IMG/VR virus record: IMGVR_UViG_3300035181_000471
Span: 157,218-221,217 of that record
Length of the DNA: 64,000 bases
Strand: one strand, 5' to 3'
Shown here: positions 1 through 64,000 of the stretch, in pieces
Numbering within the stretch: the stretch's first letter is position 1
How the letters are laid out: every line of letters begins with the position of its first letter
Notes under the pieces: model-generated
Databases searched by the model: none
What the model saw: the letters and a program-made list of their open reading frames with translations, nothing else
Told to the model about the DNA's origin: nothing
Made by a program: the position numbers and the translations under genes

Positions 1-2
1 CT

Positions 3-332
3 TGTCCTAAATGCGGAGCCGAAGCCGCATACCTAGCAATCCCCACCAGTATTTCTCTTGGAAGATCCACATTTTCTGAAGCTCCAATTGATGTAATGAT
101 TGGAAAAGATTCAGATAGGCGCTGGGAAGACATCAATAAGAGGCAAGAAGTCCGAGACAAGGTAAGAAAAGAAACTGGATCACAAGGTCTTTCCATGACC
201 GGAAGAGGGGAGTTCACTCCTGTAACCGAGGATACCAAAGCCAAGAGAGCCGAAAGTGTGGAAGTTTTGTCTCAGTCGGGGCATAAGCAAACCTTCGATT
301 CTCCAGCCGATCAGAAAATCCTAGGAGCATAA
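3..332 (+). CDS. 5'-truncated zinc-ribbon (FmdB-like) protein
   Basis: The frame is open from the window edge and reads CPKCGAEAAYLAIPTS... in frame with ORF 96-332. A CPxCG knuckle followed by a charged tail fits the second half of an FmdB-type ribbon. Confidence 0.55.
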   Translation, partial: CPKCGAEAAYLAIPTSISLGRSTFSEAPIDVMIGKDSDRRWEDINKRQEVRDKVRKETGSQGLSMTGRGEFTPVTEDTKAKRAESVEVLSQSGHKQTFDSPADQKILGA

Positions 333-347
333 GTGGAAGAGAATTAA

Positions 348-368
348 ACTTTCTAATCCTTATTTTGA
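348..368 (+). promoter_or_regulatory. candidate phage late promoter (ACT-N15-TGA)
   Basis: ACTTTCTAATCCTTATTTTGA lies upstream of the sheath gene; the same spacing recurs before about 10 late genes. Confidence 0.5.
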
Positions 369-430
369 ACGAAATCTATCTAAGGGCTTTTGGAAAATAG
401 TCGCAAATTAGACCTCAAGGGAGAAAAAAC

Positions 431-3400
431 ATGGCACTTTTCGATCAGTACACAGAACCAGGAGTCTACACCCGTGAATCGGCGGACGCTCCTGGTGTCA
501 TCCTATTCGGTGACCTTCGTATTCCTATCTTCATCGGAGAGGGAGTCGAGGAATTCACCAATAAGAATGTGACCCTCCACAGAGGTTCTAGTTCTGTGGC
601 CGATGATCTAGTGGTCAAGGAAAACATCACTGACCAGCTTTACAACGAGAGCAACATCTACAGTCCCACTCGCTCCTTCCAGCTAACTTACTTTCCTGTT
701 GTTAAGGGTGATGGAACTGGAACCACCACTTCCCAGCCTACCGACATCACCGTCCTAGCTAACGGAGTTCCAGCCGCCGTAACCTCCCTAAACGGCGTTA
801 CTGGTGAGCTAATGCTCCACGACATCTACGGTGCTGATACCACCCTAGAAGTCACCTACTACTTCAAGCGCAAGGATACTTACTTCGCTAACGAGAATGT
901 GTCTTCTCAGGTTCCTACCTTCGCTACTTGGACACAGCAGGCCAACCTCGTCCTATCGCTAACTAACCCTGGCGCTCTAGGTAACAATGTCACCCTAGCT
1001 CTAACCAAGGTCACTCCCACCTCTGATGCACTAGCTGTGTCTGGTATCGGAACTGACTCCATCTCCATCGAGCTACAGCGCACCGCTAAGGCAATTGCTG
1101 TTGGCCTACCCCTAACCTTCAATGCCGCTGGTAAGACCATCACCAGAGCTACTGGAACTTGGCCTGCTGAGGGTGTTAAGATTGGTGACTCCATCACCCT
1201 ATCCGGTTTCGGAACTTCCGCCAACAACAAGGTTGTGACTGTATCTGGTGTGACTGACACCACCCTAACTGTGGCTGAGGTTCTAACCAACGCTACCACT
1301 GAAGTTGGAACTGTCTCCCTAATCGCAGTCAGATCCCTAACTGACCTAAAGAACCTAGTTCTTTCTGGAATCACCACCCTATCTGCTGGTGACCTAACCG
1401 TTGTTTCTCTAACTTCCGGTTTCGAAAATCTAGGTGCAACCGCCGCTTCCGCCTCCTTCTCCGGTGGTGCTGGACCCTCCTCTAACACCGTCTTTAAGGT
1501 AGCCCACACTCCTATCGTAGATGGTGCCAACGGTGGTGTTGTAACTTCCAACGCCTCTAAGGTTCAGGCTACTGTGAACGGGCTACCTGCTCCTATCGTA
1601 GCTGTTGATGGTCCTAACGGCCTAGTCACTCTAGCCTCCTCCGTGGTTGCTGGACAAACTGTGCTTCTAAGCTACTACTCCAACAACTATCAGGACACCT
1701 ACGAGCTTCTACCCTCTTCCAATGTCACCAGCATCTCTAATGTCGGTTACGGTCCTGACCGTGCTGATTTCGTAAACGGTGTTGATTATGTTCTAGAGAA
1801 CCTAGCTAACGGTTCCAGCCGCATCCAGTGGGGAGCTTCTGCCTCCGTTGCTACCGGAACTTGGACTGCTGGCTTCACTCCTTTCGATGCCTCTGTAGTC
1901 ACTACCACTCTAATTGACGAGAAGGTATACATGCAGCCTGTTCAGGGTGAGGTCAATGGCAAGAACGCCATCTTCACTCTAGCTGACAGCCCTGTTGATG
2001 GTTCTGGCCTCTCCAGAACTACTAACGATCCTGCTCTAGTTCAGATCTACATCGGCGCAAACCCTGTAGCCGCTCTAGCCGCTGGTGCTGTTCGCGTCAT
2101 TCAGGTCGTCGGGGCTAACCGCACTGTCAAGCTCTACAATCCTCCTGCATCTGGAACCGTCTACGCTTCCTACTACAGAAGCGCACTAAACGACCACAGC
2201 TACACCTTAACTGTCGGAACCCCCGGAATCACCGGACAGGGAACCTACAAGATCTCCAATGAGCTAGGTGCTGTTATCGCTCCAATCGTTGCTGGTGCTT
2301 CTGCTGTAAGCGAAGCCGCAAACTTCGCTTCTACCGGAATCGTATGGCCTATCAACAACGCCCTATCCGTTCCCGACCTCTCCACCACTCCTGGTGTAAG
2401 CCCTGATGAAACCATCACTCTCACCTTCCAGGATGACAGCCTTCAGTTCACCGTAACTCCTGCTGTCCAGGCCACTGCCAAGGACACCTCTGGAGCCGGA
2501 ACCAATGCCGCCATTCAGTTCCGCACCACTACCGCTTCTTCCGCTCCTAACGGTGTTGTGACTGTAGTGCTACAGGCTGGTGCTGGCGTTGCTGACGCAG
2601 TTGCCATCACTGGTGGTGGAACCAACGCCATCGTGGTCAACATCCTAAAGAATGGTGGAACTGTCTCCAGAACCCTACAGGAGATCATCAACCTATTCGC
2701 TACTTACCCCACCAGCACCCCCCTTGGTGGATTGATCATCTGCGAAGCCGCTCCTGGATCTGGCCTAAGCCTAACCGCTAACGCTGTTCCTACCTCTGGT
2801 GGCCCCATTGCCTTCACTGGCGGTGTGACTCTTGTTCAGACCCCCTACGCTATCCGCTACAAGGTGACTTCTTCCAGAACCACCACCAACCAGACCGCTG
2901 ATGGAATGGGCCTAACTGGTGGAGTACACACTCCTTCCTACCTCAACTACTCCGGTGGTGGAACTCCTGTAGGAGCCGATGGTTACCTAGATCAGACTTA
3001 CATTGATGCCGCAACTGGTGTCAAGTTCACCATCGTCAACCCAACTGACGCTCTAAGCTTCGGTTACACTTCCCTGCCCTCCCCTTCCTACCACTACCGT
3101 CCAGGTGACACCCTAACCTTCACCGTGAACAAGGCTACTGCTCGTTATACCTCTTCTGTCCCCACCGTCAGCATCCCTGGCCTAAAGGTCAAGGTAGCCT
3201 CTACCTACGGAATGAAGGCCGCTGACACCGCAGTCATCACCACCTACAACAAGGCTGGTAATGAGCCCTCAATCGGTGACTTCTACTATGCAAGCTATAC
3301 CGTGGCTAAGAGCGAGAGTGACATGGGTCTAAAGATCTACACTAACCCTGTAGACGCTTACGCTCAGTACGGTGATCCTAACCCAACCAACAAGCTATCC

Positions 3401-4321
3401 CTAGCTACCCGCCTCTTCACTCAGAATGGTGGACAGATCTTCGGATGCATCCAGGTTGCTAAGGAAGTTGGCCTAGAGACTGCCTCTGACCAGGCTTTCA
3501 TGACCGCAATCGCTTCTCTAGCAACTCCTCTACCCGGCACTGATCGTAAGGCCGATATGATTCAGCCTCTAACCACTTCTCCAGTGGTTGTACAGTATCT
3601 AAATCGTCACCTTCTAACCCAGTCCTCTCAGCGTAACTCTGGAGAAGCCACCGCAGTTTACGGCTTCGACTACTACGCAACCCCCGACACCATGAGAAAC
3701 TCTGCCCGTTCCATTAAGTCTGATCGTATGATCGCCGTTGGAACCCCCGGAGCCATCCTAGAAATTGATGTCGCTGGTAAGACCGCTGAGTTCGCTGTCG
3801 GTGGTGAGTTCCTCGCCGCTGGTATGGTCGGAATGATGATCAACCCCGCAATTGATGTTGCTACCACTCTAACCAGACAGAACCTAGTTGGTTTCAGCCG
3901 ACTCATCAAGAGATACGATGGTCCTACTATGGATCAGATGGCCTCTGACGGTGTTACCTGCATCCAGGAGAACAACGGCGCCTTCCAGGTTCGTCACTGG
4001 ATCACCACTGATAACTCCAGCCCCCTCAAGAGAGAGCCTACTTCTCGCTTGATCGTTGACTACACTCGCAAGATCGTTCGTAGAAACCTAGATCAGTTCA
4101 TTGGTCGTAAGCTAATGCAATCCACCATGAACTCTGTCTCCATCGTAGCCTCCTCTACTCTAAAGGCCCTAGTGGAACAGGAGATCATCGAAGGCTTCAA
4201 GAATCTCGTAATCGAGAGAGATCAGGCCGATCCTACTGTTCTTCATGTGAGGTTCTCCATGAAGCCCATCTTTGCTCTGCTCTACATTGATGTGGCTCTA
4301 ACGGTCTCCACCAAGCTATAA
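431..4321 (+). CDS. contractile tail sheath protein with large inserted domains
   Basis: N-terminal Y-x-x-PGVY-T-R-E and a sheath-type C-terminus (RLIVDYTRKIVRRNLDQFIG...DPTVLHVRFSMKPIFALLYIDV). Preceded by an AGGGAG RBS; 1296 aa. Confidence 0.92.
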   Translation: MALFDQYTEPGVYTRESADAPGVILFGDLRIPIFIGEGVEEFTNKNVTLHRGSSSVADDLVVKENITDQLYNESNIYSPTRSFQLTYFPVVKGDGTGTTTSQPTDITVLANGVPAAVTSLNGVTGELMLHDIYGADTTLEVTYYFKRKDTYFANENVSSQVPTFATWTQQANLVLSLTNPGALGNNVTLALTKVTPTSDALAVSGIGTDSISIELQRTAKAIAVGLPLTFNAAGKTITRATGTWPAEGVKIGDSITLSGFGTSANNKVVTVSGVTDTTLTVAEVLTNATTEVGTVSLIAVRSLTDLKNLVLSGITTLSAGDLTVVSLTSGFENLGATAASASFSGGAGPSSNTVFKVAHTPIVDGANGGVVTSNASKVQATVNGLPAPIVAVDGPNGLVTLASSVVAGQTVLLSYYSNNYQDTYELLPSSNVTSISNVGYGPDRADFVNGVDYVLENLANGSSRIQWGASASVATGTWTAGFTPFDASVVTTTLIDEKVYMQPVQGEVNGKNAIFTLADSPVDGSGLSRTTNDPALVQIYIGANPVAALAAGAVRVIQVVGANRTVKLYNPPASGTVYASYYRSALNDHSYTLTVGTPGITGQGTYKISNELGAVIAPIVAGASAVSEAANFASTGIVWPINNALSVPDLSTTPGVSPDETITLTFQDDSLQFTVTPAVQATAKDTSGAGTNAAIQFRTTTASSAPNGVVTVVLQAGAGVADAVAITGGGTNAIVVNILKNGGTVSRTLQEIINLFATYPTSTPLGGLIICEAAPGSGLSLTANAVPTSGGPIAFTGGVTLVQTPYAIRYKVTSSRTTTNQTADGMGLTGGVHTPSYLNYSGGGTPVGADGYLDQTYIDAATGVKFTIVNPTDALSFGYTSLPSPSYHYRPGDTLTFTVNKATARYTSSVPTVSIPGLKVKVASTYGMKAADTAVITTYNKAGNEPSIGDFYYASYTVAKSESDMGLKIYTNPVDAYAQYGDPNPTNKLSLATRLFTQNGGQIFGCIQVAKEVGLETASDQAFMTAIASLATPLPGTDRKADMIQPLTTSPVVVQYLNRHLLTQSSQRNSGEATAVYGFDYYATPDTMRNSARSIKSDRMIAVGTPGAILEIDVAGKTAEFAVGGEFLAAGMVGMMINPAIDVATTLTRQNLVGFSRLIKRYDGPTMDQMASDGVTCIQENNGAFQVRHWITTDNSSPLKREPTSRLIVDYTRKIVRRNLDQFIGRKLMQSTMNSVSIVASSTLKALVEQEIIEGFKNLVIERDQADPTVLHVRFSMKPIFALLYIDVALTVSTKL

Positions 4322-4328
4322 GGAATCA

Positions 4329-4362
4329 AAATCAGGGGGAGCTTAAAACCTCCCCCTGATTT
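4329..4362 (+). terminator. 13-bp hairpin after sheath gene (terminator or mRNA-stabilising stem)
   Basis: AAATCAGGGGGAG / CTCCCCCTGATTT inverted repeat with a short U tract. Confidence 0.65.
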
Positions 4363-4376
4363 CCTACCGAGGAACT

Positions 4377-4814
4377 ATGAAGATCCATCCCGTTATTCAG
4401 CACTTGAATTCAGTTGTAACTGTCACCCTACAGGCTAGTTTCGTGGGTGATGCAAACGACTCCACTGATAAACAAAGAATTACATCTTATGGTGATCCAA
4501 AGGTTAATATGGCAGGAGATTTCATTGATCCTGTTGGTGGGGTTTTCACTTTCTCATTTCCCGTGTCTGAGTATTACAAGGGAGTGACCACTGAGTTATC
4601 CAATTACTCCGTTAGATTTATGACTCAGCTTCCTGCTGGCGTACCCGGTCAGGTGGCACCGACTCAGGGACCACTCGACTGCATTACCTCAGATCCAATC
4701 CTAGCCGCAACCACATGGTCTACCGTCATGGGAACCAGGATTGGTGCCACCCTTACCACTCTAAGAGCTAAAACTCCAGCCACATTAACCACACTTCCTG
4801 ATGCTACTGTATAA
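4377..4814 (+). CDS. hypothetical virion-associated protein
   Basis: 145 aa with GAGGA RBS, located between the sheath and tube genes. Confidence 0.6.
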   Translation: MKIHPVIQHLNSVVTVTLQASFVGDANDSTDKQRITSYGDPKVNMAGDFIDPVGGVFTFSFPVSEYYKGVTTELSNYSVRFMTQLPAGVPGQVAPTQGPLDCITSDPILAATTWSTVMGTRIGATLTTLRAKTPATLTTLPDATV

Positions 4815-4826
4815 GGAGCTAGAAAA

Positions 4827-6182
4827 ATGCAATCGAATATGATGAGAAAAAGGGCCTTACAAGAAGCCAAGAAGTGTCCTGACTGTGAGAGTCAGGGTCA
4901 TGCTTGTGCAAAACACAACACTGTTGTAAGAGCGTTGGACCTACCTCAGTCTAAGAGTGCCATGCCCTCTAAGGAATATGAACAGGATAAGACCTACCAA
5001 GACAAGGGTTCCGAAACTGATTTACAAGTCAACATTCAAGGTGCCGTTAGTCCTGCTAAGGGAGTACTAGACTACATCAAGCAGAAGCGTGTTGCACTAG
5101 AACAAGTTCTACAAACCAGAGGTGAGGCAGCAGTAGTCACCATGGCTTCTAAAGATCTTGCTGAGACTGTCCCCGGTGTAGCCAACACCAACACCAGCCT
5201 GCTAGGTGGAGTAATCGCCAAATATCTAATCCAACTAACACAGAAGGCCAAAGGCCAGAAGGTGACCCCCGCTTTTAACGACAGCCAATTTCTACAAGAA
5301 ATCGAACCAATCCTAGAAAGGAAACACGCCTCCATGAACACCGCTGGAAAGAACCTAAAAGACAAGTCTGAGGAAGAATTAGAAGAGATGGAATCTTCTG
5401 ATAAGGCCAATAAGACCAAGATGAAGAGACAGCCAGAAGGTGACAAGAAGGCTTCCTCGAAGCTAGCCGCCGAAGGTGGAGCAGAGGACGAAGAAGAGAC
5501 TGAAGAGCAAACTTCTGTTGATTCAGCCGTGGTTGCCCTACTCGATTCCTGTAAGAACGAGTGGACCAATCTAGGTGAGCCTGTCAATCCTTCCACTTGG
5601 CCCAAGGAAATTGAAAGAGCCATTCTCAACCTAAACGACTCTATAATCAAAGCCATTGAGTCAACCGAGAGTAAGCTCATCGAGGGTGAGTTCTACTCTA
5701 AGAATGTTGACGAAGGTGTAAGCTCTGCTGGTGGTGGGTCTGCCATGATGAACGATCTATCTGTAGCTCCCGCTGAAGAAGGTGTAAATGGCGTCACCAA
5801 TGATGAAGTTGTAGAGGAAGCTCCTTTAGACAACGAGATCAAGGCCAAGAAGTCTTCCAAGACTGCCGCCGCTGATATCACCTCCACCGAAACCAAAAAG
5901 GCCCTCAAGTTCGTCGAAGATCTTCAGGAAAAAGTTGCCGCTCTGTTCTTCGACTATAAAAAGACCGTAGAAGCCACTAATAATTCTGCTCTAGTCAAGT
6001 CTGCTGGAGAGGATCTAGTTCGCCTCAAGACCAAGCTCAGCGAAGTAGAGAAGGTAATGAGCAAGCAGTTAACCGTTCTATCCGAGGCCGAGGAGTCCAC
6101 CGAGAAGCAGAACAAAGAAAACGCCAAGTCTTCAAAACAGTCATCCAAGTTTATGGGCCTATCTCTTGCCTCTGAAGAGTAA
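4827..6182 (+). CDS. K-x-A-motif protein, putative internal head/cargo protein
   Basis: 451 aa with a CPDC knuckle, acidic and coiled segments, and linkers KKASSKLAA and KKSSKTAAA; AAGGAG RBS. Confidence 0.6.
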   Translation: MQSNMMRKRALQEAKKCPDCESQGHACAKHNTVVRALDLPQSKSAMPSKEYEQDKTYQDKGSETDLQVNIQGAVSPAKGVLDYIKQKRVALEQVLQTRGEAAVVTMASKDLAETVPGVANTNTSLLGGVIAKYLIQLTQKAKGQKVTPAFNDSQFLQEIEPILERKHASMNTAGKNLKDKSEEELEEMESSDKANKTKMKRQPEGDKKASSKLAAEGGAEDEEETEEQTSVDSAVVALLDSCKNEWTNLGEPVNPSTWPKEIERAILNLNDSIIKAIESTESKLIEGEFYSKNVDEGVSSAGGGSAMMNDLSVAPAEEGVNGVTNDEVVEEAPLDNEIKAKKSSKTAAADITSTETKKALKFVEDLQEKVAALFFDYKKTVEATNNSALVKSAGEDLVRLKTKLSEVEKVMSKQLTVLSEAEESTEKQNKENAKSSKQSSKFMGLSLASEE

Positions 6183-6227
6183 TTAAAGGAAACTGCATTT
6201 TAATTTCTATGAAAGAGGAGTAAATAT

Positions 6228-6908
6228 ATGGCAGGCACATCTGACAGCTACCTTTACAGACAAGGCGCTTCCGCCCAAACGAAGTCTGTAATTTCTAGCC
6301 GCTTTAAAATTTTCAGTCATGTCGCTGGAGTGGGTAAGTTCGTGAAGATGGGTGTGACCACCTCCTTCAACATTTCCGAGTCCAAGAACATTGACACCAT
6401 TCGTGGTCTAGGCTATGGCGATCAAATTGCCGAGCTAGTCCCTGGCGTAACCCAGCCTATGTCCTTGACGATCAATCGTCACGCTCTCTACCTAGCCAAT
6501 ATCATGCAGATGTTCGGTTATAAGGCCGGAGCATCTGGACTAGTCCGTTCCCTCAAGCACCACAAGTGGCCCTTCGACATCAAGACCGAGATCGTGTTTT
6601 CTGAGCTAGCTTCAGAAGCCAAGGATACCGGACAGGCTCAGACTGCCGATGTTCCCTCTGAGGGTGGCCTAAACAATCTAGGAAACCCCGGCCTATACGC
6701 CATTGTAACCGTATACGAAGGTTGCTGGATGTCCAACTACTCCACCGCTTATCAGGTTGAGCAGGCCGCTGTATCTGAAGATGTGACTGTAATGGTCTCC
6801 GATGTCTTCGATGCTAACGGTTCCGTCTACGGTGAATTCATTGATTCCGGTCTAAATAAGGGTGATGCCACTGGCCGCTCCTTGAGACTAGCCAACGAAC
6901 CCAGATAA
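6228..6908 (+). CDS. tail tube protein
   Basis: 226 aa downstream of the sheath. Motifs IRGLGYGDQIAELVPG, WPFDIK and YEGCWMSNYSTAY...VSEDVTV match the myophage tube fold pattern. Confidence 0.85.
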   Translation: MAGTSDSYLYRQGASAQTKSVISSRFKIFSHVAGVGKFVKMGVTTSFNISESKNIDTIRGLGYGDQIAELVPGVTQPMSLTINRHALYLANIMQMFGYKAGASGLVRSLKHHKWPFDIKTEIVFSELASEAKDTGQAQTADVPSEGGLNNLGNPGLYAIVTVYEGCWMSNYSTAYQVEQAAVSEDVTVMVSDVFDANGSVYGEFIDSGLNKGDATGRSLRLANEPR

Positions 6909-6924
6909 CCAACAAAAACCGATG

Positions 6925-6957
6925 AAAGGCCCCTCATAAAATAGAGGGGCCTTTTTC
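6925..6957 (+). terminator. intrinsic terminator
   Basis: AAAGGCCCCTC / GAGGGGCCTTT stem followed by a T run. Confidence 0.85.
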
Positions 6958-6999
6958 ATAATAAACTGACTATTGCACTCTTTAAGTGAACGGTAGTAT

Positions 7000-7773
7000 A
7001 TGTCAAAAACCAAAATAGCCGACATCAACGACATCATAGAAATCCCTGGGAACAAGCTGTTCGACAACGGTCTTTGTGTAGATGCTGGTCTACCTCCGCT
7101 TACAGATAGTGCAGAAGGCACGGTAGTTGTAAGCTCCCTACTCAAGAAAAAGGGGGATTTAAATGAAGAACTCACGAAGAACCGCACTTACTACGACAAG
7201 ACTTACCAGACTGCACCAGGGCGTGATGGCGGTAACCCATTTGCTTCAAAACGAAATGAAGAGGATCAGTTACAGACTCAAGCAGACCCGCAGACGCATG
7301 ATCATAAACCTCTCCGTTCTTCTGAGGATAAGGCGTGGATGGGATCTATGGGCATAAAGCAATCGGAGTACCATAAAGATCCCGATGAGCTTCCCCCTAG
7401 GGAAGACCTTAGAAACTATAGTGCTGAGGGGATCAAGAAAGAAGTTCTAGAAGAAGATCGTGATTTAGAGAAAACCTCCTCCTTATTAATTGGATCATTC
7501 AATCATACCGTTGATACAAAAAGAGCCGCTGTAAAAGTTGCATCTGTAAAATCGTTAAGAGCATTCGTAACTCCTACTAATATCAAGATTCACGACCAAC
7601 ATCTAGTTGTCAATCTTCCAAGAACTGCCTCTCGTGACATCGAGTTTGATTCCAAGAAGCTATCCGCTATCGAAAATGAAATCTCCAGGGCTTTAAATGT
7701 GAGAGCTAAATACGCTCATTTTATGGTGTCCTCGTCCTATGACGGTGTGGCGTTGGAGTTTCTCTTATGCTAA
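7000..7773 (+). CDS. hypothetical protein (K-x-A motifs)
   Basis: 257 aa preceded by the late motif at 6969-6989; contains KRAAVKVAS and RTAS. Confidence 0.6.
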   Translation: MSKTKIADINDIIEIPGNKLFDNGLCVDAGLPPLTDSAEGTVVVSSLLKKKGDLNEELTKNRTYYDKTYQTAPGRDGGNPFASKRNEEDQLQTQADPQTHDHKPLRSSEDKAWMGSMGIKQSEYHKDPDELPPREDLRNYSAEGIKKEVLEEDRDLEKTSSLLIGSFNHTVDTKRAAVKVASVKSLRAFVTPTNIKIHDQHLVVNLPRTASRDIEFDSKKLSAIENEISRALNVRAKYAHFMVSSSYDGVALEFLLC

Positions 7774-7879
7774 ACCGAGCTAAACTAAGTTCCAGGATCT
7801 ACTCTGATGATTATAGGGCTAGAATGAAAGTAGCCCCAAAACTTAGAAGGGAAAGAGAAGCCCTCTTGAAAGTGTAACC

Positions 7880-8743
7880 ATGCCAATCAACAAAACCGCA
7901 ACAGCCGTGTTAACTGACCCAATCTATTCTTTGAATGATTGGAACAAGCTTCATGGGCCAAAAGCCTTCGGCCAGAAGACCGCAGGCTTCAGCAAATTTG
8001 CTGGCAATACCTCCAAGTATCTTCTTTCGCATGTCACCATCATGTCTTCTGTCATGACTGAGAACGAGCCTGATGACTACCTCATCAAGCCTGAGTGTTC
8101 TTATCTAGTCAACCAGAATGAAGATGGTTGGGAAAACGAAGTTCTCAAGATGTCCTACAGATCCTTCGTAGGAGCTTTTAACTTCCTTGAACACATGCAG
8201 AACAGAAAGCAATCCAAAGGTCACATTATCGACTCCGTTCTCAGAAAGATCAGCATCACTGGGGATGTCTGGGTCTATTTCGTAGATCTCTTGGTTGCAA
8301 CTGACCTAGCTCACGAAAAGCTTGTGAGTCAGATCAGAAATGGCGAAGTAAAATATCTCTCGATGGGATGTGTCACCGATCTAGTTATCTGCTCATATTG
8401 TGGACACAGAGTTACTGAGGATGGAAATTACTGCAACCACCTATCATACAATAAGGGGCAGTTCATCCCTGACGACGATGGTGTGTCTAGAAGAGTGGCC
8501 GAGCTTTGTGGTCACAAATCCCTACCCAACGGTGGCGTAAAGTTCGTTGAAGCCTCATGGGTAGAGATTCCCGCTTTCCCTGGAGCCGCTGTAAGAGAAA
8601 TCATTGCAGACTCTTGGGAGGGTCCAAAGACCGCTTACACCAAAGACGCAGAAGAGCTAGGAAGGCGTAAAGCCGCATCTTCATTGATTCTACCCGGAGC
8701 CGATGCTACTGATGCCGCCTTTAATAGATTGCTTATGAGGTAA
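7880..8743 (+). CDS. prohead (capsid maturation) protease with Zn-binding insert
   Basis: NFLEH...SKGHIIDS, KYLSMGC, CSYCG...CNH insert, and FVEASWVEIPAFPGA. This is the assemblin/HK97-type protease pattern, and the gene sits directly upstream of scaffold and capsid. Confidence 0.85.
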   Translation: MPINKTATAVLTDPIYSLNDWNKLHGPKAFGQKTAGFSKFAGNTSKYLLSHVTIMSSVMTENEPDDYLIKPECSYLVNQNEDGWENEVLKMSYRSFVGAFNFLEHMQNRKQSKGHIIDSVLRKISITGDVWVYFVDLLVATDLAHEKLVSQIRNGEVKYLSMGCVTDLVICSYCGHRVTEDGNYCNHLSYNKGQFIPDDDGVSRRVAELCGHKSLPNGGVKFVEASWVEIPAFPGAAVREIIADSWEGPKTAYTKDAEELGRRKAASSLILPGADATDAAFNRLLMR

Positions 8744-8823
8744 ACTATTAAAGCTATGCAATATTTAAACTTTTAATGTCTTTAAAGAAGAAGTCGAATT
8801 TCAAATAACCAGGAGTCTTCAAC

Positions 8824-10116
8824 ATGACCGCAAAACCTTCACTAAGAGAAAGAATCGCTACCCTAAAGGCCGAGAAAGAAGCCAAGACCGCCGCTTCTGC
8901 TTCCAAATTCTCTGCTAAGGAAGCAAAAACTCGTGTAGCCGCTTCTTGGACAATCGCCAAGACCCTACTTCCCTCCGCTCCTAGCGAAGTGCAGTATAAG
9001 TTGGCTTCTTCCCTACTAGGGAACTCCACCAATGCTTTGACCGCCATCGTGCGTCAGGCCGCTGTAAATGCTCACTGGACCAAGGTCGCAGAGAAGTTCG
9101 AAGAGATGCACAAGGTCGAACTAAATGAGCTAATCGAAGACCCCTCTCTTCTCAGCAAGATGCAGAATGAAGTTGAGAAAGAGCTAAAGGGCGAAGCCAA
9201 GAATGCTTCTGCTAAGTGTGAGTGTGGTAAACCCGGTTGCCCCGAGTGCAACCCTAAGACTGCAAAGGCTAAAAAGGCCGAAGGTGAGAACAAGCCCATT
9301 GAGAACAAGCCCATTGAGGATAATGAAATCAAGGAACCCGAAACGGAAGTCCCCGCTCCTTCAGTTGAAGACTCCTCTATGGAAGACTCCTCTATGGAAG
9401 ACTCCTCTAATGAAGCTGACGCCGATGCCTCTGATGCTCCCGTTTCTCCTGCCGAGAACAAAAAGGACATTCTAGTAGAGCAGATTCAGACCATTAAGGA
9501 TGATGTTGCCGCTCTAGAGGAAGAAGTAACTGAAGGCGAGGAACTTGACTTCTCTGCCATCTTCGATGAAGAGGGAATGGAAGACAAGGCTGACAATCTA
9601 GCCAATGAGAATGAGGATTTTGATGGCGACATCGAAGCTTCTGGTGAAGGATTCTTCACTCCCTCTGATGCTGGTGATCTAGAAGGCGCAATGGACGCTG
9701 ATGGCATGGACTTCGCTGACGCTTCTGACTTCTTCTCCCACTCCGCCTCCGTAGACTCTATGGATGGCTTATTCGCTGGTGAAGCCAAGACCGCCGCTAA
9801 GGATGATGTCATTGCTCCTGGTGAGATGGGTGACAAGATCGTAAGCAAGGGAAATGTGGATGATGCTGAGTCGGACCACGAGGACAACATCCTATTCGAA
9901 ATCCTAGGCGATATCAAGTCTGTTGCTTATGAAGATGGCGAGTATAAGAGAACCACTGAGCCTAAGTTTGAGAAGGCTGCTTCTGCCAAGCCTGCTCCTG
10001 CTGTGAAGCGCCCAATTCGTTCCCTAGGTAATGTGAAGACTGCCGCTCCTTCACAAAGCGTTGAGAAGACTGCACTGGCTTCTCTAGTCTTCCCCGATGA
10101 CGAACTCTTCGGATAA
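8824..10116 (+). CDS. capsid scaffolding protein
   Basis: Lies between protease and capsid genes. Coiled-coil N-terminus, very acidic centre, many KTA/KxA sites, hydrophobic C-terminal LVFPDDELFG. Confidence 0.7.
   Translation: MTAKPSLRERIATLKAEKEAKTAASASKFSAKEAKTRVAASWTIAKTLLPSAPSEVQYKLASSLLGNSTNALTAIVRQAAVNAHWTKVAEKFEEMHKVELNELIEDPSLLSKMQNEVEKELKGEAKNASAKCECGKPGCPECNPKTAKAKKAEGENKPIENKPIEDNEIKEPETEVPAPSVEDSSMEDSSMEDSSNEADADASDAPVSPAENKKDILVEQIQTIKDDVAALEEEVTEGEELDFSAIFDEEGMEDKADNLANENEDFDGDIEASGEGFFTPSDAGDLEGAMDADGMDFADASDFFSHSASVDSMDGLFAGEAKTAAKDDVIAPGEMGDKIVSKGNVDDAESDHEDNILFEILGDIKSVAYEDGEYKRTTEPKFEKAASAKPAPAVKRPIRSLGNVKTAAPSQSVEKTALASLVFPDDELFG
9286..9408 (+). repeat. in-frame 15-nt tandem repeats in scaffold
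   Basis: GAGAACAAGCCCATT x2 (ENKPI) and GAAGACTCCTCT(ATG) x3 (EDSSM). Confidence 0.85.
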
Positions 10117-10133
10117 ACAACACAAATCAAGTT

Positions 10134-10169
10134 AAGTTGAGGCCCTGGGAAACTGGGGTCTCAACTTTT
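10134..10169 (+). terminator. intrinsic terminator
   Basis: AAGTTGAGGCCC...GGGTCTCAACTT stem followed by a T run. Confidence 0.8.
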
Positions 10170-10312
10170 ATAGACACAAATTTAAAGTAAAAGTACAAGT
10201 AAAGAAGAAATAAAATTAGCAATCCTATATTACATGAGACTTATCTCCTTGTGATCTTGCACTGTGCTGATCCGGTAAGCCTCGACCAAAATTTCTATAG
10301 GAGATACTTATT

Positions 10313-10807
10313 ATGTATCTTGAGTTGGAATACTACGGCCAGAACGATGGCATGACCATCCCTGATGTAGTCCTAACTGGCGATCCTGGTGTTGATAACG
10401 CAACCCTAACCGCTGGCGGCTATAACAGTGGTGCGCTCGTGTCCGTTAAGGCTGGCGTCACCAACAATGCCAATGGCATTGTTATCAATCCCTTCATTGG
10501 AACTTCTTCCACTGAAGTCCCCTACGGCTTCCTGCTTCTAGGTGCTGGACAGTTCTCTTCCTCCATTACCCCCTCCGGTTCTGGGAAGACCCCTGTTGTT
10601 CGCGCTCTACCTAAGTTCAAGCTACCTTCTTCTCAGGTAGACGGTGCTGGTACTGCTGGACTAGGCAAGTACATCTACGGTTCTCAGGTTACTGCTGGGA
10701 AGGTTTCGTTTGCCCCCGGAACTAACAACGGGCTAACCCCCGTGGGTATCTGCACCCACCTCATTACCGCTGCTGAGCCTTGGCTTGGCGTGTCTTCGTT
10801 GCTATAA
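10313..10807 (+). CDS. head decoration/cement protein
   Basis: 164 aa, Gly-rich and beta-type, immediately upstream of the capsid gene; AGGAG RBS. Confidence 0.65.
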   Translation: MYLELEYYGQNDGMTIPDVVLTGDPGVDNATLTAGGYNSGALVSVKAGVTNNANGIVINPFIGTSSTEVPYGFLLLGAGQFSSSITPSGSGKTPVVRALPKFKLPSSQVDGAGTAGLGKYIYGSQVTAGKVSFAPGTNNGLTPVGICTHLITAAEPWLGVSSLL

Positions 10808-10822
10808 GAGGAGATAACTACT

Positions 10823-11728
10823 ATGGCTACTCTATCCCGCACCCAAGCACAGACCGCTCAGCTAGGTCAGATCCTAAAGACCGCCGCTGGCCGTCAGAAA
10901 CTTGCCGCCGCTCTCGGACCTTCGCTCCGTAGACGCCGCGACTATATGTCCATCGCTCGTAAGGCCCTCATGGTTGAAACACTACCTGATGGCGCACTAC
11001 CAATCTACGACAAGGAATTCGATGAAACTGGTCGTTCCTTCGTTGAAGCATTCGTAGTAGGTGAGCAGGGTGGCGACATCGTGAAGTTGGCTAACCCCCT
11101 TCGCGTAACCGTCCCCACCTTCGAAATCGCCTCCAACCCAATGATTCCTATCACTCAGATCAAGGAGCGTAGATTCGACATCGTTTCTCGCGCCCTAAAT
11201 CTAGCAAAGGCTGAAATTGGCGCTGCTGAAGATGGTTTCGTGTTCAACCTCTTCGATACGATTGCTACTGCTGCCAACGGCAAGGCTACCAGCGATCCTA
11301 TCTACAATGTGAACTACCCCCTATCTGGTAGCATCACTCCTGATGCTATGGCCGATCTATTCGGACAGGTCCAGAGACATGACAACTCCGTTGCCTATGT
11401 ATTCGTCAATCCCCGCGATTACACTGACTTCCTCAAGTGGCATGACTCCACCCTAGACCGTGAGACCCAGAGACACCTACTCAAGACTGGTATCATGGGC
11501 TACCTCTGGGGCGCAACCGTCCTACAGAGCAGAAAAGTGGGCTACGGCTCAGTTTATGTCCTAGCTGACGCTGAGTTCCTAGGCGTAATTCCTGAGAGAG
11601 TTCCTCTCACAGTGCTTTCTGCTGATCGCCCTGACCTCCGTCAGATCGGTTTCAGCGTCTTCGAAATCGCTGGATTCCTCGTCTTCAACCCCTCTGGCGT
11701 TCAGAAGATGATCGTAACTCGTCCCTAA
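10823..11728 (+). CDS. major capsid protein (HK97 fold)
   Basis: RDYMSIARKALMVETLPDGALPIYD, VPTFEIASNPMIPITQIKERRFDIV...AEDG, GIMGYLWGATV, and C-terminal GFSVFEIAGFLVFNPSGV. Strong RBS and a downstream terminator. Confidence 0.9.
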   Translation: MATLSRTQAQTAQLGQILKTAAGRQKLAAALGPSLRRRRDYMSIARKALMVETLPDGALPIYDKEFDETGRSFVEAFVVGEQGGDIVKLANPLRVTVPTFEIASNPMIPITQIKERRFDIVSRALNLAKAEIGAAEDGFVFNLFDTIATAANGKATSDPIYNVNYPLSGSITPDAMADLFGQVQRHDNSVAYVFVNPRDYTDFLKWHDSTLDRETQRHLLKTGIMGYLWGATVLQSRKVGYGSVYVLADAEFLGVIPERVPLTVLSADRPDLRQIGFSVFEIAGFLVFNPSGVQKMIVTRP

Positions 11729-11750
11729 TCAATACCTAGGGATCTAAGAT

Positions 11751-11776
11751 AAGGCCCCGCTTCGGTGGGGCCTTTT
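11751..11776 (+). terminator. intrinsic terminator with cUUCGg loop
   Basis: AAGGCCCCGC-TTCG-GTGGGGCCTT-TT. Confidence 0.9.
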
Positions 11777-11833
11777 CCATTGCAGTTAATTTTTTTCTCA
11801 ATATTTGCAGTAATAAACCATGAAGGAGCTTAT

Positions 11834-12454
11834 ATGCAGAAGCAGTATGTCAGTAACCACACAGTCAATTTCTCGGACTTTAAATTCTTTGTCCGTCCAG
11901 GGGATGTTTGTGTGCATAACGAGGCCACAAATGACTTCGTGATCTACCGTAATGGCGACCTAGTTGCTACCCTCAAGACCTCAGTCATGGCTCTCAAGAG
12001 CATGATGACCCCAGAGACCAACTATTTCTCTGAGATCAAAGAAGATGCTGTCCCCAATGTTGTTGTCGTAGATGACGCTCCTGGCGACGATAAGATCACC
12101 CTTATTAACGAGCTAGCCTCCAAAGGTCTAGATGACCTGGAAGCTGGTAATGTCACTTCTCAGGAGGACGCCAAGCTCAAGCTTTCCAAGTTTTCTGTGG
12201 AAGAAGAGGGGACCGATGAAGATCTTGCCGATGACGAAGAGGGCACAGAGACTACTGGAGTGGCAGTTGCCACCGAAGAAAAGGGTGTGACCGTAACTCA
12301 GGTAGATCTTAATGAGGAAGCTATCGTCCAAACCATTCCCAGTGATCTAGCTCCCCCAGTCAAGGAAGTCATCGTAACTAAAGACCCTGATAAGATCAAA
12401 GCTATCGCTGAGGCTCAGAAGGCTAAGGCCGCTAAGAAACCCAAATCTAAGTAA
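11834..12454 (+). CDS. hypothetical protein (acidic centre, basic tail)
   Basis: The ORF-track start at 11765 lies inside the terminator; ATG 11834 has an AAGGAG RBS. Confidence 0.65.
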   Translation: MQKQYVSNHTVNFSDFKFFVRPGDVCVHNEATNDFVIYRNGDLVATLKTSVMALKSMMTPETNYFSEIKEDAVPNVVVVDDAPGDDKITLINELASKGLDDLEAGNVTSQEDAKLKLSKFSVEEEGTDEDLADDEEGTETTGVAVATEEKGVTVTQVDLNEEAIVQTIPSDLAPPVKEVIVTKDPDKIKAIAEAQKAKAAKKPKSK

Positions 12455-12488
12455 ATTGACTTTCCCTTACATTTGTAGGTGGTAAGTT

Positions 12489-13235
12489 ATGGCCGAAACT
12501 GAGCAGAAACCAAGAATGTGGATGAGTATACCCCTCCAACACTTGGCTTCTAAAAAATACAAAGTAGCCTTCTCCATCAAGGAGTTAGCACAAGCTTCAA
12601 ACGATTTTTCTAAGAAGTATGTGGGTGGATGCACACCATCACTAATCAAGTCCGAGCCTAAGAAGCTCTTCATGCACTATAGGGTTACCTGCACCAAGGC
12701 CGATTCAGACCCCAAGGGTCATGAAGTCAGGGTGCAGTTTGACCTTTCTAAGATCGACACCTCCTCTACCATCAACAATCTAGATGTGAGAGTGTCGTGT
12801 AGTTGCCCAGCTTTCCTATACTGGGGCGCTCAGTGGAATTTGAATTCCCTCGATTCTTTAGAGGGTGTGCCTCGTCCTGAGCTAAAGGCTCCAACCGAAC
12901 AGCTTGAAAAGCGTGACACATACTTCATTTGCAAACATATCAAGGTGGTTAGTGACAGAATCACTCCAGCTATCGGTAATGTTCTTAATAGAATCAAGGA
13001 CAGGCTCAGACTTGAGAAGATCCGTGATGATAGAGAGCAGGAACTAGCTGATAAGAAGTTAAGACAACAAGAGCAGGAAACCAAACAGCAAGAACCAGAG
13101 AAGCCTCAGCCACAAGAGCAAGCATCTCCAGCTACTCCCCCTAAGCCCAAGAAGCCGCCTGTGAAGCCTGATAGGGGGCATCTTGACATGGGACAGAGCA
13201 AACCGTCCAGGACAAGACCTGGGGTCATTAACTAA
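12489..13235 (+). CDS. SWIM zinc-finger domain protein
   Basis: VRVSCSCPAFLYWG...FICKHI matches the CxC...CxH SWIM pattern; Gln/Pro-rich tail. Confidence 0.75.
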   Translation: MAETEQKPRMWMSIPLQHLASKKYKVAFSIKELAQASNDFSKKYVGGCTPSLIKSEPKKLFMHYRVTCTKADSDPKGHEVRVQFDLSKIDTSSTINNLDVRVSCSCPAFLYWGAQWNLNSLDSLEGVPRPELKAPTEQLEKRDTYFICKHIKVVSDRITPAIGNVLNRIKDRLRLEKIRDDREQELADKKLRQQEQETKQQEPEKPQPQEQASPATPPKPKKPPVKPDRGHLDMGQSKPSRTRPGVIN

Positions 13236-13246
13236 GCGAGAAAGCC

Positions 13247-13669
13247 ATGCACGAATTACTTGTCAAGAAAGCCGCCCCTTTAAGCGATGATGCCAAAGAC
13301 CGCCTTGGTCAGCATGGTGATGTCGTAGTTGAGGAGAGGGCTATCGGTGATTACGAATTCTTCCTGGTTCAGAACCGTTATATGCGTTATGTCCAGTTAG
13401 GTATGCAAAGAGTGGGTCAGGACATGACCAATATTGAGGAGCAGACAACCAAAATCCCTCAAGAAAAAGGAAAATTTTCTATGAGTGAACTGAAAAGTTT
13501 GCTCAATGAGTGGGTATTTGAATATGAGAAGATCCTGATTGGGACTTACGAACCTAGAAAACGAGCATTCTACGCTAAGATTATCAGGGCGCTAGGATTC
13601 AAATTAGGCGAGATGATGGTGGCCGGACATTCAGTCCTGGTCCTCAACGAACCCGCCGATAGCGAGTAA
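13247..13669 (+). CDS. hypothetical protein (N-terminal KKAA motif)
   Basis: 140 aa starting MHELLVKKAAP. Confidence 0.55.
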   Translation: MHELLVKKAAPLSDDAKDRLGQHGDVVVEERAIGDYEFFLVQNRYMRYVQLGMQRVGQDMTNIEEQTTKIPQEKGKFSMSELKSLLNEWVFEYEKILIGTYEPRKRAFYAKIIRALGFKLGEMMVAGHSVLVLNEPADSE

Positions 13670-13727
13670 GTCCTTCCATAAAACAGACTTTCAGAATCTT
13701 AAGATGTAGGATTAACAAGGAGTCTAT

Positions 13728-13925
13728 ATGGCTAAAATTGCCGCTACAGATAACACCGCTATGAACAAGCTCTTCGCCCTTGAAGCCACCAAAGCTGGCA
13801 GTAAGGTCGCCGCTGGAGATGTTCAGGCATTCGAAGATCACAAGGACTATGTATCCACCCTAGAGTCCATCCTCAGCGATGACAAGAAGACCTCTTGGTC
13901 CCCCAACGATCTTCTACTAGACTAA
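13728..13925 (+). CDS. small K-x-A-motif protein
   Basis: 65 aa, AAGGAG RBS, late motif at 13687-13707; MAKIAA and SKVAAG. Confidence 0.65.
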   Translation: MAKIAATDNTAMNKLFALEATKAGSKVAAGDVQAFEDHKDYVSTLESILSDDKKTSWSPNDLLLD

Positions 13926-13940
13926 AGATACGAGGTTCAA

Positions 13941-16253
13941 ATGACTCGTAATCTTCTAGATGCCCTGATTACGGCAACATCCGAGGTCTCCGTGAAAACT
14001 GGTTATTTACAGCCAGGGGATATGGCCGTTGCCGCTAACGGTAAGGCTTTCGTGGTTACCGCTTCTCGTTCTATGGGTAAAAAGAACACCTACAAAGTCG
14101 CCTTTGAAGACGGCACTGAGGTTCCCCTAGAAGGCGATGGAGTGATGACTTTTGAAGACATGGGCGCAGAGAATTCTCCCATGGAAAAACTTTCAACGCT
14201 GCATAAACTGGCGTTGAATCCTGACTTTGATCTTTATGTAAAAACCTCCATCTCGGACCACAACCTCCCAATTGATGAAGATGTCAATTGGGCTAAGTGG
14301 CTTGAAGCTACCTACAGAATGATGGTGGCTCCAACTAACGATGAAGTGAGAGATGAAGCCATTCACCATATGCTTATCGAAAATCTATTCAGGTACGATG
14401 CCCTGGCTAGGTTCGATGCTTCAAGACTCCCTGCCTCTATTCAAGCCCTGCCAGTTGAGAAGCAAGTGTCTTCTTACCTGAAGGGTTATTTCCTTAAGCA
14501 GAGATCTGACTGCGTTGAGTGGGTCAAAAAGACTTACGCAACGGGTAAAGAAATGCTCGTCATGGACGATGCTGACGGTAGCGAAGCCTTCATTAACAGC
14601 CCTGAATACTCCGAGGCCGATTCTGGTTTTGAGGGCTCCATCTCTAAGATGGACACAGAGAAATTCAGAAAGTCCTTCCTGCACTTCCTAGAGAATGGTG
14701 CTGGGCTAACCCACAAGAAAACAAAAGAGAAGGTTGCACTTCTTCTCAACTTGATCCTAGACACTCCTGCTACCAAGCCTGGAGAGATTATTCAACGACT
14801 CGCTGATCAAGCTGAGGTGTCGCACTCCACAGCTACCAAGCTATTCTTCACTACGCTTCCTCCTCTAATTGAAAAGTTTATGAAGACTCCTGAGGGTGCT
14901 TCATTGAACAGTGAGAAACAACCCTCTGTAGCTAAGCATTCTAATTTGGAGGACTCCTCGATGCGTAAATCCCGTTTTGCAAAAAGTAAGCAAGCTGAAG
15001 CTGATAAATGCCCTCAGTGCGGCCAGAATCTAGTAAATGGAATCTGCCCTACCTGTAAGGACAAGGCTGACAAGGCCGCTAAGGAACAGTCCAAGGCTCT
15101 AAATACCCAGCAACAGCCTGAAAAGACTGGTCCCCAGGTCAAGTCTTACGGCTCCGTAACCGCTGGTAACAAGGCAGCTAGAACTGAAGGAACCCCTTCT
15201 GCATGGTCCGTAGATAACAATAGAGTTCTACCCTCCAAGGACGGTGAACCCGAAGGTCCAAAGATCAAGATCAAGGCTTCTACTGATAAGTATGCCACCT
15301 TCCGTCACCTAGCTGAAGAGGAGGCTCCCGCAATTTCTGAGGCTCTAGTAGAACTTTCTCAGGCTTTCGCTACTCTAGCTGAAGCTTCTGAAGCTCTAGT
15401 AGAGAATCTAGACCTAGCCCCTATTCCCGAAGAGGGCTCTATTAAGGATAAGGTCGCTTCTCGCAAGAAGTTCGCATCCACCCTTAAGAAGCTAGCCGAA
15501 GAAGCACCTGATAAGGTTGAAGAGGCCGTCAAGGAACTTTACAGTTCTCTAGATGAGATCGCTTCGGCTATGGAAAATCTAGCTTCTAACCTAGGTATTG
15601 ATCTAGTCAGTGAAGAATCTGAGTTGGATGAAGAAGTCCATGATGAGCTAGCTGATACCCATGACACTGAAGAAGTTGTTGAAGAAGTTGACAACTCTGA
15701 AGTGCCTGAGGATGTTCAGATTGATGGTGCCGATGCTCCTGCTATCCTGGATGAGTTTGTCGGTGAGAACAAAAAGAGCAAAGAAGCAATTAAGAAGCTT
15801 CACACTGAAAAAGGGAAAGAAATTGAGTACGGTCCTGGTGGAAAGGTAAAATGCCCTTACTGCAATACCTGGAAGAAGGCTCAGGAACCTTGCCCTAACT
15901 GTGGTAATAAAGAAGCCTCTCTACGCGAGAGAATCATGGCCCGTAGAGCCGCCAGAACTAAGACCGCCGCTCAAGTAGTCTGCAATACCGAGTCTGGTGG
16001 CGTGTGGACCAAGTATGAAGCTGGGGATGATGAAGCCATTATGAAGGCTTGTGAGGGTACCAAGTGGTCCCTTTGTGACCCAAGAATGGCCGCTGAGTAT
16101 CTAGCTAAAGGTCCTCTATTCATCTTGTCTGAAGGCCCCGAATCCTTCGCTGTGTATGATCCCACCAGAGACATCATTTACGATGTGGATGATGCCGAGA
16201 CTGACTTCTTTGATGAGGAACTAGCAGAACTAAAAACCTGCCTAGGCCAGTAA
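13941..16253 (+). CDS. multidomain polyprotein: SH3/KOW-like, sigma-factor-like, zinc ribbons, helical repeat, WC-type domain
   Basis: 770 aa; segments separated by KLA, KQA, KFA, KEA and KTA motifs (see findings). Confidence 0.6.
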   Translation: MTRNLLDALITATSEVSVKTGYLQPGDMAVAANGKAFVVTASRSMGKKNTYKVAFEDGTEVPLEGDGVMTFEDMGAENSPMEKLSTLHKLALNPDFDLYVKTSISDHNLPIDEDVNWAKWLEATYRMMVAPTNDEVRDEAIHHMLIENLFRYDALARFDASRLPASIQALPVEKQVSSYLKGYFLKQRSDCVEWVKKTYATGKEMLVMDDADGSEAFINSPEYSEADSGFEGSISKMDTEKFRKSFLHFLENGAGLTHKKTKEKVALLLNLILDTPATKPGEIIQRLADQAEVSHSTATKLFFTTLPPLIEKFMKTPEGASLNSEKQPSVAKHSNLEDSSMRKSRFAKSKQAEADKCPQCGQNLVNGICPTCKDKADKAAKEQSKALNTQQQPEKTGPQVKSYGSVTAGNKAARTEGTPSAWSVDNNRVLPSKDGEPEGPKIKIKASTDKYATFRHLAEEEAPAISEALVELSQAFATLAEASEALVENLDLAPIPEEGSIKDKVASRKKFASTLKKLAEEAPDKVEEAVKELYSSLDEIASAMENLASNLGIDLVSEESELDEEVHDELADTHDTEEVVEEVDNSEVPEDVQIDGADAPAILDEFVGENKKSKEAIKKLHTEKGKEIEYGPGGKVKCPYCNTWKKAQEPCPNCGNKEASLRERIMARRAARTKTAAQVVCNTESGGVWTKYEAGDDEAIMKACEGTKWSLCDPRMAAEYLAKGPLFILSEGPESFAVYDPTRDIIYDVDDAETDFFDEELAELKTCLGQ

Positions 16254-16272
16254 TATACGAAAAAATGCATTT

Positions 16273-16307
16273 AACTTCGGGGATTGAATAAGTCCCTGAA
16301 GTTTTTT
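16273..16307 (+). terminator. intrinsic terminator
   Basis: AACTTCGGGGA / TCCCTGAAGTT stem followed by a T run. Confidence 0.8.
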
Positions 16308-16368
16308 GTTTAAAAATAAGTATCAATAGATGAGCGAGTAGTTAACTTGCAAGAACGAGGTATACTTA

Positions 16369-16983
16369 ATGGCGTCACCTGATGTGGGGATTTACGGGAT
16401 AGAGAATACGATAACTGACAAATGGTATATCGGATCTTCGGTTGAACTTAGTAAGAGGTTCAGTAGGCATCTATGGGAGTTGAGGTCTGGTAGACACCAC
16501 TCCGACAAGCTTCAAAGATCATTCGATAAGCATGGTGTTAAGGCATTTGATTTCAAGTTACTAATGGTCTGCTCCAAAGAGGATCTTGAGTTCTATGAGT
16601 CGAGAGCAATCAAGGCTTATAGGGGGTTTACCGATGGCTATAATGTCGCGGCTGAGGCTAAGGGGGGATTTATGCGAGGTCGTAATTGGCCCGAAGCTAC
16701 CAAGGCCGCTAGGATTGAAGAGATGAAGACGCGCAGAATGACAGAGGAACAAAAGACAAAAATCTCTGAGCTTAAAAAGGCTGAGTGGTCTAACCCAGAA
16801 ATTCACGAAGCTAGATCAGCGAGTATGCGTAAGCCCAAGAGTAAAGAGGGTGCCGCTAACATTGCCGCCGCCTCATTGAAACGCTTGCGTGACCCAGATC
16901 CGGCTCAAGTTGAAGCTAGGCGTCAGAACTTACTTAAGGGCTGGGAAACCAGGAGAAATAATAAAAGACAAGGGAGTCTTTAA
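16369..16983 (+). mobile_element. free-standing GIY-YIG homing endonuclease
   Basis: GIYGIEN...WYIGSS..LSKRFSRH...LQRSFDKHG..AF...E...GYN, followed by a basic NUMOD-like C-terminus. Confidence 0.88.
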
Positions 16984-17717
16984 TGGCTGAGAACTCGCCG
17001 TACTTCGAGTCAATTGTAGCTGATAGAGCATTACTATTAGATCCAGAAGACTACCAGGGTGACCACACCCTTTCCCTAGAAACCCAAGCCGACATCGTAG
17101 CGCAAGACATAGCGTCTTACATCTTCGAAAATTTTAGAGACTTTTTAAAGATCCTTAAATTTCTCTCACCAGAAGATCAGGAACTTTTACTCGGCTATTA
17201 CATCCTATCCAAAACCCAGTGGAGTTTAGCCAGAATTCACAATTCCACTCAAACCATCTGTAGCTTTAAACTTCGACTCGCCGTAAAAAAGCTCGGGACT
17301 TACATGCTCCTTGGAGTGCCAACGGCAGAGAAGATTAACGAGATCCTAGAGAAGTTTGGTAGAACGAATTTCAATGAAGAGGTCCGACTCGCTGACCTAA
17401 TCGACTACTACGCCAAGACTCGTTCGTTTAAAACCGTTGCCTCCCATTTCAAGGTCAAGAGACCTGATGTGAGAAGGGCTATGAGTAGTCTTGCTAAGGA
17501 ACTGATGGATCAGAGAGACATTCACATGATGGCCTTGGGTGCTTTCGTATTCGGATTAATCGACAAAGCATCGGCTCAAGGCAAGGGTTTATCGGCCAGA
17601 GAGAAGGCAAAAATTTGTCCCATCTATCGCAGAGACCCACCCATTCTAGGGGAATTCCAAGTCAATGTTCAGGATTCCGACTTTGAGCATCTCTTAGTAA
17701 CCAAGGCTAATTATTAG
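16983..17717 (+). CDS. sigma-70 region-4-like / double HTH DNA-binding protein
   Basis: LKFLSPEDQELLLGYYILSKTQWSLARIHNSTQTICSFKLRLAVKKL resembles sigma region 4; second HTH-like segment RSFKTVASHFKVKRPDVRRAM. Confidence 0.6.
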   Translation: MAENSPYFESIVADRALLLDPEDYQGDHTLSLETQADIVAQDIASYIFENFRDFLKILKFLSPEDQELLLGYYILSKTQWSLARIHNSTQTICSFKLRLAVKKLGTYMLLGVPTAEKINEILEKFGRTNFNEEVRLADLIDYYAKTRSFKTVASHFKVKRPDVRRAMSSLAKELMDQRDIHMMALGAFVFGLIDKASAQGKGLSAREKAKICPIYRRDPPILGEFQVNVQDSDFEHLLVTKANY

Positions 17718-17769
17718 AACTGCTCTCATTTTAAAACTTTCAGCCTCTAGTATAGAGCGGAGTCATGCA

Positions 17770-18048
17770 ATGCGTTCCAAAAATAATCAAATCCATTACC
17801 TAGGAAGAGTTAAGTCTACCATTCCTCCTGCGGAAAAAGGTGCTAAACAAGCCGCTTCTATGGGCCTTGTAAGGATCGCTGGGAATGTTTTTGAATGTCC
17901 TAGCTCTAAGGATTTATGGAAGGTTGAGGGTTCCAAGGTCATTCGACTATCCTCATCTGAGGTAGATAATGACGAATCCCTCAAGCCTGCGAATAAGGCG
18001 AATCCTTCCAAGTTCTTGAAAGACATTCTAGCTGAACTAGAGCTATAA
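17770..18048 (+). CDS. hypothetical protein
   Basis: 92 aa, GGAG RBS, late motif at 17736-17756; KQAAS. Confidence 0.6.
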   Translation: MRSKNNQIHYLGRVKSTIPPAEKGAKQAASMGLVRIAGNVFECPSSKDLWKVEGSKVIRLSSSEVDNDESLKPANKANPSKFLKDILAELEL

Positions 18049-18058
18049 GAGAGACAAA

Positions 18059-19366
18059 ATGACCAAACCAAAATACGCCGTTACCTCCCTGTTAGACCAG
18101 TTTCTTGAAGAGACTGAGCCTGACTATAACGCTTTGGGACTAAAAGGCCCCAAGGCTATCGGTGACCAATTCAGGGAACTCTCAGCCGATGAAGCTGATT
18201 TCGGTTTCCTAGATGGCATTGCTGGACACTCCAGACACCAGACCGCCCTTGGTCACACCTCCAGTTACACGCCTCGTCAGCTAAATAGAAGCACTGATGA
18301 GACCAATGACTCCGTGCTTGGTGAGGCTACCCAGTCCTTCCAAAAGGCCGAGAACACTGATTACGAGAAAAAGGGGCTTAACGAAAGTGAAATTCACAAT
18401 CGTCTGAAGCTCCTTTTGAATTTAGGGTTCACTCCTGAGAAGATCGCTGGCTTCATTAAGTCTGCTGATCTAAAGGTATTTGACACCTCTCAGTCCCTTG
18501 GCACCTTCATTCAGGATTACGCTCCCGGCCTAGGTCTAGCCTACATCGAACCCAATTTTTACATGCAGTCTTGTGATCAGTCTTTCGCCAAGATTCAGAA
18601 AGAAGGCAAGCTAAGAGCAATGGCCGTTAAGAAGGTTTCTGCTTGTGAAGGTTGCGCCAAGCTCAAGAATGGTAATTGCAATTTATACCGCAAGCCTGTA
18701 GTAGCCAATGCCTCCGAGTTAACTACCGTAGTAAAGGCAGAGCTAGAGAAGAAGAATATCAAGTCAGCCTCCCTCAAGGAAGGTCTAGCCAAGCTAGCAT
18801 CCAATGAGAAGGTTGCTCAGCCCTCCATCACCGCTATGCAAAATACTGGCACCGTAAGAACTGCTGGTGACAAGACTGCAATGATCAAGAAGGAAGCTTC
18901 TGTTGCTGAGATCGGAGCCGCTATTACCGCTGGCATTCCTGTTCAGAAGGTATTCAAGCAAGCCGCCGCTCAGTATGGTAAGATCTCCGCTATGGCCGCT
19001 GTAAAGCGTTATATCGCCTCCCTAAAGGGTTCCAAGGCCAAGGTTGTTATCGCCGCTCTAGACTGCTCTTACCTTAAGGGTAAGCTAGCATCCACCAATG
19101 CAATCATTGGTGAGTCCAAGTGTGCCTCTTGCTCTTACAGAGGCGGGATGCACTGTGGCTTGACTGGTGGAACTCTTCTATCCTTCCCTGGAATGAACAG
19201 AGTCGCAACCAACAAGATTTCCCACAGCACTGAGACCGATGGTCGTTCCGTTCTATTCGAATACGAGATGCTTGATACCAACGAAGATGTTCCTCTAACG
19301 ATTGACGAAGATAGAACTGATACCGATGTCGAGTTGACAACCACTTCTAAGATTGATGTAGAATAA
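18059..19366 (+). CDS. K-x-A-motif protein with two Cys-rich repeats
   Basis: C...CEGC...C and C...CASC...C duplicated units; KSAS, KLAS, KTA and KEAS motifs. Confidence 0.6.
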   Translation: MTKPKYAVTSLLDQFLEETEPDYNALGLKGPKAIGDQFRELSADEADFGFLDGIAGHSRHQTALGHTSSYTPRQLNRSTDETNDSVLGEATQSFQKAENTDYEKKGLNESEIHNRLKLLLNLGFTPEKIAGFIKSADLKVFDTSQSLGTFIQDYAPGLGLAYIEPNFYMQSCDQSFAKIQKEGKLRAMAVKKVSACEGCAKLKNGNCNLYRKPVVANASELTTVVKAELEKKNIKSASLKEGLAKLASNEKVAQPSITAMQNTGTVRTAGDKTAMIKKEASVAEIGAAITAGIPVQKVFKQAAAQYGKISAMAAVKRYIASLKGSKAKVVIAALDCSYLKGKLASTNAIIGESKCASCSYRGGMHCGLTGGTLLSFPGMNRVATNKISHSTETDGRSVLFEYEMLDTNEDVPLTIDEDRTDTDVELTTTSKIDVE

Positions 19367-19857
19367 TGAGCGATGATACTCTTGTCGTTATAGACGATTC
19401 GGATGAGATTCCGACCCTGCTGACTAGCATCCCCGCTAATCGTATGGTTGAAATCCTGGATCTAATTGAAGATCCACTAAAACCCGTATCCGATATCAAC
19501 CGCATTATTGCACAAGAGATCGCCGCAGTAACCGGGGAAATGGCATCACTCACCCAGTCTAATGCTTACAAGCTAGCCATCCTCAAAGAGCAAGTCAGAG
19601 CTTTGAGAGAGTTAGCCAAAACACTAGTAGAAAACGAAGTTCTATCCAAGAAGGATATCCTAAACTTCGATGGACCTAAGTTCCAATTCGTTTTCCAAGA
19701 AATTACTTCCAGCTTCAAGAAAGCGATGAAAGATTCTGGAGTTTCTGAAGCCTCTGCAAATGATGTTCTCCGTAATTTCAGAGACATCATGGCAGCTAAG
19801 GAAGTAGAACTACGCAAGGCCACTGAGAAAGTGGAATCAACCTTCATTTTGAAATAA
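19366..19857 (+). CDS. hypothetical helical protein
   Basis: 163 aa, translationally coupled (TAATG overlap). Confidence 0.6.
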   Translation: MSDDTLVVIDDSDEIPTLLTSIPANRMVEILDLIEDPLKPVSDINRIIAQEIAAVTGEMASLTQSNAYKLAILKEQVRALRELAKTLVENEVLSKKDILNFDGPKFQFVFQEITSSFKKAMKDSGVSEASANDVLRNFRDIMAAKEVELRKATEKVESTFILK

Positions 19858-19863
19858 GGGGTA

Positions 19864-22800
19864 ATGATGAGTAATGTTCAAAAGTCTTTCACTACAATGG
19901 GTCTACAGGCCGTTCTTGGTGCTGTAACCAATGCAGTCATTGAGGCCGAAAAGAAGGCCAAGAGTTCCAGGGAGATTCAGTCCCTAGACATCCTTCGTCC
20001 AGGACTTCGCCAGGATCTATACATTGGCAAGCTAATGGTCGTTCCTTACAATGTCATGGAAGATGTCAGCAAGGTTCCCCTACCTCTACTCAAAGGCGCT
20101 ACCCTAAGTCTATTTGATGGTGAGGAAGCCTCCTGCCTAGAAGCTCATAGACTAGCTGAGACCGAATTCGATGAGCTAGAGCCTAAGGACTTCGTAACCT
20201 ACAAGGATAAGGTCTTCCGTGATGAAGATGGTAAACTGGGGTGCCTCTGTGTGTTCCTACCCGCTTGGTCTAATCCTCGTGATTACGCTGGCTTCCGCTT
20301 TGTCAAGGACGCCACTAAGCTAGAGCAGTTGATTCGTCACTTAGTATTCTCCGCTTATTTCAAGCCTTCTCTCTCCGCAATGTTCGACATTCTAGAAGAG
20401 GACCAGCTAAAGCTTGACGCCGTAAACATCCAGCACGAACACATGGGGCCAATGTCTGAACTAATGGCTAAATCCAACACCTACCCTGTGCTTGAGAGCG
20501 GTGCTACAAAGACCGCTGGGGTGGCTAGGAAGCCTCTATTGAGGTTTGCTGCATCCGAGATCAACTCCATTAAAGAGGAGTTCCTAAGCCCCGAAGAGAA
20601 GGCTGTAATGGATCAACTATCTGAAGCTGTGGTATCCAAAGCTTCTTCTTTATCTGATGGGCCTACGGGTCACACCTATAATCACAGCAATGGCATAGTC
20701 CCTCAAAGAGGCGGCTATAATGACAGACCAGCGTCAGAGCCAGTAACCAACGCCTGCCGTAAATGCAATGAAAGCCTAGACGGAAATAAGAGTGATTACT
20801 ATTGCGATAAGTGTAACATGCCTCTCAAGAAGTATGCTGAAGGTGAGGAGCCAGTAGAGGCTTCCATGATGCGTATTGGTGACGAGGATGGCGCTGTTGT
20901 ATCCGGCCCTAACACAGATGAAGATCTAATCATTGCCATCGCCAAGGATGCAGAAGACCTAGTATCCGAGAAATATCTAGCTTTGGGAGACTCTCTGGAC
21001 CTAGTTGAGAATGTCGATTCCGGCGCTTACGATCTGGCTCTTGAAGAGGCTATTTACGAAATCATGGAAAAGAAGTCCATTCCTTACCATGATGCCGAGG
21101 AAGTTGCCGCTAAGGTCAAGGAGTACTTGACTGAAGAATGGGACGGAGAGACCACTGAAGGATGGGACGAAGAGAAGGTAGACGGACTAGACCCCGAGCT
21201 AGAAGCGGAACTAAACAGTGTCTACGGTGATCCCGACATTGACATTGATGCTGAAGAATCCAAGACCTCTTCCAAGAAAGTTGCATTCATTGACTTTTTC
21301 GGTAAGTGTGAGAAGTGCGGCGCTCTAGTTGGTGTCCCCCCAGGTTCCGCTCCCGAGGGTCATGCGATCCTCTGCCCCAAGTGCCAGGGTGGGGATAACG
21401 ACCCCAAGAAGACTTCTTCCAAGAAGAAGGCCGGTAATCCTACCGCTGGGTCCGTGGGTAACCACAAAGCTGAGCCTAAGAAGGCTACTCCTACTTCTTG
21501 GTCTGTAGATAACACTAGACCTGAACCCTCTACTCTTCCTCAGGAAACCACTGAAGAGCAGATCGAAGCCAAGGAAAAGACTACCCCCAGTATTAATACT
21601 TCCGTATCTGCAAGCCTAAAGTTCGCTAAGGCCACTGAATACTTTGATGTGGTAAGAGAAGAACTACAAGAGCCCGAAGAAGCTGCCGTTACTGATGACT
21701 CCGGCCTAGATGTCCCAACTGAAGTCCAGACTGCCGCCGATGTTCTCTCTGAGGATTTCGCTGGTCAGAGGGGCCTAGGCTCCAAGCCTGACTATGATTC
21801 TGAAAAGTCGGTTGGTGCCATTGAGCCAGAGGACGCAGAGAAAGAGCCTAAGAAGACTCCAGAAGATGTGGAGAGAGAACTAAATTCTCCCGCTGAAGAG
21901 AAGCCAGAGCCTAAGAAGACTCCAGAAGATGTGGAGAAGGAACTGGACGAGCCTAAGCCTGAGGAAAAGGCCAAGGAAGAGAAAGAAGAGCCCACCCCTA
22001 AGCAGGGCGGATTAAAAAAAAAATTAAATAAAGAGGCTATCACCTACCAGCATCCTGGTGACGGACTTCACGCTCTAGACATGGATCAGGAGGATGTTCT
22101 TCTCCGTCCAGAGTCTCTCAGCGCCCCCAAAATTAGCAAAAAGAAGCTAGCCTTTGACTGGGCCACTCCTGGACAAGTTCTAAGAGAATTCCAGCCTGGA
22201 TTATACAATCAGCTTCAGGATCAAATGCACGACAGGGATGACTACTTCCCCGTAGAAGAGTCCATGAATAAACCAACCTCTCATCCAGGAGAGCCTAGCC
22301 GTGATGAGAGCAATGCAGAAGAAAAGCACACGCTAACTTCTCCCGGCCTAGTATCTACTGAATCCGGTGGCGGAACCCCTCTTCGCTCTCAGGAGAGAAA
22401 CATCCGTGGACCCTTCTTCATGGATCAGTTCTACAAGATTCACGCTGATATTGCTCCTGCGAACTTGACCGTGAAGTCCTCCTCCCTGAAGACGGCATCC
22501 AACGAAGAGAAACAGAGCTTAGTCTCTGACTACCTCCTCAAGCTTTCTGCTGAGATCGGGTCTTCCCTACTAGCCGCTTGCATGGTAACTGACAAGCCTT
22601 CATTCGTTGGAGTCCCAACTGAAGGAACTATCGACCTAAGCAATGGTTGGACGGAAATGAACTCCATGTTTGCAACTGCAAATCCTATGGTTGCACAGCT
22701 TAAGTCACTATTTGAATCCATCTCCGATAGTGAACTTTCTGATGCTATTAATGACGCTTGGTCTCAAGCCGCAGTATGGAAAAGCTCTGGAATCCAGGCA

Positions 22801-22893
22801 TTCTTATACGAAGTCTTCGTCAGAATCGAATCTGTTGATACCGAAACCATGCTAGTCAAATACAAGTTCATAACCAGCCTAAAAGAAAAGTAA
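19864..22893 (+). CDS. large K-x-A-segmented polyprotein, putative head cargo
   Basis: 1009 aa with two CxxC-CxxC ribbons, acidic segments, and linkers KTAG, KKYA, KTSSKKVA, KTSSKKKAG, LKFA, KKLA, LKTAS. Confidence 0.6.
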   Translation: MMSNVQKSFTTMGLQAVLGAVTNAVIEAEKKAKSSREIQSLDILRPGLRQDLYIGKLMVVPYNVMEDVSKVPLPLLKGATLSLFDGEEASCLEAHRLAETEFDELEPKDFVTYKDKVFRDEDGKLGCLCVFLPAWSNPRDYAGFRFVKDATKLEQLIRHLVFSAYFKPSLSAMFDILEEDQLKLDAVNIQHEHMGPMSELMAKSNTYPVLESGATKTAGVARKPLLRFAASEINSIKEEFLSPEEKAVMDQLSEAVVSKASSLSDGPTGHTYNHSNGIVPQRGGYNDRPASEPVTNACRKCNESLDGNKSDYYCDKCNMPLKKYAEGEEPVEASMMRIGDEDGAVVSGPNTDEDLIIAIAKDAEDLVSEKYLALGDSLDLVENVDSGAYDLALEEAIYEIMEKKSIPYHDAEEVAAKVKEYLTEEWDGETTEGWDEEKVDGLDPELEAELNSVYGDPDIDIDAEESKTSSKKVAFIDFFGKCEKCGALVGVPPGSAPEGHAILCPKCQGGDNDPKKTSSKKKAGNPTAGSVGNHKAEPKKATPTSWSVDNTRPEPSTLPQETTEEQIEAKEKTTPSINTSVSASLKFAKATEYFDVVREELQEPEEAAVTDDSGLDVPTEVQTAADVLSEDFAGQRGLGSKPDYDSEKSVGAIEPEDAEKEPKKTPEDVERELNSPAEEKPEPKKTPEDVEKELDEPKPEEKAKEEKEEPTPKQGGLKKKLNKEAITYQHPGDGLHALDMDQEDVLLRPESLSAPKISKKKLAFDWATPGQVLREFQPGLYNQLQDQMHDRDDYFPVEESMNKPTSHPGEPSRDESNAEEKHTLTSPGLVSTESGGGTPLRSQERNIRGPFFMDQFYKIHADIAPANLTVKSSSLKTASNEEKQSLVSDYLLKLSAEIGSSLLAACMVTDKPSFVGVPTEGTIDLSNGWTEMNSMFATANPMVAQLKSLFESISDSELSDAINDAWSQAAVWKSSGIQAFLYEVFVRIESVDTETMLVKYKFITSLKEK
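21843..21937 (+). repeat. in-frame direct repeat (EPKKTPEDVE x2)
   Basis: AGAGCCTAAGAAGACTCCAGAAGATGTGGAGA occurs twice. Confidence 0.85.
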
Positions 22894-22902
22894 GGGGACA
22901 AC

Positions 22903-23238
22903 ATGGAAAAGAAAGCCACCATTCCAATGCTGGGCAATCTAAAGTTTGCTAGCGATGTAGCTGAGTATCTATACACTCTTGAATTTGATAGATCCATTGG
23001 GTTGCCGGAGGATATCGGCTGGCACGGACTCTATGTTGGTGACTTAGCTGATGGTGCTGGGTTTGACCAGTTAACAACTGCTGATCAAGAGGCCCTAAAA
23101 ACTGCATCAGCCGCCATCCTAATGGAAGACGAACATCACTTTGTAGACGCTGAATTTTTCGATGACGAGCAGGAAGCCAAAAGAACCTGGGAAGACATCG
23201 AAGATAGTTATTACGACTTTTATGATAAGAGATCATAA
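22903..23238 (+). CDS. small acidic protein (KKAT, KFAS motifs)
   Basis: 111 aa with GGGGA RBS. Confidence 0.6.
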   Translation: MEKKATIPMLGNLKFASDVAEYLYTLEFDRSIGLPEDIGWHGLYVGDLADGAGFDQLTTADQEALKTASAAILMEDEHHFVDAEFFDDEQEAKRTWEDIEDSYYDFYDKRS

Positions 23239-23247
23239 GGAGCTAAG

Positions 23248-23844
23248 ATGTACGAACTTAAACCAGGACATATCCTCTTAGCTGAGAAAACTAGAGGATG
23301 GAAACTCTCTAACTTCTTCCCATTTGCAATTCGACTTATCACTGGCAACAAAATCACTCATGTTGCCATAGTAGAGTCTTGTGATTTAAATTCTGTCTCC
23401 TACTGGGACGCCAACTCTGGTAAGGGAGTAAAATGTTCTCTAGTTCCCAACATGGAAAATTCAAAAGAAGGCGGTCTACTACTAGCCAACGATATGGTTG
23501 TAACTAAGGTCGCGGAGCTTCCACTTATTGATAGCATTCATGTTAGTGCTATTATAAATGAACTTCATTTGCTTGAAGGCTCTAAGTATAATTATGCCAG
23601 TATTCTTACATTAATGAAAGACCACATTCTAAGACAATTCTACACTCTACCTACCACAAAACCAGATTCAAGTTTTGGTAGAAAGTTCACTTGCTCTCAG
23701 CTTGTGACCCACCTTCTTTTGAAGGCCGGATTCCCTTTCTCCAGGCTATTTACGACCGTGACTTACCCAGCCCTAGTAGAGCCAGATAATTTCACAACCG
23801 CTCCATTCGTGGTTATTCCCCTCTCTGAATTAAAGAGGGGTTAG
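23248..23844 (+). CDS. permuted papain-like (YiiX/NlpC-P60) amidase/peptidase
   Basis: LKPGHILL...THVAIV...G.KYNY...FTCSQLV...VEPDN. His precedes Cys, the permuted NlpC/P60 order. Confidence 0.8.
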   Translation: MYELKPGHILLAEKTRGWKLSNFFPFAIRLITGNKITHVAIVESCDLNSVSYWDANSGKGVKCSLVPNMENSKEGGLLLANDMVVTKVAELPLIDSIHVSAIINELHLLEGSKYNYASILTLMKDHILRQFYTLPTTKPDSSFGRKFTCSQLVTHLLLKAGFPFSRLFTTVTYPALVEPDNFTTAPFVVIPLSELKRG

Positions 23845-26800
23845 CACGATTGAGTATAGCGAGGGTTCATTGGCGATGATAGCCCATGCCGTTCCAGCTA
23901 CATTCCCCCAATCAGAGACATAAGAAACTTGATCAGGAAGCAGGGAGTAGGCCCAACCATAATCTGGCATTCTATTGGGTAGGATTCCATTGTTAATCGT
24001 AACAATGGTGCTACTGTTTGATCCCAGCTTTCTGGCTAACAGTTCATATTGGAATGTGCCCTCTGACCAAGGATACGGGGATACTCCTGGGTATCCTCTG
24101 TCTGGTAGGTAGGGGACAAAGCCAGTTACAAGACCCACCGTCATTCTGAAGGCAAGAGCGTTAATGGATGCGGCTGTAGCTTTGGCAGTCTCTCCAGCGG
24201 CCAGTAAGAACATGGCTCCCCAAGTGTTTAAGTCCAGTGCATCAGCCGTATCTGGTGTTCCGTTGAACCCCTGGTAAAAACGCTCGGCATCTGCATTCCA
24301 AAGTTCTGCTACAATGGCTGTTTTCAGGCTGTTAGCTTCCGTGGTGTAAGAAGACACTCCTGTTACATGACCACAAGCCTGAAGAGCAAAATAGCAATCA
24401 ATGTTATGCTCGGTTGAGAACCAAGCAATAGGAGCGTTAGCGTAAACATCATTAGTGTAAACACCCCTGCCACCCTTAATCAATTGGTGGGGACCGACTG
24501 TAGCTTTGTCCTGTAGGAGTCTGTCTACACCCGCACGAGCAGCAGTAGTGGCCGCAGTTGCAAACTGTCCTTCAGGCATTAGATGAGCGTAAAGAAGGAG
24601 AGCGTAGCAACACCAAGCGTGAGCGCCAGTCCTATAGTAAGGATCAACACTTAACCCAGTAGTTGCATCAAAGCTGAAATACCACTCCTTAGAGGTTGAA
24701 TCTTGCGCTTTGATGAGCCATTCAGCGAGGAAGTCTGGTGTGTTAGGGTCTTGAACTTTGTAAGCCAATGATGCAATCAAGGCAACTGCCTGATCGTAAG
24801 CGTAGCATCGGTTACTCAGAGAGGCATACGCAGAATCGGTTGGAGGAATAATGTAGCTTCTAACCAAACCGCCATGATTTCTAGTGATCTCTGCGCGACT
24901 TCCAGGTGTTCCTGAAGCGGCTACGAGCTTTGCCGTGTAATCACCATCTAGGTAAGTCCAGGGTCTATTTCCGGTAGACCAAGTTTGATTGGTCAATGCT
25001 GGTACGGTGTCGATGTAGTATTCGATGTCCGTCTTTTTCCAAAGTTCAACTGCGTAATTTGGGTCGATAGATGCGGTGTAATCAGTGGTGGCAACCAAAG
25101 TATAAACAAAGTTACCCGTGCCAGTCCATTTGAGGGTTCCAGTGCCAGTGCTTTGAGCCAGAGTGACGGTAGCTCCGCTTAATGTGTAATCGGTCACTGA
25201 AGCCGTGCCACCAGTCGGAGTTGGTATAAAGCTAGTTCTAACTGTACCAAGCTCCACTTGAGGGTGACTAAATCTAATGGTTCCAGTTCCAGCCGCTACA
25301 GTGCCAATACCACAACGCAAGGTTGTAGCACCACTAGTTGCTCCAATTGTTAGTATTGTAGTAAGTATCCCAGTAGTTAAAGTTCCTGCTGCTGTTCCAG
25401 ATGGATTAGCTGGGCAAACAGGGTAAGTTATTGTGCCACTGGGGAGGGCACCACCAAGAACTTCCTGGGCAGTCAAACCACCAGAAACCGCCTCGACTAA
25501 CATGGAAAAACAGTAAGAAGTATTTGCATTCAGTGTGACTGTCTGGCTAAGGTAAGGTCTCTGCGCCGTAGCCGTTTGAGTGTAGGCTGTTCCAGGTCCA
25601 CCCAAAGTAGAGGCACCAGGAGTGGAAGTTCCAGTCGCAGTTGGTTGAGTCCATCCAGTTGGGGCCGCGCCTCCTCCCGTTAATAAAGAGTTCCAGAAGC
25701 TATTGGTTCTTGAAGTGGGGAGGAGCGGAATAGTCCCCTGCCAATCCGTGCGAGTTAGGGTACTGATTGTTGGAGATTGACTTGTTAACCCACCTAATGC
25801 CGTAAGGGTAAACGAAGTGCCGGAGCCACTAATAACTTCGTTTGTAAAGGATAGTGGCTGACTGGTTCCTTCTCCGAATTTCAGAAGCTTTGCAACTTTG
25901 TATCCAGCAGAGGCGTTAGCTATCGACCAATGCCCACTACCATCTAGCACGGAGTAGTAAGGTAGGGTAGGGTATTCCACATTAGCCACAATATCAAATG
26001 CAAGAACTCGGTAAAGTGGATAGTCGGTTACTACAACGCCTGAAACAGAACCAGCAATGGGGCCAGTGTAAGCGTCAGAGTAGCTACCTGAAAAAGATAC
26101 GGACCCTGTAAATGGAGCCGTGTAGTTAGGTGCGGTCCAATTACCTCTACCGGCAAAACTATTTGGAGTTGTGTGAGTGTAGGAAATGTCGTAACCTGGA
26201 GTTGCATTCAGAGCTTTTGTCTGGTTCAAGATCCACTTTCGTTCTTGGTAGAACCCGTTCCAGTTGATCAGGTCAGACAGGTCAGTTGAAGCGTAGTAGT
26301 TGCTGAAGTCTGCGTAAGCCTGATCCTGAACGAAGTCCAAGTGAAGAAAGACATTAGCTTCAATGTAAGAACCCTCTTCAGGTACAAACGATACGGTGAC
26401 TCTACCAGAACAGTATTGAATGGCCTTAGGCTCTAAGCGAGAGTGAGGGTAGATGGTAGTCGTGCCAAACTCATTAGCGTCCACAATGGCTTCATTCACA
26501 ATGATTCCAGTCAGGCTAGTGTCACCAGTCATATAACCAGCAACCGTTACAGTTAGATTATTACCAACGAAGCCAGAGAAGGTGATAGAGTCTCCGATCT
26601 TTACTCCGTCTTCCGGCCAAGATCCCAAGGAACGGATGATGGTTTTGGTGGAAGCATCAAAAGTTAAATTGCCAGTATCCAAGACTCTTGTTGGGGAGAA
26701 GTTGTCTAGCAGGGCATTCATGTCACCCTGGATGAACGACATCCATACAGTAAAGGGATTAGTTGACTGATCGAATATCGTCAAGCTAGTGGCTGAGGTT

Positions 26801-27078
26801 AGAATGACAGACTCTCTTGGGAACTCAATGGTGGCTCCGCGATTATCGCCTCTGCCCTCAGTGGCCCAGGAAGCCATCTGGAGGGGATCTAGAACCCCAT
26901 TAATATAGTGCTTTCCATCGAAGCTAAAACCAGTTAACCCTAGAGTTGGGTTGAAAAACGCATCGTTGTCTTCTACACGGATTACACAGGAAGCCGTGGC
27001 TCCGCTTCCAAACATCTGCTGTAGTCCCGTGGAGTCCAGGGACGAAGAAGAAATCAAGGGTGGAAAAGTGTTAACCAT
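23830..27078 (-). CDS. virion/fibre protein with C-terminal (alpha/alpha)6 glycosidase-like domain
   Basis: 1082 aa with a Thr/Gly-rich carbohydrate-binding-like centre (PQVELGTVRTSFIPT). C-terminus YAYDQAVA...TGAHAW...STEHNID...LWN...RFYQG...ALD.NTW...WSEGT. Has its own AGGAG RBS and late motif. Confidence 0.65.
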   Translation of the reverse strand: MVNTFPPLISSSSLDSTGLQQMFGSGATASCVIRVEDNDAFFNPTLGLTGFSFDGKHYINGVLDPLQMASWATEGRGDNRGATIEFPRESVILTSATSLTIFDQSTNPFTVWMSFIQGDMNALLDNFSPTRVLDTGNLTFDASTKTIIRSLGSWPEDGVKIGDSITFSGFVGNNLTVTVAGYMTGDTSLTGIIVNEAIVDANEFGTTTIYPHSRLEPKAIQYCSGRVTVSFVPEEGSYIEANVFLHLDFVQDQAYADFSNYYASTDLSDLINWNGFYQERKWILNQTKALNATPGYDISYTHTTPNSFAGRGNWTAPNYTAPFTGSVSFSGSYSDAYTGPIAGSVSGVVVTDYPLYRVLAFDIVANVEYPTLPYYSVLDGSGHWSIANASAGYKVAKLLKFGEGTSQPLSFTNEVISGSGTSFTLTALGGLTSQSPTISTLTRTDWQGTIPLLPTSRTNSFWNSLLTGGGAAPTGWTQPTATGTSTPGASTLGGPGTAYTQTATAQRPYLSQTVTLNANTSYCFSMLVEAVSGGLTAQEVLGGALPSGTITYPVCPANPSGTAAGTLTTGILTTILTIGATSGATTLRCGIGTVAAGTGTIRFSHPQVELGTVRTSFIPTPTGGTASVTDYTLSGATVTLAQSTGTGTLKWTGTGNFVYTLVATTDYTASIDPNYAVELWKKTDIEYYIDTVPALTNQTWSTGNRPWTYLDGDYTAKLVAASGTPGSRAEITRNHGGLVRSYIIPPTDSAYASLSNRCYAYDQAVALIASLAYKVQDPNTPDFLAEWLIKAQDSTSKEWYFSFDATTGLSVDPYYRTGAHAWCCYALLLYAHLMPEGQFATAATTAARAGVDRLLQDKATVGPHQLIKGGRGVYTNDVYANAPIAWFSTEHNIDCYFALQACGHVTGVSSYTTEANSLKTAIVAELWNADAERFYQGFNGTPDTADALDLNTWGAMFLLAAGETAKATAASINALAFRMTVGLVTGFVPYLPDRGYPGVSPYPWSEGTFQYELLARKLGSNSSTIVTINNGILPNRMPDYGWAYSLLPDQVSYVSDWGNVAGTAWAIIANEPSLYSIVLTPL

Positions 27079-27177
27079 AGAGACCGTTACTCCTACTAAA
27101 GTGTTTGAAAGTAGTTCTTCCAGCCAGAAACGAACTTCTGACTTCTTTTTTGAGCGTCTTTATGTTGAGGCTGATGA

Positions 27178-30100
27178 ATGACTAAGAGATATCCCCCTGC
27201 TTCAGTTAGCAGAACACTAGATCCCGCAGGTAGGAGCTTTACTACCGTTGTCGGAAAACATGACCGCAGATTAACTGATGCGGATATTAACCTTATCCAA
27301 GATATCCAGGATTATAAAAACTACAAAAAAGTAGACAATGACATCTTTTCTGGAATGATGGGCTACCAGCCGTTTATCCTCAATCCAACCAAGGAAAACT
27401 CCTTCACGGTGCCCGCCTTCGATGTCATGTTTAACGGTGAAGTGGTTACAATCGGTGGAAACAAGTCCTCGGATTTGAAGTCTAACTTGGTTACTCTCCC
27501 CGCTCCTCGGTCCAGGGGACCTATCAATAACGAAGAAGCTGGCCTATTCATCGTCTACTTAGAACTCTGGTATCGTGGCTTAGACCCCACTACTGGCGAT
27601 GGCTACCAGGTATCCGGCTCCCAGAACTTCATCTACCCTAACGGCTGTATTGAAGCCGATGCATCTCAGCTAATCCCTGACGATGCCATCGACCCATTCC
27701 AGGGGCTAAACACTACCTCTAGAAGCCAGATTCAGTGGGCCATTCGTGTGACCCCAGTGTCTCTATTCTACGACTTCTCCAAGTACCGCTTCGGCCTAGA
27801 CCCAGGCGCTAACTTGGCCTATGAGACTATTTTTGGAAGAGCCTTCCTACCATCTCCGCCAGAGACAAGTTCTCTAACCTATGCATTCAAAAACATGGGA
27901 ACCATCAATGGTGACTATGGCCTATGGAGAGCCGGAGATGGTGAGGTTGTCCCCGCCATTCCAACACTCGATGGTTATACCTACGCAATGCCTATGGCTG
28001 TGGTCTTCCAGAGAAACACTGGTCTATTCGATCAGGCTCTAAACCCATTCGGTTGCGGAGCCAATGTCGCTGACTCTTCTGGCACTCTAGCCACTATTTC
28101 AGGCCGTTACGACAGAAAATTTGCTGATGCCATCTATGACTCTGACATTGTAGACACCAGAATGACTGTATCTCTACAGGGTTATGACTGGGGTAAACTA
28201 CTAAATAATTCCTTCGCAGATCTCGTGGGTGGAGACACCAACCTAAAGATCTCCAGAGGCGAAACCCCAGGTAACCTACCTGTGGCCGTGGCTTCTAGAC
28301 CTTCCTACACCGTTGCAATCAGCCCAACTACGATGGCTAACACCGATAATCAGGGTGTGTTTGACGGCTACATGAACGGTTTCGGAACTGATGACCGTGT
28401 TTACTACACCACCAAGTCTTTCTCTGTCTCCAACAAGGCTGTAGGCATCAACGGGGCTAGATGGGAGAAGGGTGACGCAATCCAGCTAGACCTTTCCGAA
28501 CTAGCCGCTACCACCGCTCCTGTAGTAGCTTATGTACTGACCCAGGCGCTAGTCTTACAGATTGATGGTTCTAATTCCTTTGAGCCTGTCATGCTTCTAA
28601 ACGGACAGATCGAAGTAACCGGAATCGGGTCTAGACAAGTAGTTGTTAAGATTCTACAGGATCTAAAGAACACTCCTTATGACCCAGGTCTCCAGGATTT
28701 ATATGTGACCATCGGAGTTCGCTACGGGGTTCAGGTGGCCGCTACTGGCATCTCTGGATACTCTACAGTAAAGACCCCATTCTCCATCGAGGGCGGCGCT
28801 CTATTCGATTACGAATCCCTAAAGACCCTACCAGTATTCGGCATTTCCGACTTCAGAACAACGAAGAATTTCTCTGCTGGAGACCTACAACTTGTCTCCT
28901 ACAACCCTCAGTATTCCAACAAGGTATTCGGAACTAGAGCAGAAGTTATCGTAGCCGCTGAGGATGGAAGCGAAGATGTCCAACCCACCTATACCCACAC
29001 TACCTACAGTATCCCAAGATTAGGGCTAGCTGGTGTCTACACAGGACTCTATGTAGTGAAAGCTAGGGACCAAGTTTCTGGTAAGAGCTACACGGTCATC
29101 AGCAATGAAATCTTTGATGAAACCATTAGCGTTGTTCTAAACGGATCTATCCCAGCGCACACTAGCGTTGTGTTATCCGTCCTACTAGACAAGACTACGC
29201 AGATGGGTTACAACGCACCCGTCAAGGCTATTACTGGAATCAAGGAAACTGTCATTATCGGAAACATTTCGAACTCAAGCTTTGAAACCGATAATAGAGT
29301 CAAGATCGTATCCAAGAAGATTGTTGGTGGAAACTATGTTATTCTGCTTGCCTCCAACAACTGTGTTCTCTCTGGTATCTCTGGTGATGATAACAACAAA
29401 TTCCTCTTCATTGAACAGGTACAAGAGGGGGAGGGTGGGCCACCAGCTACTTCTTATACTTCTTGGCCTATTGCTTCTGCTAGTTTCACTAATGCATTCG
29501 TCACTTTGACTGTCCCCATCTCTGCCAACGGTTTAAGCATCAACCTAGACAGTAGCAAGTTCTTCCTAGTCGGTGCTATTGCTCCAGCCCTCGATCCTCA
29601 GTCCTCACTAGTCTTCACTTTCGACTACATCCCCTACCAGGGAGAGGGCGAGACTGATAGAGAATACTCCTTCATTCATTCTGATGAGCTAGCTCACATT
29701 ACTACTAACGGAACAGGTGCCGCTCCTATTGTCGGTCTAAAGGATGTCTACCCTTACAATCGTGAACTTCCTATGGCTACCATTCTTCCTTCTCAGCCAA
29801 CTTGGGATGATGCTGAATTGAACAACCAAGCCGTATCTGGTTACTTTGATAGTAATTATGATGCAAAGAAGTTTTCCAATGTTGAACATACTTTTGCCAC
29901 CCCCTTGAAGACAAATGACTTTATTGAACCAGTAGCTAGCTGGAGAAGAAAGAAAATCAAGCTTTCCACCCCATCCGGTCGTGGTTTCGCTAAGGCGTTC
30001 CCTCATGTTGGCTTCGCTATTCGTCCTCCTGCACCAAAAGCAGTCCAGGGAAACCCTGTTCTAGCCACTACCGGAGCCATCTACCTCTATGTAAACAACG

Positions 30101-31008
30101 CTTCTGGTAATGACTCTTACGATGGATTCACACAAACTACACCTAAGAGAACTATTAAGTCTGCTATGGCTGCACTACCTCCAGTGCTTCAGCATCCCTG
30201 CTACATCTTCTTAGTCTCTACCGCAGTCCCCTACAAGATGAAGTCCCTGAAGTCTCAGCTAGGCGCAGCTAAGCTAGGTGACGGTGAGATCACTCCTATT
30301 AATCGCTACTGCTTGGATAGCATCGCCTTCTCCGTCCAGGACGAAGGACGCCTCTATGTTGGGAGAGAACCTAATGCAACCGACTATGCCATCATTGATG
30401 CAACTGATTTCGTAGCATTCGGTGATGGACCAACCTCGGCCTTCGTAGTTGACAACACTAGAGTTGTATTCAACGGAATCAAGTTCGTTGGGTTCAGAGA
30501 TGCTGCCGTATACGGTGTGTCTTCTTCCATCGAATTGGTTGATTGCTGGTTCAACGGTAACTTGGTTTCCGGTTCGTTCTACAACGGATGCAATGTTACA
30601 GCCTCTCGTTGCAAGATCGACCTCCAGCCCTCAGCAACCGGATTCATTGTATCTAACTCAGATCTTCTCGCCTCCAGCACCGCTCTTACCGCTATCTCCC
30701 CCAAGGTTAACGCCTTCTATGTGGTCGAGAGATCTGGCAGCTTGACCCTATCCAACCACAAACCAACGGAAGAGACTAATCTAGCCATTGATGTGTGGAA
30801 TCCTGACACCTCTCAGTTCGTTACTCAGTATGAAACAGTAGTGCTTGGGAAGTTGAGCAGTTCTGTTATCTGTGAGCAAACTTTCGCTTCGAATGGTGCT
30901 GCCAAGTTGCAGTCCAACTCCACCCTAACCAAGCCAGTAACCGTGACCTCATTTACCGGAGGCGTGTCCACTGATTCTAGTGCTGTGGTCACAACAGATG
31001 TTTCTTAA
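27178..31008 (+). CDS. baseplate/tail-fibre structural protein with C-terminal beta-helix
   Basis: N-terminal SRTLDP...LTDADINLIQD is typical of myophage baseplate/fibre proteins. LYVNNASGNDSYDG...PKRTIKSA is followed by beta-helix-like repeats. Confidence 0.7.
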   Translation: MTKRYPPASVSRTLDPAGRSFTTVVGKHDRRLTDADINLIQDIQDYKNYKKVDNDIFSGMMGYQPFILNPTKENSFTVPAFDVMFNGEVVTIGGNKSSDLKSNLVTLPAPRSRGPINNEEAGLFIVYLELWYRGLDPTTGDGYQVSGSQNFIYPNGCIEADASQLIPDDAIDPFQGLNTTSRSQIQWAIRVTPVSLFYDFSKYRFGLDPGANLAYETIFGRAFLPSPPETSSLTYAFKNMGTINGDYGLWRAGDGEVVPAIPTLDGYTYAMPMAVVFQRNTGLFDQALNPFGCGANVADSSGTLATISGRYDRKFADAIYDSDIVDTRMTVSLQGYDWGKLLNNSFADLVGGDTNLKISRGETPGNLPVAVASRPSYTVAISPTTMANTDNQGVFDGYMNGFGTDDRVYYTTKSFSVSNKAVGINGARWEKGDAIQLDLSELAATTAPVVAYVLTQALVLQIDGSNSFEPVMLLNGQIEVTGIGSRQVVVKILQDLKNTPYDPGLQDLYVTIGVRYGVQVAATGISGYSTVKTPFSIEGGALFDYESLKTLPVFGISDFRTTKNFSAGDLQLVSYNPQYSNKVFGTRAEVIVAAEDGSEDVQPTYTHTTYSIPRLGLAGVYTGLYVVKARDQVSGKSYTVISNEIFDETISVVLNGSIPAHTSVVLSVLLDKTTQMGYNAPVKAITGIKETVIIGNISNSSFETDNRVKIVSKKIVGGNYVILLASNNCVLSGISGDDNNKFLFIEQVQEGEGGPPATSYTSWPIASASFTNAFVTLTVPISANGLSINLDSSKFFLVGAIAPALDPQSSLVFTFDYIPYQGEGETDREYSFIHSDELAHITTNGTGAAPIVGLKDVYPYNRELPMATILPSQPTWDDAELNNQAVSGYFDSNYDAKKFSNVEHTFATPLKTNDFIEPVASWRRKKIKLSTPSGRGFAKAFPHVGFAIRPPAPKAVQGNPVLATTGAIYLYVNNASGNDSYDGFTQTTPKRTIKSAMAALPPVLQHPCYIFLVSTAVPYKMKSLKSQLGAAKLGDGEITPINRYCLDSIAFSVQDEGRLYVGREPNATDYAIIDATDFVAFGDGPTSAFVVDNTRVVFNGIKFVGFRDAAVYGVSSSIELVDCWFNGNLVSGSFYNGCNVTASRCKIDLQPSATGFIVSNSDLLASSTALTAISPKVNAFYVVERSGSLTLSNHKPTEETNLAIDVWNPDTSQFVTQYETVVLGKLSSSVICEQTFASNGAAKLQSNSTLTKPVTVTSFTGGVSTDSSAVVTTDVS

Positions 31009-31046
31009 TTTCTAATTTGCATCCCTTTAGAAGAAGCAGGTAACTA

Positions 31047-34000
31047 ATGGCCTTAACGCTAACCCCCATCATTCTCTCTGAACAAAACAGAGTTTTTCCT
31101 TTAACCTCAGAATCTACAGGGGTTACGATTCGATTAGCCACTGGCAGTTCCGGTGAAATTGGAACTATCAAGGTGGAGGGGTTCGCTCCTCCTATCGCAA
31201 ATCTGGATTGGAGCATCTATCAGAACCCTTCTTGGGTCACTCTAGAGGTAGATTCCTCCGACCCATCCTTGGTCCATCTCCGCTACACCAACGCTACTCC
31301 AAATCCTCAGGGCCTGCACCAATTCTTCGTAAGTGTTAATGATGGAAACTCTATCATTAGGTACCCTATTGCTATTGATGTCAAGAAGCCTTTCTACCTA
31401 TCCGTGTTATCTCCTAGGACTGACACCATTGATCTAAGAGCTTATGACGCCGGAACTGCTGTCACCACTATTAAAGCATACGGTCAGTCTGATAGGGAGA
31501 TTACCTCTGGTGATGTGTGTTTCCTACCTCCTGTCCTTCCTGACGGTTTGGAGTTCCTAACGGGTCTCGGCAATGAGGCAGTAATCCAGGTAGCCCAACC
31601 TTCCGCTTCCGATGCCTCTGGTGGTGTAAAGGTTGTAACTCCTTACTCCCAGGTCATTCAGGTTCAGGCTTACCAGCCTGGATCAATGTATGACATTCCT
31701 AATGATCCTGTCAGAACTTATACAAAGAACATCACCCTCAATGTCAATACCTCGCTACCCGGAACCTTCGGGTCTGCTGTAACTTGCTCTTACGATGACA
31801 CCAACAATTACTTCGTGCTAAAGGCTGTTACTTCCTTTGCGCTAGGCGAACCTAAGGCACTAACCTACGCTTGGTCTGCCACTGGGACCGGAACCGGAGT
31901 AATGACCGGAGCTACCACTGACACAATGCACTTTGCTCCTAATGTTGCCTCGGGAGCCGTCACTTTCCACCTAGATATTAAGGACGCCAATAACGGCAAT
32001 GTGCTTCTACAGCACTACGATATTGGACCCATGAATGTTTGCAACGCTGGATCTGACGGAGCAACCTGGGAGGCTAACAACGCCTTGAAGCTCTGGGCCA
32101 CTGCTCCAGTTGTATCCGGTGCTGCTGGAGAACCTGTGTCTATCACCATCGCTGGTGATCCTGGTGTAGCTAGCGTGGTAGTTTCGTTCTCTGTGTCAGG
32201 AAGTGGAATCACCGCTCCAGGCAACATCACCCTTCTAAACGGTGTACCACAGACCCTCATCCTCAATGTCCCAGGTGGAGCCACCAACAAACAGAAGTGG
32301 ACCCTTACCGCTAATGGAACATCCGGGTCTGCTACTGGGCAAGCTAGGGTTGTTATTGAAAGTGCCGGAACTCCCGCTCTTTTGGTATCCGCCTCTAATT
32401 CTTCTATCGTCCAGGACACCGGGAGCCTAATCAACCCATCCATAATGACTGCCGCTTACCCAACCCTAAGCACGGTTATTCCAGGCGTGGACTTCTATCT
32501 AGTGAACGCTCCTGCTGGGTTGAAGCTAGGGCAGGACGGGGTTATCACTGGTGGATCGCTTTTCAATACAGTAGATGATTCTGCTTTCTCCTTCAAGGTC
32601 ATGGCTGTCAAGCCTGGGTACTCACCTAGCTACTTGAACATGACCCTAGATGTCACTACAAGTGCAACACCTATCGAGTTCAGCAAGTTCTTCTCTTCTG
32701 TCACCAACACCACGGACAATTCCCCATTCACTCTTTCCTGGCGCTACCCTGAGACTACCGCCTCCCTATGGCTTCAGAAGAATGTAGAAGCTCCCGTAGA
32801 GGTTGTTTCCAATGCCTCTGCTACCGTAGTCGGGGACTCACTATTCTCCCTAACCGGAACTAACTTCTACGGAACCGCTTACTCTACACCTTTGGTTGTC
32901 ATCTCCGACACCGCCGCGAATCTGACCAAGCTCCCTTCTGCAAAGACTTCGGCTGTCATCGACATGAATAACAAGATGACAATCAAGTGGAGTCCTGATC
33001 CAATCAATAACCTCTACAATCTCTACAAGGGATGGTCGATCACCTACAAGAAAAATGGTGGGTCTGTTCTAGCTCTACCTAACGCTGACACCATCATCAC
33101 TGGACTAGAGGACGCCACTGGAACTCTCTCTACCAGAGTGTTCTCCTATCAGATGGGTCCAGACAACATCGCTCTATCCATGAAGGCTTTGTCTGCCAAT
33201 CGTGTAGCCATCGGAGATTCCGATGCTTGGAGTCACCTCCTAGACTTCCCACCTGTCCTAACCCCCACCACCTTCACCCTGGACAAGACTACTGCCAAAC
33301 TAGGGGAGCCTGTAACTATCTCTATGGACAGCGGCTACATTGGTGGATCTGCTTGGAGAGTTCGTTACGCAGAGGGTAAGGCTACTGAGTGGCTACCTAC
33401 CTCTTTGAAGACCAGCACTCATGTCTTTACTACTCCTGGACCTCAGACCATCACTATCGAAATCGAGTCTGATTTCTCCGTAGAAAAGCCTCCTGTCTCT
33501 CTACAAAGAACTATGACTCTTTCTCTATTTGTAGAGGATGAGCAGTTCCTAGTCAGCAATGCTAATGCAAGTGTTATAGGTAACATCGGTATAGGTGGAG
33601 CAGAAGGATTTGAAGTCACCGATTCCTCCTCTGGAACCTACAGCAGAGAGCCTTACGAAGTCATCACTAGATCCATTGTTAAGGATGAGCAAACTCAGGA
33701 AGTCAAACTCCTCATCGCCACTTCCAGAAACAACAACGCCTCCTCTGCTCTAGGAACTATGGCTCTCGATGTCTTCCCAATCCAGGGTAGACCTCATATG
33801 AAGAACCTAGTTCTTCCAGCACTAAACCTAAACGGTAACACTGGGCTTGTTTCTTCTGTAAAGATCGTTTCTGAGTCGCTGCCTGACGCCGTAGTCGGAA
33901 AGCCTATGCCTGAAACCCAGCTTCAGGTATCTGGTGGAACTGCACCTTACGACTGGTATTCCAGCAATCTACCTCAGGGTCTAGTCCTCAACACTGACGG

Positions 34001-37000
34001 CACCCTATCTGGAACCCCAATGCTGATGGGTGTTTACACCATTGACTTCTCTGTCAAGGACTCCACTTCTCCTGCATACATCGACAGCAGAACTCTAGTC
34101 TTCTCTGTAAAGAGCGACATCGCAATCAGCGAGGTTTCTGCTCCTACCGCTAAGGTCGGAACTTTCTACTCTCACACCATCGCTTCCTTGGGTGGCCTAG
34201 CCCCATTCTCTTGGAGACTTGCTAACGGTGAGCTACCAATCGGTCTAAGCATCGAACCTTCTTCTGGTAAGATCCTAGGTCTACCCTGCACCTACAATTC
34301 TACTACTGACTTCACAAAGAACTTCCTCTTCACTCCTGAAGTTACTGACTCCATTGGAGCAAAGGCATCCAAGCAACTCTATATGTCTCTAGCCCCTGCC
34401 GATCTAACACTAGGTAGCATGGATCAGTCGATCATCTACAAGGATGAGGATGCCAAGTTTGCCATCCCTGTTTACGGTGGACAATCCCCTTACCATCTCG
34501 CTTCCTTCACCTCTGATGGAACAATTGGTAGTGATCTGACCCTCAAGACTCCTGAAGTCATTAACGCTGTATCCGAACTAACTCCTAGTCTCCTAGTGAT
34601 CACCACTGGGGACCAGATCTTCAACCCACAGGGAACTCCTGTAGCTGGTGTCTACCCAACTCCTTACAATGTTTCGTTCTCCGTAGATGTTGCTGGTGGA
34701 GTCCCAGGTTACAGACTTTCTATTGACACTTCCAACCCTAGCTTAAACACTCTACCTAACGCTGATATCATCGGTAATGTGGTAACTGGAACTGTCACCG
34801 CAGATGGTCACTACACTGTGAACATCAAGGTTGTGGATTCTGATGGATTCGGAGTCTCTTACTCCAAGGTTATCAGAGTAACCACCAACGACAACAGCAC
34901 TGAAGCCTACTCCACCACTCTTGAGTTTGTAGGTGTAAAGAAGAACGGTTCTAACAACACTGCCACCTGGACCTTCAGAAAACTATCCGCTCTACCCAAC
35001 ATCCTGAAGGATGTCCCCTACAAGAACCTCGCTGACACCGCTGAATTCTATGGTCTAGCCCTCTGGGACAACGATCTAAATCAGCCAGCACAGGCTCTAG
35101 CTCTCCCAATCACCGCTGGTAAGCTAAGCACCTCCGTACAGGGTGGTGCAGAGGGTCAGTATGCCGCTCTAGGTATCTCAGCTTTTACACCTTCTTGGAC
35201 CATCACCACTGAAGGAACTGGCGTATTCAATGTCGCTGGGTCTCTACCAATCGGCTACGGAACCTCTGGAACTGCCTCTGGACCTTACGCATTCTTCCTC
35301 TTTGCAGACAGCACCGCAGGGGCAGGAATCCCAGTCATAAACCAGAAGATCTCCAAGGTCACTGACCCTACCTTCGGAATCCTAAGCGACTACCAGATTG
35401 GAACCATCACCCTCTACTCTGTAACTGGTGACCCTCTCTACTCTAAGTCCATGTTCATCTACTGCTCTGACTCTGGAGACAACACTACTTCTACTCCTGT
35501 AGTCGAGGTCACTTCTACCAGAACTCAAACCATTGAAGGCGACATCTACGATCCTCTCTCTGCCACCTACAATAGCTCTGAGGCTCGTCACTTTGAGTAT
35601 CCACTAACTGCCGCCTCTGGTGCCGCTCCCTATGTCTTCACCGTTAAAGATGGTTCCACCCTACCTGGAGCTTCAATCGGCGTAGCTAACGGGGTTCCTA
35701 CACTAATGGTCCCCAGCACTTCACCAATATACACTGGAACCACCTCAGCCTCTTATGTGGCTTATGTAGCCGCTACAGATAAGAATGGCATTGTGTCTCA
35801 GACAGCCACCATCAATGTCAACTATGTCCCCAAGACCGCCTCTACTAACCCAGTTCAGATTGTGGGTGTCACCTATCTCCAGGACATCGCAGTCACCGAT
35901 CCGACCTTCCGTGGTTATACTGGTGCCGATCTAGGTGTTCTAGACATGATGATGTGGGCTAACCAGGATGTCACTTGGAGCCTACCTCCTTCCGAGAAGG
36001 CAGATCACGAATCTCATGGAATCGTGTTCATCACCAAGCCTGACAACTCCTTCCAGATTGCTGGAACTCCCAATGTTGCTCAGAGATACATTTTCAATGT
36101 CACCGCAACCGCTGTGGGCGCTGGGTCTGATACTCGCGTGGTCTACCTAGACATCGTTGATCCTATCGTCACTATCCAAGGACCAACCTCTCCTCTAACC
36201 CTAAACGCCAAGTATAACTATGCCACCAACCACTCTGTAATGAAGGTGAGCATCGAAGGGTACAAGGTCGGAACTTGCCCTGTGGTTCTAGTCACTAACT
36301 TGGGAACCTTGAACCCCGTTCCAACCAATGTCAACATTACCAGTGACATGGGAATGGGTCATCTCGGAAACCCTGCTTACGCTCAGAAATGGGATGCCTA
36401 CTATGACTTCTCTACCACCGTATCCGGTGCTGGAGTTCTAACCACTACTGGTGGGGTTGCAACCACTCCTTACCCCTTCTCTGCTGCCGCTACAACTCTC
36501 GTGGCAAAGGGAATTGTCCAGCCTGTAGTCCATGTGTCTGAATACGCTACCACCTTCCTACCTGCTCCTCCTCTCACCATCACTGGCGGAACTGCACCTT
36601 ACACCTACACCGTATCCTCCATTTCAAACCCAACTAACTTCACTATCTCAGGTGGGCAGCTTGCCATGCTAATGAATAGCGTATCTCCGACTAACCAGCC
36701 TGGAGCTTGTGATGTCACCTACACCGTAACCGATAGCTCTACTCCTACTCAGACTGTTGTCTCTACCGCAGGAAATGTCAGTGTCATCGTAGATGCTGAA
36801 AGCTACATCTCTGCTGCCTTCCCCACAAAGGAATGGGTCTACACCGCAGGAGCATCCACCTTCCCACTCTATCAGGTCATCCAACCTAAGTTGGGTCACA
36901 AGCCTTATCAGTGGACCATCACTAGCGTTGATTTCTCTGCTATTAGCGGGGGCATGACCGGACTAGTCCACAAGTCTAGCACCAACAGCATTCTATCCAT

Positions 37001-37232
37001 CAACACCAGCACTTCGGACTATAGCATCAAGGACTTCACCAGCACCGATGTTCTATACGAAACCACTCCTGGAACTTGGGTAGCCACTCCAACTGGATTG
37101 CTATACTCCCACGCTTGGTCCTCTATCGTCCCAACCCCAGGCCGCTATGTAATCCCCATTGGCGTCACCATCACCGATGCCAAGGGAATCTCAGTCGCCG
37201 GAACCACTTCTGTTACCCTGATTGTTCCTTAA
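31047..37232 (+). CDS. giant Ig-like (putative Ig/He_PIG, PKD) repeat virion fibre protein
   Basis: 2061 aa with repeated GGxAPYxW...LPxGLxL...G.LSGTP units and a PKD-like STHVFTTPG. Confidence 0.75.
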   Translation: MALTLTPIILSEQNRVFPLTSESTGVTIRLATGSSGEIGTIKVEGFAPPIANLDWSIYQNPSWVTLEVDSSDPSLVHLRYTNATPNPQGLHQFFVSVNDGNSIIRYPIAIDVKKPFYLSVLSPRTDTIDLRAYDAGTAVTTIKAYGQSDREITSGDVCFLPPVLPDGLEFLTGLGNEAVIQVAQPSASDASGGVKVVTPYSQVIQVQAYQPGSMYDIPNDPVRTYTKNITLNVNTSLPGTFGSAVTCSYDDTNNYFVLKAVTSFALGEPKALTYAWSATGTGTGVMTGATTDTMHFAPNVASGAVTFHLDIKDANNGNVLLQHYDIGPMNVCNAGSDGATWEANNALKLWATAPVVSGAAGEPVSITIAGDPGVASVVVSFSVSGSGITAPGNITLLNGVPQTLILNVPGGATNKQKWTLTANGTSGSATGQARVVIESAGTPALLVSASNSSIVQDTGSLINPSIMTAAYPTLSTVIPGVDFYLVNAPAGLKLGQDGVITGGSLFNTVDDSAFSFKVMAVKPGYSPSYLNMTLDVTTSATPIEFSKFFSSVTNTTDNSPFTLSWRYPETTASLWLQKNVEAPVEVVSNASATVVGDSLFSLTGTNFYGTAYSTPLVVISDTAANLTKLPSAKTSAVIDMNNKMTIKWSPDPINNLYNLYKGWSITYKKNGGSVLALPNADTIITGLEDATGTLSTRVFSYQMGPDNIALSMKALSANRVAIGDSDAWSHLLDFPPVLTPTTFTLDKTTAKLGEPVTISMDSGYIGGSAWRVRYAEGKATEWLPTSLKTSTHVFTTPGPQTITIEIESDFSVEKPPVSLQRTMTLSLFVEDEQFLVSNANASVIGNIGIGGAEGFEVTDSSSGTYSREPYEVITRSIVKDEQTQEVKLLIATSRNNNASSALGTMALDVFPIQGRPHMKNLVLPALNLNGNTGLVSSVKIVSESLPDAVVGKPMPETQLQVSGGTAPYDWYSSNLPQGLVLNTDGTLSGTPMLMGVYTIDFSVKDSTSPAYIDSRTLVFSVKSDIAISEVSAPTAKVGTFYSHTIASLGGLAPFSWRLANGELPIGLSIEPSSGKILGLPCTYNSTTDFTKNFLFTPEVTDSIGAKASKQLYMSLAPADLTLGSMDQSIIYKDEDAKFAIPVYGGQSPYHLASFTSDGTIGSDLTLKTPEVINAVSELTPSLLVITTGDQIFNPQGTPVAGVYPTPYNVSFSVDVAGGVPGYRLSIDTSNPSLNTLPNADIIGNVVTGTVTADGHYTVNIKVVDSDGFGVSYSKVIRVTTNDNSTEAYSTTLEFVGVKKNGSNNTATWTFRKLSALPNILKDVPYKNLADTAEFYGLALWDNDLNQPAQALALPITAGKLSTSVQGGAEGQYAALGISAFTPSWTITTEGTGVFNVAGSLPIGYGTSGTASGPYAFFLFADSTAGAGIPVINQKISKVTDPTFGILSDYQIGTITLYSVTGDPLYSKSMFIYCSDSGDNTTSTPVVEVTSTRTQTIEGDIYDPLSATYNSSEARHFEYPLTAASGAAPYVFTVKDGSTLPGASIGVANGVPTLMVPSTSPIYTGTTSASYVAYVAATDKNGIVSQTATINVNYVPKTASTNPVQIVGVTYLQDIAVTDPTFRGYTGADLGVLDMMMWANQDVTWSLPPSEKADHESHGIVFITKPDNSFQIAGTPNVAQRYIFNVTATAVGAGSDTRVVYLDIVDPIVTIQGPTSPLTLNAKYNYATNHSVMKVSIEGYKVGTCPVVLVTNLGTLNPVPTNVNITSDMGMGHLGNPAYAQKWDAYYDFSTTVSGAGVLTTTGGVATTPYPFSAAATTLVAKGIVQPVVHVSEYATTFLPAPPLTITGGTAPYTYTVSSISNPTNFTISGGQLAMLMNSVSPTNQPGACDVTYTVTDSSTPTQTVVSTAGNVSVIVDAESYISAAFPTKEWVYTAGASTFPLYQVIQPKLGHKPYQWTITSVDFSAISGGMTGLVHKSSTNSILSINTSTSDYSIKDFTSTDVLYETTPGTWVATPTGLLYSHAWSSIVPTPGRYVIPIGVTITDAKGISVAGTTSVTLIVP

Positions 37233-37272
37233 TAAAATAATCAGGTTTCTGCTCCTATATTGAGGATCATAG

Positions 37273-40200
37273 ATGGCCGCTCAAACTATTAAACTTGTAA
37301 CCACCGGGGGCCAAGCCCCCTACACTTATTCTATCATTCATGATAACCTAACTACTCTCCCTTTGCCTTCCTATCCTCAGCCTGGAAATGCTAGTTACGC
37401 TACAGTTAGCTTCAATATGGGTAGCTCTGAAATCGTAGTTGACGCCACCAATGTCAACCCCGGAACCTACAAGCTCCACCTAAATATCACTGACTCCACA
37501 ACCCCTGTAGCCAAGATCACTACCAAAGTTATCACCATCAAGGTCTTGAACATTACCAAATTTGCCATCCTAAACGAATCTGAATCAGTCATTCCAGGTA
37601 GCTTCCCCTACCAAGGCTATGTCTTCCTAGAAGCCTCTGGAGCCACTGGAGCCGTGACTTGGAGCATTATTGATTCCATGACCACCCTCCCTGGAGCCGC
37701 AATCACCACTGACGGTTTCGGTAATTTAGTAGTGGCCTACTCAACTAGCCAGTATGGTGACTTCACTTTAGGACTCCAGGCTAAGGACAGTTTCAAGACC
37801 GTAACTCGCACCCTCACTATTAGTGTGATCGCTCCATCTGCCTACAAGTTAGTAGACGGTCAGGTCGAAGTAGTTTTTAGTGACGCAGGATACACCGAAG
37901 GAACTCACACCTTCAGTGTCAATGTAACTGACTCTCAATCCTCTCCCGCCTCCACCGCTCGCTCCTTCGAATACCTACTTCAGCCAGCTATCTCTACAAT
38001 CCATGTCCCCCAATCCTTCGTAAAATACTGGCACATGGACGATACCAATGAGGTCTATTTCCCCATCACTGGAACCTTATCAGGGCTTTCCATCAAGGAT
38101 TCTAGCGGAACCTTCTCCAATGGAGTGACCTATAGCGTAGAGGGTGCCGCCAGAAGAATCAAGTTCTCAGGGCCTCCAACTGTAGCCGAGAACTCCCAGC
38201 TTGTCATCCCAATTAACTTGCAGTTTAGTAACACTATCGTTGCCTCTGTGTCCAAAACTTTCACAGTGCCAGCTTTCGATGGTGCCTATGACGAGTCATC
38301 TATCTCCAGCAGTTGCTACACTAGACCTCTAGTGTCGGGTGAGTTCTTCTCTCTAAACCCCCAGAAACCTTACTACAACTCCCCCAGCATTGAGCGTCAC
38401 ACTTGGACCGCCAGAGTAGCGTCTGGGAACACCCTCCCTCAGGGCTTGAGCTTGGATGCCAACACCGGACTTATCTACGGAAAGCTTCTAGCTACGACTC
38501 CTCAGACTACATCTATCGAGTTCGTGGACCCCAACACAAAGCTCGTTAAGGGAATCATTGTCATTCACTTTGACATCGTAGCTTACGATTTCTCCTTGGT
38601 TGAAACCCTCTCGGCGGGTGCCGTGTCTTTCCCCTACACCGGATTGATCTCCACCACCTCTAATTCCGATCTGCTAGACGCCACTCTTTACTCTGGCACT
38701 CTCCCAAGTGGCCTAACCTTGGGCGTGTCAAGAACTCTAGCAACTGGTATTCTAACTTTCAACCACACACTATCCACTATCGCTAGAGCGGGTGGAAGTT
38801 GGGTTGATGATGCCGTTCACATTGGTAGCCAGCTTGTGTTCTCTGGCTTCACTACCACCGCAAACAACAAAACCTTCACCGTTACAGATGTCACTCCCTC
38901 CACTATTACCGTAGCTGAAAATGTTACCCTAGCTACTGAAACTGGTGTGGTTACTGCTAAGACTAAGGCTGTTATCTCTGGAACTCCAACTGAGTCCGGT
39001 CACTTCGACCTCTGGATTAAGGTGAGAAATGTGGATGGTAAAATCGGGCTCCTATACAAGAGGTTTGAAGTATCCTACTCCACTCCGCTCTCGGTTATCA
39101 CCACCTCACTCCCAACTCTAACCAATCAGCCTTATGCTGGAGTTCTAAGCGCAGTAGGTGGAACTGGCGTGTTCACTTGGAGCCTAAATTCCGGCTCCCC
39201 CGCACTCCCCGCTGGCATTACCCTATCCTCTTCAGGACTCCTAAGCGGAACTTACGCAGGGTCATCCTACAACCAGAACATCGTAGTGAAAGTTGTGGAC
39301 TCTAAGGGTGCATCGGCTACCGCCACTTTGAACTTCGCATTCAGCAACACTCTATCGGTCTCTACCGCAAGCATCCCCAAGATCATTCGTGGAGAGTACT
39401 ACTCTTTCACCTTGAAGGCATACGGCGGAACCGGAACCTACTCTAACTGGACTGTCACCGCTGGTGGGAGCTTACCATCAGGCATCACCTTAAACTCCGC
39501 TGGCGTCCTAAGCGGATTCGTAGCTACTGGAACTGCTTACACTCCAGCCAACTTGACTTTCACCGTTACCGACTCCTCTGCCGCCACCTCCAATAAGGTT
39601 CTAGCAGTAGGTGTGGCTGACGCCGCATCTGTTCTAGCTATTGACACTTCGGGAATCGGGGTGATCAGCAAGGGTAGCAACTATCAAGGTGTCATGAAGG
39701 TTTCCATCGGAGCCTCCACCGCTGTCGGCCCTTTCCACTGGGAAATCGCTCCTGGATCGCCTAACCAGCTTCCCACTGGCTTAGTTCTATCTGCCAACAC
39801 CACTGACTCCGGCATGACTGCCTTCATCTCTGGAAAGTGCATCTTAGCCCTAAGCAACTACTCGGTAAAAATCAGAGTAGTTGATGCAAATGGTCTATCT
39901 GCCACCACTTACATTCTTCTTTCCTCTGTTCCAAGTGTCACTATCTCCACCAAGGCACTATCTCAGGGTAAGGTAACTGAGGCATACACTCAGACCATTC
40001 TAGGTGACAGCGCCAATCTACCGATCACCTTCAGCCTAGACACCCCTCCTACCCTTCCAGCAGGTATGTCATTCAACTCCTCTGGAGTCCTATCTGGGAC
40101 ACCCTCTGGTGTGTATAACAACACCATCAATGTGAGACTCACCGATGCTCTCAATGACTATGTTGTTAAGCCTCTCCTCCTAGTTGTGAAGAACTCTAAT

Positions 40201-40923
40201 CTAGTCCTAACCACCACAAGCATCCCCACCATTTCAAGCGGCAAAGATTGGTCATACACTCTAACCGCCACTGGTAGCGCCGGAGGCTTTAAGTGGAGTA
40301 TCTCTCCTGATTCTACCGTTGGGTTACCTTCCAATGTGCAGTTGAATGAAACAACTGGTGTACTTTCCACTACTGGAACGAACTCTCTAGGAGTTCGTTC
40401 CATTATCTTCAGAGTCACAGACGCAGACGGAACTCACACCGACAAGGCCCTCTCTATGACTGTGGTTGCCAGCCAAGCCATCACCGCTGGACCTGACTAC
40501 ATCAACGGAACCACTCATGGCTATCTCGGTTATGTGAGACAGGACATCGCTTCCTTAACTTCTCAGATTCTACCTAGAAGCTCTAAGTCCTTCTACGCAA
40601 TTCTAACCAATTTTGCATCCACTTCCTTGACCCAGATTTCAGTATCAACTTCAGACCCAGCAGTCACCGCTGTAGCCGAAGCCATGACTGCTTCCGAGGT
40701 TCTAATTAACATCACTCAAGTCCCTGCCAGCACTCTAGGGGACAACACCTTCACCCTCACAATTGTTGATAATGCCACACCAATATCAGCAGTTTTGAAG
40801 TATAAAGTAATTGAAGGAAGAGATGTTAAGGTAACTCTACTAGATGGGTCTACACTTCCTGTCCAGTCCTTCACAGCCGAAGGTTGGATTGGAAGACCCC
40901 AGCCCTCACCAACCACCGCATAA
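37273..40923 (+). CDS. putative-Ig (He_PIG) repeat virion fibre protein
   Basis: 1216 aa with many LPxG[LI][TS]L...G.LSG repeats. Confidence 0.78.
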   Translation: MAAQTIKLVTTGGQAPYTYSIIHDNLTTLPLPSYPQPGNASYATVSFNMGSSEIVVDATNVNPGTYKLHLNITDSTTPVAKITTKVITIKVLNITKFAILNESESVIPGSFPYQGYVFLEASGATGAVTWSIIDSMTTLPGAAITTDGFGNLVVAYSTSQYGDFTLGLQAKDSFKTVTRTLTISVIAPSAYKLVDGQVEVVFSDAGYTEGTHTFSVNVTDSQSSPASTARSFEYLLQPAISTIHVPQSFVKYWHMDDTNEVYFPITGTLSGLSIKDSSGTFSNGVTYSVEGAARRIKFSGPPTVAENSQLVIPINLQFSNTIVASVSKTFTVPAFDGAYDESSISSSCYTRPLVSGEFFSLNPQKPYYNSPSIERHTWTARVASGNTLPQGLSLDANTGLIYGKLLATTPQTTSIEFVDPNTKLVKGIIVIHFDIVAYDFSLVETLSAGAVSFPYTGLISTTSNSDLLDATLYSGTLPSGLTLGVSRTLATGILTFNHTLSTIARAGGSWVDDAVHIGSQLVFSGFTTTANNKTFTVTDVTPSTITVAENVTLATETGVVTAKTKAVISGTPTESGHFDLWIKVRNVDGKIGLLYKRFEVSYSTPLSVITTSLPTLTNQPYAGVLSAVGGTGVFTWSLNSGSPALPAGITLSSSGLLSGTYAGSSYNQNIVVKVVDSKGASATATLNFAFSNTLSVSTASIPKIIRGEYYSFTLKAYGGTGTYSNWTVTAGGSLPSGITLNSAGVLSGFVATGTAYTPANLTFTVTDSSAATSNKVLAVGVADAASVLAIDTSGIGVISKGSNYQGVMKVSIGASTAVGPFHWEIAPGSPNQLPTGLVLSANTTDSGMTAFISGKCILALSNYSVKIRVVDANGLSATTYILLSSVPSVTISTKALSQGKVTEAYTQTILGDSANLPITFSLDTPPTLPAGMSFNSSGVLSGTPSGVYNNTINVRLTDALNDYVVKPLLLVVKNSNLVLTTTSIPTISSGKDWSYTLTATGSAGGFKWSISPDSTVGLPSNVQLNETTGVLSTTGTNSLGVRSIIFRVTDADGTHTDKALSMTVVASQAITAGPDYINGTTHGYLGYVRQDIASLTSQILPRSSKSFYAILTNFASTSLTQISVSTSDPAVTAVAEAMTASEVLINITQVPASTLGDNTFTLTIVDNATPISAVLKYKVIEGRDVKVTLLDGSTLPVQSFTAEGWIGRPQPSPTTA

Positions 40924-40932
40924 AGGTAAATC

Positions 40933-43140
40933 ATGATCGCACCTCAAGTTAATTTACAGGGACAGACAATTTACCAGTATTACCTTCCTCTCCTAGAGGG
41001 TGAAGCGGGGCAAGTCTATGTGAACAACGGCACCCTAGGGCAGATCAATTTCGATTATTACAATGGGATTACTCCTAGTGTTGCAGACGCTCTAAGTAGC
41101 GGAGTTATTAGAATTTCAAGTGATTCAGATGCACTCCACCAGGGGCGCATAAAGCTAGCCACTTATGGCTCCGGTGTGAGGCTTGAATACACAGGAGCTA
41201 AGTGGGCGGATGTAGCCCAGAGTCTACCTCCCCAATTCAATCTCAATATTGAAGAGGAGGACATCGTTTGGTACGCCCCCGGCAGCGGCTTTGATCTTTC
41301 TGCCATCTCTCTGCCTCTCGTAGTTCCTCCCAATACTCCTACTGGTCCTACCTACGAGTATTCGGGTGGAAGCAAGCTACAGATCAAGGTGTTCCCTCTA
41401 GTGTCCCCTGAGGTGGCTTCAGTCAGTCCTACTGTTCTAGCTGGCGGAGCTACCCAGGACATCACTGTCACCCTTAAGAGGCCCTTACACCCAACTCAGA
41501 CTCCTACTGTGGCCTTCCAGTCTGCCTCGGGTCTTTTAACCTTTAACGGGGCTCCCAGAGTCAATAAAAACGCCTCGGGTGGGATCGTGTCTTGGACCAT
41601 TTCTGTCACCGCCTCTTCTTCCGCCGCTTCCTCTGTCGCAGTCACAATGACCGCCCAGGATGCCGCACTACACTACCTAAGCGGAGATGTGATAGTAACT
41701 CAGGCTTACAATTACACACCCACTCCAATCAATCTTCCAGCCATGTCGATTAGCAAAGCTATCGCCACTCAGCCGCTAGCTATTACTTCCGTGCAAGCTG
41801 TTGGTCCAGACTCCGCTTATGGAGTGGCCGCTACCGATGGGTGGACTGCTACCGCTAGCGGTCAGCAAGCATTCGCCGGTAAGATCGTTGTAACCGCTAC
41901 TGTGTCCTCCCCTGCTAATAACTTCAGTAGCGGATCAGTTATTGCGAAAGCAACCGGAACCACGGCCCGTATCACTCTAGGAACTGCTTCACTTAAGGGT
42001 AGTCCCTATGTCGGAAACAACTCCTCCGGCACAACCCTTTACTACCAGGACTACTACATGGTCGTGGATACCGGACTTCTACTCACTAGAGACCAGTCTT
42101 ATGACATCGGATTCTCTGCTGTAGCTGATGGAGTTACCACTACTTCCTGGATTAATAATGTCTTTGTAAATCAGAACCTAACTAAGCAGTTCACTTCCTA
42201 CAATATGACTGTGAACTTCAGTGGAGCAGCCAGTTACACCGCAGTTGGTATCCCAGCATCTACATGGGTGGCGTCTTCAACTGGAACTTCTGGTGCAGTT
42301 CCCTCCTTGAATGGCGGAGCTTCTTTTGGAATCCAAGAACTCTGGGGCTACAAGTCAGCAGGAGCTTCTTTTGATTCTATCTTGAAGCAAGAGCTTCGTG
42401 TCACTGGCCCTGGAAAGACTGATGAACTCGTCAAGTCTGTTACTGCCAGAGACCCCAATGGCTACCTGGAGATCGCAAATGTTGACACCTCTGCGTGGAC
42501 CGCTGGCTATTACGATTTTGTGTTCAGAATCTACTCTAAGGCTACCACTTACTCCTTCGATGGAGTAAACCAGGGTTACATCGACACTCCCGCTCAGTCG
42601 TTTAGAGTCGCCCACTCCACTGGTGGTGGAGGAGGGTGTTTCGCTGGCAAAACCTATGTCATGACCGTTGATGGTCCCAAGACCATTGATAGCATCAAGG
42701 TTGACGCACTAGTGATGTCGGCCTCTGATGTTGACTTCCAGGCTGGCAACTTCACTCTAACTCCCAAGAAGACTTTGGCAGTTCTAGTCCACGATGATAG
42801 AGCTTACGAAACCGTCAATCTAAACGGAATCCTAACCACTCCAGAGCATCCTTGGGCCACCTCTGATCGTGAATTCACTGAAGTCTCCGAGATGACGGAC
42901 GCCTCCCTAGTAATGTCCGTAGATATCCTACACAATGAAACATACCCTGTTTCAGCGATTCAGATTCCCGGCCCAGACCTAGAAACCGTATACAACCTAA
43001 CTATCGAGGATACTCATACTTACTTGGTTGCCCCCAGTATATTCGGACCTTGGTATCTTGTCCACAATGCCAAGAAGATCGAGTATAAGACACTATGGGA
43101 TATGAACAACCCCGAAGTTAATATCAATAACACGGTGTAA
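40933..43140 (+). CDS. fibre/receptor-binding-like protein with C-terminal Hint domain
   Basis: Beta-rich body, then GGGGG-CFAGKT...TTPEHPW...TVYNLTIEDTHTYLV...LVHN-AKK. Confidence 0.8.
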   Translation: MIAPQVNLQGQTIYQYYLPLLEGEAGQVYVNNGTLGQINFDYYNGITPSVADALSSGVIRISSDSDALHQGRIKLATYGSGVRLEYTGAKWADVAQSLPPQFNLNIEEEDIVWYAPGSGFDLSAISLPLVVPPNTPTGPTYEYSGGSKLQIKVFPLVSPEVASVSPTVLAGGATQDITVTLKRPLHPTQTPTVAFQSASGLLTFNGAPRVNKNASGGIVSWTISVTASSSAASSVAVTMTAQDAALHYLSGDVIVTQAYNYTPTPINLPAMSISKAIATQPLAITSVQAVGPDSAYGVAATDGWTATASGQQAFAGKIVVTATVSSPANNFSSGSVIAKATGTTARITLGTASLKGSPYVGNNSSGTTLYYQDYYMVVDTGLLLTRDQSYDIGFSAVADGVTTTSWINNVFVNQNLTKQFTSYNMTVNFSGAASYTAVGIPASTWVASSTGTSGAVPSLNGGASFGIQELWGYKSAGASFDSILKQELRVTGPGKTDELVKSVTARDPNGYLEIANVDTSAWTAGYYDFVFRIYSKATTYSFDGVNQGYIDTPAQSFRVAHSTGGGGGCFAGKTYVMTVDGPKTIDSIKVDALVMSASDVDFQAGNFTLTPKKTLAVLVHDDRAYETVNLNGILTTPEHPWATSDREFTEVSEMTDASLVMSVDILHNETYPVSAIQIPGPDLETVYNLTIEDTHTYLVAPSIFGPWYLVHNAKKIEYKTLWDMNNPEVNINNTV
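42637..43068 (+). other. Hint (bacterial intein-like / pretoxin-HINT type) autoprocessing domain
   Basis: Block A CF, block B TxxH (TPEH), block F VYNL and block G HN are all present. No endonuclease insert; the +1 residue is Ala. Confidence 0.88.
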
Positions 43141-43143
43141 CGG

Positions 43144-43755
43144 ATGAGTAAATATGCTAGAGTAGGTGCCCCGTTTAACTTCCTTGGACATATGTCCTTG
43201 GACCAGAAGAATGCGTTCTATTCTTGGCTCGACTCAAAGAAAGCCAACTTTGCTCCAATCCAAGAGTTCCACCAGATTCGATCCCAGCAATTGAGAAAAA
43301 CTGCTGGACTTTTGGAAGATTTTTACGCCTCGGAAAAGTTGAAACCATCCTTTGCTAAAGCTCCTTGGGAACCGGGGCCGCAGGGCTATTTCCCTTATAC
43401 TCAAAGGGATGATCAGCAACCAGCCGTCCTAGTTCAGCGAATTAAAGAACGAGTGAAAGAACAACTTCAACATGATGACGAAGCCGTATTTTGGATGAAC
43501 TGGCTTAGGACTCACATTGAAAAGCAAGAGGATATGGCTCAGATTGCTAGCGAAGCTTCGGCAGAAATTACCGCCTTGAAGAAAGAATTGGACGCTCTGT
43601 TTGATGGGGGGACCTACGACGCAGTATTAGTTAAAGATACGAAAGTTTATCGTGTCCATCAACTTGATGATCCAACAGAAACGGAAATGAAACGAGTGGC
43701 CTATGACGCCTCGGACAAAAATGGGTATACCATCAAAATGCCAGAGGGGGTGTAA
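43144..43755 (+). CDS. hypothetical protein (baseplate region)
   Basis: 203 aa, coupled to the next gene by TAATG. Confidence 0.6.
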   Translation: MSKYARVGAPFNFLGHMSLDQKNAFYSWLDSKKANFAPIQEFHQIRSQQLRKTAGLLEDFYASEKLKPSFAKAPWEPGPQGYFPYTQRDDQQPAVLVQRIKERVKEQLQHDDEAVFWMNWLRTHIEKQEDMAQIASEASAEITALKKELDALFDGGTYDAVLVKDTKVYRVHQLDDPTETEMKRVAYDASDKNGYTIKMPEGV

Positions 43756-44507
43756 TGAGCTATGATTTTGATGTAAGAAATAAAGCCTGTGACCACCTCC
43801 AAACAAAGGAGCGCCAAACTTTATCTGATGATCTAAGAACCTTAGTTAACATCAATCACCCCGAGTGGGGTATTCGTGGTGCTGTAGCTTCGTCCTCTAC
43901 CGTTAAACTTTATATGAATGGTGTGGAGATACCATCCGGCCATGCTCAGTATGCTTGGAGTTTAGTCCCAGATTTGGATGCCTTGGGGGACAAACGCTAT
44001 AAAATCATGTTTGCCAATCAATTACGCTTTACTCAAGCCATTTTTGAAGTCAGCTACTTTACTGCGCCAGCTTACTGCTTGAAGTGCAACGGCTATACCC
44101 AGACTAATGACTTTACCATTAGTTCTCAGGGTTCGTTTGTCCATGTAACCGACCACAACAAGCTCATTCAAAGAGTGATGAAGTTCCTTCTATCCTCGTC
44201 TTGCCCCTTCTATCCTCGGTTCACATCTCGGCTAAAGGAATTTATTGGAAGGAAATTTGGCTTATCTCTTACAGAGGAGGACATTTCTTACGAATGTATC
44301 ACGGCTCTGGAGAACATGAGAAACATTCAAGTTACCCAAAAGAATGTGCAACTCCTGTCCCCAGAGGAAATTCTAAGGAATGTAGAGTCGGTAGATTCCA
44401 AAAGAGATTCAGTAGACCCCACCATCGTAAAAACACAAATTCGCGTTTCCTCCTACGGGCCTGATAGAGTAAATCCTCTAAACTTCGCCATCAGAACAAA
44501 AAATTAA
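43755..44507 (+). CDS. baseplate wedge protein, gp25-like C-terminal domain
   Basis: VTDHNKLIQRVMKFLLS...PFYPRFTSRLKEFIG...EEILRNVESV...DPT; located upstream of the baseplate J-like gene. Confidence 0.72.
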   Translation: MSYDFDVRNKACDHLQTKERQTLSDDLRTLVNINHPEWGIRGAVASSSTVKLYMNGVEIPSGHAQYAWSLVPDLDALGDKRYKIMFANQLRFTQAIFEVSYFTAPAYCLKCNGYTQTNDFTISSQGSFVHVTDHNKLIQRVMKFLLSSSCPFYPRFTSRLKEFIGRKFGLSLTEEDISYECITALENMRNIQVTQKNVQLLSPEEILRNVESVDSKRDSVDPTIVKTQIRVSSYGPDRVNPLNFAIRTKN

Positions 44508-44516
44508 GGATACTCC

Positions 44517-47500
44517 ATGTCAGTTGTTCCAGTAGCCCTACTCTCTAAGTTAACCCTGATCAAGCCAGCCCTCAATGGGACTCTAGTGTCCGTGGACTCA
44601 GGAGTTCTACCTATTGTTGTCGATGCTGATATCAAAACGATTCAGGTGTCGGTTGCTATCGAAGGTGTTGTAACTACGGCGTCTACTTGGGAAACTGTGG
44701 GCGGTAAGCGTAGATTCACGCTATCTCCAGTAATTCTACCAACCATCTCCCCCATCAAGATCACCTTGACTGGGAGAGATTTCGATGTTGCTAATCCTCC
44801 CGCTGTCGGACCCTGGAAAGTAACTCCAACTCTTGCCTTTGAATACATCTACTCTCAGTCCACTACACTACCCTCCATCACGCCTCCAAGCGGAGTCAAG
44901 ATTTACAGAGGTGCATCTAGCTGTAAGGTGGAGTGGGTTAAGCCTGATGAACTTACAGGGTTTCTAGGGGTTCGTGTGCAGGTTAGCACCGACCCCACAG
45001 GTGTCAATGTTCCCTATGTTCAGCTTGGTGGTTTGATTTCTGGAGTATCTAGAAGCACAAATAGTGTGATCTCCTCCAATTCAACAACCGCAACCGACTC
45101 CGTTGACACTTCCAAGGTGACAATCACAACTGTTCAGTCCACTATTCCAATCAATTTCTCCCAGGTTGTTGTCGATAAACTAGCTGTAGGTAACGCAGAT
45201 AAATTCTATGTAGTCCTATCCTCAGTTGTCCAAGATCCTGAGTCTAACCACATCTACGAGTCGAACTTCAACGGACCATTTACCTGTGGTTTCGTGGATT
45301 TAAGACAGGTATCCCCAACCGATTTCCTGACTGTCCAGCAGAAAGAAGAAATCGCTCTACGCTTAATCACAGCTACTACCCAGAATTACCCTGACCTAGA
45401 TCTAACTCCTCGCTCCGAGTTACGAGATGTTTTAATTGACCCCATCTCCCTAGAGCTTTCAGAGCAATCGGTTCGTGAGTGGTTTGGTAGGGTCTCTACT
45501 TCAATCTCGGCTCTAGCTACCCTCGATGACTACGATGGTGATGGCTTCTCTGATCCTCTTGCCTCCAATCCCTACAAGCCAATCATTGCTAGAGCTTGGA
45601 ACATGAATGAGGCGGATACTCAGACTTTGATTGACAAGCAGTTTGATATTATTGGCGAAAGAGCCGGATTGTATCGTGGCGGAGCAACCTCCGCTATCGT
45701 AACTATGACCCTCTACACCTACTCTAAGCCTTCTTCTAGAGTTTCTATTGACGCTTCAACTACTCAAGTAAGCTCTATCGCTGATTCGGATACCGCTGCC
45801 TTGACCTTCTATTGCCGTGGTTCTGTGGTTATTGACCCAGGCTCCGCTGACTCACTCTATGACCCTGTTAAGGGATGGTGGGCTGTTCAGCTTCCATTCG
45901 AATGCGCCATCACTGGTAGCGTTGGAAATGTCGGAGTTGGGACCATTCGCCAGCCTATTTCTGGCACTCCTTCTGGATGGCTTTGCACCAATCAGACTCC
46001 TGCTGATTTCGGTAGCGATGGAGAACTCAACGCTAGATACGCTGAAAGGATCAAGGACAGGCTTGTGGTCGGAATCGACTCAGGTAGACGCCTTGGTTAT
46101 TTGAACACGGCTAGGGCCATCCCAGGTGTTATTAGCGCCAATGTAGTGGCCTCCGGTGATCTAGAAATGCTCCGCGACTGGGATGATCTCAGAAAGAAGC
46201 ACACCTACGGGACCGTTGATGTGTATGTCAGAGGAACCTCCTCTTCACAGCAGACTGAAATCGTGCCGTTCTCTTACGAGACTAAAGCCACTCCTGGTGA
46301 TGTTTCAACTTACCAGATTTCCGACTACATCTCTCGTGTGTTTGATACCTCCAACATTGGTAAGAAAGAACCCAGACTCCAGTTCAAGGTCAGAGACTTT
46401 GATAAGTGGGGCTACCCAATGGTGGCAATCATTGACATGATCGCTTCAGGTAACAGTGGTGTGGTTCATCTCGGAACCCAGAGGGTTAAGATTGATGCCT
46501 CCAATGGTCTAATTAGCCTTGACCCAAACGAAGCGGTGTACAAGATCAAGAATGCTGGAACTACGGGTGAATACAAAGAAGATTACACCATCAACGGTGT
46601 CGTTATCAACAATCAAGCTTTCATCGCCTCCCTAGCATCCTCTGTCGTTGAATACAGAGTGGCTCCAAGACTCGCTTCTCCTCTTGCCTATGTCCCCTCT
46701 AACCAGCCTGTAACCAGTGTGTCTACGGTAACTGGTAGTGCAGATAGAACTGGCGTAATCCCCGCCTCTAATCTTCGTTTGATCAAGAGAGATGACCCAC
46801 TTCTTGAGGGTTTCTCTAGCAGATCCACAGACCAAATTCGCGTGGATTCCTACACTTTGGTAAGCCCACCCTTGGTCAAGACCATTCAGTTCACTGGGAA
46901 AGAACTACCAACTGGAAGTTTGAAATTCACTTCTAAGAAGATCACCAGAACCAGTGGGTCTTGGACCACCGATGGTGTACAGATTAACGACACAATCTTC
47001 ATTTCAGGTGTTGCTAGCAATAACGGCGCATTCACTGTAACCACTGTAACCCCAACCGCCATCACTACCCTTGAGGCTTTAGTTGCTGACGGTCCCGGCG
47101 CTCCCGATCAAGCTGGTAAGGTTCTGCTTGTCCCTGTAGTGCCTATTGACACTGGTATGGTGCTAAACTCTACTGGAAACATTTGGTCTGTAAGAAGTGC
47201 CGATTCCTCCATCGTCTACTCTTACGGAACCGCATCTACTGGTAACGACTACACAATTGTCCCATTGGATCGCTATGGCAATTACGGCATTCGTCTTCTA
47301 AGCACTTCTAGAACTCCCGAGAAGATTCTAGCTGGCCTATCTTTAAATCTGGATACCGATATCCTAGTATCTTACGATAAATATAGCCTAACTGAGTTCT
47401 GTGGAATGGTAGAGGAGACTCTTCTAATCTCAGGTTCAACCCCAACTCAGTTATCTCACAACGGATTCATCAAGAACATATGGGTTCCTGAAAGCTACGG

Positions 47501-48563
47501 CTACACCACACTATCTATGGATGGCTGGAATCTAGACCCTCTACAATGCACTCCAAACAGCCTATGTGCCGAGGGTGTATCCAAGGCAGATCGTTACATC
47601 AAAGTCACCTACAATAACTTGCTGATGAAGCAGGGACAGGACTACACCCTAACCGTCGATCCCGTATCTGGACAGGCTGCTATTACAAGAGTCATGACAG
47701 GTAGAATCCCTCAGGACTCTGCTTACATCACTGTAATGTATTTCGCACACGAGCCTTTCTCCGTGACCTCCTCTTACCCTGGATACATCAATCAGGTCGT
47801 GAACTCTATTGAAACCATGCGTCATGCCGCTGGTGACATCCTAGTCAAGAACATGGTTGGTAACGCCGTAGATGTGGACATGACAGTGGAGATCAATTCT
47901 AACGCCGCCGCTGATGTCATGGATGCCAGAATCAGAACTACAATTGGAGTAGTGCTAGATAACGCCAAGGGCCGTTTAACTCAGTCCGAGCTTATCAGAC
48001 AAGTCAAGAGTCTCAATGGAGTGTCAAACATCCTAGTCCCTCTGACCAAGTTCGCAAAGTCTAATGGAGCCTACAATGTAGGAGTTGTAATCCCCACTGG
48101 CACTTCCTGGACTATTGCCAAGGATGATGCCCTATTCGCTGGTAGGGCCGTCAGTCTTCCTAGCAATTCCTGGATTACCAGCGAGAGGGTTTTGATCGAC
48201 AACACCCTCCCCTCCGGTGGATTGAAGGACTCCTTCGTGGGTCTACTCTATGAAGGTGAATCCTACAAGCGCACTTTCTCCATCGAGGAGTTCGGTAACG
48301 CTGGACCTGGAGCTTTCTATATCATCGGAGCCGATGACTACTTCATGGACGGAACCATTAAGGTTTTCACCAACGATGTCGGAAGAGTTTTAATCTCCCT
48401 CAAGGAAGATGTGGCTGGCAAGGTTAACTACACTCCATCCTATAGCTCCTACAGAGTTACCTATCAGGTATGGGAAGACGGTGGAACCAAGGACATCACC
48501 CTATCCCCAACCGAGTATCTAAAGGCTGGAAGAATTACAATCAATTATCTGATGGCACAGTAA
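44517..48563 (+). CDS. baseplate J/gp6-like wedge protein with insertions
   Basis: DLTPRSELRDVLIDP, GERAGLYR...A, C.ITGSVGNV, TN......GSDGE...YAERI, ARAIPGVISANV, GTVDVYV, L.QSELIRQVKSLNGV. Confidence 0.85.
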   Translation: MSVVPVALLSKLTLIKPALNGTLVSVDSGVLPIVVDADIKTIQVSVAIEGVVTTASTWETVGGKRRFTLSPVILPTISPIKITLTGRDFDVANPPAVGPWKVTPTLAFEYIYSQSTTLPSITPPSGVKIYRGASSCKVEWVKPDELTGFLGVRVQVSTDPTGVNVPYVQLGGLISGVSRSTNSVISSNSTTATDSVDTSKVTITTVQSTIPINFSQVVVDKLAVGNADKFYVVLSSVVQDPESNHIYESNFNGPFTCGFVDLRQVSPTDFLTVQQKEEIALRLITATTQNYPDLDLTPRSELRDVLIDPISLELSEQSVREWFGRVSTSISALATLDDYDGDGFSDPLASNPYKPIIARAWNMNEADTQTLIDKQFDIIGERAGLYRGGATSAIVTMTLYTYSKPSSRVSIDASTTQVSSIADSDTAALTFYCRGSVVIDPGSADSLYDPVKGWWAVQLPFECAITGSVGNVGVGTIRQPISGTPSGWLCTNQTPADFGSDGELNARYAERIKDRLVVGIDSGRRLGYLNTARAIPGVISANVVASGDLEMLRDWDDLRKKHTYGTVDVYVRGTSSSQQTEIVPFSYETKATPGDVSTYQISDYISRVFDTSNIGKKEPRLQFKVRDFDKWGYPMVAIIDMIASGNSGVVHLGTQRVKIDASNGLISLDPNEAVYKIKNAGTTGEYKEDYTINGVVINNQAFIASLASSVVEYRVAPRLASPLAYVPSNQPVTSVSTVTGSADRTGVIPASNLRLIKRDDPLLEGFSSRSTDQIRVDSYTLVSPPLVKTIQFTGKELPTGSLKFTSKKITRTSGSWTTDGVQINDTIFISGVASNNGAFTVTTVTPTAITTLEALVADGPGAPDQAGKVLLVPVVPIDTGMVLNSTGNIWSVRSADSSIVYSYGTASTGNDYTIVPLDRYGNYGIRLLSTSRTPEKILAGLSLNLDTDILVSYDKYSLTEFCGMVEETLLISGSTPTQLSHNGFIKNIWVPESYGYTTLSMDGWNLDPLQCTPNSLCAEGVSKADRYIKVTYNNLLMKQGQDYTLTVDPVSGQAAITRVMTGRIPQDSAYITVMYFAHEPFSVTSSYPGYINQVVNSIETMRHAAGDILVKNMVGNAVDVDMTVEINSNAAADVMDARIRTTIGVVLDNAKGRLTQSELIRQVKSLNGVSNILVPLTKFAKSNGAYNVGVVIPTGTSWTIAKDDALFAGRAVSLPSNSWITSERVLIDNTLPSGGLKDSFVGLLYEGESYKRTFSIEEFGNAGPGAFYIIGADDYFMDGTIKVFTNDVGRVLISLKEDVAGKVNYTPSYSSYRVTYQVWEDGGTKDITLSPTEYLKAGRITINYLMAQ

Positions 48564-48581
48564 TAGGAAGTAGGGGAACCA

Positions 48582-49718
48582 ATGCAAGATGTAACCAAGG
48601 CTTACGAAAAGACTAGAGAAGACCTTATTCAATATGAGGACTCTGAGTTTCGTCAGCTTATCGCTAATGTTCCCAATTTCTACATCTCCCGTAATGACCA
48701 AACAATGTGGGGCAGACACCTAAGAAATGTCGCCGCAGAGCTAGGCCGTCTTGAATTTTACCACGCATACGACATCGTAGGTAAAGACCCCCGTTTCTTA
48801 AATCCCGCAGATGCCAAAAGACAGTGGGAAGGCCCTTTATTCATTAATCGTAACTACCCTGGAGTTACCGGATACGATCAGGACTACAAGAACCTTGTCA
48901 TTGATCTGCTCAAGGCTTACACCAAGGGGGCAACCACAGCATCCATTAGTGCCATTCTAACCGCTTACACTGGACAGCCAACTCTAGTAGAAGAACTATT
49001 TAAGAAGATCGGTAAGACCTCTGATGTGAGTGACCGCAACACCTTGAAGATCAGTGTTCGTGCAGTTGGACTACCCGATTCCGCTATCAACGCTACCAAT
49101 ATTTCTTGGCTACAGAACATCACTAGCGATCTTTATTCCGCAGTTGACAAGGCTAAGCCAGCCCATGTAGGTGTGGATCTCGGTGTCGCCGTTGGTCCTA
49201 TTGAGGATGTCAGTGTATTTATCACTGGCAGATTCGGCATCACGGATGAACTCAGAATCATTGCTCAGGTGGTCGAACACAGCAAGCTTGATGACCCTAT
49301 TTATCAAGCGCCGTTCCTCGATGGCACCACGCCAAACACCGGATTGGCCTCAACCTCTATCGTATTCTTCTCCCCCGCCTCTGGCCCTGTTGGTCAGGAA
49401 GTCAATGTCTACGGAGCCGGGTTCACGGGGGCCACTCAGGTCAAGGTTAATGATATTATTCTATTCCCAAGATCTATCAGCAACCCCAACGGATTCCTAC
49501 TACTTGGGGATGGTCAGCTAGTCTTTAACATCCCAGTTAACGCTACCACCGGACCAGTAGTCATCTCTACTCCAACCACCAGCATTGAAAGCCCAATTGA
49601 CCTCATTATCCAGGATGGACCTCTAACCTATGCCTCCCGCCCCGGAGCCGTGTCCCCCAACATCTCTAAGGTTTGGGAGATCAAGGGCGAGAAGCTAGAT
49701 ACCTTCAATTTGGACTAA
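48582..49718 (+). CDS. baseplate wedge (tail protein I/gp7-like) with IPT/TIG domain
   Basis: DQDYKNLVIDLLKAYTKGAT..SI and KAKPAH; C-terminal FSPASGPVGQEVNVYGAGFTGATQVKV...IPVNATTGPV. Confidence 0.75.
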   Translation: MQDVTKAYEKTREDLIQYEDSEFRQLIANVPNFYISRNDQTMWGRHLRNVAAELGRLEFYHAYDIVGKDPRFLNPADAKRQWEGPLFINRNYPGVTGYDQDYKNLVIDLLKAYTKGATTASISAILTAYTGQPTLVEELFKKIGKTSDVSDRNTLKISVRAVGLPDSAINATNISWLQNITSDLYSAVDKAKPAHVGVDLGVAVGPIEDVSVFITGRFGITDELRIIAQVVEHSKLDDPIYQAPFLDGTTPNTGLASTSIVFFSPASGPVGQEVNVYGAGFTGATQVKVNDIILFPRSISNPNGFLLLGDGQLVFNIPVNATTGPVVISTPTTSIESPIDLIIQDGPLTYASRPGAVSPNISKVWEIKGEKLDTFNLD

Positions 49719-49755
49719 ATAGCTAATTTGAGAGTCTATATTGAAGGCGTCATCC

Positions 49756-51816
49756 ATGAAGCAAGCATTCATTAGCGAGAAATATGGGACTCTCACACTG
49801 AGCGTCCTCAGGGATGCCAATCCCCGTATGCAGATTACCGTGGACCTAGGTCTACCTACCTTTCCACAGTTCTCGCTAACTTTACCATTCCCTGAGACAG
49901 AAGCTCTAAACTCCAACTATATCTTCAGTTGTGGAGTAGCTCTTCTCGTTGAACAAATGCATATCTTCTTGAATGAGAGGGGATTCGTTGAGACCGTCAT
50001 TGTGGGTCTCATGGAAAGCCTTTATCTAGCCTTAGAGCAATACAAAGTGGAAAACAAGGAAGCCTTTGAGGAGGGAGATCCTTGTGAGGTTCATGAAGTT
50101 AAATTCGGCGTGTCCGTTGACTTCTATAGGGAAGTCCAGGAACACCTAGTATCCAATAAACAAGCCGCTCCTTATGTGAACCATGCCAAAGAGTTTGAGC
50201 TTCGTCTGAAGAAAAGACAGATGGATAAGTCCCAGGAGACAAAGGCCAAAGAAGAAGCTGGGGAGATCATTAGCCGCTTCAAGAACAATATCTATAAGAA
50301 CACACCCGGTCAGCTATTCGTGACCCTCTATGACCGTAATGGGAAGCCTGCTGGTGTTGCTAGAGTGACTAATCAAGGCTTGACCAAGTTTGCTGAGGAG
50401 AAGGAAGCCGCTACCTGGAAAAACTTCGTCCGTGGTGAATACTGGCTTAACTCCGACAATGGTCACTACATGGACTGCCAGACTGGTGACTACAACCACG
50501 AGTCCTATGCACAAGAGACAATTATTTGTGGTCGCTGGGATGATATCAAGCAAGCCTTAGAGGAGAACTATCTCAGATTAAAATCCATGAACCCGGATTT
50601 AGTGGCTAGGGAAACTGGAGTGGAGATCGAAGAGTTAGCAGAGGAGTGGAGGGAAATAGCTTCCGTTAATGACCCCCTAACTAATGCAGTCGCTTGGGAT
50701 TTCCAATACACTTCCTTATGGACCTCACTACCAGAGCAAGAACAGAACGAGCTATTCAATAACGATTACGAGCTTTACAGGAGAGATATTCGTTACTTCT
50801 TCATGAAGCATTATAATGAGATCAGAGTTATCAACAATAACTTCGAAGTATGGAAACTCACATCTCAGAACATGAATGCTATCACCTCTTTCATCCTAGA
50901 GATGGCTGGGGATCGCCTAGATAACTCAGCCGAGTTAATGATCGAAGAAGTTTCAACTAAGCGTTGGGCTTCCGTCCCATTGGGCGAGTTTCTCAACATG
51001 AAACATCCTGGACAAATGTGGAGAGCGCATGGAACTGTGTTGGCTGGTAAGGTCGCCTTCGCTGAGTTCAGAGCTAAAGAGCTAGAGGTTGGAGATTATT
51101 ACACCTCTCCTGAGAACCAAGCGGATACCATGAAGGTCTTAACCAAGGACATGAAGAACGGCTTTGTGTTTCTTGAGGTCGAAATGGCCGATGGAGAGCA
51201 GAAGAGTATTCGTTACGATGCCAATAAGATCCTTTATCTAGGCCGTAGCTTCGCAAAGACAGGACTATTTAACCCCGAAACTTTCACCTTCTCTAGAACC
51301 CAATTCTCCAACAAGCCCCTACCACGAGGGATGTATAAGTTCAAGATGGATGAGGAAAAGAAGACCATCTATCAAGAGTCTATCCAACTCCCTCCCCCAG
51401 AGCCAGAACACCGCGCCAGCAAGACTGCCGCTGAAAATGTATACATGGTTGACGAGGGTGATGGCACTCCTCAGTTCTTAAACATTGAGCTAGAGAGTCG
51501 TTTCGGAAACTGGCATCTTCGTGTTAAGGATAGTGCTGAAGCTGAATGGATCATCGCTGACATTGAGCTAGACTCTATTGATCGTCCAATGACGGCCAAG
51601 GGTAAGAACTCATGGGACCTTGAAAGGGATCTAAAGAGCAAGATTGATTGGCATTATATCATGCTAAAGAAAGACCTGAAGAGAGAGATTGAGTCAGGCC
51701 ACAAACCAAAGTATACATACCATGATCTAGAGCTTGATAATGCAAGACTTATACAGGAAATGATCTATGAGGTGGAACGACATCTCGGACCTGAACAACC
51801 AAAAACGAGGTGGTAA
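49756..51816 (+). CDS. K-x-A-segmented multidomain protein, putative head cargo
   Basis: Likely start MKQAF; linkers KEAF, KQAA, KFAE, KEAA, KVAF and KTAA. Includes an SH3-like segment (AKELEVGD...). Confidence 0.6.
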   Translation: MKQAFISEKYGTLTLSVLRDANPRMQITVDLGLPTFPQFSLTLPFPETEALNSNYIFSCGVALLVEQMHIFLNERGFVETVIVGLMESLYLALEQYKVENKEAFEEGDPCEVHEVKFGVSVDFYREVQEHLVSNKQAAPYVNHAKEFELRLKKRQMDKSQETKAKEEAGEIISRFKNNIYKNTPGQLFVTLYDRNGKPAGVARVTNQGLTKFAEEKEAATWKNFVRGEYWLNSDNGHYMDCQTGDYNHESYAQETIICGRWDDIKQALEENYLRLKSMNPDLVARETGVEIEELAEEWREIASVNDPLTNAVAWDFQYTSLWTSLPEQEQNELFNNDYELYRRDIRYFFMKHYNEIRVINNNFEVWKLTSQNMNAITSFILEMAGDRLDNSAELMIEEVSTKRWASVPLGEFLNMKHPGQMWRAHGTVLAGKVAFAEFRAKELEVGDYYTSPENQADTMKVLTKDMKNGFVFLEVEMADGEQKSIRYDANKILYLGRSFAKTGLFNPETFTFSRTQFSNKPLPRGMYKFKMDEEKKTIYQESIQLPPPEPEHRASKTAAENVYMVDEGDGTPQFLNIELESRFGNWHLRVKDSAEAEWIIADIELDSIDRPMTAKGKNSWDLERDLKSKIDWHYIMLKKDLKREIESGHKPKYTYHDLELDNARLIQEMIYEVERHLGPEQPKTRW

Positions 51817-53423
51817 TGTTTCGCTTTAAAAATTTCTTTCTAACTGCGGCGGCTTCTCAGGCTAAGAAGGATGCGCTTGTAAAAAAATATAAACTTGACC
51901 CGCAAGTCGTGGATAAGTTGGCCGACATTGACCCAACTCCGAATGGCGAATTCACGGACTGGTTATGCCGTGAAGCGTCCAGAACTCATCTCCCAGGCTT
52001 ACGCCAGTTAAGCGAGATCAATACATATCTACAAGAGTATATCAAGCTCAAGCGTAATCCTGAATGGAAGGGCGAGAAGAATGTCCTAAACCTGTCTTAT
52101 GATGCCTTCAAGACTTTGATAGAGGCAGCATCTCGTGAGGACTACTCTAAGAAACAAAAGGTTAGAGACATTGAAGAGAATGCCAAGAAGTATATCAGAG
52201 ATGGCGTCAACTACCTAGGCAAAGTCGAGGGAGCTTACTGCTATCAAATATTGACTCCTGAAGCATCACAAGTCATGTCAGCAGGAACTCATTGGTGTAC
52301 TCAAAGTGAGAGCTATAGTAAGAGCTACTTATCGGACGGCAGACTCTATGTCTTCACTAAATCTGGAAGTCAGAATTCTTATGGTAACGACAAATACGCT
52401 CAGATTTATGTATCAGAAAACAGGATCGAGGGGGAACTGGCTAGTGGCAATGACATAACCTCAAACAATACCTGGGGTTTAGTGTTCAATGACGAAACCT
52501 TAAAATTTATGGAGTTTTTAGGCCAATTCGATGGTCTAGTAAAGAAGGGTCTAGAAGAAGGTAAAATCCGTGTAAAATCGGGAGCCGCCAGAGAGTGCCA
52601 CGAGTGCGGTGGGGAAATTGATGAAGATGACGACGATATTAGAACAGATGATGATGGTAACTACTATCACACAGACTGCTACTATGATCGTTATTCATCT
52701 TGTGAAAATTGCGGGAATGAGATTGACAGAGAGAACGACTACTACGCATATACCGATGACGGCTTTTTTTGCTCTGACTGTTCTAGGCATTGCCCTCATT
52801 GTGATGAAAGCTATAGAACTGCTGGTAGAGGAGCCACCGATTTTTACGATGTTAACTTAGAAGGAAGGGAGCTAGCCGTGTGCGAAAGCTGCTTCATGCA
52901 TGACTTCTACAGTTGTGCTAGCTGTGGTGAGGGCTTTGAGCAGGGTACCAATATGGAGTTCAATGGTGATGAAGTTTGCCCTAGTTGCTTTGCCAAAGAG
53001 TGGGATGAAGACACTGGTAGCATCATAGACGCTTGGGTAGAGTCTGAAGGTCTAGGTGACACCATTAAGGCAGAAGTTATAGCTTATGCTGAGAAACGCT
53101 TCCAGGAGATAAAATTAGCTGTAGTTTACCCATACTATGAGAAGATGAAGAAGGAAGGCTATCTCTACGACTGGAACGATGTAGACCTAGCAACAGCACT
53201 AGAGTTTGTCCCCCCAGGCCAAGAGCAGGCATTAGAGGCTCTTCGTAAGATGGTGAAGGCACCCTTGGACTACATTCTAGAGAAGCTTCCAGAAGCCATA
53301 AGAGAGGACGCTCACCCCAATGAAAAGTGGGACGCCAGCGAGATTGTCTCCTGGCTTGAAGACAACGGAATCATCGAAGACGATCAGTATCAAAATAACC
53401 TAGTAGAACTCCTGGTTGACTAA
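51816..53423 (+). CDS. DPT/WCT-family protein with four tandem zinc ribbons
   Basis: IDPTPNGEFTDWL...GTHWCTQ...YL..GRLYV, followed by CHEC/CENC/CPHC/CASC repeats. ATG overlaps the previous stop. Confidence 0.7.
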   Translation: MFRFKNFFLTAAASQAKKDALVKKYKLDPQVVDKLADIDPTPNGEFTDWLCREASRTHLPGLRQLSEINTYLQEYIKLKRNPEWKGEKNVLNLSYDAFKTLIEAASREDYSKKQKVRDIEENAKKYIRDGVNYLGKVEGAYCYQILTPEASQVMSAGTHWCTQSESYSKSYLSDGRLYVFTKSGSQNSYGNDKYAQIYVSENRIEGELASGNDITSNNTWGLVFNDETLKFMEFLGQFDGLVKKGLEEGKIRVKSGAARECHECGGEIDEDDDDIRTDDDGNYYHTDCYYDRYSSCENCGNEIDRENDYYAYTDDGFFCSDCSRHCPHCDESYRTAGRGATDFYDVNLEGRELAVCESCFMHDFYSCASCGEGFEQGTNMEFNGDEVCPSCFAKEWDEDTGSIIDAWVESEGLGDTIKAEVIAYAEKRFQEIKLAVVYPYYEKMKKEGYLYDWNDVDLATALEFVPPGQEQALEALRKMVKAPLDYILEKLPEAIREDAHPNEKWDASEIVSWLEDNGIIEDDQYQNNLVELLVD

Positions 53424-53785
53424 TGAGTGTCTTATCCCCCATCCTTCGCTTAGCCCAGGACAACACGCTTTTGTTCTGGTGCCCCGGCTGTAACGAATGC
53501 CACGGAGTAAAGGTTGGAGATGGCCCCGGCCCTAGGTGGGCTTGGAACACTGACCCTACTAAACCCACTTTCACCCCCTCTATTTTAGTAAGATCAGGAC
53601 ATTATATGCCAGATCATAAAGGAGAATGCTGGTGTGACTATAATAAACTATATCCTGAGGACTTAGGTGGTTATAAATGCTCTGTATGTCATTCATTTAT
53701 ACAAGAAGGTAGTATAATTTTCTTGGATGACTGCACTCATACACTAAGAGGTCAGACAGTCCCTCTACCAGAATGGACAAACTGA
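53423..53785 (+). CDS. DUF6527-like Cys/His metal-binding protein
   Basis: FWCPGC..CH...W.WN....PTFTPSILV...CHSFI..G.I.FL.DCTH.L.GQTV.LP. Confidence 0.7.
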   Translation: MSVLSPILRLAQDNTLLFWCPGCNECHGVKVGDGPGPRWAWNTDPTKPTFTPSILVRSGHYMPDHKGECWCDYNKLYPEDLGGYKCSVCHSFIQEGSIIFLDDCTHTLRGQTVPLPEWTN

Positions 53786-53934
53786 TGAAAGGCTACAGAT
53801 TAGACGGCTACACACCAATGACCCAGGAAGAGATTGACGCTTGGGATGACAGAGAAGAACGCCTAAAACTGGGTAGATTCCCGCAAAGTCAGTATAGTAA
53901 AGAGGGTGAGAATAGCCACCACTATGAAGAATAA
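53785..53934 (+). CDS. small hypothetical protein (49 aa, not in ORF track)
   Basis: TGATG coupling; MKGYRLDGYTPMTQEEIDAWDDREERLKLGRFPQSQYSKEGENSHHYEE*. Confidence 0.5.
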   Translation: MKGYRLDGYTPMTQEEIDAWDDREERLKLGRFPQSQYSKEGENSHHYEE

Positions 53935-53988
53935 CAACGATTGATCAGGAATCTTATTCCCGTATCTATGATAGATAGAGGACTCTAA

Positions 53989-56784
53989 ATGAAACTTAGT
54001 GCATTGACTCTCTTAGCCGCCATTTCTGATGGGAAGAAGCGTATTCTAATGGACCGCTATGGTGCCACAGAAGAACAGCTAACCATTGTAGATGCCGCAG
54101 ACCCAACATCCTCCGGCACATATGCTGAGTGGATTACTCGTTCCTGGCTTAACCAGCACCTAATCAACCTTCCTGAAGACACCGCTATTGTCCGTGCTGA
54201 CCTAGGTAAGTTCAATCGTGTTAAGAATAAGGCTGAGTGGGGACAGAACTCCAAGGATGTAATGACTTACAATCCCGAGAGACTTCGTGCCGCCCTACTC
54301 ACCGTAACTGAGCCAAAGGCTGAAGGCATCCCTGATGTCTCCGCTGAAGTCCTCATTGATGACGGAACTTACATTATGTGGAAGGTCACCACCGTAGCTG
54401 ACGCTATGGCGCTATCCGCTAAGTCCGGTTGGTGTACAAAAGGCGAGAATATGGCTTCTCATTACCTAAAGGAAGCTCCTTTATACACCGCATTCAAGAA
54501 CGGTGAGCCTCTCTTCCAGTATCACTCTGGCGGAACCACCGGACACCCCCAGTTCATGAACCGCTTCAACTCCACCATGCAGTCTGCAAAGATCATGAAT
54601 GCTGAAGCTTACGACCTCATCTCAAGAGTTCCAAACCCAGATCCCGACCTTGTTACCGTTCTAGAAAAGTTCAAGGCTCCTAACCTATCTGAAGCTGAAA
54701 CCTTCTCCTACCTCAAGGATGTCCTCGCCACCAATCCAGAGTTCGCTAAGGGAAACAAAGAGTTTCAGGAACTAGAAAGAAGGTTCCTTGAGCAGAGATA
54801 CAAGATCTTCGATGAAGAAGAGCTAGTGGCCCTCATCGACAAGTATGGGCGCACTGGAGAAGTCGTATCCAAGTTCCTTGAGGACAACCCAAGAGTCCGT
54901 GGTATCATCAAGAAAATTGAAGACACCCCCGACTGGGCCGCTCTCTGTAAGGCTATGGAGAACAATGAAACCTTTGACGAGAACGAAAAGAAGATCATCT
55001 TTAAGATCCCTGGCCTATTCTCCAAGGTATTCGCCAAGTTCTCAGCCGCTAATAATTTTGATGCTGAAGTTGCTACACTAAAGTCTCTGATCAAAGAAGG
55101 TAAGGACACAGAAGCCTACGAGCTAGCCAACAAGCTAGTCAAGCTCCTAGGAAGTGGATTCCAAGAGCAGAGATACCGTTACTACAATGACCCTCAGGGA
55201 ACCATACCTTGCATTAAGAACTCTGCTGGCTATGCCGCCGTTCAGAAATACAAAGACATCATCATCAACATGGTTCGTCCTTTGATGGCCTCCACTCTAA
55301 CCAACATCGCCAATAAGGGTCTCGGTCTAACCGAACTAGCCAAGGAACTAAATGAAGCCATCGACAAGATCCAATCTGCCGCTAACAACGACAACAAAGT
55401 AATTGAGTGGTGCAACAAGCGTAGAAAGGAAATCCTAGTCCCTGCGGCTAAGGCTTCCGTAGCTGAGGCTGTTGCTAGTGCCTCTACTTTAACCGATCTA
55501 GCACAGGTCATGGGAACTGTTGAGCGCAATCTAGATCAAGCTCATATCAACTGGCAGGAAAAAAACGAAATCAAGGAAGAGATCAAAACCAATTCCATCA
55601 TCCCTAGGATCAAGGAAGAGTTTGATGCTATCACCAACTCCTCTGCTGGGAAGTCCTTCGAAGAGCTAGCCAAGGAATTCAAGGACAAGTATAACGAAGT
55701 CATCGGTGTATTCAGATACGACAGCACTATCGAAGGTGTCCTTGCCTCTATCGGTAAGGAAATGCTAACTGCTGGCCTAACCACCGATCTTGCCACTGTT
55801 CCTAAGTTGAAAGCCGTCACTGACAGACTCGACGCTCTAGACCTAGAGACCTTCCACTGGGCCGAGCGTATTGCTGAGAACCGCAAGGCTGAGATTCGTG
55901 CTGAGCGAGATGCCAAGGCACAGGCTCGTGGTGAGGCTCGTGGAACTGGTGATACCACAGTAAGAACTCGCTACGCTCCAAAGAAGGAGCTAGAGACTTA
56001 CTACAATCTAATGAGAGCATGGCAACACAACCCTGACACGGTAGCTCGTGGCGAGAAGCCTAAGCTCTCTGACAGGGGAGAAACATTCCTAATTACATCT
56101 CCTACTATCAATCTTAGTGACGCAATCACCTACTTCAAGGAGCAGGGTAAGACCTCTCCAGAATTAGAAGCCAAGATTCTAGCTTCCAATAATCTCAGTG
56201 CTGGTATTTCCTACTTGAGAGAGGTAAAGAAGGAAGCATGGCCTGAGCTAGCCGAGAAAATTCTTGATTATGGTTTTGATTCCGAATACGCCAAGGCTTA
56301 CAAGGAAGTAGTCTTCAAGGACAAGGAATGGCCTGAACAGAAAGCCAAGGCTGTTGCGGCGTTCACCAATGATTCCGTAGCTCAGAACCACTACCTCATC
56401 AATGAGATGAAACAGTATAATGATAAGAACAACGAGGGAGCCAAGTGGGGCCTTCTAGAGAAGAAAGCCTTAGACTTCCTATCCTCTGGTCAGTTCGACA
56501 GCATCAGACACGCTTGGTGGGTGAATGATCGCTTCTTTGAACCTCTCCTCGCCTATGTCAAGTCTACCAAGAGCCGTCTAGATAAGAAGCTAGAAGAGAA
56601 GGTCTGTGAGAAGAATGAAGACTTCGCCACCAAGTATCTCTTCACTCTAATCCCCAAGGATAAGATCTCTGAGATCATCGAAAAGTATTCCGCCGCAACT
56701 GAGGCATCAGAAAAAGCCAAGACTTCTTCGCACCACTTTAACCTCTTCGCCGCACTAATGAAGGAATTGGAGAACTACCTATGA
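53989..56784 (+). CDS. DPT/WCT-family protein with long helical region and WPE repeats
   Basis: ADPTSSGTYAEWI...KDVMTY...SGWCTK...HYLKEAPLY; C-terminal Y...(W)PE repeats. Confidence 0.7.
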   Translation: MKLSALTLLAAISDGKKRILMDRYGATEEQLTIVDAADPTSSGTYAEWITRSWLNQHLINLPEDTAIVRADLGKFNRVKNKAEWGQNSKDVMTYNPERLRAALLTVTEPKAEGIPDVSAEVLIDDGTYIMWKVTTVADAMALSAKSGWCTKGENMASHYLKEAPLYTAFKNGEPLFQYHSGGTTGHPQFMNRFNSTMQSAKIMNAEAYDLISRVPNPDPDLVTVLEKFKAPNLSEAETFSYLKDVLATNPEFAKGNKEFQELERRFLEQRYKIFDEEELVALIDKYGRTGEVVSKFLEDNPRVRGIIKKIEDTPDWAALCKAMENNETFDENEKKIIFKIPGLFSKVFAKFSAANNFDAEVATLKSLIKEGKDTEAYELANKLVKLLGSGFQEQRYRYYNDPQGTIPCIKNSAGYAAVQKYKDIIINMVRPLMASTLTNIANKGLGLTELAKELNEAIDKIQSAANNDNKVIEWCNKRRKEILVPAAKASVAEAVASASTLTDLAQVMGTVERNLDQAHINWQEKNEIKEEIKTNSIIPRIKEEFDAITNSSAGKSFEELAKEFKDKYNEVIGVFRYDSTIEGVLASIGKEMLTAGLTTDLATVPKLKAVTDRLDALDLETFHWAERIAENRKAEIRAERDAKAQARGEARGTGDTTVRTRYAPKKELETYYNLMRAWQHNPDTVARGEKPKLSDRGETFLITSPTINLSDAITYFKEQGKTSPELEAKILASNNLSAGISYLREVKKEAWPELAEKILDYGFDSEYAKAYKEVVFKDKEWPEQKAKAVAAFTNDSVAQNHYLINEMKQYNDKNNEGAKWGLLEKKALDFLSSGQFDSIRHAWWVNDRFFEPLLAYVKSTKSRLDKKLEEKVCEKNEDFATKYLFTLIPKDKISEIIEKYSAATEASEKAKTSSHHFNLFAALMKELENYL

Positions 56785-57350
56785 GTCTAACGGACAGCGT
56801 TACCCCAATTAGAAAGGGTCACATTAGGATCTTTGAAGAGGGTAATCCTTCCAACATCCTATATGAGAACGACAATGCTATCTGCAACGGAGCCTCTTGG
56901 CTCTTCGCTAGAATGTTCGCCAACATCAATGAGCCTCAGAATGGGGTATGGGGTCTAGCTGTAGGCGCTGGTGATTCTACATGGCCTGCTAACAACCAGC
57001 CAGATGCCATGCCTACCCAGACTGCCATTATCACCCCAATCGCCCGTAAGCCCCTGTCTAGCGCCAAGATGGTCGATGCCAATTTCAATCAGGTAGAGCA
57101 TTCCACCTTAGTTGAGTTCCAGACCGTTCTAAACGCAACTACAGATAACCTCCTGATTCCCATCAGAGAGATGGGTCTAATCGGTGGCGGGACCGCTGGC
57201 ACGGATATGATGAACCAGATCAACACCCCCTTCTTTGATCCAACCAACCCAAACAACAATAGCGCCGTTCTAATCAACTACAAGACCCTCCCTCCCCTTC
57301 TCCTACCTTCCGGTATTAACTTTGTGTTCTCTTGGACCCTCGCATTTTGA
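56781..57350 (+). CDS. tail-collar/baseplate-type structural protein
   Basis: N.I.N....LFA...GLAVGAG...IARKP...IREMGLIGG...LINYKT......FSWTLAF, a pattern seen in myophage collar/baseplate proteins. Confidence 0.65.
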   Translation: MSLTDSVTPIRKGHIRIFEEGNPSNILYENDNAICNGASWLFARMFANINEPQNGVWGLAVGAGDSTWPANNQPDAMPTQTAIITPIARKPLSSAKMVDANFNQVEHSTLVEFQTVLNATTDNLLIPIREMGLIGGGTAGTDMMNQINTPFFDPTNPNNNSAVLINYKTLPPLLLPSGINFVFSWTLAF

Positions 57351-57393
57351 CCAAAAATACAAACTTTCAGTATTGTTGTATACTGGAGTGTTT

Positions 57394-58500
57394 GTGCCAA
57401 GAACAAAAGAAGCTCAGAAGTTATATCTAGAAGCTAAGAGAAATGAAACCCCGCCTGAGGGTCAGCTATGTGAAAATGGCTGTAACTCATTGGCGGGGTT
57501 TCACCTTATGCGTAGCATCAAAACAGAAACCGGGACAATTATTAGGTGGTTCTGGTGTTGTTCCAACCACTACAGAAAATGTCCTGCCAAACTCAAAAAG
57601 GCTGAAGAAGCCCGAACCGCCACTTCGCTAGCTAAGTATGGTGTAGCTCATCATATGCAGCTAGCCGAGACTATTGAAAAACGAGATAAGACATCTGTTA
57701 AACTCTTCGGAGTTTCTCATGCCATGAAGCTACCTGAAGTAATAGAACGAAAGCATCAAACCGAAATAAAGAATAATGGAGACCTGGGTCAAAGTTACAG
57801 GACTAGATCGGCGGCTCTCATGGACACTCACGGAGTGGAGAACATCTCCCAGGTTCCTGGTGTAGCAGAGAAGATACAAGAGTCTATCCTACAGAGGTTT
57901 GGGGGTTACTTCTCCTCTAACGAAGAGTGGAAGCGCCAGTATAAGGAGGTCACTGGTTATGAACACCCCAGGCAAAGACCGGAGGTTGAAGCGCAAAGAG
58001 CCTTGACTTGTATTCAAAGATATGGGGTTAAATACCCTCTTCAAATAGGGGTATTTAGACAGAAAGCCAGGGCTACATTCTTAAGGAAATACGGCGCTCC
58101 CCATCCAATGCAGTCACCAGCTTTCTATTTTGCTAAGCTGAGAAACGGGTATAAATGGAAGCCCTTTACTTATCCAAGCGGACGAGTCATAAACACTCAA
58201 GGATATGAATCTTTGATCATTCAAGAGCTTCTAGATTCAGGAGTCCAAGAAGAAGACATCTATGTTGGGTTAGAATGCCCCAACTTCGAATACTCATTTG
58301 AAGGCAAAGAGCGTAGATATTACCCTGATATCTATGTAAAGAGTCAGAATTTAATCATTGAGGTTAAGTCTACTTACACCTATCAAAGAAATTACGAGCT
58401 AAATCAAGCTAAGAAAGCTAGCATAAAATCTGCTGGTTATGAGTTTCAATTTAGAGTTAAGCACCCTAACCGTCTGCAAGAAACTACTTTAATCAACTAA
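57394..58500 (+). mobile_element. putative homing endonuclease: (K/R)YGV repeats plus PD-(D/E)xK nuclease domain
   Basis: Repeats KYGVAH, LFGVSH, THGVEN, RYGVKY and KYGAPH; C-terminal QGYE...RRYYPDIY...IIEVKS. Likely GTG start at 57394 after GGAG. Confidence 0.7.
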
Positions 58501-58529
58501 TAGACTCTCAGTATAGAAGGGAGACCAGC

Positions 58530-58634
58530 ATGGCTCTAGACGGAAAGAACAGCAAGAAGATCATCAAGAAGAAAGTTACCAAGCGCAAGAAGACCTCGCC
58601 TAGAGGTAAAAAGGTTAAGAAGCACGAGAGATAA
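58530..58634 (+). CDS. 34-aa highly basic peptide (not in ORF track)
   Basis: MALDGKNSKKIIKKKVTKRKKTSPRGKKVKKHER*, with late motif at 58496-58517, GGGAG RBS and a downstream terminator. Confidence 0.7.
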   Translation: MALDGKNSKKIIKKKVTKRKKTSPRGKKVKKHER

Positions 58635-58649
58635 TCAGGCATCTCCGTA

Positions 58650-58697
58650 AGAAATCCCCTCCAGTCCGAGTATTATATGGGTGGAGGGGATTTTTCT
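58650..58697 (+). terminator. intrinsic terminator
   Basis: AAATCCCCTCCA / TGGAGGGGATTT stem followed by a T run. Confidence 0.75.
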
Positions 58698-58866
58698 ATC
58701 GTTGAGGGCGGGATCGAGTCCTGGTAAGTGACCCCCGCGCCCCCAGCCGCCTCAACCCTAGCTACAAAATTAAGTGGCGTCAGCCACCGCGAAAATTTAG
58801 AGTGATTTACATCACACCGTATTCTATCCCCCAAGAGCAGTTCATCAAGACAGGAGTGCCAGACCC

Positions 58867-59091
58867 ATGCCGATGGTAGAGTTCTCATGCAAGTGTGGTC
58901 ATAACTGGATAGAGGAGGTGCAGGTAGCCCCTGTAATGTCCCTTCAATTCCTGGTTGCCAACCCATGCATTGAATGTGGCAATATGCCTTATCGCGCCGA
59001 GAGAAGACCATCCAGGGACTTCTACAAGGATAGGGACGCCATGAATGCGAAAGACATAGCGATAGCGAAAAGCCTGGGAATTAAGTTATAG
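58867..59091 (+). CDS. FmdB-like zinc-ribbon protein
   Basis: MPMVEFSCKCGHNW...PCIECG; AGGAG RBS. Confidence 0.65.
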   Translation: MPMVEFSCKCGHNWIEEVQVAPVMSLQFLVANPCIECGNMPYRAERRPSRDFYKDRDAMNAKDIAIAKSLGIKL

Positions 59092-59114
59092 CCATCTCTT
59101 TATAGGGAGGCTAT

Positions 59115-59444
59115 ATGGAAGAAGGCTTGACAATGCGACACCTTACCGGGGACAAGTACGAAGTGTCTCTAGGAGGATGTAAAGCCATAATCGAATTTCA
59201 TCATGGCTATGTAGAGGTCAAGGTAATCACCTCTGAAAATAAGCGTAAGGGCGAAGCCCGACAGCTACTCCTTAAATTGAAGGACCGCTACGGTCATGTC
59301 GAAACGGAATCATGCATAGACTCAAGCATAGCCGCCGAGGGAGCCCAAGGAGCGGAACCCTTTTGGCAAGCCATGTTGAATGAAGGCGTGGTAAGATTAG
59401 TAGGAACGATGGAAGGCAGAACACTACGGAGCAAACATGAGTAG
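59115..59444 (+). CDS. GNAT-like acetyltransferase
   Basis: NKRKGEARQLL (motif A, R-x-x-G-x-A) and AEPFWQAM; GGGAGG RBS. Confidence 0.55.
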   Translation: MEEGLTMRHLTGDKYEVSLGGCKAIIEFHHGYVEVKVITSENKRKGEARQLLLKLKDRYGHVETESCIDSSIAAEGAQGAEPFWQAMLNEGVVRLVGTMEGRTLRSKHE

Positions 59445-60558
59445 TAACAATCTAAACTGGTCTGACTTAATCAAGTTAGCTCATGGCTTCGACATCGAAG
59501 CAGCGGCATCAGAGGCGAAGAAGAACGCTTTGGCAAAGAAGTATGACATGCCTCTTGAGGATGTTAATGCTTGCTCTGAAATTGACCCAACACCTAATGG
59601 TGAATATACCGAATGGCTATGTAAGGAACTGAAGCGTGATGAGTTGGGGTTTGATCGTATCCCAGCCCATGACATCACAACGCATCTAGTCATATTCAGC
59701 AGGCTAAAGAACTCCCCAGAATTCAGGAATGCTTGCGCTAAGCACATCTATTCAATGGATATCAACAAGTATGACTTGTCCGAGTTTCTGGTGAAGATGA
59801 AAGAAGCAGAGAGCTTAGTGAGTAAAAATCAGAGGATAAAAAATGTCCTGACCAAAAGCCTACTATGGTCCGGTGAGTTTGAAGGGCATAAGATCGAGGT
59901 ATTCAAATTTGAGTCCAATGAGGAAGCTTACGCTCTTATCTCTGGTGGCCCTAGCCTGAGTCGTCATTTTAACCCCTCTCCACAAACTTCCTGGTGTACC
60001 ACCCAAGAAGATACCGCCAGGGACTACCTAGAGGAAGGTGACGCCTACATCATCCGTGTGGACGGCAAGAACTATTGCAACCTCCATGAAGGTTCCTCAC
60101 AATGTATGGATAGTGCAAACCGCTCTTTCGCTACTAACCGCGTGATCAAAGACCCCATCGTAGAATTCGCCATAGAGGAGGCCAAGATCCATCTGGAATA
60201 CTTCAAGACCAGCAATGGCAATGTGCCAGAATGCTCTGAATGTCATGAAGCCCTTGGAGGTAAAGTTTATCTCGATACCAGGGAGGCATACGGGGAGGAA
60301 AAATTCCTATGCCAGAGATGCTTTGAGACCCTTTGGGTTAAAGACATTCAAGCATTCATCAGGGATCTCCCATCAGAGTACTTCGTTGAGCCTAAGACTT
60401 ACGAAAACGAGTATAAATGGATTCAGGCTCTATGGGAGCTAGACGGCAAGGAGCCAGGGGGACGCAATTTTTGGAATCCTGAGGATGTCAAGCAAGCACT
60501 AGAGCAGATGGGTGTGTATAGCGAAGCCATTTACACCGGACCAATAACCACAGAGTAG
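59437..60558 (+). CDS. DPT/WCT-family protein with one zinc ribbon
   Basis: IDPTPNGEYTEWL...DINKY...TSWCTT...ARDYLEEG; CSEC...CQRC. Confidence 0.7.
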   Translation: MSSNNLNWSDLIKLAHGFDIEAAASEAKKNALAKKYDMPLEDVNACSEIDPTPNGEYTEWLCKELKRDELGFDRIPAHDITTHLVIFSRLKNSPEFRNACAKHIYSMDINKYDLSEFLVKMKEAESLVSKNQRIKNVLTKSLLWSGEFEGHKIEVFKFESNEEAYALISGGPSLSRHFNPSPQTSWCTTQEDTARDYLEEGDAYIIRVDGKNYCNLHEGSSQCMDSANRSFATNRVIKDPIVEFAIEEAKIHLEYFKTSNGNVPECSECHEALGGKVYLDTREAYGEEKFLCQRCFETLWVKDIQAFIRDLPSEYFVEPKTYENEYKWIQALWELDGKEPGGRNFWNPEDVKQALEQMGVYSEAIYTGPITTE

Positions 60559-60571
60559 GTCCAACGATTTT

Positions 60572-61264
60572 CTACTTGATCTCTATAGCACCGACTGGTT
60601 TGTTCGTGGCGCATGATTGCATTAGCTGGCTTATGTAGCTAGCTCTCGTTTGCCCTGCCTGCTTCCACTTCAAGATTTTCGTGACTGGGGTATTGGCATA
60701 ATGAGCTAGATTAGGAAACTGATCCAATATGTCGTAAGCCACAGGTGCAGGCATGTCGTGGATCATTTCTTTGTCAGTCATGTCAGGATAACGGTCAATG
60801 TAGTCATTGATCCAATCCACGGACTCTGGTTTCAAGTAAGAGTATTCCCCAGACTGTAGCATATCGCTTAGGTGGTCTTCATCAATTTCGATATTGGCGG
60901 TCAGGTTGCGGCCATCCACAACAGCAACGAATAGAGCGGGTGGAATTTGATCTTTTTGACTATCGAAGACCAGATCTTCTTGACTATCGAAGACCAGATC
61001 TAGTGGAGCGGCTCTGTCTCCAGCGTAGCCTAGAGCCATAGCTAGATTAATGGTGAGGTAGACGGCCTCTTGAGGTTGCAAGGAAGCTCCCCATCTCTCC
61101 CCACGCTTAGGATCAATCGTGAGCCCTTCAGCTAGGATCTTCCTGGCTAGGTCATCATGGCAGTTCGCAATGCCGTGGTAATAGGTTTCCGCCTTATGGA
61201 TGTCCATTGGTGGGGGAGTGGCTCTGCGGTTTAATCTGGCCTTCATGGTTAGGAGCTTGGACAT
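60572..61264 (-). CDS. ADP-ribosyltransferase-fold (HG...VYLT...A..YA) protein
   Basis: YYHG...KILAEGL...AVYLTINLAMALGYA. Likely start MSKLL at 61264, after GAGG and a late motif. Confidence 0.55.
   Translation of the reverse strand: MSKLLTMKARLNRRATPPPMDIHKAETYYHGIANCHDDLARKILAEGLTIDPKRGERWGASLQPQEAVYLTINLAMALGYAGDRAAPLDLVFDSQEDLVFDSQKDQIPPALFVAVVDGRNLTANIEIDEDHLSDMLQSGEYSYLKPESVDWINDYIDRYPDMTDKEMIHDMPAPVAYDILDQFPNLAHYANTPVTKILKWKQAGQTRASYISQLMQSCATNKPVGAIEIK
60956..61001. repeat. 24-nt-period in-frame tandem duplication (DLVFDSQ x2)
   Basis: TTGACTATCGAAGACCAGATCT occurs twice. Confidence 0.85.
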
Positions 61265-61299
61265 AGTGTGCCTCATATAAGGGAGGGGAAGTTCATGAC

Positions 61300-61630
61300 C
61301 TTTAAAATGCATAGATTGAAATCCCCAGGAAAAATTTTCAAATTTTTTTTGACCCTACTTTGTTTCAAGGTGTGAAAGATTTTGACCTTTTATTCAGGGG
61401 GGGGGGGGTATAACTGATTAGGAATACTTAAAATGCATAGATTGAAAATTGGTTTTGAATAAGGACATTTAACGACCCACCCCCACCCCCTCCAAAAAGT
61501 CAAGCCTTTTTTCACAATCGACCTCTTTTTTTGACCATAGTCACAAGTGGCCCTAAAAAATTTCTAAATTTTTGTTGACCTCAGTATACTCACTCCTCCA
61601 AATATTTTCACCTTCAACTTCGTTGACCTT
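61300..61630. other. non-coding junction with direct repeats, A/T tracts and G/C runs (possible terminus, pac site or origin)
   Basis: TTAAAATGCATAGATTGAAA at 61302 and 61428; G12 at 61397-61408; C-rich tract at 61476-61493; several TTGACC copies. Confidence 0.45.
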
Positions 61631-61712
61631 GAGATCCGTTGACATTGTGATCGCCTGCATTATGGTTGGCTGGAACTTTCTAGTATGATCCTGGAGATCC
61701 CCCAGTATAATA
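61608..61712 (+). promoter_or_regulatory. repeated early promoter/operator module, copy 1
   Basis: TCCGTTGACATTGTGATCGCCTGCATTATG ... GATCCCCCAGTATAAT upstream of ORF 61732. Confidence 0.6.
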
Positions 61713-61731
61713 GGAGTGGAGGGATATACCT

Positions 61732-61860
61732 ATGCCTACTAAGCCAGGGTCCACCTATAAGCCATTGACCGATAAAGAATTGGCTAAGCTCTTGAAGCAG
61801 GAGCAGAAGGATGCCAGTCGTTGCAACAAGGCCATGCGTAGGCGGGAGCGGGAGAAGTAG
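61732..61860 (+). CDS. small basic hypothetical protein (42 aa, not in ORF track)
   Basis: GGAGG RBS; MPTKPGSTYKPLTDKELAKLLKQEQKDASRCNKAMRRREREK*. Confidence 0.6.
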   Translation: MPTKPGSTYKPLTDKELAKLLKQEQKDASRCNKAMRRREREK

Positions 61861-62045
61861 TGTCTAGCCACGAAAGACGAACCCGCATCAACTGGCTACT
61901 CGATAACCGTTGGGATAGGCGTGTCCCTGGTAATGATCGTAGACAAGAACAGAATCCACTTATGCGATACCTAAAGATGCCAGTAGGGATTATCCTGAGG
62001 CGACATCTTGATATGTTCTTGTATTGGTATAAGCATCTAGCCTAA
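61860..62045 (+). CDS. small hypothetical protein (Arg-rich, DRR repeats)
   Basis: GTG start overlapping the previous stop; 61 aa. Confidence 0.45.
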   Translation: MSSHERRTRINWLLDNRWDRRVPGNDRRQEQNPLMRYLKMPVGIILRRHLDMFLYWYKHLA

Positions 62046-62047
62046 GG

Positions 62048-62138
62048 TCACCTTCAACTCCGTTGACATTGTGATCGCCTGCATTATGCCACAATCTTTC
62101 AATCCCCTGGTGTGATCCTAGTGATCCCCAGTATAATA
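62048..62138 (+). promoter_or_regulatory. repeated early promoter/operator module, copy 2
   Basis: Identical 30-mer at 62059-62088 and GATCCCCAGTATAAT upstream of ORF 62156. Confidence 0.6.
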
Positions 62139-62155
62139 TGGTGAAGGGAATATCT

Positions 62156-62308
62156 ATGCGTCCAGCTACACTCGTCTACTTCCTTGGCGTCCTACTCCTA
62201 GGTCTGGGTATCGCCACAGCCGCTAAGGAACTCGCCGCCATCCCTATCACTGTAGGTATTGGCTGTATCATCGCCGCCTTGTTCAAGCATTTTGAGAGGG
62301 CTAACTAA
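62156..62308 (+). CDS. small two-TM membrane protein (50 aa, not in ORF track)
   Basis: MRPATLVYFLGVLLLGLGIATAAKELAAIPITVGIGCIIAALFKHFERAN*. Confidence 0.6.
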   Translation: MRPATLVYFLGVLLLGLGIATAAKELAAIPITVGIGCIIAALFKHFERAN

Positions 62309-62397
62309 TGAAACCTGTATCCGAATGGCAGAAGGGATTCTATGCGGGGCTTGGTATATGGGCCTTGTCTATCCTGCTATCATGGCTGGGGAGGTAA
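62308..62397 (+). CDS. small one-TM peptide (29 aa, not in ORF track)
   Basis: TAATG coupling; MKPVSEWQKGFYAGLGIWALSILLSWLGR*. Confidence 0.55.
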   Translation: MKPVSEWQKGFYAGLGIWALSILLSWLGR

Positions 62398-62398
62398 C

Positions 62399-62590
62399 AT
62401 GGACACTAATGATACTGTATTCGTAAAGGTTCTAGCCAAGACGCTTGGAGAAGAGGCTACCAAGGAGCTTAAGCAGAGTGTAGATTTTGCTAAGCAAAAG
62501 GACTTTTCAGAGGCTAATTATCACGCCGGTATAGCTCTAGGATTGACGAGAGCTAATGATTTGATGACTGAGTTGTTCGTGAGACAATAG
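62399..62590 (+). CDS. small hypothetical protein
   Basis: A GGAGGT RBS favours the start at 62399 (MDTND...) over 62342. Confidence 0.6.
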   Translation: MDTNDTVFVKVLAKTLGEEATKELKQSVDFAKQKDFSEANYHAGIALGLTRANDLMTELFVRQ

Positions 62591-62599
62591 GAGATACGC

Positions 62600-62788
62600 A
62601 TGAGATGGATTAAAAAACCACAAGCAAAGCTAGGTGATACGCGTACCCTTTGTCGATTCCTATGGACCCCAAAGACCATCGGCCTAGAGGTTAGATGGCT
62701 AGAGAAGGCTACATGGAAAGAGATGTATGCCCGGAACCCTCTAACCGGGGCTACATACTGGAAGCCTTTCGATTGGGTCTTGTATTAG
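62600..62788 (+). CDS. small Trp-rich hypothetical phage protein
   Basis: AGGAG RBS; MRW...GDTR....FLWTPKTI..EVRWLE. Confidence 0.65.
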   Translation: MRWIKKPQAKLGDTRTLCRFLWTPKTIGLEVRWLEKATWKEMYARNPLTGATYWKPFDWVLY

Positions 62789-62836
62789 ACTTCTTAGATA
62801 CAGACACAAAGCCATACCCATACTAAGGAGCCTAAC

Positions 62837-63214
62837 ATGAGCCTATCCAATTTCCAGCTATACCTTCTACTGGAAGAACTAGACAAGAGGATGAAACCAC
62901 TCAAGGATGCTGTGGATAAACATCCCTCCTTGACTCAGATGGATATGCTACAAGCCGCTCATGATACTGGCAGGCTGATGGGTATACTACAGACTAAGGC
63001 TCTCATTACAGATATGATGAATGAGGCTGAGGACAAGAGGCGGATAGAACTAGAGAAGTTCAAGGAGAGTCATCAGGTATTAGATCCATGCGATGAACAA
63101 GTTCTTTCAAGTCATCCAACACCTCAAGCTCCTTGGGAATATGGTAACAGTGCATTCGATGAATCAGCTAAGATGACCACGGAGATGGATGACCACGGAG
63201 ATGGATGCTCATAG
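62837..63214 (+). CDS. hypothetical protein
   Basis: AAGGAG RBS; 125 aa. Confidence 0.65.
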   Translation: MSLSNFQLYLLLEELDKRMKPLKDAVDKHPSLTQMDMLQAAHDTGRLMGILQTKALITDMMNEAEDKRRIELEKFKESHQVLDPCDEQVLSSHPTPQAPWEYGNSAFDESAKMTTEMDDHGDGCS

Positions 63215-63417
63215 CAGACCAGGAGAGGGTGCCTTAGACCATTTTAATAGGTTGAAGAGGATGAATGACTGGCAACGGCGATAGCAAATAGCGCCTAGCA
63301 TATCTCGGGAAGCAAGTCAAGCGAAGCTTAAGGTGCCTAGCAAATTTGTTAAAAGGTGTTCATCCATACCATACATCATTTCAATATGCAAGTGAAATCG
63401 TTGCAGACTGGCTTGCA

Positions 63418-63521
63418 ACATTGTGATCGCCTGCACTTTGAGGATATTACAAATGGAATGTGGATGATTTTCCCTAGGTGGGAATGCAATTATTTGTGAT
63501 CGCTTGCATTTTGAGGATATT
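63418..63521 (+). repeat. two further copies of the TTGTGATCGCYTGCA operator-like box
   Basis: TTGTGATCGCCTGCACTTTGAGGATATT at 63421 and TTGTGATCGCTTGCATTTTGAGGATATT at 63494. Confidence 0.8.
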
Positions 63522-63672
63522 CCAAGAACTGTTTTTTCATGGGGGTTTTGTGGGAGTGGAAAAAAGTGGGTGGGATCGGCCTAAAATGGACCAAAATCTA
63601 GTATCAAGAAACTGAATCGGCATCTCCGTTCCTGACAGTGCTAGTAGAAATGAATTCTAAAAGGAGCTACAC

Positions 63673-63906
63673 ATGGCAAGATACAGTCGAGAGATTTCAA
63701 TTGACGATTACCTAAAGCGTTTCCCTGATAGCCAGATTACTCGCACTCAACTTGAGGCAGGGTTGAAGTGGAAGCAGGCTGGTTTCCCCTGTAGAACCTG
63801 TGGGGAAAAGATCTGGGCGTATGGTTCTGCTGGTATAGGGGAAGCTTCCTGTTTCACTTGTCTTACTGGTGAAGCTGATGCCTCTGGGGATCTGGAGATT
63901 AAGTAA
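63673..63906 (+). CDS. small zinc-finger protein
   Basis: CRTCG...CFTC; AAGGAG RBS. Confidence 0.65.
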   Translation: MARYSREISIDDYLKRFPDSQITRTQLEAGLKWKQAGFPCRTCGEKIWAYGSAGIGEASCFTCLTGEADASGDLEIK

Positions 63907-64000
63907 TGAGTGAAGCATCCGACTACCTGAGAGAAGCTCTTGCTGACGATCCTAAGGGTCTGAAGGCTCTCAAGCATATAGAGGACCAACTCGATAGCTT
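63906..64000 (+). CDS. 3'-truncated hypothetical protein
   Basis: TAATG coupling; MSEASDYLREALADDPKGLKALKHIEDQLDS runs off the window edge. Confidence 0.5.
   Translation, partial: MSEASDYLREALADDPKGLKALKHIEDQLDS

What the first reader, a model, noticed from the sequence alone, without database searches (positions are those of the whole stretch)
1112..47130. One ~70-aa beta module inserted into four unrelated virion proteins
Seen: the module L[TK]F.....I.R..G[ST]W..[DE][GA]V.I.....[FLI]SG....NN...TV..V....[IL].V.E occurs in the sheath (~1112-1320), the minus-strand glycosidase-like protein (~26452-26670), the Ig fibre (~38752-38955) and baseplate J (~46911-47130). Two copies are clearly insertions. 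In the Ig fibre it splits a He_PIG unit between LPSGLTL and ISGTPT. In the sheath it sits between ISIEL and RSLTDL, whereas the paralogous internal repeat (IVVNILKNGGTVSRTLQEI) lacks it. The sheath and minus-strand copies share GVKIGDSIT[LF]SGF while their synonymous sites differ, which suggests selection on the protein. Inference: a mobile surface-display or docking domain spread over the tail, possibly related to the small beta-barrels annotated as E1-FCCH-like in phage proteins. It could provide multivalent glycan binding or fibre stowage.
Basis: partly seen in the sequence, partly recalled or inferred. Interest (0 to 1): 0.72.

Follow-up and report, generated by a model that had tools for sequence, protein, structure and literature searches.

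The report
One small domain, four tail proteins
A ~70-residue beta-barrel domain has been copied into surface loops of four different tail proteins of a soil jumbo phage; it is a real, evolutionarily maintained add-on of a kind already known in phages (accessory decoration domains), probably helping the tail adhere to the host surface.

Summary
Exactly four homologous ~70-aa modules occur in the 221-kb genome, in the tail sheath, a minus-strand tail-fibre protein, a He_PIG (Ig-repeat) protein and the baseplate-J wedge protein. Leave-one-out HMM E-values are 1e-12 to 1e-19. All four are indels: homologues in Tunturiibacter phage Tunturi_5 and in metagenomic relatives align on both flanks and lack the segment. 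The module folds alone into an all-beta barrel (AF2 pLDDT 97.7). It superposes on the E1 FCCH barrel (Z 8.4, rmsd 1.8 A) and on accessory barrels of phage tail tubes, tailspikes and endosialidases, but matches no Pfam, NCBIfam or PHROG model at threshold. It belongs to a large unmodelled family (1,109 representative clusters) that also forms tandem arrays in bacterial RTX/T1SS-type giant proteins. Phylogeny suggests the sheath copy is oldest and seeded the other three within the genome. Synonymous sites are scrambled, so the copies are old and maintained at the protein level. The best reading is a promiscuous, exterior accessory domain giving multivalent adhesion to host surface polymers; the ligand is inferred, not shown. 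It is a new member of a known kind, of moderate interest.

The parts
431..4321 (+). Tail sheath gene (1296 aa), host protein 1
   Evidence: PF17482 and phrog_2839 on the C-terminal core, aa 965-1294. 43% identical over full length to Tunturi_5 gp326 'tail sheath'.
1112..1318 (+). Module copy 1 (sheath aa 228-296). The whole indel relative to module-less orthologues is about aa 216-299 (nt 1076-1327).
   Evidence: Leave-one-out HMM E 1.2e-19. Absent from Tunturi_5 and from 100 of 120 orthologues at this site.
2453..2932 (+). Paralogous sheath domain (aa ~675-834) that lacks the insert
   Evidence: hhalign of aa 131-380 (module removed) against aa 600-900: probability 98.2%, E 2.9e-14, aligned across the junction.
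23830..27078 (-). Minus-strand tail-fibre-like gene (1082 aa), host protein 2
   Evidence: phrog_13714/7032 'tail fiber protein' on aa 671-1081. P0070 is a 75-80% identical orthologue.
26449..26676 (-). Module copy 2 (fibre aa 135-210)
   Evidence: Leave-one-out HMM E 2.2e-14. Homologues of the N-terminal domain in Tunturi_5, G001 and L119 align on both flanks and lack it; P0070 keeps it.
37273..40923 (+). He_PIG (Ig-repeat) tail protein gene (1216-aa ORF; called as 1168 aa in the database), host protein 3
   Evidence: PF05345 He_PIG, E 6.8e-27, 4 stretches. 34-37% identical to Tunturi_5 gp245.
38746..38955 (+). Module copy 3 (aa 492-561), inserted in the loop of a He_PIG unit between LPSGLTL and ISGTPT
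   Evidence: Leave-one-out HMM E 8.1e-16. Split unit read directly. Absent in Tunturi_5 gp245. Present in 9 of 120 homologues, all the closest ones.
44517..48563 (+). Baseplate J / wedge gene (1348 aa), host protein 4
   Evidence: PF04865 Baseplate_J on aa 380-572. 40-42% identical to Tunturi_5 gp241 'baseplate wedge subunit'.
46914..47129 (+). Module copy 4 (aa ~800-871)
   Evidence: Leave-one-out HMM E 3.5e-12. Absent in Tunturi_5 gp241. Present at the same site in the 5 closest of 13 orthologues.

Best explanation
The module is an autonomous, ~70-residue Greek-key beta-barrel of the FCCH-like fold. It acts as a promiscuous accessory (decoration) domain of the virion. Because it folds alone, it can be spliced into a surface turn of a host domain without disturbing that domain. 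In the ancestor of this jumbo-phage lineage it entered one of two duplicated outer domains of the sheath. It was later copied within the genome into the baseplate wedge protein, a He_PIG Ig unit and, probably from the He_PIG copy, the N-terminal domain of a side fibre. It is therefore displayed at very high copy number along the tail exterior and at the baseplate periphery. Its most likely job is weak, multivalent binding of host envelope or exopolysaccharide polymers, which would hold and orient the virion before irreversible attachment. Shown here: homology, autonomy of the fold, insertion at all four sites, dispensability for the scaffolds, intragenomic relatedness of the copies, and protein-level conservation. 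Inferred: exterior location and the ligand. I put about 0.85 on 'accessory inserted decoration domain spread within the genome' and about 0.45 on 'adhesion to surface glycans'.
For: Homology and copy number. Autonomous fold: AF2 pLDDT 97.7, pTM 0.86 with a 54-sequence alignment. Insertion at all four sites. Orthologue surveys: 18 of 120 sheaths, 5 of 13 wedge proteins and 9 of 120 He_PIG proteins carry it, always at the same site and always among the closest relatives. Sheath carriers lie in one 26-leaf clade (support 1.0) with non-carriers nested inside. A 100%-complete 314-kb relative has only the sheath copy. The baseplate J, He_PIG, fibre and close-sheath copies form an exclusive clade (aLRT 80), with the fibre copy nested in He_PIG (aLRT 82/94). 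DNA identity is 47-59% with scrambled synonymous sites. The core motif is retained while the module diverges as fast as or faster than its scaffold (44 vs 67%, 55 vs 67%, 57.5 vs 59%), as expected for an exposed domain. [quoted passage not shown] The K1F and phi92 endosialidase barrels match too (prob 0.92-0.99), and the K1F barrel holds a polysialic-acid site (PMC12632334). The same fold occurs in tail fibre, tailspike, wedge, tube, connector, nozzle and terminator clusters. The sequence family also forms tandem arrays in secreted bacterial giants, including one beside an OEP/TolC gene and one with RTX repeats.
Against: No direct evidence places the barrels on the outside of this tail or shows any ligand. 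Structural matches are at Z 6-8.4, a range the tool warns can reflect only a common arrangement. The conserved motif (R..GSW..DG[FV]..GD...SG...NNG) may be purely fold-determining. Faster evolution than the sheath scaffold also fits relaxed constraint. Repeated absence within the carrier clade shows the phage can do without it. No Pfam, NCBIfam or PHROG model gives a functional label.
Confidence: 0.6

Rival explanations
1. Structural brace. The barrel makes lateral contacts that stabilise the extended sheath lattice and the baseplate periphery, and has no external ligand.
For: It sits in structural proteins that form lattices. FCCH-type domains on tail tubes shape the ring exterior (PMC13576161). 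The module is retained across sheath orthologues of 52-100% identity.
Against: 100 of 120 sheath orthologues, and lineages nested among carriers, assemble without it. It evolves faster than the scaffold, which is unlike a lattice contact. A brace would not explain the same module in a fibre, an Ig unit and bacterial RTX-type secreted giants.
Confidence: 0.2
2. Homotypic docking or fibre stowage. Modules on the fibres bind modules on the sheath or baseplate to hold the fibres retracted.
For: The same module occurs on the sheath and on fibre-like proteins of one virion. Retracted-fibre states are known in T4-type phages (general knowledge).
Against: A complete 314-kb relative has the module only in the sheath, so no partner module exists there. 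The sheath copy predates the others. The complex prediction gave no support, though it is formally 'no answer'.
Confidence: 0.07
3. Near-neutral passenger. The module is a well-folding domain that loops tolerate and that spread by illegitimate recombination, without benefit to the phage.
For: Gain/loss pattern and dispensability. Faster divergence than the sheath scaffold. The sheath site also accepts an unrelated insert in P0226.
Against: Reading frame, fold determinants and motif are kept at four sites after synonymous sites have saturated. Orthologous copies remain detectable at E 1e-8 to 1e-24 down to 52% scaffold identity. In the He_PIG protein the module is as conserved as the scaffold.
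Confidence: 0.12
4. Chance or compositional similarity of Thr/Gly/Val-rich beta segments, with no real shared module.
For: The host proteins are rich in T/G/V/S beta sequence.
Against: Leave-one-out E-values of 1e-12 to 1e-19, with all other ORFs above about 0.02. 1,109 database clusters match the profile. A high-confidence common fold is predicted.
Confidence: 0.01

Closest known systems
Exterior 'E1 FCCH' domain of siphovirus tail-tube proteins (PF08813 class; T1, FCWL1, NBD2 gp39, MED16 gp13; also the Acinetobacter phage Mystique tube, 9n71)
   Same: The same small closed antiparallel Greek-key barrel: Z 6.3-7.4, rmsd 2.0-2.6 A over 66-69 residues. The Mystique tube also matches by profile at E 0.007. 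It is an add-on to a tail structural protein, it is optional within its family, and it faces outward (PMC13576161).
   Different: In those phages it is a terminal or single fusion on non-contractile tube proteins. Here it is an internal loop insertion in a contractile sheath, a wedge protein, an Ig unit and a fibre, four times in one genome. Sequence similarity is marginal, and the hosts are not PF08813 proteins.
Ig-like accessory domains of phage structural proteins (Fraser et al. 2006, J Mol Biol 359:496; reference confirmed, content from my own knowledge)
   Same: One small beta domain family spread promiscuously over unrelated virion proteins. It is dispensable for assembly and is proposed to bind cell-surface carbohydrates weakly.
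   Different: A different fold (FCCH-like barrel, not an Ig sandwich). Here the mode is mid-domain loop insertion rather than a terminal addition or frameshift extension. One copy is actually inserted inside an Ig-like (He_PIG) unit.
Beta-barrel domain inserted in the catalytic domain of endosialidase tailspikes (K1F endoNF 1v0e, phi92 4hiz)
   Same: A barrel of the same size and topology inserted into another domain of a tail protein. Foldseek prob 0.92-0.99 at 20-25% identity; VIA Z 6.7-7.3 on residues 429-505 and 261-337. The K1F barrel carries a polysialic-acid binding site that includes S460, S468 and G504 (PMC12632334).
   Different: No significant sequence homology, and conservation of the ligand residues was not examined. 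The host proteins here have no sialidase propeller.
FCCH domain of eukaryotic ubiquitin-activating enzymes (Pfam PF16190)
   Same: The best overall structural superposition: UBA6 Z 8.4, rmsd 1.8 A, 67 of 72 residues. FCCH is likewise an insertion domain within another domain (general knowledge; Lee and Schindelin 2008, as cited in PMC13576161).
   Different: ~10% identity. The Pfam model gives no hit even at E 10. There is no E1 context, so the function is unrelated.
Pfam DUF5666 (PF18914)
   Same: A small barrel, with TM 0.79 to an AFDB DUF5666 protein. Sub-threshold hits appear in two family members.
   Different: It does not match any of the four window copies, and its function is also unknown.

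Membership tests
Pfam E1_FCCH (PF16190) | Sequence match to the family HMM at the gathering score (29.5 bits) | tested here: not met
   No hit for any of the four modules at E <= 10. No hit in the whole genome at E <= 10.
Pfam E1_FCCH (PF16190) | Six-stranded closed antiparallel Greek-key beta-barrel superposable on FCCH | tested here: met
   VIA-align: UBA6 217-290 Z 8.4, rmsd 1.8 A, 67/72 aligned; UBA1 Z 7.4-7.8. The model has pLDDT 97.7. Z is at the edge of the range the tool calls possibly generic.
Pfam E1_FCCH (PF16190) | Occurs within a ubiquitin-like E1 adenylation enzyme | tested here: not met
   The host proteins are a sheath, a tail fibre, a He_PIG protein and Baseplate_J, with no ThiF/E1 domains.
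Exterior FCCH-type domain of phage tail-tube proteins (PF08813 class) | Fold match to the tube accessory domain | tested here: met
   T1 tube 20-94 Z 6.3; FCWL1 21-94 Z 7.4; Mystique tube 109-176 Z 6.8. Atlas Phage_tube_2 cluster TM 0.89.
Exterior FCCH-type domain of phage tail-tube proteins (PF08813 class) | Detectable sequence homology to the tube domain | tested here: inconclusive
   Family profile against PDB: Mystique tube residues 126-174, E 0.007 (domain i-E 0.025). phrog_584 'major tail protein' matches family member P0126 at 4e-6 but a window copy only at 0.0055.
Exterior FCCH-type domain of phage tail-tube proteins (PF08813 class) | Host protein is a tail-tube protein and the domain faces outward | tested here: not met
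   The hosts here are not tube proteins. Orientation is not testable with these tools.
Promiscuous accessory (decoration) domains of phage virions | Small, autonomously folding domain | tested here: met
   AF2 pLDDT 97.7, pTM 0.86 for the isolated 72 aa.
Promiscuous accessory (decoration) domains of phage virions | The same domain family on unrelated classes of structural proteins | tested here: met
   Four classes in this genome. Also DUF2460, 'head protein' phrog_1236, 'major tail protein' phrog_584 and a pectate-lyase-like protein. Many virion classes by fold.
Promiscuous accessory (decoration) domains of phage virions | Dispensable: orthologous scaffolds exist without it | tested here: met
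Promiscuous accessory (decoration) domains of phage virions | Exposed on the virion surface | not testable with these tools
   Inferred from analogues (PMC13576161), and from the insert lying in the middle ~900 aa of the sheath, outside the conserved C-terminal core at aa 965-1294.
Promiscuous accessory (decoration) domains of phage virions | Binds host surface carbohydrate weakly | not tested
   Analogy only: the K1F barrel polySia site (PMC12632334).
Pfam DUF5666 (PF18914) | Sequence match at the gathering score (27 bits) | tested here: not met
   No hit on the four copies. Family members P0019 and P0132 reach only 20 bits.

The most novel reading that the evidence does not exclude
The sheath copy, displayed on every sheath subunit, turns the whole contractile tail of this Acidobacteriota-type jumbo-phage lineage into a multivalent exopolysaccharide-binding surface. 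The same cassette was then recruited to the wedge and fibres so that one ligand specificity is shared by the entire tail. That would be a host-adhesion role for a contractile sheath, with coordinated, cassette-based retargeting, which to my knowledge has not been described.
Probability: 0.2. Interest if true: 0.7.

Novelty: new member of a known kind. Interest (0 to 1): 0.45.

Why it matters
It defines a large beta-barrel domain family with no curated model (over 1,100 clusters at 50% identity). The family is shared by phage virion proteins and by secreted bacterial giant proteins, and it deserves its own family model. The case is unusually clean for domain-in-domain insertion. The same module sits in four tail proteins of one genome, natural with-and-without orthologues exist at every site, and an order of events can be reconstructed. 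Those natural deletion variants give ready-made designs for testing what accessory domains on contractile sheaths do. The answer bears on how soil jumbo phages adsorb to EPS-rich hosts such as Acidobacteriota.

Tried and rejected
1. blastn of the sheath gene against the phage collection gave no match; tblastn was needed.
2. The search for related loci with the single sheath protein returned only an identical fragment; an alignment query worked.
3. Pfam, NCBIfam and PHROGs on the isolated modules gave no family at threshold. The sub-threshold DUF6905, Big_6 and GH70 hits were treated as noise.
4. The first AF2 model, built from only 4 sequences, was mediocre (pLDDT 77) and its Foldseek hits were weak. 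It was superseded by the 54-sequence model.
5. IQ-TREE with ultrafast bootstrap on 180+ modules timed out. It was replaced by a 83-sequence fast ML run with aLRT. Supports are moderate (76-94), and deep nodes of a 73-column alignment are unresolved.
6. Complex prediction of the sheath module with the He_PIG module returned 'no answer'. It is not used as evidence either way.
7. PHROG annotation of ten neighbouring large ORFs gave essentially nothing.
8. The literature search for the Mystique tail-tube paper found nothing in the library.
9. phmmer of the whole sheath against PDB sequences gave no hit, so the insertion could not be mapped on a solved sheath.
10. The module profile found nothing in Tunturi_5 or in LR745208. 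That tool's pre-filter makes a whole-genome negative weak, but site-by-site alignments confirm absence at all four sites in Tunturi_5.
11. I considered whether the nested module-less sheaths reflect precise deletions. Their turn resembles the ancestral (N/D)G turn, so allelic replacement by recombination or repeated gain cannot be excluded. I therefore claim gain/loss dynamics, not a specific mechanism.


Full report
**Setting.** The window is the last 64 kb of a single 221,217-bp viral contig, which CheckV rates about 77% complete. Its closest cultured relative is the 309-kb jumbo myovirus Tunturiibacter phage Tunturi_5 from Arctic tundra soil. The sheaths are 43% identical over their full length (PMC11924767). 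The region encodes a tail module: a 1296-aa sheath (PF17482, phrog_2839), a Baseplate_J wedge protein, a He_PIG Ig-repeat protein and, on the minus strand, a protein whose C-terminal 400 aa match tail-fibre PHROGs.

**Check of the observation.** The four segments translate exactly as described and align with 19 invariant columns. An HMM trained on all four would be circular, so I used leave-one-out models. Each omitted copy is recovered at E = 1e-19, 2e-14, 8e-16 and 4e-12. No other six-frame ORF of the genome scores below about 0.02. A broader 54-sequence family HMM again finds exactly these four. The similarity is therefore homology, not composition.

**All four copies are insertions.**
- *Sheath.* Tunturi_5 gp326 aligns collinearly and lacks about 84 residues, exactly between ISIEL and VR(S/T)L.
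- *Wedge and He_PIG proteins.* Tunturi_5 gp241 and gp245 lack the module at the predicted positions, inside alignments of 42% and 37% identity.
- *Fibre.* Homologues of its N-terminal domain in Tunturi_5, in a complete 314-kb IMG/VR relative (G001) and in contig L119 align on both flanks and lack the segment. A 75-80% identical orthologue (P0070) keeps it.
- *He_PIG split.* Other units in the same protein have about 6 residues between LPxGxxL and SGTP. This unit has about 85.
- *Sheath paralogue.* The sheath contains two paralogous domains (hhalign probability 98.2%, E 2.9e-14). The alignment runs straight across the junction, so only one paralogue carries the insert.

**Population view.**
- *Sheath.* Among 120 metagenomic sheath orthologues, 18 carry the module at the same site and 100 have a 4-5 residue turn there. 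Two carry a 108-aa divergent version of the module, and one carries an unrelated Gly-rich 85-aa insert. The site is therefore an insertion hot-spot.
- *Sheath tree.* On a scaffold tree built without the insert columns, 17 carriers fall in one 26-leaf clade (support 1.0). That clade also holds three module-less sub-lineages, and one carrier lies outside it.
- *Other sites.* The 5 closest of 13 wedge orthologues (50-67% identity) and the 9 closest of 120 He_PIG homologues (54-100% identity) carry the module at the same positions. More distant ones do not.
- *Deeper relative.* The complete relative G001 has a carrier sheath (52% identity) but only that single copy in 314 kb.

So the sheath copy is the oldest, and the other three sites were filled later in this sub-lineage.

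**Origin of the extra copies.** I built trees from 299 and then 83 module instances drawn from the whole family. The wedge, He_PIG and fibre copies, together with the sheath copies of the nine closest relatives, form an exclusive clade (aLRT 80). The fibre copies nest inside the He_PIG copies (aLRT 82 and 94). This is the pattern expected from copying within the genome, from sheath to wedge and He_PIG and then from He_PIG to fibre. It is not the pattern expected from four separate acquisitions. Support is moderate, because the alignment has only 73 columns. The events are old: the copies share 47-59% nucleotide identity, the longest exact matches are 8-12 nt, and third codon positions are scrambled even inside the shared GVKIGDSIT stretch. 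No DNA-level trace of the insertion mechanism can be expected.

**What the module is.** With 54 homologues as the alignment, AlphaFold2 gives a compact all-beta domain (pLDDT 97.7, pTM 0.86).
- *Best superposition.* The FCCH barrel of UBA6/UBA1: Z 7.4-8.4, rmsd 1.8-2.0 A, 66-68 of 72 residues.
- *Phage structures.* The same fold occurs as a discrete accessory barrel in phi92 endosialidase (residues 261-337), K1F endosialidase (429-505), LKA1 gp49, K1 lyase, the phi92 colanidase, the T1, FCWL1 and Mystique tail tubes, and the JBD30 baseplate.
- *Predicted structures.* It recurs in proteins labelled tail fibre, tailspike, wedge/gp6-like, tube, connector, nozzle and terminator.
- *Literature.* The FCCH domain on siphovirus tubes is described as facing the exterior (PMC13576161). 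The K1F barrel carries one of three polysialic-acid sites (PMC12632334).
- *Sequence level.* No Pfam, NCBIfam or PHROG model reaches threshold on the window copies. The Pfam E1_FCCH and DUF5666 models do not match them at all. The only solved protein with marginal profile similarity is the Mystique tube (E 0.007).

**The wider family.** The four-copy profile finds 1,109 representative clusters at E <= 1e-3 among 1.84 billion proteins. Of these, 201 score at E <= 1e-10, and many are giant proteins with up to 15 tandem copies. Members include a DUF2460 distal-tail protein, proteins matching 'head protein' phrog_1236 and 'major tail protein' phrog_584, and a pectate-lyase-like protein. There are also clearly cellular proteins. 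One has 12 copies and sits on a 5.9-Mb chromosome between housekeeping genes, next to an OEP/TolC gene and a DUF4347 giant. Another has RTX repeats. The family consensus is TGtLTF..a.dTITRssGSWitDGF.vGd.ItvsGta.NNGtyTItaVTatvLTl. It is an extracellular display module used by both phages and bacteria.

**Selection.** Across orthologues the module diverges faster than the sheath scaffold (mean identity 44% vs 67%). It diverges somewhat faster than the wedge scaffold (55% vs 67%) and at the same rate as the He_PIG scaffold (57.5% vs 59%). The reading frame and the motif are kept throughout. This fits an exposed accessory domain with a conserved core and a variable surface. It argues against a rigid lattice contact and against a decaying passenger, but it cannot separate adaptive surface change from relaxed constraint.

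**Mechanism.** The best-supported reading is a promiscuous exterior decoration domain. It is tolerated in surface turns because it folds on its own, and it was multiplied within the genome. It would be displayed at high valency along the sheath and at the baseplate and fibres. Adhesion to host surface polymers is the most likely function, by analogy with the endosialidase barrel, with Ig-like accessory domains and with the family's use in secreted adhesin-like giants. This step is inferred. The docking (fibre stowage) idea is weakened by the relative that has only a sheath copy. It gained nothing from the complex prediction, which returned 'no answer'.

**Verdict.** The E1-FCCH-like guess holds at the fold level only. 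The functional proposals remain untested. FCCH-like barrels as optional add-ons of phage tail proteins, and promiscuous accessory domains in general, are already known. This is a new sequence family and an unusually clear four-site, single-genome example that includes a contractile sheath, so I class it as a new member of a known kind, of moderate interest.

Noticed in passing
window 431-4321 (sheath aa 131-380 vs 600-900): The giant sheath contains an internal duplication of an outer domain (hhalign probability 98.2%, E 2.9e-14). Only the first copy carries the module.
   Followed up: yes
sheath orthologues P0226, P0170/P0171, P0243/P0245/P0264: The same sheath turn is an insertion hot-spot. 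P0226 has an unrelated 85-aa Gly-rich repeat insert there, and P0170/P0171 have a 108-aa divergent module. Some longer sheath orthologues (1421-1569 aa) carry PF11999 (precomputed Pfam) elsewhere, so different lineages decorate the sheath with different add-ons.
   Followed up: partly
window 23830-27078 (-): The only minus-strand gene in the tail block looks like a fusion. Its N-terminal ~260-aa domain is a separate 185-189-aa ORF in Tunturi_5 and L119 and sits at the C-terminus of a 374-aa ORF in G001. The 75-80% identical orthologue P0070 lacks window residues ~406-660, a second large indel.
   Followed up: partly
L004 / Tunturi_5 gp245, gp246; window 31047-40923: Tunturi_5 annotates the He_PIG protein's orthologue and its neighbour as 'regulator of chromosome condensation'. 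The window orthologue is a He_PIG Ig-repeat tail protein, so that label looks like an annotation artefact. He_PIG homologues at ~30-40% identity are abundant in Acidobacteriota (Tunturibacter, Bryobacter) giant surface proteins, which fits an acidobacterial host.
   Followed up: no
G000:C1:129851-129943 (outside the window; L114): A weak sub-threshold DUF5666 match (E 0.015, 13.9 bits) lies in a 962-aa ORF elsewhere in the genome. It may be another small-barrel domain unrelated to the four copies.
   Followed up: no
whole record G000: CheckV rates the record ~77% complete, and the identical sheath and He_PIG proteins are also on record on a 286,616-bp contig. The true genome is probably ~290 kb.
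   Followed up: no
G003, G005, G006, G007 (IMG/VR relatives): Other jumbo-phage relatives show several weak partial matches (profile positions ~27-70, E 1e-6 to 1e-2) to the module profile in different large ORFs (447-2545 aa). Multi-protein use of related barrels may be common in this phage group.
   Followed up: no
window 13941-16253: A 770-aa ORF has only a weak SbcC-like (coiled-coil type) PHROG hit (E 5e-4). Most other large ORFs in the tail block (1009, 1276, 735, 691, 931 aa) have no PHROG match at all.
   Followed up: no

Follow-up and report, generated by a model that had tools for sequence, protein, structure and literature searches.

[K/R]-x-A-[S/A/G] as the probable cleavage motif of an uncharacterised prohead protease family of jumbo phages

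Known head proteases and the locus under study

The prohead protease gp21 of phage T4 cuts after L/I-x-E; the short N-terminal leaders of T4 internal proteins end in this motif, and the Alt enzyme is packaged and processed. The herpesvirus assemblin/scaffold pair (UL26/UL26.5) uses V/L/I-x-A followed by S at the release and maturation sites, and the C-terminal tail of HK97 gp4 (MEROPS S78) is believed to direct the protease into the capsid. The proteases of the jumbo phages phiKZ (gp175) and SPN3US (gp245) recognise S/A/G-x-E (PMC10052503, PMC5694885), with Ser preferred at P1' in SPN3US (PMC10052503).

The window, i.e., the whole stretch of 64,000 nucleotides analysed here, forms the late structural module of a jumbo myophage, an uncultured relative of Tunturiibacter phage Tunturi_5; genes are referred to by their positions in it. 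Gene 7880 encodes a head maturation protease, and statistics of the surrounding proteins indicate that [K/R]-x-A-[S/A/G] is probably the cleavage motif of the uncharacterised jumbo-phage protease family to which it belongs; a literature search found no cleavage experiments on any member of this family. The predicted system resembles that of T4 in its short P3-x-P1 motif, in the predicted self-processing of the protease and cutting of the scaffold at many sites, and in the predicted short N-terminal leaders ending in the motif; unlike gp21, with its hydrophobic P3 and Glu at P1, it would have a basic P3 and Ala at P1, and 7880 carries a Cys/His cluster. As in phiKZ and SPN3US, a jumbo phage is concerned, many head proteins are predicted to be processed and propeptides contain multiple copies of the motif, but the protease lineage and the P3 and P1 residues are different, and those systems are based on mass spectrometry and mutants, whereas that of 7880 is predicted from sequence statistics. 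The herpesvirus system shares Ala at P1, Ser/Ala at P1', a site at the junction of the protease core with its C-terminal extension (most of the distant relatives of 7880 are protease-scaffold fusions) and another site about 20-25 residues from the scaffold C-terminus; P3 is aliphatic in assemblin and Lys/Arg here. The gene order of HK97 (protease, scaffold function, major capsid protein) and the C-terminal tail on the protease are found here too, but the scaffold, unlike in HK97 gp4, is a separate protein.

Distribution of the motif in the window and in relatives

The head gene block (4827-23238) contains 37 K-x-A-[S/A/G] sites against 10.5-13 expected (z 7-8), confirming the enrichment over shuffled controls; in block shuffles of 10, 20 and 40 residues 11-13 sites were expected, and z remained about 7 even at 10. 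The reversed motif [SAG]A.K occurs six times in this block (10.5 expected). The rest of the window, including sheath, tube and fibres, contains 14 sites against 13.5 expected in block shuffles, in agreement with the earlier remark that the motif is less conspicuous in tube, baseplate and fibre proteins; whole-protein shuffles of the entire window gave 51 against 23.4 (p<5e-4). In unbiased scans of the head block (5557 aa), KTA ranked first of 8000 tripeptides (15 vs. 2.5, p 7e-8) and K.A first of 400 gapped pairs (86 vs. 44, p 2e-8), and neither was prominent in the remaining 14187 aa of the window. Arg can substitute for Lys (R.A[SAG], 11 vs. 4.2). Sites within the first 40 residues were found in 6 of 17 head-block proteins (1.07 expected) and in 0 of 24 elsewhere. 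The motif is not a DNA repeat: its 41 sites are spelled by 34 distinct 9-mers, and 16 of the 18 occurrences of AARACNGCN are in frame. It is real and directional, is a protein-level signal and is limited to head-module proteins.

Shuffles gave individual significance to 4827, 7880, 8824, 10823, 18059, 22903 and 49741, and conservation in relatives supports 13728, 13941, 17770 and 19864. The strings quoted in the first-pass annotation are all present in the genes it named, and of its roughly 15 motif proteins one, 7000, proved weak and two were rejected: 59437, with IKLAH, and the product of the minus-strand gene at 60572-61312 (61264), with HKAE, both showing no enrichment and no small P1' residue.

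In seven independent relatives the same protein classes are enriched; the sheath, the tube, a 220-aa protein and the decoration protein of these relatives show no enrichment. In 150 distant representatives of the protease, chosen as one from each 50%-identity cluster, [K/R]-x-A-[S/A/G] shows a roughly threefold excess in N-terminal leaders and C-terminal extensions and none in the catalytic core. The leading gapped pair of their C-extensions is K.A (451 vs. 248); K.A[SAG] occurs there 193 times (59.5 expected), R.A[SAG] 138 times (46.7 expected) and the reversed motifs at expectation; the corresponding core counts are 32 vs. 35.5 and 19 vs. 30.3, and the reversed motif numbers 82 against 108 in the representatives. 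Of 129 fused relatives, 81 have their first [KR].A[SAG] at most 40 aa past the end of the core, against 15.3 in shuffles. The pattern extends to distant relatives in culture: K.A is the top pair in Mycobacterium phage Rizal gp94 (19 vs. 8.3), and the core of phage G gp19 is flanked by K-x-A-[AS] sites, with a modest module-wide excess of K.A in that phage (20 vs. 12.6).

Protease, scaffold and major capsid protein

A profile search matched 7880 to PHROG 18299 (E 3e-18), and the BFVD matches of its model in Foldseek include phage G gp19, phiRSL1 and PaBG as well as numerous entries named 'prohead serine protease', which bears out its first-pass identification as a protease; 329 close homologues were found, and the family numbers 1381 in the 50% library. 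Sequence and profile searches revealed no link to HK97 gp4 or any solved structure: hhalign of the family profile against HK97 gp4 was negative, Foldseek against the PDB gave no matches, and Pfam and PDB searches, with T4 gp21 within their scope, gave no match, including none to S78 in Pfam and none to a herpesvirus family in either. The catalytic residues were therefore assigned by invariance alone; S161 within the invariant SMG is the candidate nucleophile, and the protease further has invariant H105/H115 and the Cys/His cluster. A fold-level kinship with herpesvirus assemblin would run only through the phage prohead protease matches of the model.

Candidate features of the window (strand + throughout)
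Feature	Position	Strand	Basis or detail
Cargo-like protein, 451 aa, 6 sites	4827..6182	+	Homologue of Tunturi_5 gp328
257-aa protein, length-variable family 5' of protease, weak candidate	7000..7773	+	Shuffles
Prohead (head maturation) protease, 287 aa	7880..8743	+	PHROG 18299, Foldseek, homologues
Three N-terminal self-processing candidates in 7880	7892..8005	+	K5-T-A7, K33-T-A35-G, K39-F-A41-G
C-terminal candidate site in 7880, K264-A-A266-S267	8669..8680	+	Conservation, low pLDDT
Scaffold-like protein, 430 aa, acidic middle	8824..10116	+	6 K.A[SAG] sites, 8 including Arg
Scaffold candidate site K405-T-A-A	10036..10047	+	C-terminal site in 8/8 aligned scaffolds
Major capsid protein (MCP), 301 aa	10823..11728	+	PHROG 2522, E 2e-43
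140-aa protein, KKAA at aa 7, weak candidate	13247..13669	+	Single site
Small ORF, 65 aa, KIAA at aa 3, KVAA at aa 26	13728..13925	+	Homologues
770-aa protein, homologue of Tunturi_5 gp345 ('virion structural protein')	13941..16253	+	Orthology
92-aa protein, KQAA at aa 26	17770..18048	+	L020 homologue
435-aa Cys-rich protein, 7 K.A[SAG] sites	18059..19366	+	p 0.0005, family
1009-aa protein, KTAG at aa 216, KTAS at aa 876	19864..22893	+	Family of 16
111-aa protein, KFAS at aa 14, KTAS at aa 66	22903..23238	+	Shuffles
686-aa protein beyond head block, 4 K.A[SAG] sites	49756..51816	+	True start MKQAF

All four K-x-A sites of 7880 are near-invariant, with a variable middle residue, and lie outside the folded core (residues 47-228), in flanks with pLDDT<50. 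The N-terminal sites, within segments 1-15 and 32-43, are retained among 121 homologues as K5 (117) and A7 (117), K33 (115) and A35 (111), and K39 (114) and A41 (106); at the C-terminal site, within segment 263-276, K is found in 107, A in 118 and S in 116 of the 121, and a cut there would free a 21-residue tail. The scaffold has six K.A[SAG] sites where 1.59 are expected (p 0.004), and an alignment with eight relatives places at least five sites at conserved positions in an otherwise divergent sequence; pooled scaffold relatives have 45 forward and 25 reversed sites (17.5 expected). In every aligned scaffold the C-terminal [K/R]-x-A-small site, with Arg in two of them by eye, lies about 17-27 residues before the C-terminus, and a cut at K405-T-A-A would leave a 23-residue hydrophobic-acidic tail. 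The MCP contains KTAA at aa 19 and KLAA at aa 26 (2 vs. 0.26 expected), which may mark a short N-terminal propeptide; each is retained by 9-10 of 10 relatives, which is not decisive because the entire N-terminus is conserved. Since the surrounding regions are conserved overall, the sites of 7880, like those at the MCP N-terminus, could have another role. The MCP sites are absent from the first-pass list.

Further candidate substrates and the fate of the products

In three proteins, sites coincide exactly with the junction of a conserved domain and a variable region. In 4827 (6 sites vs. 1.29, p 0.0015), KTAA at aa 345 (5859-5870) immediately precedes a conserved C-terminal helical domain, and eight of nine relatives have the motif at this position; pooled relatives contain 30 forward and 10 reversed sites, with 12 expected. 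In 19864, a conserved N-domain (~215 aa) is followed by KTAG, a hypervariable middle, KTAS and a conserved C-domain (~130 aa); motif columns at both boundaries are common to 11, 9 and 13 of the 16 family members, which contain 68 forward, 23 reversed and 22.7 expected sites. In 17770, KQAA comes immediately before a conserved SMGL... domain, and the segment before it therefore resembles an N-terminal leader; the L020 homologue has KKAA at the equivalent place and three upstream sites (4 vs. 0.28 expected). These boundary sites are consistent with the proposed 'protease-segmented' proteins.

Other candidates differ in strength. Protein 13941 has 14 K.A pairs against 7.6 (p 0.016), and its KVAS and KFAS (aa 504 and 510), located in a conserved central block, are conserved in 3 of 4 relatives. 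The homologues of 13728 in Tunturi_5 (gp344), L015 and L020 all keep the K-V-A site, and two keep K-I-A with a small P1' (KIAQ in L015). The two sites of 22903 exceed the 0.14 expected (p 0.006), and conservation is partial because the L020 homologue shows KRAAT in its N-terminal part. Beyond the head block, 49756 has four sites against 0.55 (p 0.003), and its start and KQAA/KVAS site are conserved in L017. The site of 13247 has p 0.12, and no homologue was found among the fetched loci of relatives; 7000 has two sites against 0.33 (p 0.04), not present in its L017 homologue, and its larger relatives are enriched, e.g., that of L011 (8 vs. 1.7).

Protein 18059, with nine sites by the broader [KR].A[SAGT], bears a closer resemblance to core or scaffold proteins that get chopped up. 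Its family (n=52, down to 29% identity) contains 313 forward and 84 reversed sites against 63.5 expected, at columns shared by 28-40 of the 52 sequences. In the AlphaFold model three of the nine sites fall into low-confidence segments and several into helices of moderate confidence, so the first-pass placement of sites at domain boundaries was borne out in part and, as a rule for all sites, overstated.

The cargo-like proteins of the window gave no Pfam match at the curated cut-off and no convincing PHROG match, and the 'effector domains' earlier ascribed to them are therefore conjecture, unsupported in this window; the one enzyme domain found is a GNAT domain in a relative, enclosed by a pair of sites some 170 residues apart. 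Perhaps the motif is cleaved, but in assembly factors (core- or scaffold-like proteins and their leaders) that would be broken down and expelled ahead of DNA packaging instead of entering the host as packaged effector cargo, a reading with a substantial, if somewhat less than even, chance of being correct. The window substrates contain no enzyme domain, the sites of 18059 are spread over helices and loops as if for chopping up, the scaffold behaves alike, and T4 offers precedents in gp22, gp67 and gp68, core proteins that are destroyed. However, 4827 and 19864 retain sizeable conserved terminal domains beside single boundary sites, which suggests stable products, and the GNAT arrangement and the annotation of Tunturi_5 gp328, the 4827 homologue, as 'DNA ejection protein' (structure-based only) also speak against it.

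A role of K/R-x-A-small in docking instead of cleavage is unlikely; as a short linear motif it would then bind, for example, the inside of the capsid, the portal, or the protease acting as a chaperone. Recognition and cleavage look the same at the sequence level, leaders and tails may also hold targeting functions, and hydrophobic-acidic C-terminal tails are conserved in the scaffold and the 4827 family; but the motif flanks both sides of the protease core and marks the protease-extension junction of fused relatives, an arrangement typical of release sites, many copies occur in scaffolds, which have to exit the head, and the P3-x-P1-P1' shape matches known prohead and assemblin sites. A compositional origin of the excess, in Lys/Ala-rich helical or low-complexity sequence, is very improbable, and so is an origin in a repeated DNA element: several motif proteins are indeed rich in K, A and E and predicted to be helical, but the shuffles down to 10 residues, the reversed motif in the window and in the 150 representatives, the diversity of the 9-mers, the reading frame of the DNA pattern and the lack of the motif in other K/A-rich proteins of the window, such as 53989 (K.A 3 vs. 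9.8 expected), contradict this reading.

The first-pass proposal that 7880 cuts at K-x-A finds partial support: the motif is real, directional and found at conserved sites of the protease and scaffold; the effector part of the proposal is unsupported. From these patterns we infer cleavage at the motif, the position of the scissile bond and substrates within the head. The 7880 protease would most likely recognise [K/R]-x-A with S, A or G as the next residue and a preference for Thr as x; judging from the P3-x-P1 motifs that the T4, phiKZ and herpesvirus proteases use, it would cut after Ala. Inside the assembled procapsid it would trim its own N-leader, remove its own C-terminal tail and cut the scaffold into pieces, with one of the cuts 23 residues before the scaffold C-terminus. 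It would also process the products of about nine more genes lying around the head genes: short N-terminal leaders would be removed from 13728, 17770 and 22903, conserved terminal domains split from the variable middles of 4827, 19864 and 13941, and 18059 fragmented. Injection of any of the products is speculative. If true, the cleavage reading would add a new specificity to a familiar kind of head-protease system.

Genomic setting of the head-gene block

The record UViG_3300035181_000471 (221 kb) is a 100% match to the window over the protease gene, and the 19864 protein (genes are named here by their start in the window) recurs unchanged on contigs as long as 287 kb. Among cultured phages, the closest relative is Tunturiibacter phage Tunturi_5, a 309-kb jumbo myophage (MCP, 67% nucleotide identity; protease, 60% amino-acid identity). 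The gene order shown in the table is common to the window, Tunturi_5 and seven metagenomic relatives (contigs up to 463 kb); the succession of protease, scaffold-like, decoration-like and MCP genes is present in the window and in all eight relatives. A second conserved set, composed of genes 16983, 17770, 18059, 19366, 19864 and 22903, lies downstream of the MCP gene in the subclade represented by the metagenomic locus L020. Homing-endonuclease genes of the GIY-YIG, DUF7487/TnsA-like, HNH and Endonuclease_7 types occupy varied insertion points near the protease and MCP genes in nearly every relative, and locus L013 also carries a gene with an intein.

Among the tail genes, the giant tail sheath, a tail-fibre protein and two more large proteins of the tail have one domain of some 90 residues in common (E down to 2e-12). 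Three further genes are paralogues whose products are alike over about 200-290 N-terminal residues (E 5e-22 to 5e-8), and K.A is depleted in one of them, 53989 (3 vs 9.8 expected). Homology indicates that the listed starts of the ORFs 11765 and 49741 are probably too far upstream.

Features of the window and of related loci (L-numbers, metagenomic relatives)
Feature	Position	Remark
Tail sheath (1296 aa)	431-4321	First in shared gene order; 90-residue tail domain at aa 199-318
Tail tube	4377-4814	Second in shared order
Variable protein 4827, then conserved 226-aa protein 6228, then length-variable protein 7000	Starts as named	Between tube and protease
Hydrophobic-acidic tail of 4827	6129-6182	Also in relatives L011-L017
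Pre-protease genes	7000-7773; L011:6804, L012:8083, L013:7956, L014:6937, L015:8996, L017:8708	
GNAT-containing protein	L011:6804-9977	1057 aa
Protease 7880, scaffold-like 8824, decoration-like 10313, MCP 10823	Starts as named	End of shared order
Conserved sites of protease 7880		K5-x-A7; K33-[T/S]-A35-[S/A]; K39-[I/V/L/F]-A41-[A/G]; K264-x-A266-S267
Cys/His cluster of protease 7880	8369-8515	aa 164-212: C164, C171, C174, C185, H187, C210, H212
Hydrophobic-acidic tail of scaffold	10036-10116	Also in relatives L011-L017
ORF 11765	11765-12454	Homology-based start: internal MQKQYV (aa 24)
Cys-rich module, 13941	15006-15236	aa 356-432
Cys-rich module, 19864	21304-21531	aa 481-556
Homing-endonuclease genes	16369-16983; 57322-58500	Also in L011-L017, L020
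90-residue tail domain	23830-27078, minus strand	aa 130-230
90-residue tail domain	37273-40923	aa 469-561
90-residue tail domain	44517-48563	aa 790-836
ORF 49741	49741-51816	Homology-based start: MKQAF (49756)
Paralogues	51810-53423; 53989-56784; 59437-60558	

Enrichment of the K-x-A motif

The first-pass annotation described K-x-A followed by a small residue as a 'code' recurring in late proteins, and comparison with shuffled controls bears this out. K.A[SAG] occurs 51 times in the entire window vs 23.4 in whole-protein shuffles; the excess falls in the block 4827-23238 around the head genes (37 vs 11-13, z 7-8 in block shuffles of 10, 20 and 40 residues), and the rest of the window contains 14 sites vs 13.5. 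The reversed pattern, identical in composition, is found six times in the block vs 10.5 expected. An unbiased scan of the block placed KTA (15 vs 2.5) above all other tripeptides, 8000 in all, and K.A (86 vs 44) at the top of the 400 gapped pairs; neither ranked high outside it. The enrichment is real. Thr is preferred at the middle position (11 of 41 sites), and the residue after Ala, which is S, A or G by the definition of the search, is split 18/16/7 among these 41 sites. Position P3 is Lys (ratio 3.7) or Arg (ratio 2.6; 11 Arg versions vs 4.2), and no other tested combination came near the excess of K/R-x-A-small. A site is present in the first 40 residues of 6 of the 17 block proteins, vs 1.07 expected, and in none of the 24 proteins elsewhere. 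Processed internal head (ejection) proteins of the T4/phiKZ type likewise have an N-terminal leader that ends in the motif of their protease. Some of the examples originally listed do not hold: 59437 and 61264 fail, 7000 is weak, and the data on 13247 point neither way.

Biased composition or coiled-coil sequence is ruled out by the whole-protein shuffles, the shuffles in blocks of 10-40 residues and the reversed-motif control. A repeat at the DNA level is excluded by codon diversity and frame: 34 different 9-mers encode the 41 sites, and the corresponding DNA pattern is in frame in 16 of 18 cases; selection therefore acts at the protein level. Signal-peptidase-type A-x-A sites are ruled out because position -3 is basic.

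Protease 7880 and its family

Residues 84-237 of the 7880 product match PHROG 18299 (E 3.4e-18), a family annotated as 'head maturation protease'; no Pfam family matched the protein. Its AlphaFold model (pLDDT 65.6) contains a folded core at about residues 47-228, and a Foldseek search of BFVD with this model gave 22 matches at E<=1e-3, many of them named prohead serine protease, with TM scores of only 0.3-0.47. Foldseek against the PDB gave no match, and phmmer and profile searches of the PDB, as well as an hhalign comparison with HK97 gp4, were negative. S161 (in SMG), H105, H115, H51, S57 and S226 are invariant among 121 homologues (53-94% pairwise identity), and this invariance makes S161 the candidate nucleophile, with H105/H115. 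Directly after the candidate catalytic Ser, a conserved Cys/His cluster has the appearance of an inserted zinc ribbon, a feature unusual among prohead proteases; C.H also heads the gapped pairs when the catalytic cores of the 150 best family representatives are scanned. In the same 121 homologues, four motif sites are near-invariant at K and A with a variable middle residue, and K264-A-A-S is kept in 107-118 of them.

The mapping of motif positions onto AlphaFold models, proposed in the first-pass annotation, gave a divided answer. All four conserved protease sites lie in segments with pLDDT<50 that flank the core on both sides, but only three of nine sites in the 18059 model fall in segments of low confidence and several belong to helices, so that a rule placing every site in a disordered linker is true of the former protein and fails for the latter.

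The family is broad, with 1381 members at E<=1e-3 in a library clustered at 50%. Most of the 150 best of the 1381 representatives have 450-1300 residues, the protease being continued by a long fused extension at its C-terminus. Within the extensions of these 150, K.A (451 vs 248) leads the gapped pairs, and both K.A[SAG] (193 vs 59.5) and R.A[SAG] (138 vs 46.7) are in excess, with reversed motifs as expected; the N-terminal leaders behave like the extensions, and the catalytic cores contain no excess. Of 129 fusions, 81 have a site within the 40 residues that follow the core, where shuffles gave 15.3. Among the cultured members are phage G, Bxz1-like mycobacteriophages, phiRSL1, BcepSauron, Yoloswag and Rhodococcus phage E3, and metagenomic members come from hundreds of phages of 200-460 kb. 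In phage G gp19, K-x-A-[A/S] flanks the core on both sides, and in gp94 of the Bxz1-like mycobacteriophage Rizal, K.A is the top pair.

Candidate substrates, proposed cleavage and possible payloads

Comparison among relatives, the protease homologues included, is the strongest part of the evidence. The scaffolds of eight relatives have acidic middles that can barely be aligned, yet K-x-A-small occurs at at least five common positions, and a site 17-27 residues from the C-terminus is present in all eight. The suggestion that proteins are segmented at the motif gained support from three families: in the 4827 family, a site stands directly ahead of the C-terminal helical domain, the sole well-conserved part, in eight of nine members; in the 19864 family (16 members), motif columns common to 9-13 members mark the end of the N-domain and the start of the C-domain, with about 600 hypervariable residues between them; and in the 17770 family a site adjoins the conserved domain, the leader-domain junction being kept. 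The 18059 family (n=52, down to 29% identity) contains 313 forward and 84 reversed motifs vs 63.5 expected, and its protein looks as if it were fragmented throughout; a Foldseek search with the 18059 model gave nothing. When seven relatives were pooled, enrichment was found in the ejection-like, pre-protease, protease, scaffold and MCP classes and was absent from the sheath, tube, 220-aa and decoration proteins. The MCP itself is at most a possible substrate, its entire N-terminus being conserved. Both the scaffold (...LASLVFPDDELFG) and the 4827 family (...FMGLSLASEE) end in conserved hydrophobic-then-acidic tails, which may be capsid-binding or targeting signals separate from the cleavage motif.

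Cleavage of head proteins at short motifs is textbook knowledge for T4- and phiKZ-like phages, and a short P3-x-P1 motif is recognised by T4 gp21 and herpesvirus assemblin. Such a motif is also described for the jumbo-phage proteases phiKZ gp175 / SPN3US gp245 (PMC10052503, PMC5694885). The present statistics and comparisons are most simply explained if the 7880 protease recognises [K/R]-x-A-[S/A/G]; judging from the pattern of all these enzymes, the scissile bond would lie after Ala. Cutting at one site would separate the core of the protease from the tail or extension behind it, and a second cut would trim the short C-terminal tail of the scaffold. At the sequence level, this arrangement resembles the herpesvirus protease-scaffold system, in which a release site likewise follows the protease domain and a maturation site lies close to the C-terminal end of the scaffold. 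Assemblin has Ala and Ser/Ala at P1/P1', matched here by Ala and S/A/G if the bond is placed correctly; its P3, however, is aliphatic, whereas P3 here is basic (Lys/Arg).

The further claim that the motif-rich proteins are effector polyproteins that are injected found no support in the window, where the candidate substrates had no Pfam match at the curated cut-off and no convincing PHROG match. Only the annotation of the 4827 homologue of Tunturi_5, gp328, as 'DNA ejection protein' hints that such proteins enter the host cell together with the DNA. Three findings hint at modular payloads. The 463-kb relative L011 encodes, upstream of the protease, a protein with a GNAT acetyltransferase domain (25.4 bits, cut-off 20.7) bracketed by KTA/A (aa 233) and KQA/A (aa 403), the slash marking the presumed bond; the whole protein has eight K.A[SAG] sites vs 1.7 expected, or nine with Arg counted. 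The pre-protease family ranges from 153 to 1057 aa, its members apparently having a short N-terminal stretch in common, a kinship supported by BLAST for L017 only and by eye for the others. Finally, 13941 and 19864 contain, within their variable parts, the same kind of Cys-rich module, about 90 residues long (31.5% identity, E 6e-4), which suggests exchange of modules between two motif-rich proteins. The 19864 middle, this module and the bracketed GNAT domain underlie a wider reading that we consider unlikely: in a very large group of jumbo phages, the protease family with its [K/R]-x-A-small code would be a conserved chassis for protein delivery, in which conserved leaders or terminal domains load proteins into the procapsid and the protease excises hypervariable, shuffled payloads, which then enter the host along with the DNA. 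If this is true, the motif would make it possible to predict from sequence which proteins are injected by thousands of uncultured giant phages.

Short-motif prohead proteases are known for T4-like and phiKZ-like phages, not for the 7880 family; the incompletely covered literature yielded no published cleavage motif for phage G, Bxz1-like, RSL1-like or Tunturi phages, a prior report being possible, and no virion proteome for Tunturi 5 or its clade; for phage G, a virion proteome is reported in PMC12484599. The specificity, the protease family and its breadth appear undescribed in the literature searched. The predicted specificity would allow scaffold, leader and mature regions to be annotated in genomes where almost nothing is named, would supply a candidate list of head-internal proteins and would make a clean experiment possible in cultured members; since Tunturi 5 is cultured, on Tunturiibacter psychrotolerans, and its virion proteome unpublished, the prediction is directly testable there. 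With Ala/Ser predicted at P1/P1' and the layout of release and maturation sites, the family would offer a phage counterpart to herpesvirus assemblin in the logic of its substrates, and perhaps also in fold.

What the first reader, a model, noticed from the sequence alone, without database searches (positions are those of the whole stretch)
14214..14885. Sigma-factor-like domain embedded in a late polyprotein: possible virion-delivered sigma
Seen: between HKLA and KSRFAKSKQA the 770-aa protein has a ~225-aa segment. It reads DEVRDEAIHHMLIENLFRYDALARFD...VSSYLKGYFLKQRSDCVEWVKK, then an acidic linker, then EKVALLLNLIL...IQRLADQAEVSHSTATKLF...LIEKF. Established: ECF/sigma-70 proteins have region 2 (D..Q....l...FD....f.tYl......d..R), an acidic linker and a region 4 HTH. 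Inference: this is a divergent sigma-like factor, expressed late, excised at K-x-A sites and injected to redirect host RNA polymerase to early phage promoters such as the CAGTATAAT modules at 61.7 and 62.1 kb. The match is by eye and distant.
Basis: partly seen in the sequence, partly recalled or inferred. Interest (0 to 1): 0.8.

Follow-up and report, generated by a model that had tools for sequence, protein, structure and literature searches.

The report
Possible sigma-like module in phage head-cluster protein
A conserved two-domain helical module in a large head-cluster protein of an uncultured jumbo phage faintly resembles a bacterial sigma factor, but no test reaches significance and nothing shows it is cut out, packaged or injected.

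Summary
Residues ~81-324 are a real, conserved module. A profile of it finds 140 cluster representatives, almost always near the N-terminus of 300-1900-aa proteins with variable C-termini. The only cultured carrier is the jumbo phage Tunturi_5 (gp345).

AlphaFold2 with 73 sequences (pLDDT 82) gives a helical N-domain, a disordered acidic linker and a four-helix HTH-like C-domain. That is the layout of an ECF sigma factor.

Evidence that it is sigma-related is consistent but always sub-threshold:
- Language-model neighbours of the N-domain are mostly Sigma70_r2 clusters.
- Eight of the 50 best Foldseek BFVD hits are phage sigma factors, but all have E >= 0.3.
Nominal P is 0.005-0.08 and shuffle P is 0.05-0.10.
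- Pfam, PHROGs, NCBIfam and PDB sequence searches give only scattered noise-level hits.

The K-x-A excision sites are not supported. Packaging and injection are untested. The CAGTATAAT modules look like ordinary host-type -10 promoters.

Verdict: a new phage protein family with a plausible but unproven sigma-like module.

The parts
13941..16253 (+). 770-aa multidomain ORF that carries the module. It is the last gene of a tightly spaced five-gene unit (about 11.8-16.3 kb) downstream of the major capsid gene.
   Evidence: ORF; 11 homologues; conserved synteny.
13941..14177 (+). N-terminal domain of about 79 aa that precedes the module. It is recognisable in at least 50 of 148 collected family proteins.
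   Evidence: hmmsearch of the aa 1-79 profile against collected family members; alignment A1.
14181..14543 (+). Helical N-domain of the module (aa 81-201).
   Evidence: AF2 pLDDT >90 for aa 100-200; column conservation; ESM Atlas on this part gives 68 of the 100 best named clusters as Sigma70_r2; hhalign register versus sigma2 at P 0.005-0.04, not significant against shuffles.
14544..14645 (+). Disordered acidic linker (aa 202-235).
   Evidence: pLDDT <50; net charge -8 here and median -10 over 73 family members.
14646..14912 (+). Helical C-domain (aa 236-324). Four main helices of 14, 16, 12 and 20 aa with a three-residue turn before the last, which is HTH-like. F246 is nearly invariant.
   Evidence: AF2; local Foldseek hits to homeodomains with TM 0.57 over 60 aa; hhalign places it on sigma region 4 in register, P 0.07-0.3.
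14991..15080 (+). First zinc ribbon (aa 351-380, CPQC...CPTC).
   Evidence: Pfam DZR E 0.006, below cut-off; cysteine pairs conserved in close homologues.
15258..15620 (+). Helical 'mid' module (aa 440-560). It is the best-conserved part of the protein between distant relatives and is present in at least 67 of 148 family proteins.
   Evidence: tblastn 34% identity to Tunturi_5 gp345; near-invariant columns in A1; hmmsearch.
15837..15911 (+). Second zinc ribbon (aa 633-657), inside an insertion found only in the window protein and P0001.
   Evidence: Pfam Zn_ribbon_6 E 0.026; alignment A1 columns 750-795.
15933..16250 (+). C-terminal domain (aa 665-770), shared only with the closest relatives.
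   Evidence: hmmsearch finds it in 7 of 148 family proteins; A1.
16273..16313 (+). Intrinsic-terminator-like hairpin (13-bp stem plus T run), starting 20 nt after the stop codon.
13728..13925 (+). 65-aa gene immediately upstream. A 65-67-aa gene holds the same position in every relative examined.
16983..17717 (+). Conserved 244-aa syntenic neighbour with sigma-region-4-like HTH features. It is separated from the 770-aa gene here by a GIY-YIG homing endonuclease (16369-16983).
   Evidence: 49% identity to Tunturi_5 gp346; in ESM Atlas all ten best family-bearing hits share the Sigma70_r4/UPF0122 family or clan; Pfam gives only Phage_antitermQ at E 1e-4.

Best explanation
Residues ~81-324 of the 770-aa protein are a self-contained helical module. 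It has a bundle domain, a ~35-aa acidic disordered linker and a four-helix HTH-like domain, which is the architecture of a group-4 (ECF-type) sigma factor. The module is the defining, usually N-terminal, unit of an undescribed family of large multidomain proteins. These are encoded in the head-gene cluster of Tunturi_5-like jumbo myophages. I think it most likely acts as an RNA-polymerase- and/or DNA-binding unit of a late-made protein. The much better conserved mid module (aa 440-560) probably ties the protein to the particle or its assembly. Shown: the module, its domain layout, its family, its gene context, and its fast divergence relative to capsid genes. Inferred: the sigma-like fold, any contact with RNA polymerase, particle association, and the time of expression.
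For: Architecture: the AF2 model from 73 sequences has pLDDT 81.6 and pTM 0.61, with two confident helical domains and a disordered linker. The linker is acidic across the family. Sigma signal from unbiased searches: the ESM Atlas on the N-domain alone returns Sigma70_r2 clusters for 68 of the 100 best named hits, plus 18 more named sigma region 2, at score 0.94. The whole module also retrieves Sigma70_r2 and r4_2 clusters. Foldseek BFVD has 8 phage sigma factors and one TFIIB among its top 50. Foldseek PDB has FliA, SigD, sigma70 and TFIIB among its top 30. hhalign gives the same colinear sigma2-then-sigma4 register against E. coli sigmas, 43 viral/E. coli sigmas and an ECF set that includes the phage clade's own sigma. 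Sporadic member-level hits are to Sigma70_r2, Sigma70_r3, phrog_1740 (sigma) and TIGR02989. Modularity: the module stands at roughly aa 60-330 of proteins from 300 to 1936 aa. In one contig it is a complete stand-alone 301-aa gene (P0016). Context: it lies downstream of the capsid (69% identity to Tunturi_5) and maturation protease (60%) genes. The module itself is only about 17% identical to its Tunturi_5 counterpart, which suits a host-facing rather than a shell-building part.
Against: No test is significant. Foldseek gives E >= 0.47 and TM 0.13-0.23 for every sigma hit. hhalign probability is 1-8%, and 5-10% of block-shuffled sigma profiles score as well. Pfam, PHROGs and NCBIfam hits appear in only 1-2 of 73 members at E 0.04-0.1. 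PDB profile searches find no sigma. A sigma HMM does not single out this segment among the window's ORFs. The Atlas warns that its calibration does not cover parts of proteins, and the number of shared features is low (about 100 of 256). The family's most conserved residues (P110, D112, W117, F246) lie outside the helices equated with sigma regions 2.2-2.4, which are the most conserved parts of true sigmas. A 15-20-residue insertion must be assumed between the two main 'sigma2' helices. Tunturi_5 already encodes a canonical ECF sigma.
Confidence: 0.4

Rival explanations
1. The module is a helical assembly or structural domain with no relation to sigma factors, for example a capsid-interior, scaffold-like or portal-associated part of a head protein. 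On this view the sigma resemblance is the generic look of two small helical domains joined by a linker.
For: All sigma-directed statistics are at chance level. The top Foldseek hits also include cyclins, TFIIB, de novo helical designs and GPCRs, which is typical noise for all-helical queries. The gene sits among head genes, and Phold labelled the Tunturi_5 homologue a virion structural protein. The strongest conservation is in a non-sigma motif. A coiled-coil-like mid region gives a weak SbcC-like PHROG hit.
Against: The module diverges far faster than the capsid, the protease and the neighbouring 244-aa protein. It is combined with very different C-termini. Both points are unusual for a shell-contacting structural domain. 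The domain-specific Atlas result (r2 for the N-domain, HTH/r4 for the rest) is hard to put down to generic helicity.
Confidence: 0.3
2. The protein is a late polyprotein, and the sigma-like fragment is excised at K-x-A sites, packed in the head and injected. It then directs host RNA polymerase to early promoters such as the CAGTATAAT modules.
For: There is a sigma-like layout and weak sigma signals. The gene lies in the head cluster. A head maturation protease homologue is present at 7880-8743. A gene homologous to one that Phold calls DarB-like (an injected P1 head protein) lies four genes downstream. The module can exist as a separate 301-aa protein. Two copies of one promoter-like module end in CAGTATAAT.
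Against: HKLA lies within the first conserved helix of the module. The downstream K-x-A is not conserved in distant members. No cleavage motif, proteomics or N-terminal data exist. TATAAT is the host sigma70 -10 consensus, so these promoters need no new sigma. No precedent turned up in the literature searches: the virion-delivered transcription proteins those papers name are RNA polymerases (N4, phiKZ), not sigma factors.
Confidence: 0.08
3. It is an intracellular late-transcription or DNA-handling factor that is not packaged. It would work with the adjacent conserved 244-aa HTH protein, either as an alternative initiation-factor pair or in genome packaging.
For: The 244-aa neighbour is syntenic in every relative and has sigma-region-4-like features. 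Two zinc ribbons follow the module, and these are common in transcription and DNA-binding factors. The clade relies on host RNA polymerase plus phage sigmas; Tunturi_5 gp211 is a true ECF sigma.
Against: The similarity of the neighbour to sigma4 is also sub-threshold. A 770-1900-aa size with variable C-terminal additions is atypical for initiation factors. No shared late-promoter motif was found upstream of the structural genes.
Confidence: 0.15

Closest known systems
Group 4 (ECF) sigma70-family factors, e.g. E. coli RpoE and Tunturi_5 gp211
   Same: Both have a helical bundle, a flexible linker and a four-helix HTH domain, in that order. The sizes are comparable: about 245 aa here, and 191 aa (RpoE) and 232 aa (gp211) for the ECF sigmas compared. 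hhalign consistently places 'DEAIH..L' on the region 2.2 helix (DLIQE/DIIQE), 'FD' on the conserved F-D/F-G turn, 'T.YL' on 'F.TW/YA', and the last two helices on the region 4.2 HTH.
   Different: No significant sequence or structure match was found. There is an extra N-terminal helix pair carrying the family's own invariant LPVD..NW motif, and a 15-20-aa insertion between the two main helices. The linker is long and strongly acidic. The module is embedded in a 770-aa protein encoded among head genes.
TFIIB / cyclin-fold initiation factors
   Same: These are the top-ranked Foldseek PDB hits (7egb_R, 1c9b_A, 3h4c, 8s5n_M), and a Marseillevirus TFIIB appears in BFVD. They are also two tandem helical domains, and a zinc ribbon is present in the same protein.
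   Different: E is 0.6-1.7 and TM 0.13-0.22. The zinc ribbon here follows the helical domains instead of preceding them.
Virion-packaged multidomain ('polyvalent') phage proteins such as P1 DarB (Iyer et al. 2017, PMC5512222; 2021, PMC7824862)
   Same: They are large multidomain proteins with a conserved unit plus variable additions. The gene sits in a morphogenesis cluster, and a gene homologous to one that Phold labels DarB-like lies four genes downstream. One long family member carries a DMP19-like domain.
   Different: No MuF/SPP1 gp7 anchor or enzymatic domain was recognised. There is no proteomic evidence of packaging.
Minimal and divergent phage sigma-like factors (single-HTH sigmas of group 2 jumbo phages, T4 gp33/gp55, phiKZ gp68), as reviewed in PMC7824862
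   Same: They are precedents for phage initiation factors too divergent for Pfam sigma models.
   Different: Those are small dedicated proteins encoded outside head clusters.

Membership tests
sigma70 family | Significant match to the Sigma70_r2 profile (PF04542 or equivalent) | tested here: not met
   There is no hit for the window segment. One of 73 family members hits at E 0.054, two of 73 hit phrog_1740 at E 0.044, and one of 73 hits TIGR02989 at E 0.1. hhalign P is 0.005-0.04, and 5-9% of shuffled profiles score as well.
sigma70 family | Significant match to region 4 (PF04545 / PF08281) | tested here: not met
   None of the 73 members hits these models. hhalign aligns the C-domain to region 4 in register, but only at P 0.07-0.3.
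sigma70 family | Fold of sigma2 and sigma4 domains (structure match) | tested here: inconclusive
   Foldseek finds no match with E < 0.3. Sigma factors are nevertheless enriched among the best hits: 8 of 50 in BFVD, and FliA, SigD and sigma70 in PDB. TM is 0.13-0.23 over whole-length alignments. Domain-wise superposition could not be run.
sigma70 family | Domain order: sigma2, then flexible linker, then sigma4 HTH | tested here: met
   The AF2 model shows a helical domain, a disordered linker and a four-helix HTH-like domain. The hhalign alignments are colinear. This feature alone is not specific to sigma factors.
sigma70 family | Highest conservation in regions 2.2-2.4 and 4.2 | tested here: not met
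   The most conserved columns are P110, D112, W117 and F246, which lie outside those helices. The 'DEAIH' helix is only 71-85% conserved.
sigma70 family | Binds core RNA polymerase and confers promoter-specific initiation | not testable with these tools
   This needs pull-down and in vitro transcription experiments.
Prohead-protease-processed head polyprotein | Conserved cleavage motif at domain borders | tested here: not met
   HKLA (aa 88-91) is inside the first helix of the conserved module. The K-x-A after aa 335 is absent from P0008-P0011.
Prohead-protease-processed head polyprotein | A maturation protease is encoded by the phage | tested here: met
   Window 7880-8743 is 60% identical to Tunturi_5 gp331, which is annotated as head maturation protease by Phold. 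This is annotation-level evidence only; Pfam gave no hit.
Virion-packaged / injected phage protein | Detected in purified particles | not testable with these tools
   The only isolate, Tunturi_5, has no virion proteomics. Its 'virion structural protein' label comes from Phold.
Virion-packaged / injected phage protein | Encoded within the head or morphogenesis gene cluster | tested here: met
   The order sheath - protease - capsid - ... - this gene is conserved in the window, L001-L003, the P0006 contig and Tunturi_5.

The most novel reading that the evidence does not exclude
A clade of jumbo phages packs a sigma-like initiation or RNA-polymerase-binding module into the head as part of a multidomain protein and delivers it with the DNA. 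Host RNA polymerase would then be captured or reprogrammed before any phage gene is expressed.
Probability: 0.1. Interest if true: 0.85.

Novelty: new variant of a known kind. Interest (0 to 1): 0.45.

Why it matters
If the module really is sigma-like, it would be a strongly diverged initiation-factor fold fused into a head-cluster protein. Together with packaging, that would make it a new way for a phage to take over host transcription at the moment of entry. Until now that role is known for packaged RNA polymerases (N4, phiKZ) and modifying enzymes (T4 Alt), not for sigma-type factors.

Even if it is not sigma-like, the work defines an undescribed and sizeable protein family: 140 representatives at 50% identity and no Pfam model. 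The family marks a poorly known jumbo-phage clade whose one cultured member, Tunturi_5, makes the question directly testable.

Tried and rejected
- **Family libraries on the segment and 73 members.** Pfam, PHROGs and NCBIfam gave no usable hit.
- **PDB sequence-profile searches.** They returned only chance-level hits: SopA, FliS, fructose bisphosphatase and a 14-aa motif of a Thermus phage decoration protein.
- **Foldseek.** Searches of a shallow and a deep AF2 model against PDB and BFVD found nothing at E < 0.3.
- **hhalign against three sigma profiles.** These were 6 E. coli sigmas, 43 viral plus E. coli sigmas from 80 fetched loci, and 11 ECF sigmas including Tunturi_5 gp211. The register was always the same and never significant. 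Block-shuffle nulls gave 5/100 and 18-20/200.
- **Sigma HMM against all window ORFs.** The segment does not stand out, and no canonical sigma lies in the window.
- **Pfam on five of the longest family members.** This was a search for cargo domains; only one DMP19-like hit appeared.
- **tblastn against isolated phages.** Only Tunturi_5 matched, and megablast found nothing.
- **Search for a shared late-promoter motif.** No motif was found in the intergenic regions of the structural module.
- **Internal start at M237.** This was suggested by a 534-aa gene call (P0002). It was rejected because no Shine-Dalgarno sequence lies upstream.
- **Charge of the putative recognition helix and domains.** This does not discriminate.
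- **Source names for homologues.** None exist.
- **Sequencing runs.** Only DNA runs from sediment and microbial-mat metagenomes hold the gene, so expression could not be examined.
- **One failed call.** The search for related loci with the six-sigma alignment failed for lack of a conserved stretch.
Full report
**What is there.** The window is a structural-gene region of an uncultured jumbo myophage.
- A 1296-aa tail sheath gene lies at 431-4321.
- A head maturation protease homologue lies at 7880-8743, and the major capsid gene at 10823-11728. They are 60% and 69% identical to gp331 and gp334 of Tunturiibacter phage Tunturi_5, a 309-kb isolate.
- Related contigs reach 227-240 kb.
- The window DNA is held by sediment and microbial-mat metagenomes.
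- The finding lies in ORF 13941-16253 (+), 770 aa. This is the last gene of a closely spaced unit that starts after a terminator behind the capsid gene and ends at a strong terminator at 16273-16303.

**The module is real and defines a family.**
- A word-indexed search found 11 homologues, and their alignment shows that aa ~81-335 is conserved.
- A profile of this stretch, searched against 1.8 billion representatives, found 140 proteins, 130 of them below E 1e-10.
- In nearly all of them the module sits at about residues 60-330, in proteins of 300 to 1936 aa.
- Profiles of the other parts show a recurrent ~79-aa N-terminal domain (at least 50 of 148) and a recurrent helical 'mid' module (aa 440-560, at least 67 of 148). 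The zinc ribbons and the C-terminal domain are confined to close relatives.
- Tunturi_5 gp345 is a member (hhalign probability 99.6%) and shares the gene order 66-aa gene / family gene / 244-aa gene / ....
- In one contig the module is a complete, separate 301-aa gene (P0016), so it can work as a unit of its own.
- None of the homologues looked up carries a name from its source database.
- The 'virion structural protein' label of gp345 comes from Phold structure matching, not from proteomics.

**Anatomy.**
- With 73 sequences, AlphaFold2 gives mean pLDDT 81.6 and pTM 0.61.
- The helical N-domain (aa 92-201) has pLDDT mostly above 90.
- The linker (aa 202-235) is disordered. Its net charge is -8 here, with a median of -10 over the family.
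- The helical C-domain (aa 236-324) has four main helices of 14, 16, 12 and 20 residues, with a three-residue turn before the last. That is an HTH-like arrangement.
- The best local Foldseek matches of the C-domain are homeodomains, with TM 0.57 over 60 residues.

**Evidence pointing towards sigma.**
- The ESM Atlas, given the N-domain alone, returns Sigma70_r2 clusters for 68 of the 100 nearest named clusters, plus 18 more named sigma region 2, at score 0.94.
- Given the whole module, the Atlas returns Sigma70_r2, Sigma70_r4_2 and HTH clusters.
- Foldseek against BFVD lists eight phage sigma factors and one TFIIB among its 50 best.
- Foldseek against PDB lists TFIIB, cyclins, FliA, SigD and sigma70.
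- hhalign always produces the same colinear alignment. 'DEAIH..L' falls on the region 2.2 helix, 'FD' on the following turn, 'T.YL' on the region 2.3 aromatic stretch, and the last helices on the region 4.2 HTH. This held against six E. coli sigmas, a 43-sequence viral plus E. coli profile built from loci, and an ECF profile built around Tunturi_5 gp211.

**Evidence against sigma.**
- All Foldseek E-values are at or above 0.3, and TM-scores for sigma hits are 0.13-0.23.
- hhalign probabilities are 1-8%. Block-shuffled sigma profiles reach the real score in 5 of 100 and 18-20 of 200 trials.
- Across 73 members, Pfam, PHROGs and NCBIfam give one or two sigma hits each at E 0.04-0.1, among dozens of unrelated hits.
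- PDB profile searches find no sigma.
- A plain sigma HMM does not pick this segment out of the window's ORFs.
- The family's most conserved residues (P110, D112, W117 in an LPVD..NW loop, and F246) lie outside the helices equated with sigma 2.2-2.4.
- A 15-20-residue insertion has to be assumed between the two main helices.

My reading is that a sigma-like fold is plausible, at roughly 40%, because independent and unbiased methods converge on the same family in a domain-specific way. Homology is not demonstrated.

- 'HKLA' (aa 88-91) lies inside the first helix of the conserved module, not at a border.
- The downstream 'K-x-A' is conserved only in close relatives and is absent in P0008-P0011.
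- A protease homologue exists, but no cleavage motif can be derived. 'Polyprotein' therefore remains an assumption.
- Packaging is suggested only by position among head genes and by a downstream gene whose Tunturi_5 homologue Phold calls DarB-like.
- CAGTATAAT occurs three times against 0.34 expected. The sites at 61703 and 62129 are two copies of one ~85-bp module, and the third is unrelated.
- These modules carry the host-type TATAAT -10, so they give no reason to invoke a new sigma.
- Tunturi_5 has a canonical ECF sigma, gp211 (Sigma70_r2 E 2e-11), and a second Phold-called sigma, gp3. The clade therefore already has ordinary means of redirecting host polymerase.
- The literature searches found no packaged sigma factor. 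The delivered transcription proteins named in those papers are RNA polymerases.

**Evolutionary behaviour.**
- Between the window phage and Tunturi_5, identity is 69% for the capsid protein, 60% for the protease and 49% for the 244-aa neighbour.
- It is 34% for the mid module of this protein and about 17% for the sigma-like module.
- Fast divergence, together with variable C-terminal additions, suits a host-facing part better than a shell component. The conserved mid module is the better candidate for contact with the particle. This is inference.

**Verdict.** Its statistical basis as a sigma match is at chance level. What is firmly new is an undescribed protein family of a little-known jumbo-phage clade. 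Tunturi_5 offers a cultured system in which virion proteomics and RNA-polymerase binding could settle the question.

Noticed in passing
window 16983-17717 (+): This 244-aa protein is the syntenic neighbour of the 770-aa gene in every relative and is 49% identical to Tunturi_5 gp346. That protein is annotated 'exonuclease' by Phold, which is probably wrong. It has two sigma-region-4-like HTH stretches. In the ESM Atlas all ten best family-bearing hits share the Sigma70_r4/UPF0122 family or clan, while Pfam gives only Phage_antitermQ at E 1e-4 and hhalign versus sigma gives P 0.016. It could be a small-terminase-like or transcription factor.
   Followed up: partly
window 16369-16983 (+): A GIY-YIG homing endonuclease (phrog_314, E 2e-30) is inserted between the 770-aa gene and its 244-aa neighbour. 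It is present in L001-L003 but absent at this place in Tunturi_5 and in the P0006 contig. A second homing-endonuclease-like ORF lies at 57322-58500.
   Followed up: partly
window 14265-14306 (aa 109-122 of the 770-aa protein): The family's most conserved motif, LPVD..(M)NW.KW, closely resembles FPMDPDVNWAQWF (residues 32-45) of the auxiliary (decoration) protein in the Thermus phage capsid structure 6i9e. The E-value is 1.1-1.7, so this is at chance level, but it is a striking short match.
   Followed up: no
window 61643-61730 and 62069-62156 (+): These are two copies of one ~85-bp module that starts TTGTGATCGCCTGCATTATG and ends CCCCAGTATAAT. They lie in a 1.5-kb stretch without ORFs of 120 aa or more and look like repeated host-type promoters. 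The third CAGTATAAT, at 56413, is unrelated sequence inside an ORF.
   Followed up: partly
window 15771-15920 (aa ~611-660): The second zinc ribbon lies in an insertion of about 45 aa that is present only in the window protein and its 85%-identical relative P0001.
   Followed up: no
window 7880-8743 (+): This 287-aa protein is 60% identical to Tunturi_5 gp331, the Phold 'head maturation protease'. It carries a CxxC...C..H cluster and has no Pfam hit (it was not searched in PHROGs), so it may be an unusual protease family.
   Followed up: partly
window 40933-43140 (+) and 31047-40923 (+): The 735-aa protein has a pretoxin HINT domain (E 7e-5, below the Pfam cut-off). The 2061-aa and 1216-aa neighbours carry He_PIG Ig-like repeats, so they are probably fibre or baseplate proteins.
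   Followed up: no
P0016 contig (ENA ERZ1426851, no DNA available): In this relative the sigma-like module is a complete 301-aa gene, followed 18 nt later by a separate ORF in another frame. This is either a natural split of the multidomain protein or a frameshift.
   Followed up: partly
window 14649 (M237): A 534-aa gene call identical to the window protein (P0002) starts at M237, exactly at the start of the C-domain. No Shine-Dalgarno sequence lies upstream, so it is probably a gene-calling artefact.
   Followed up: yes
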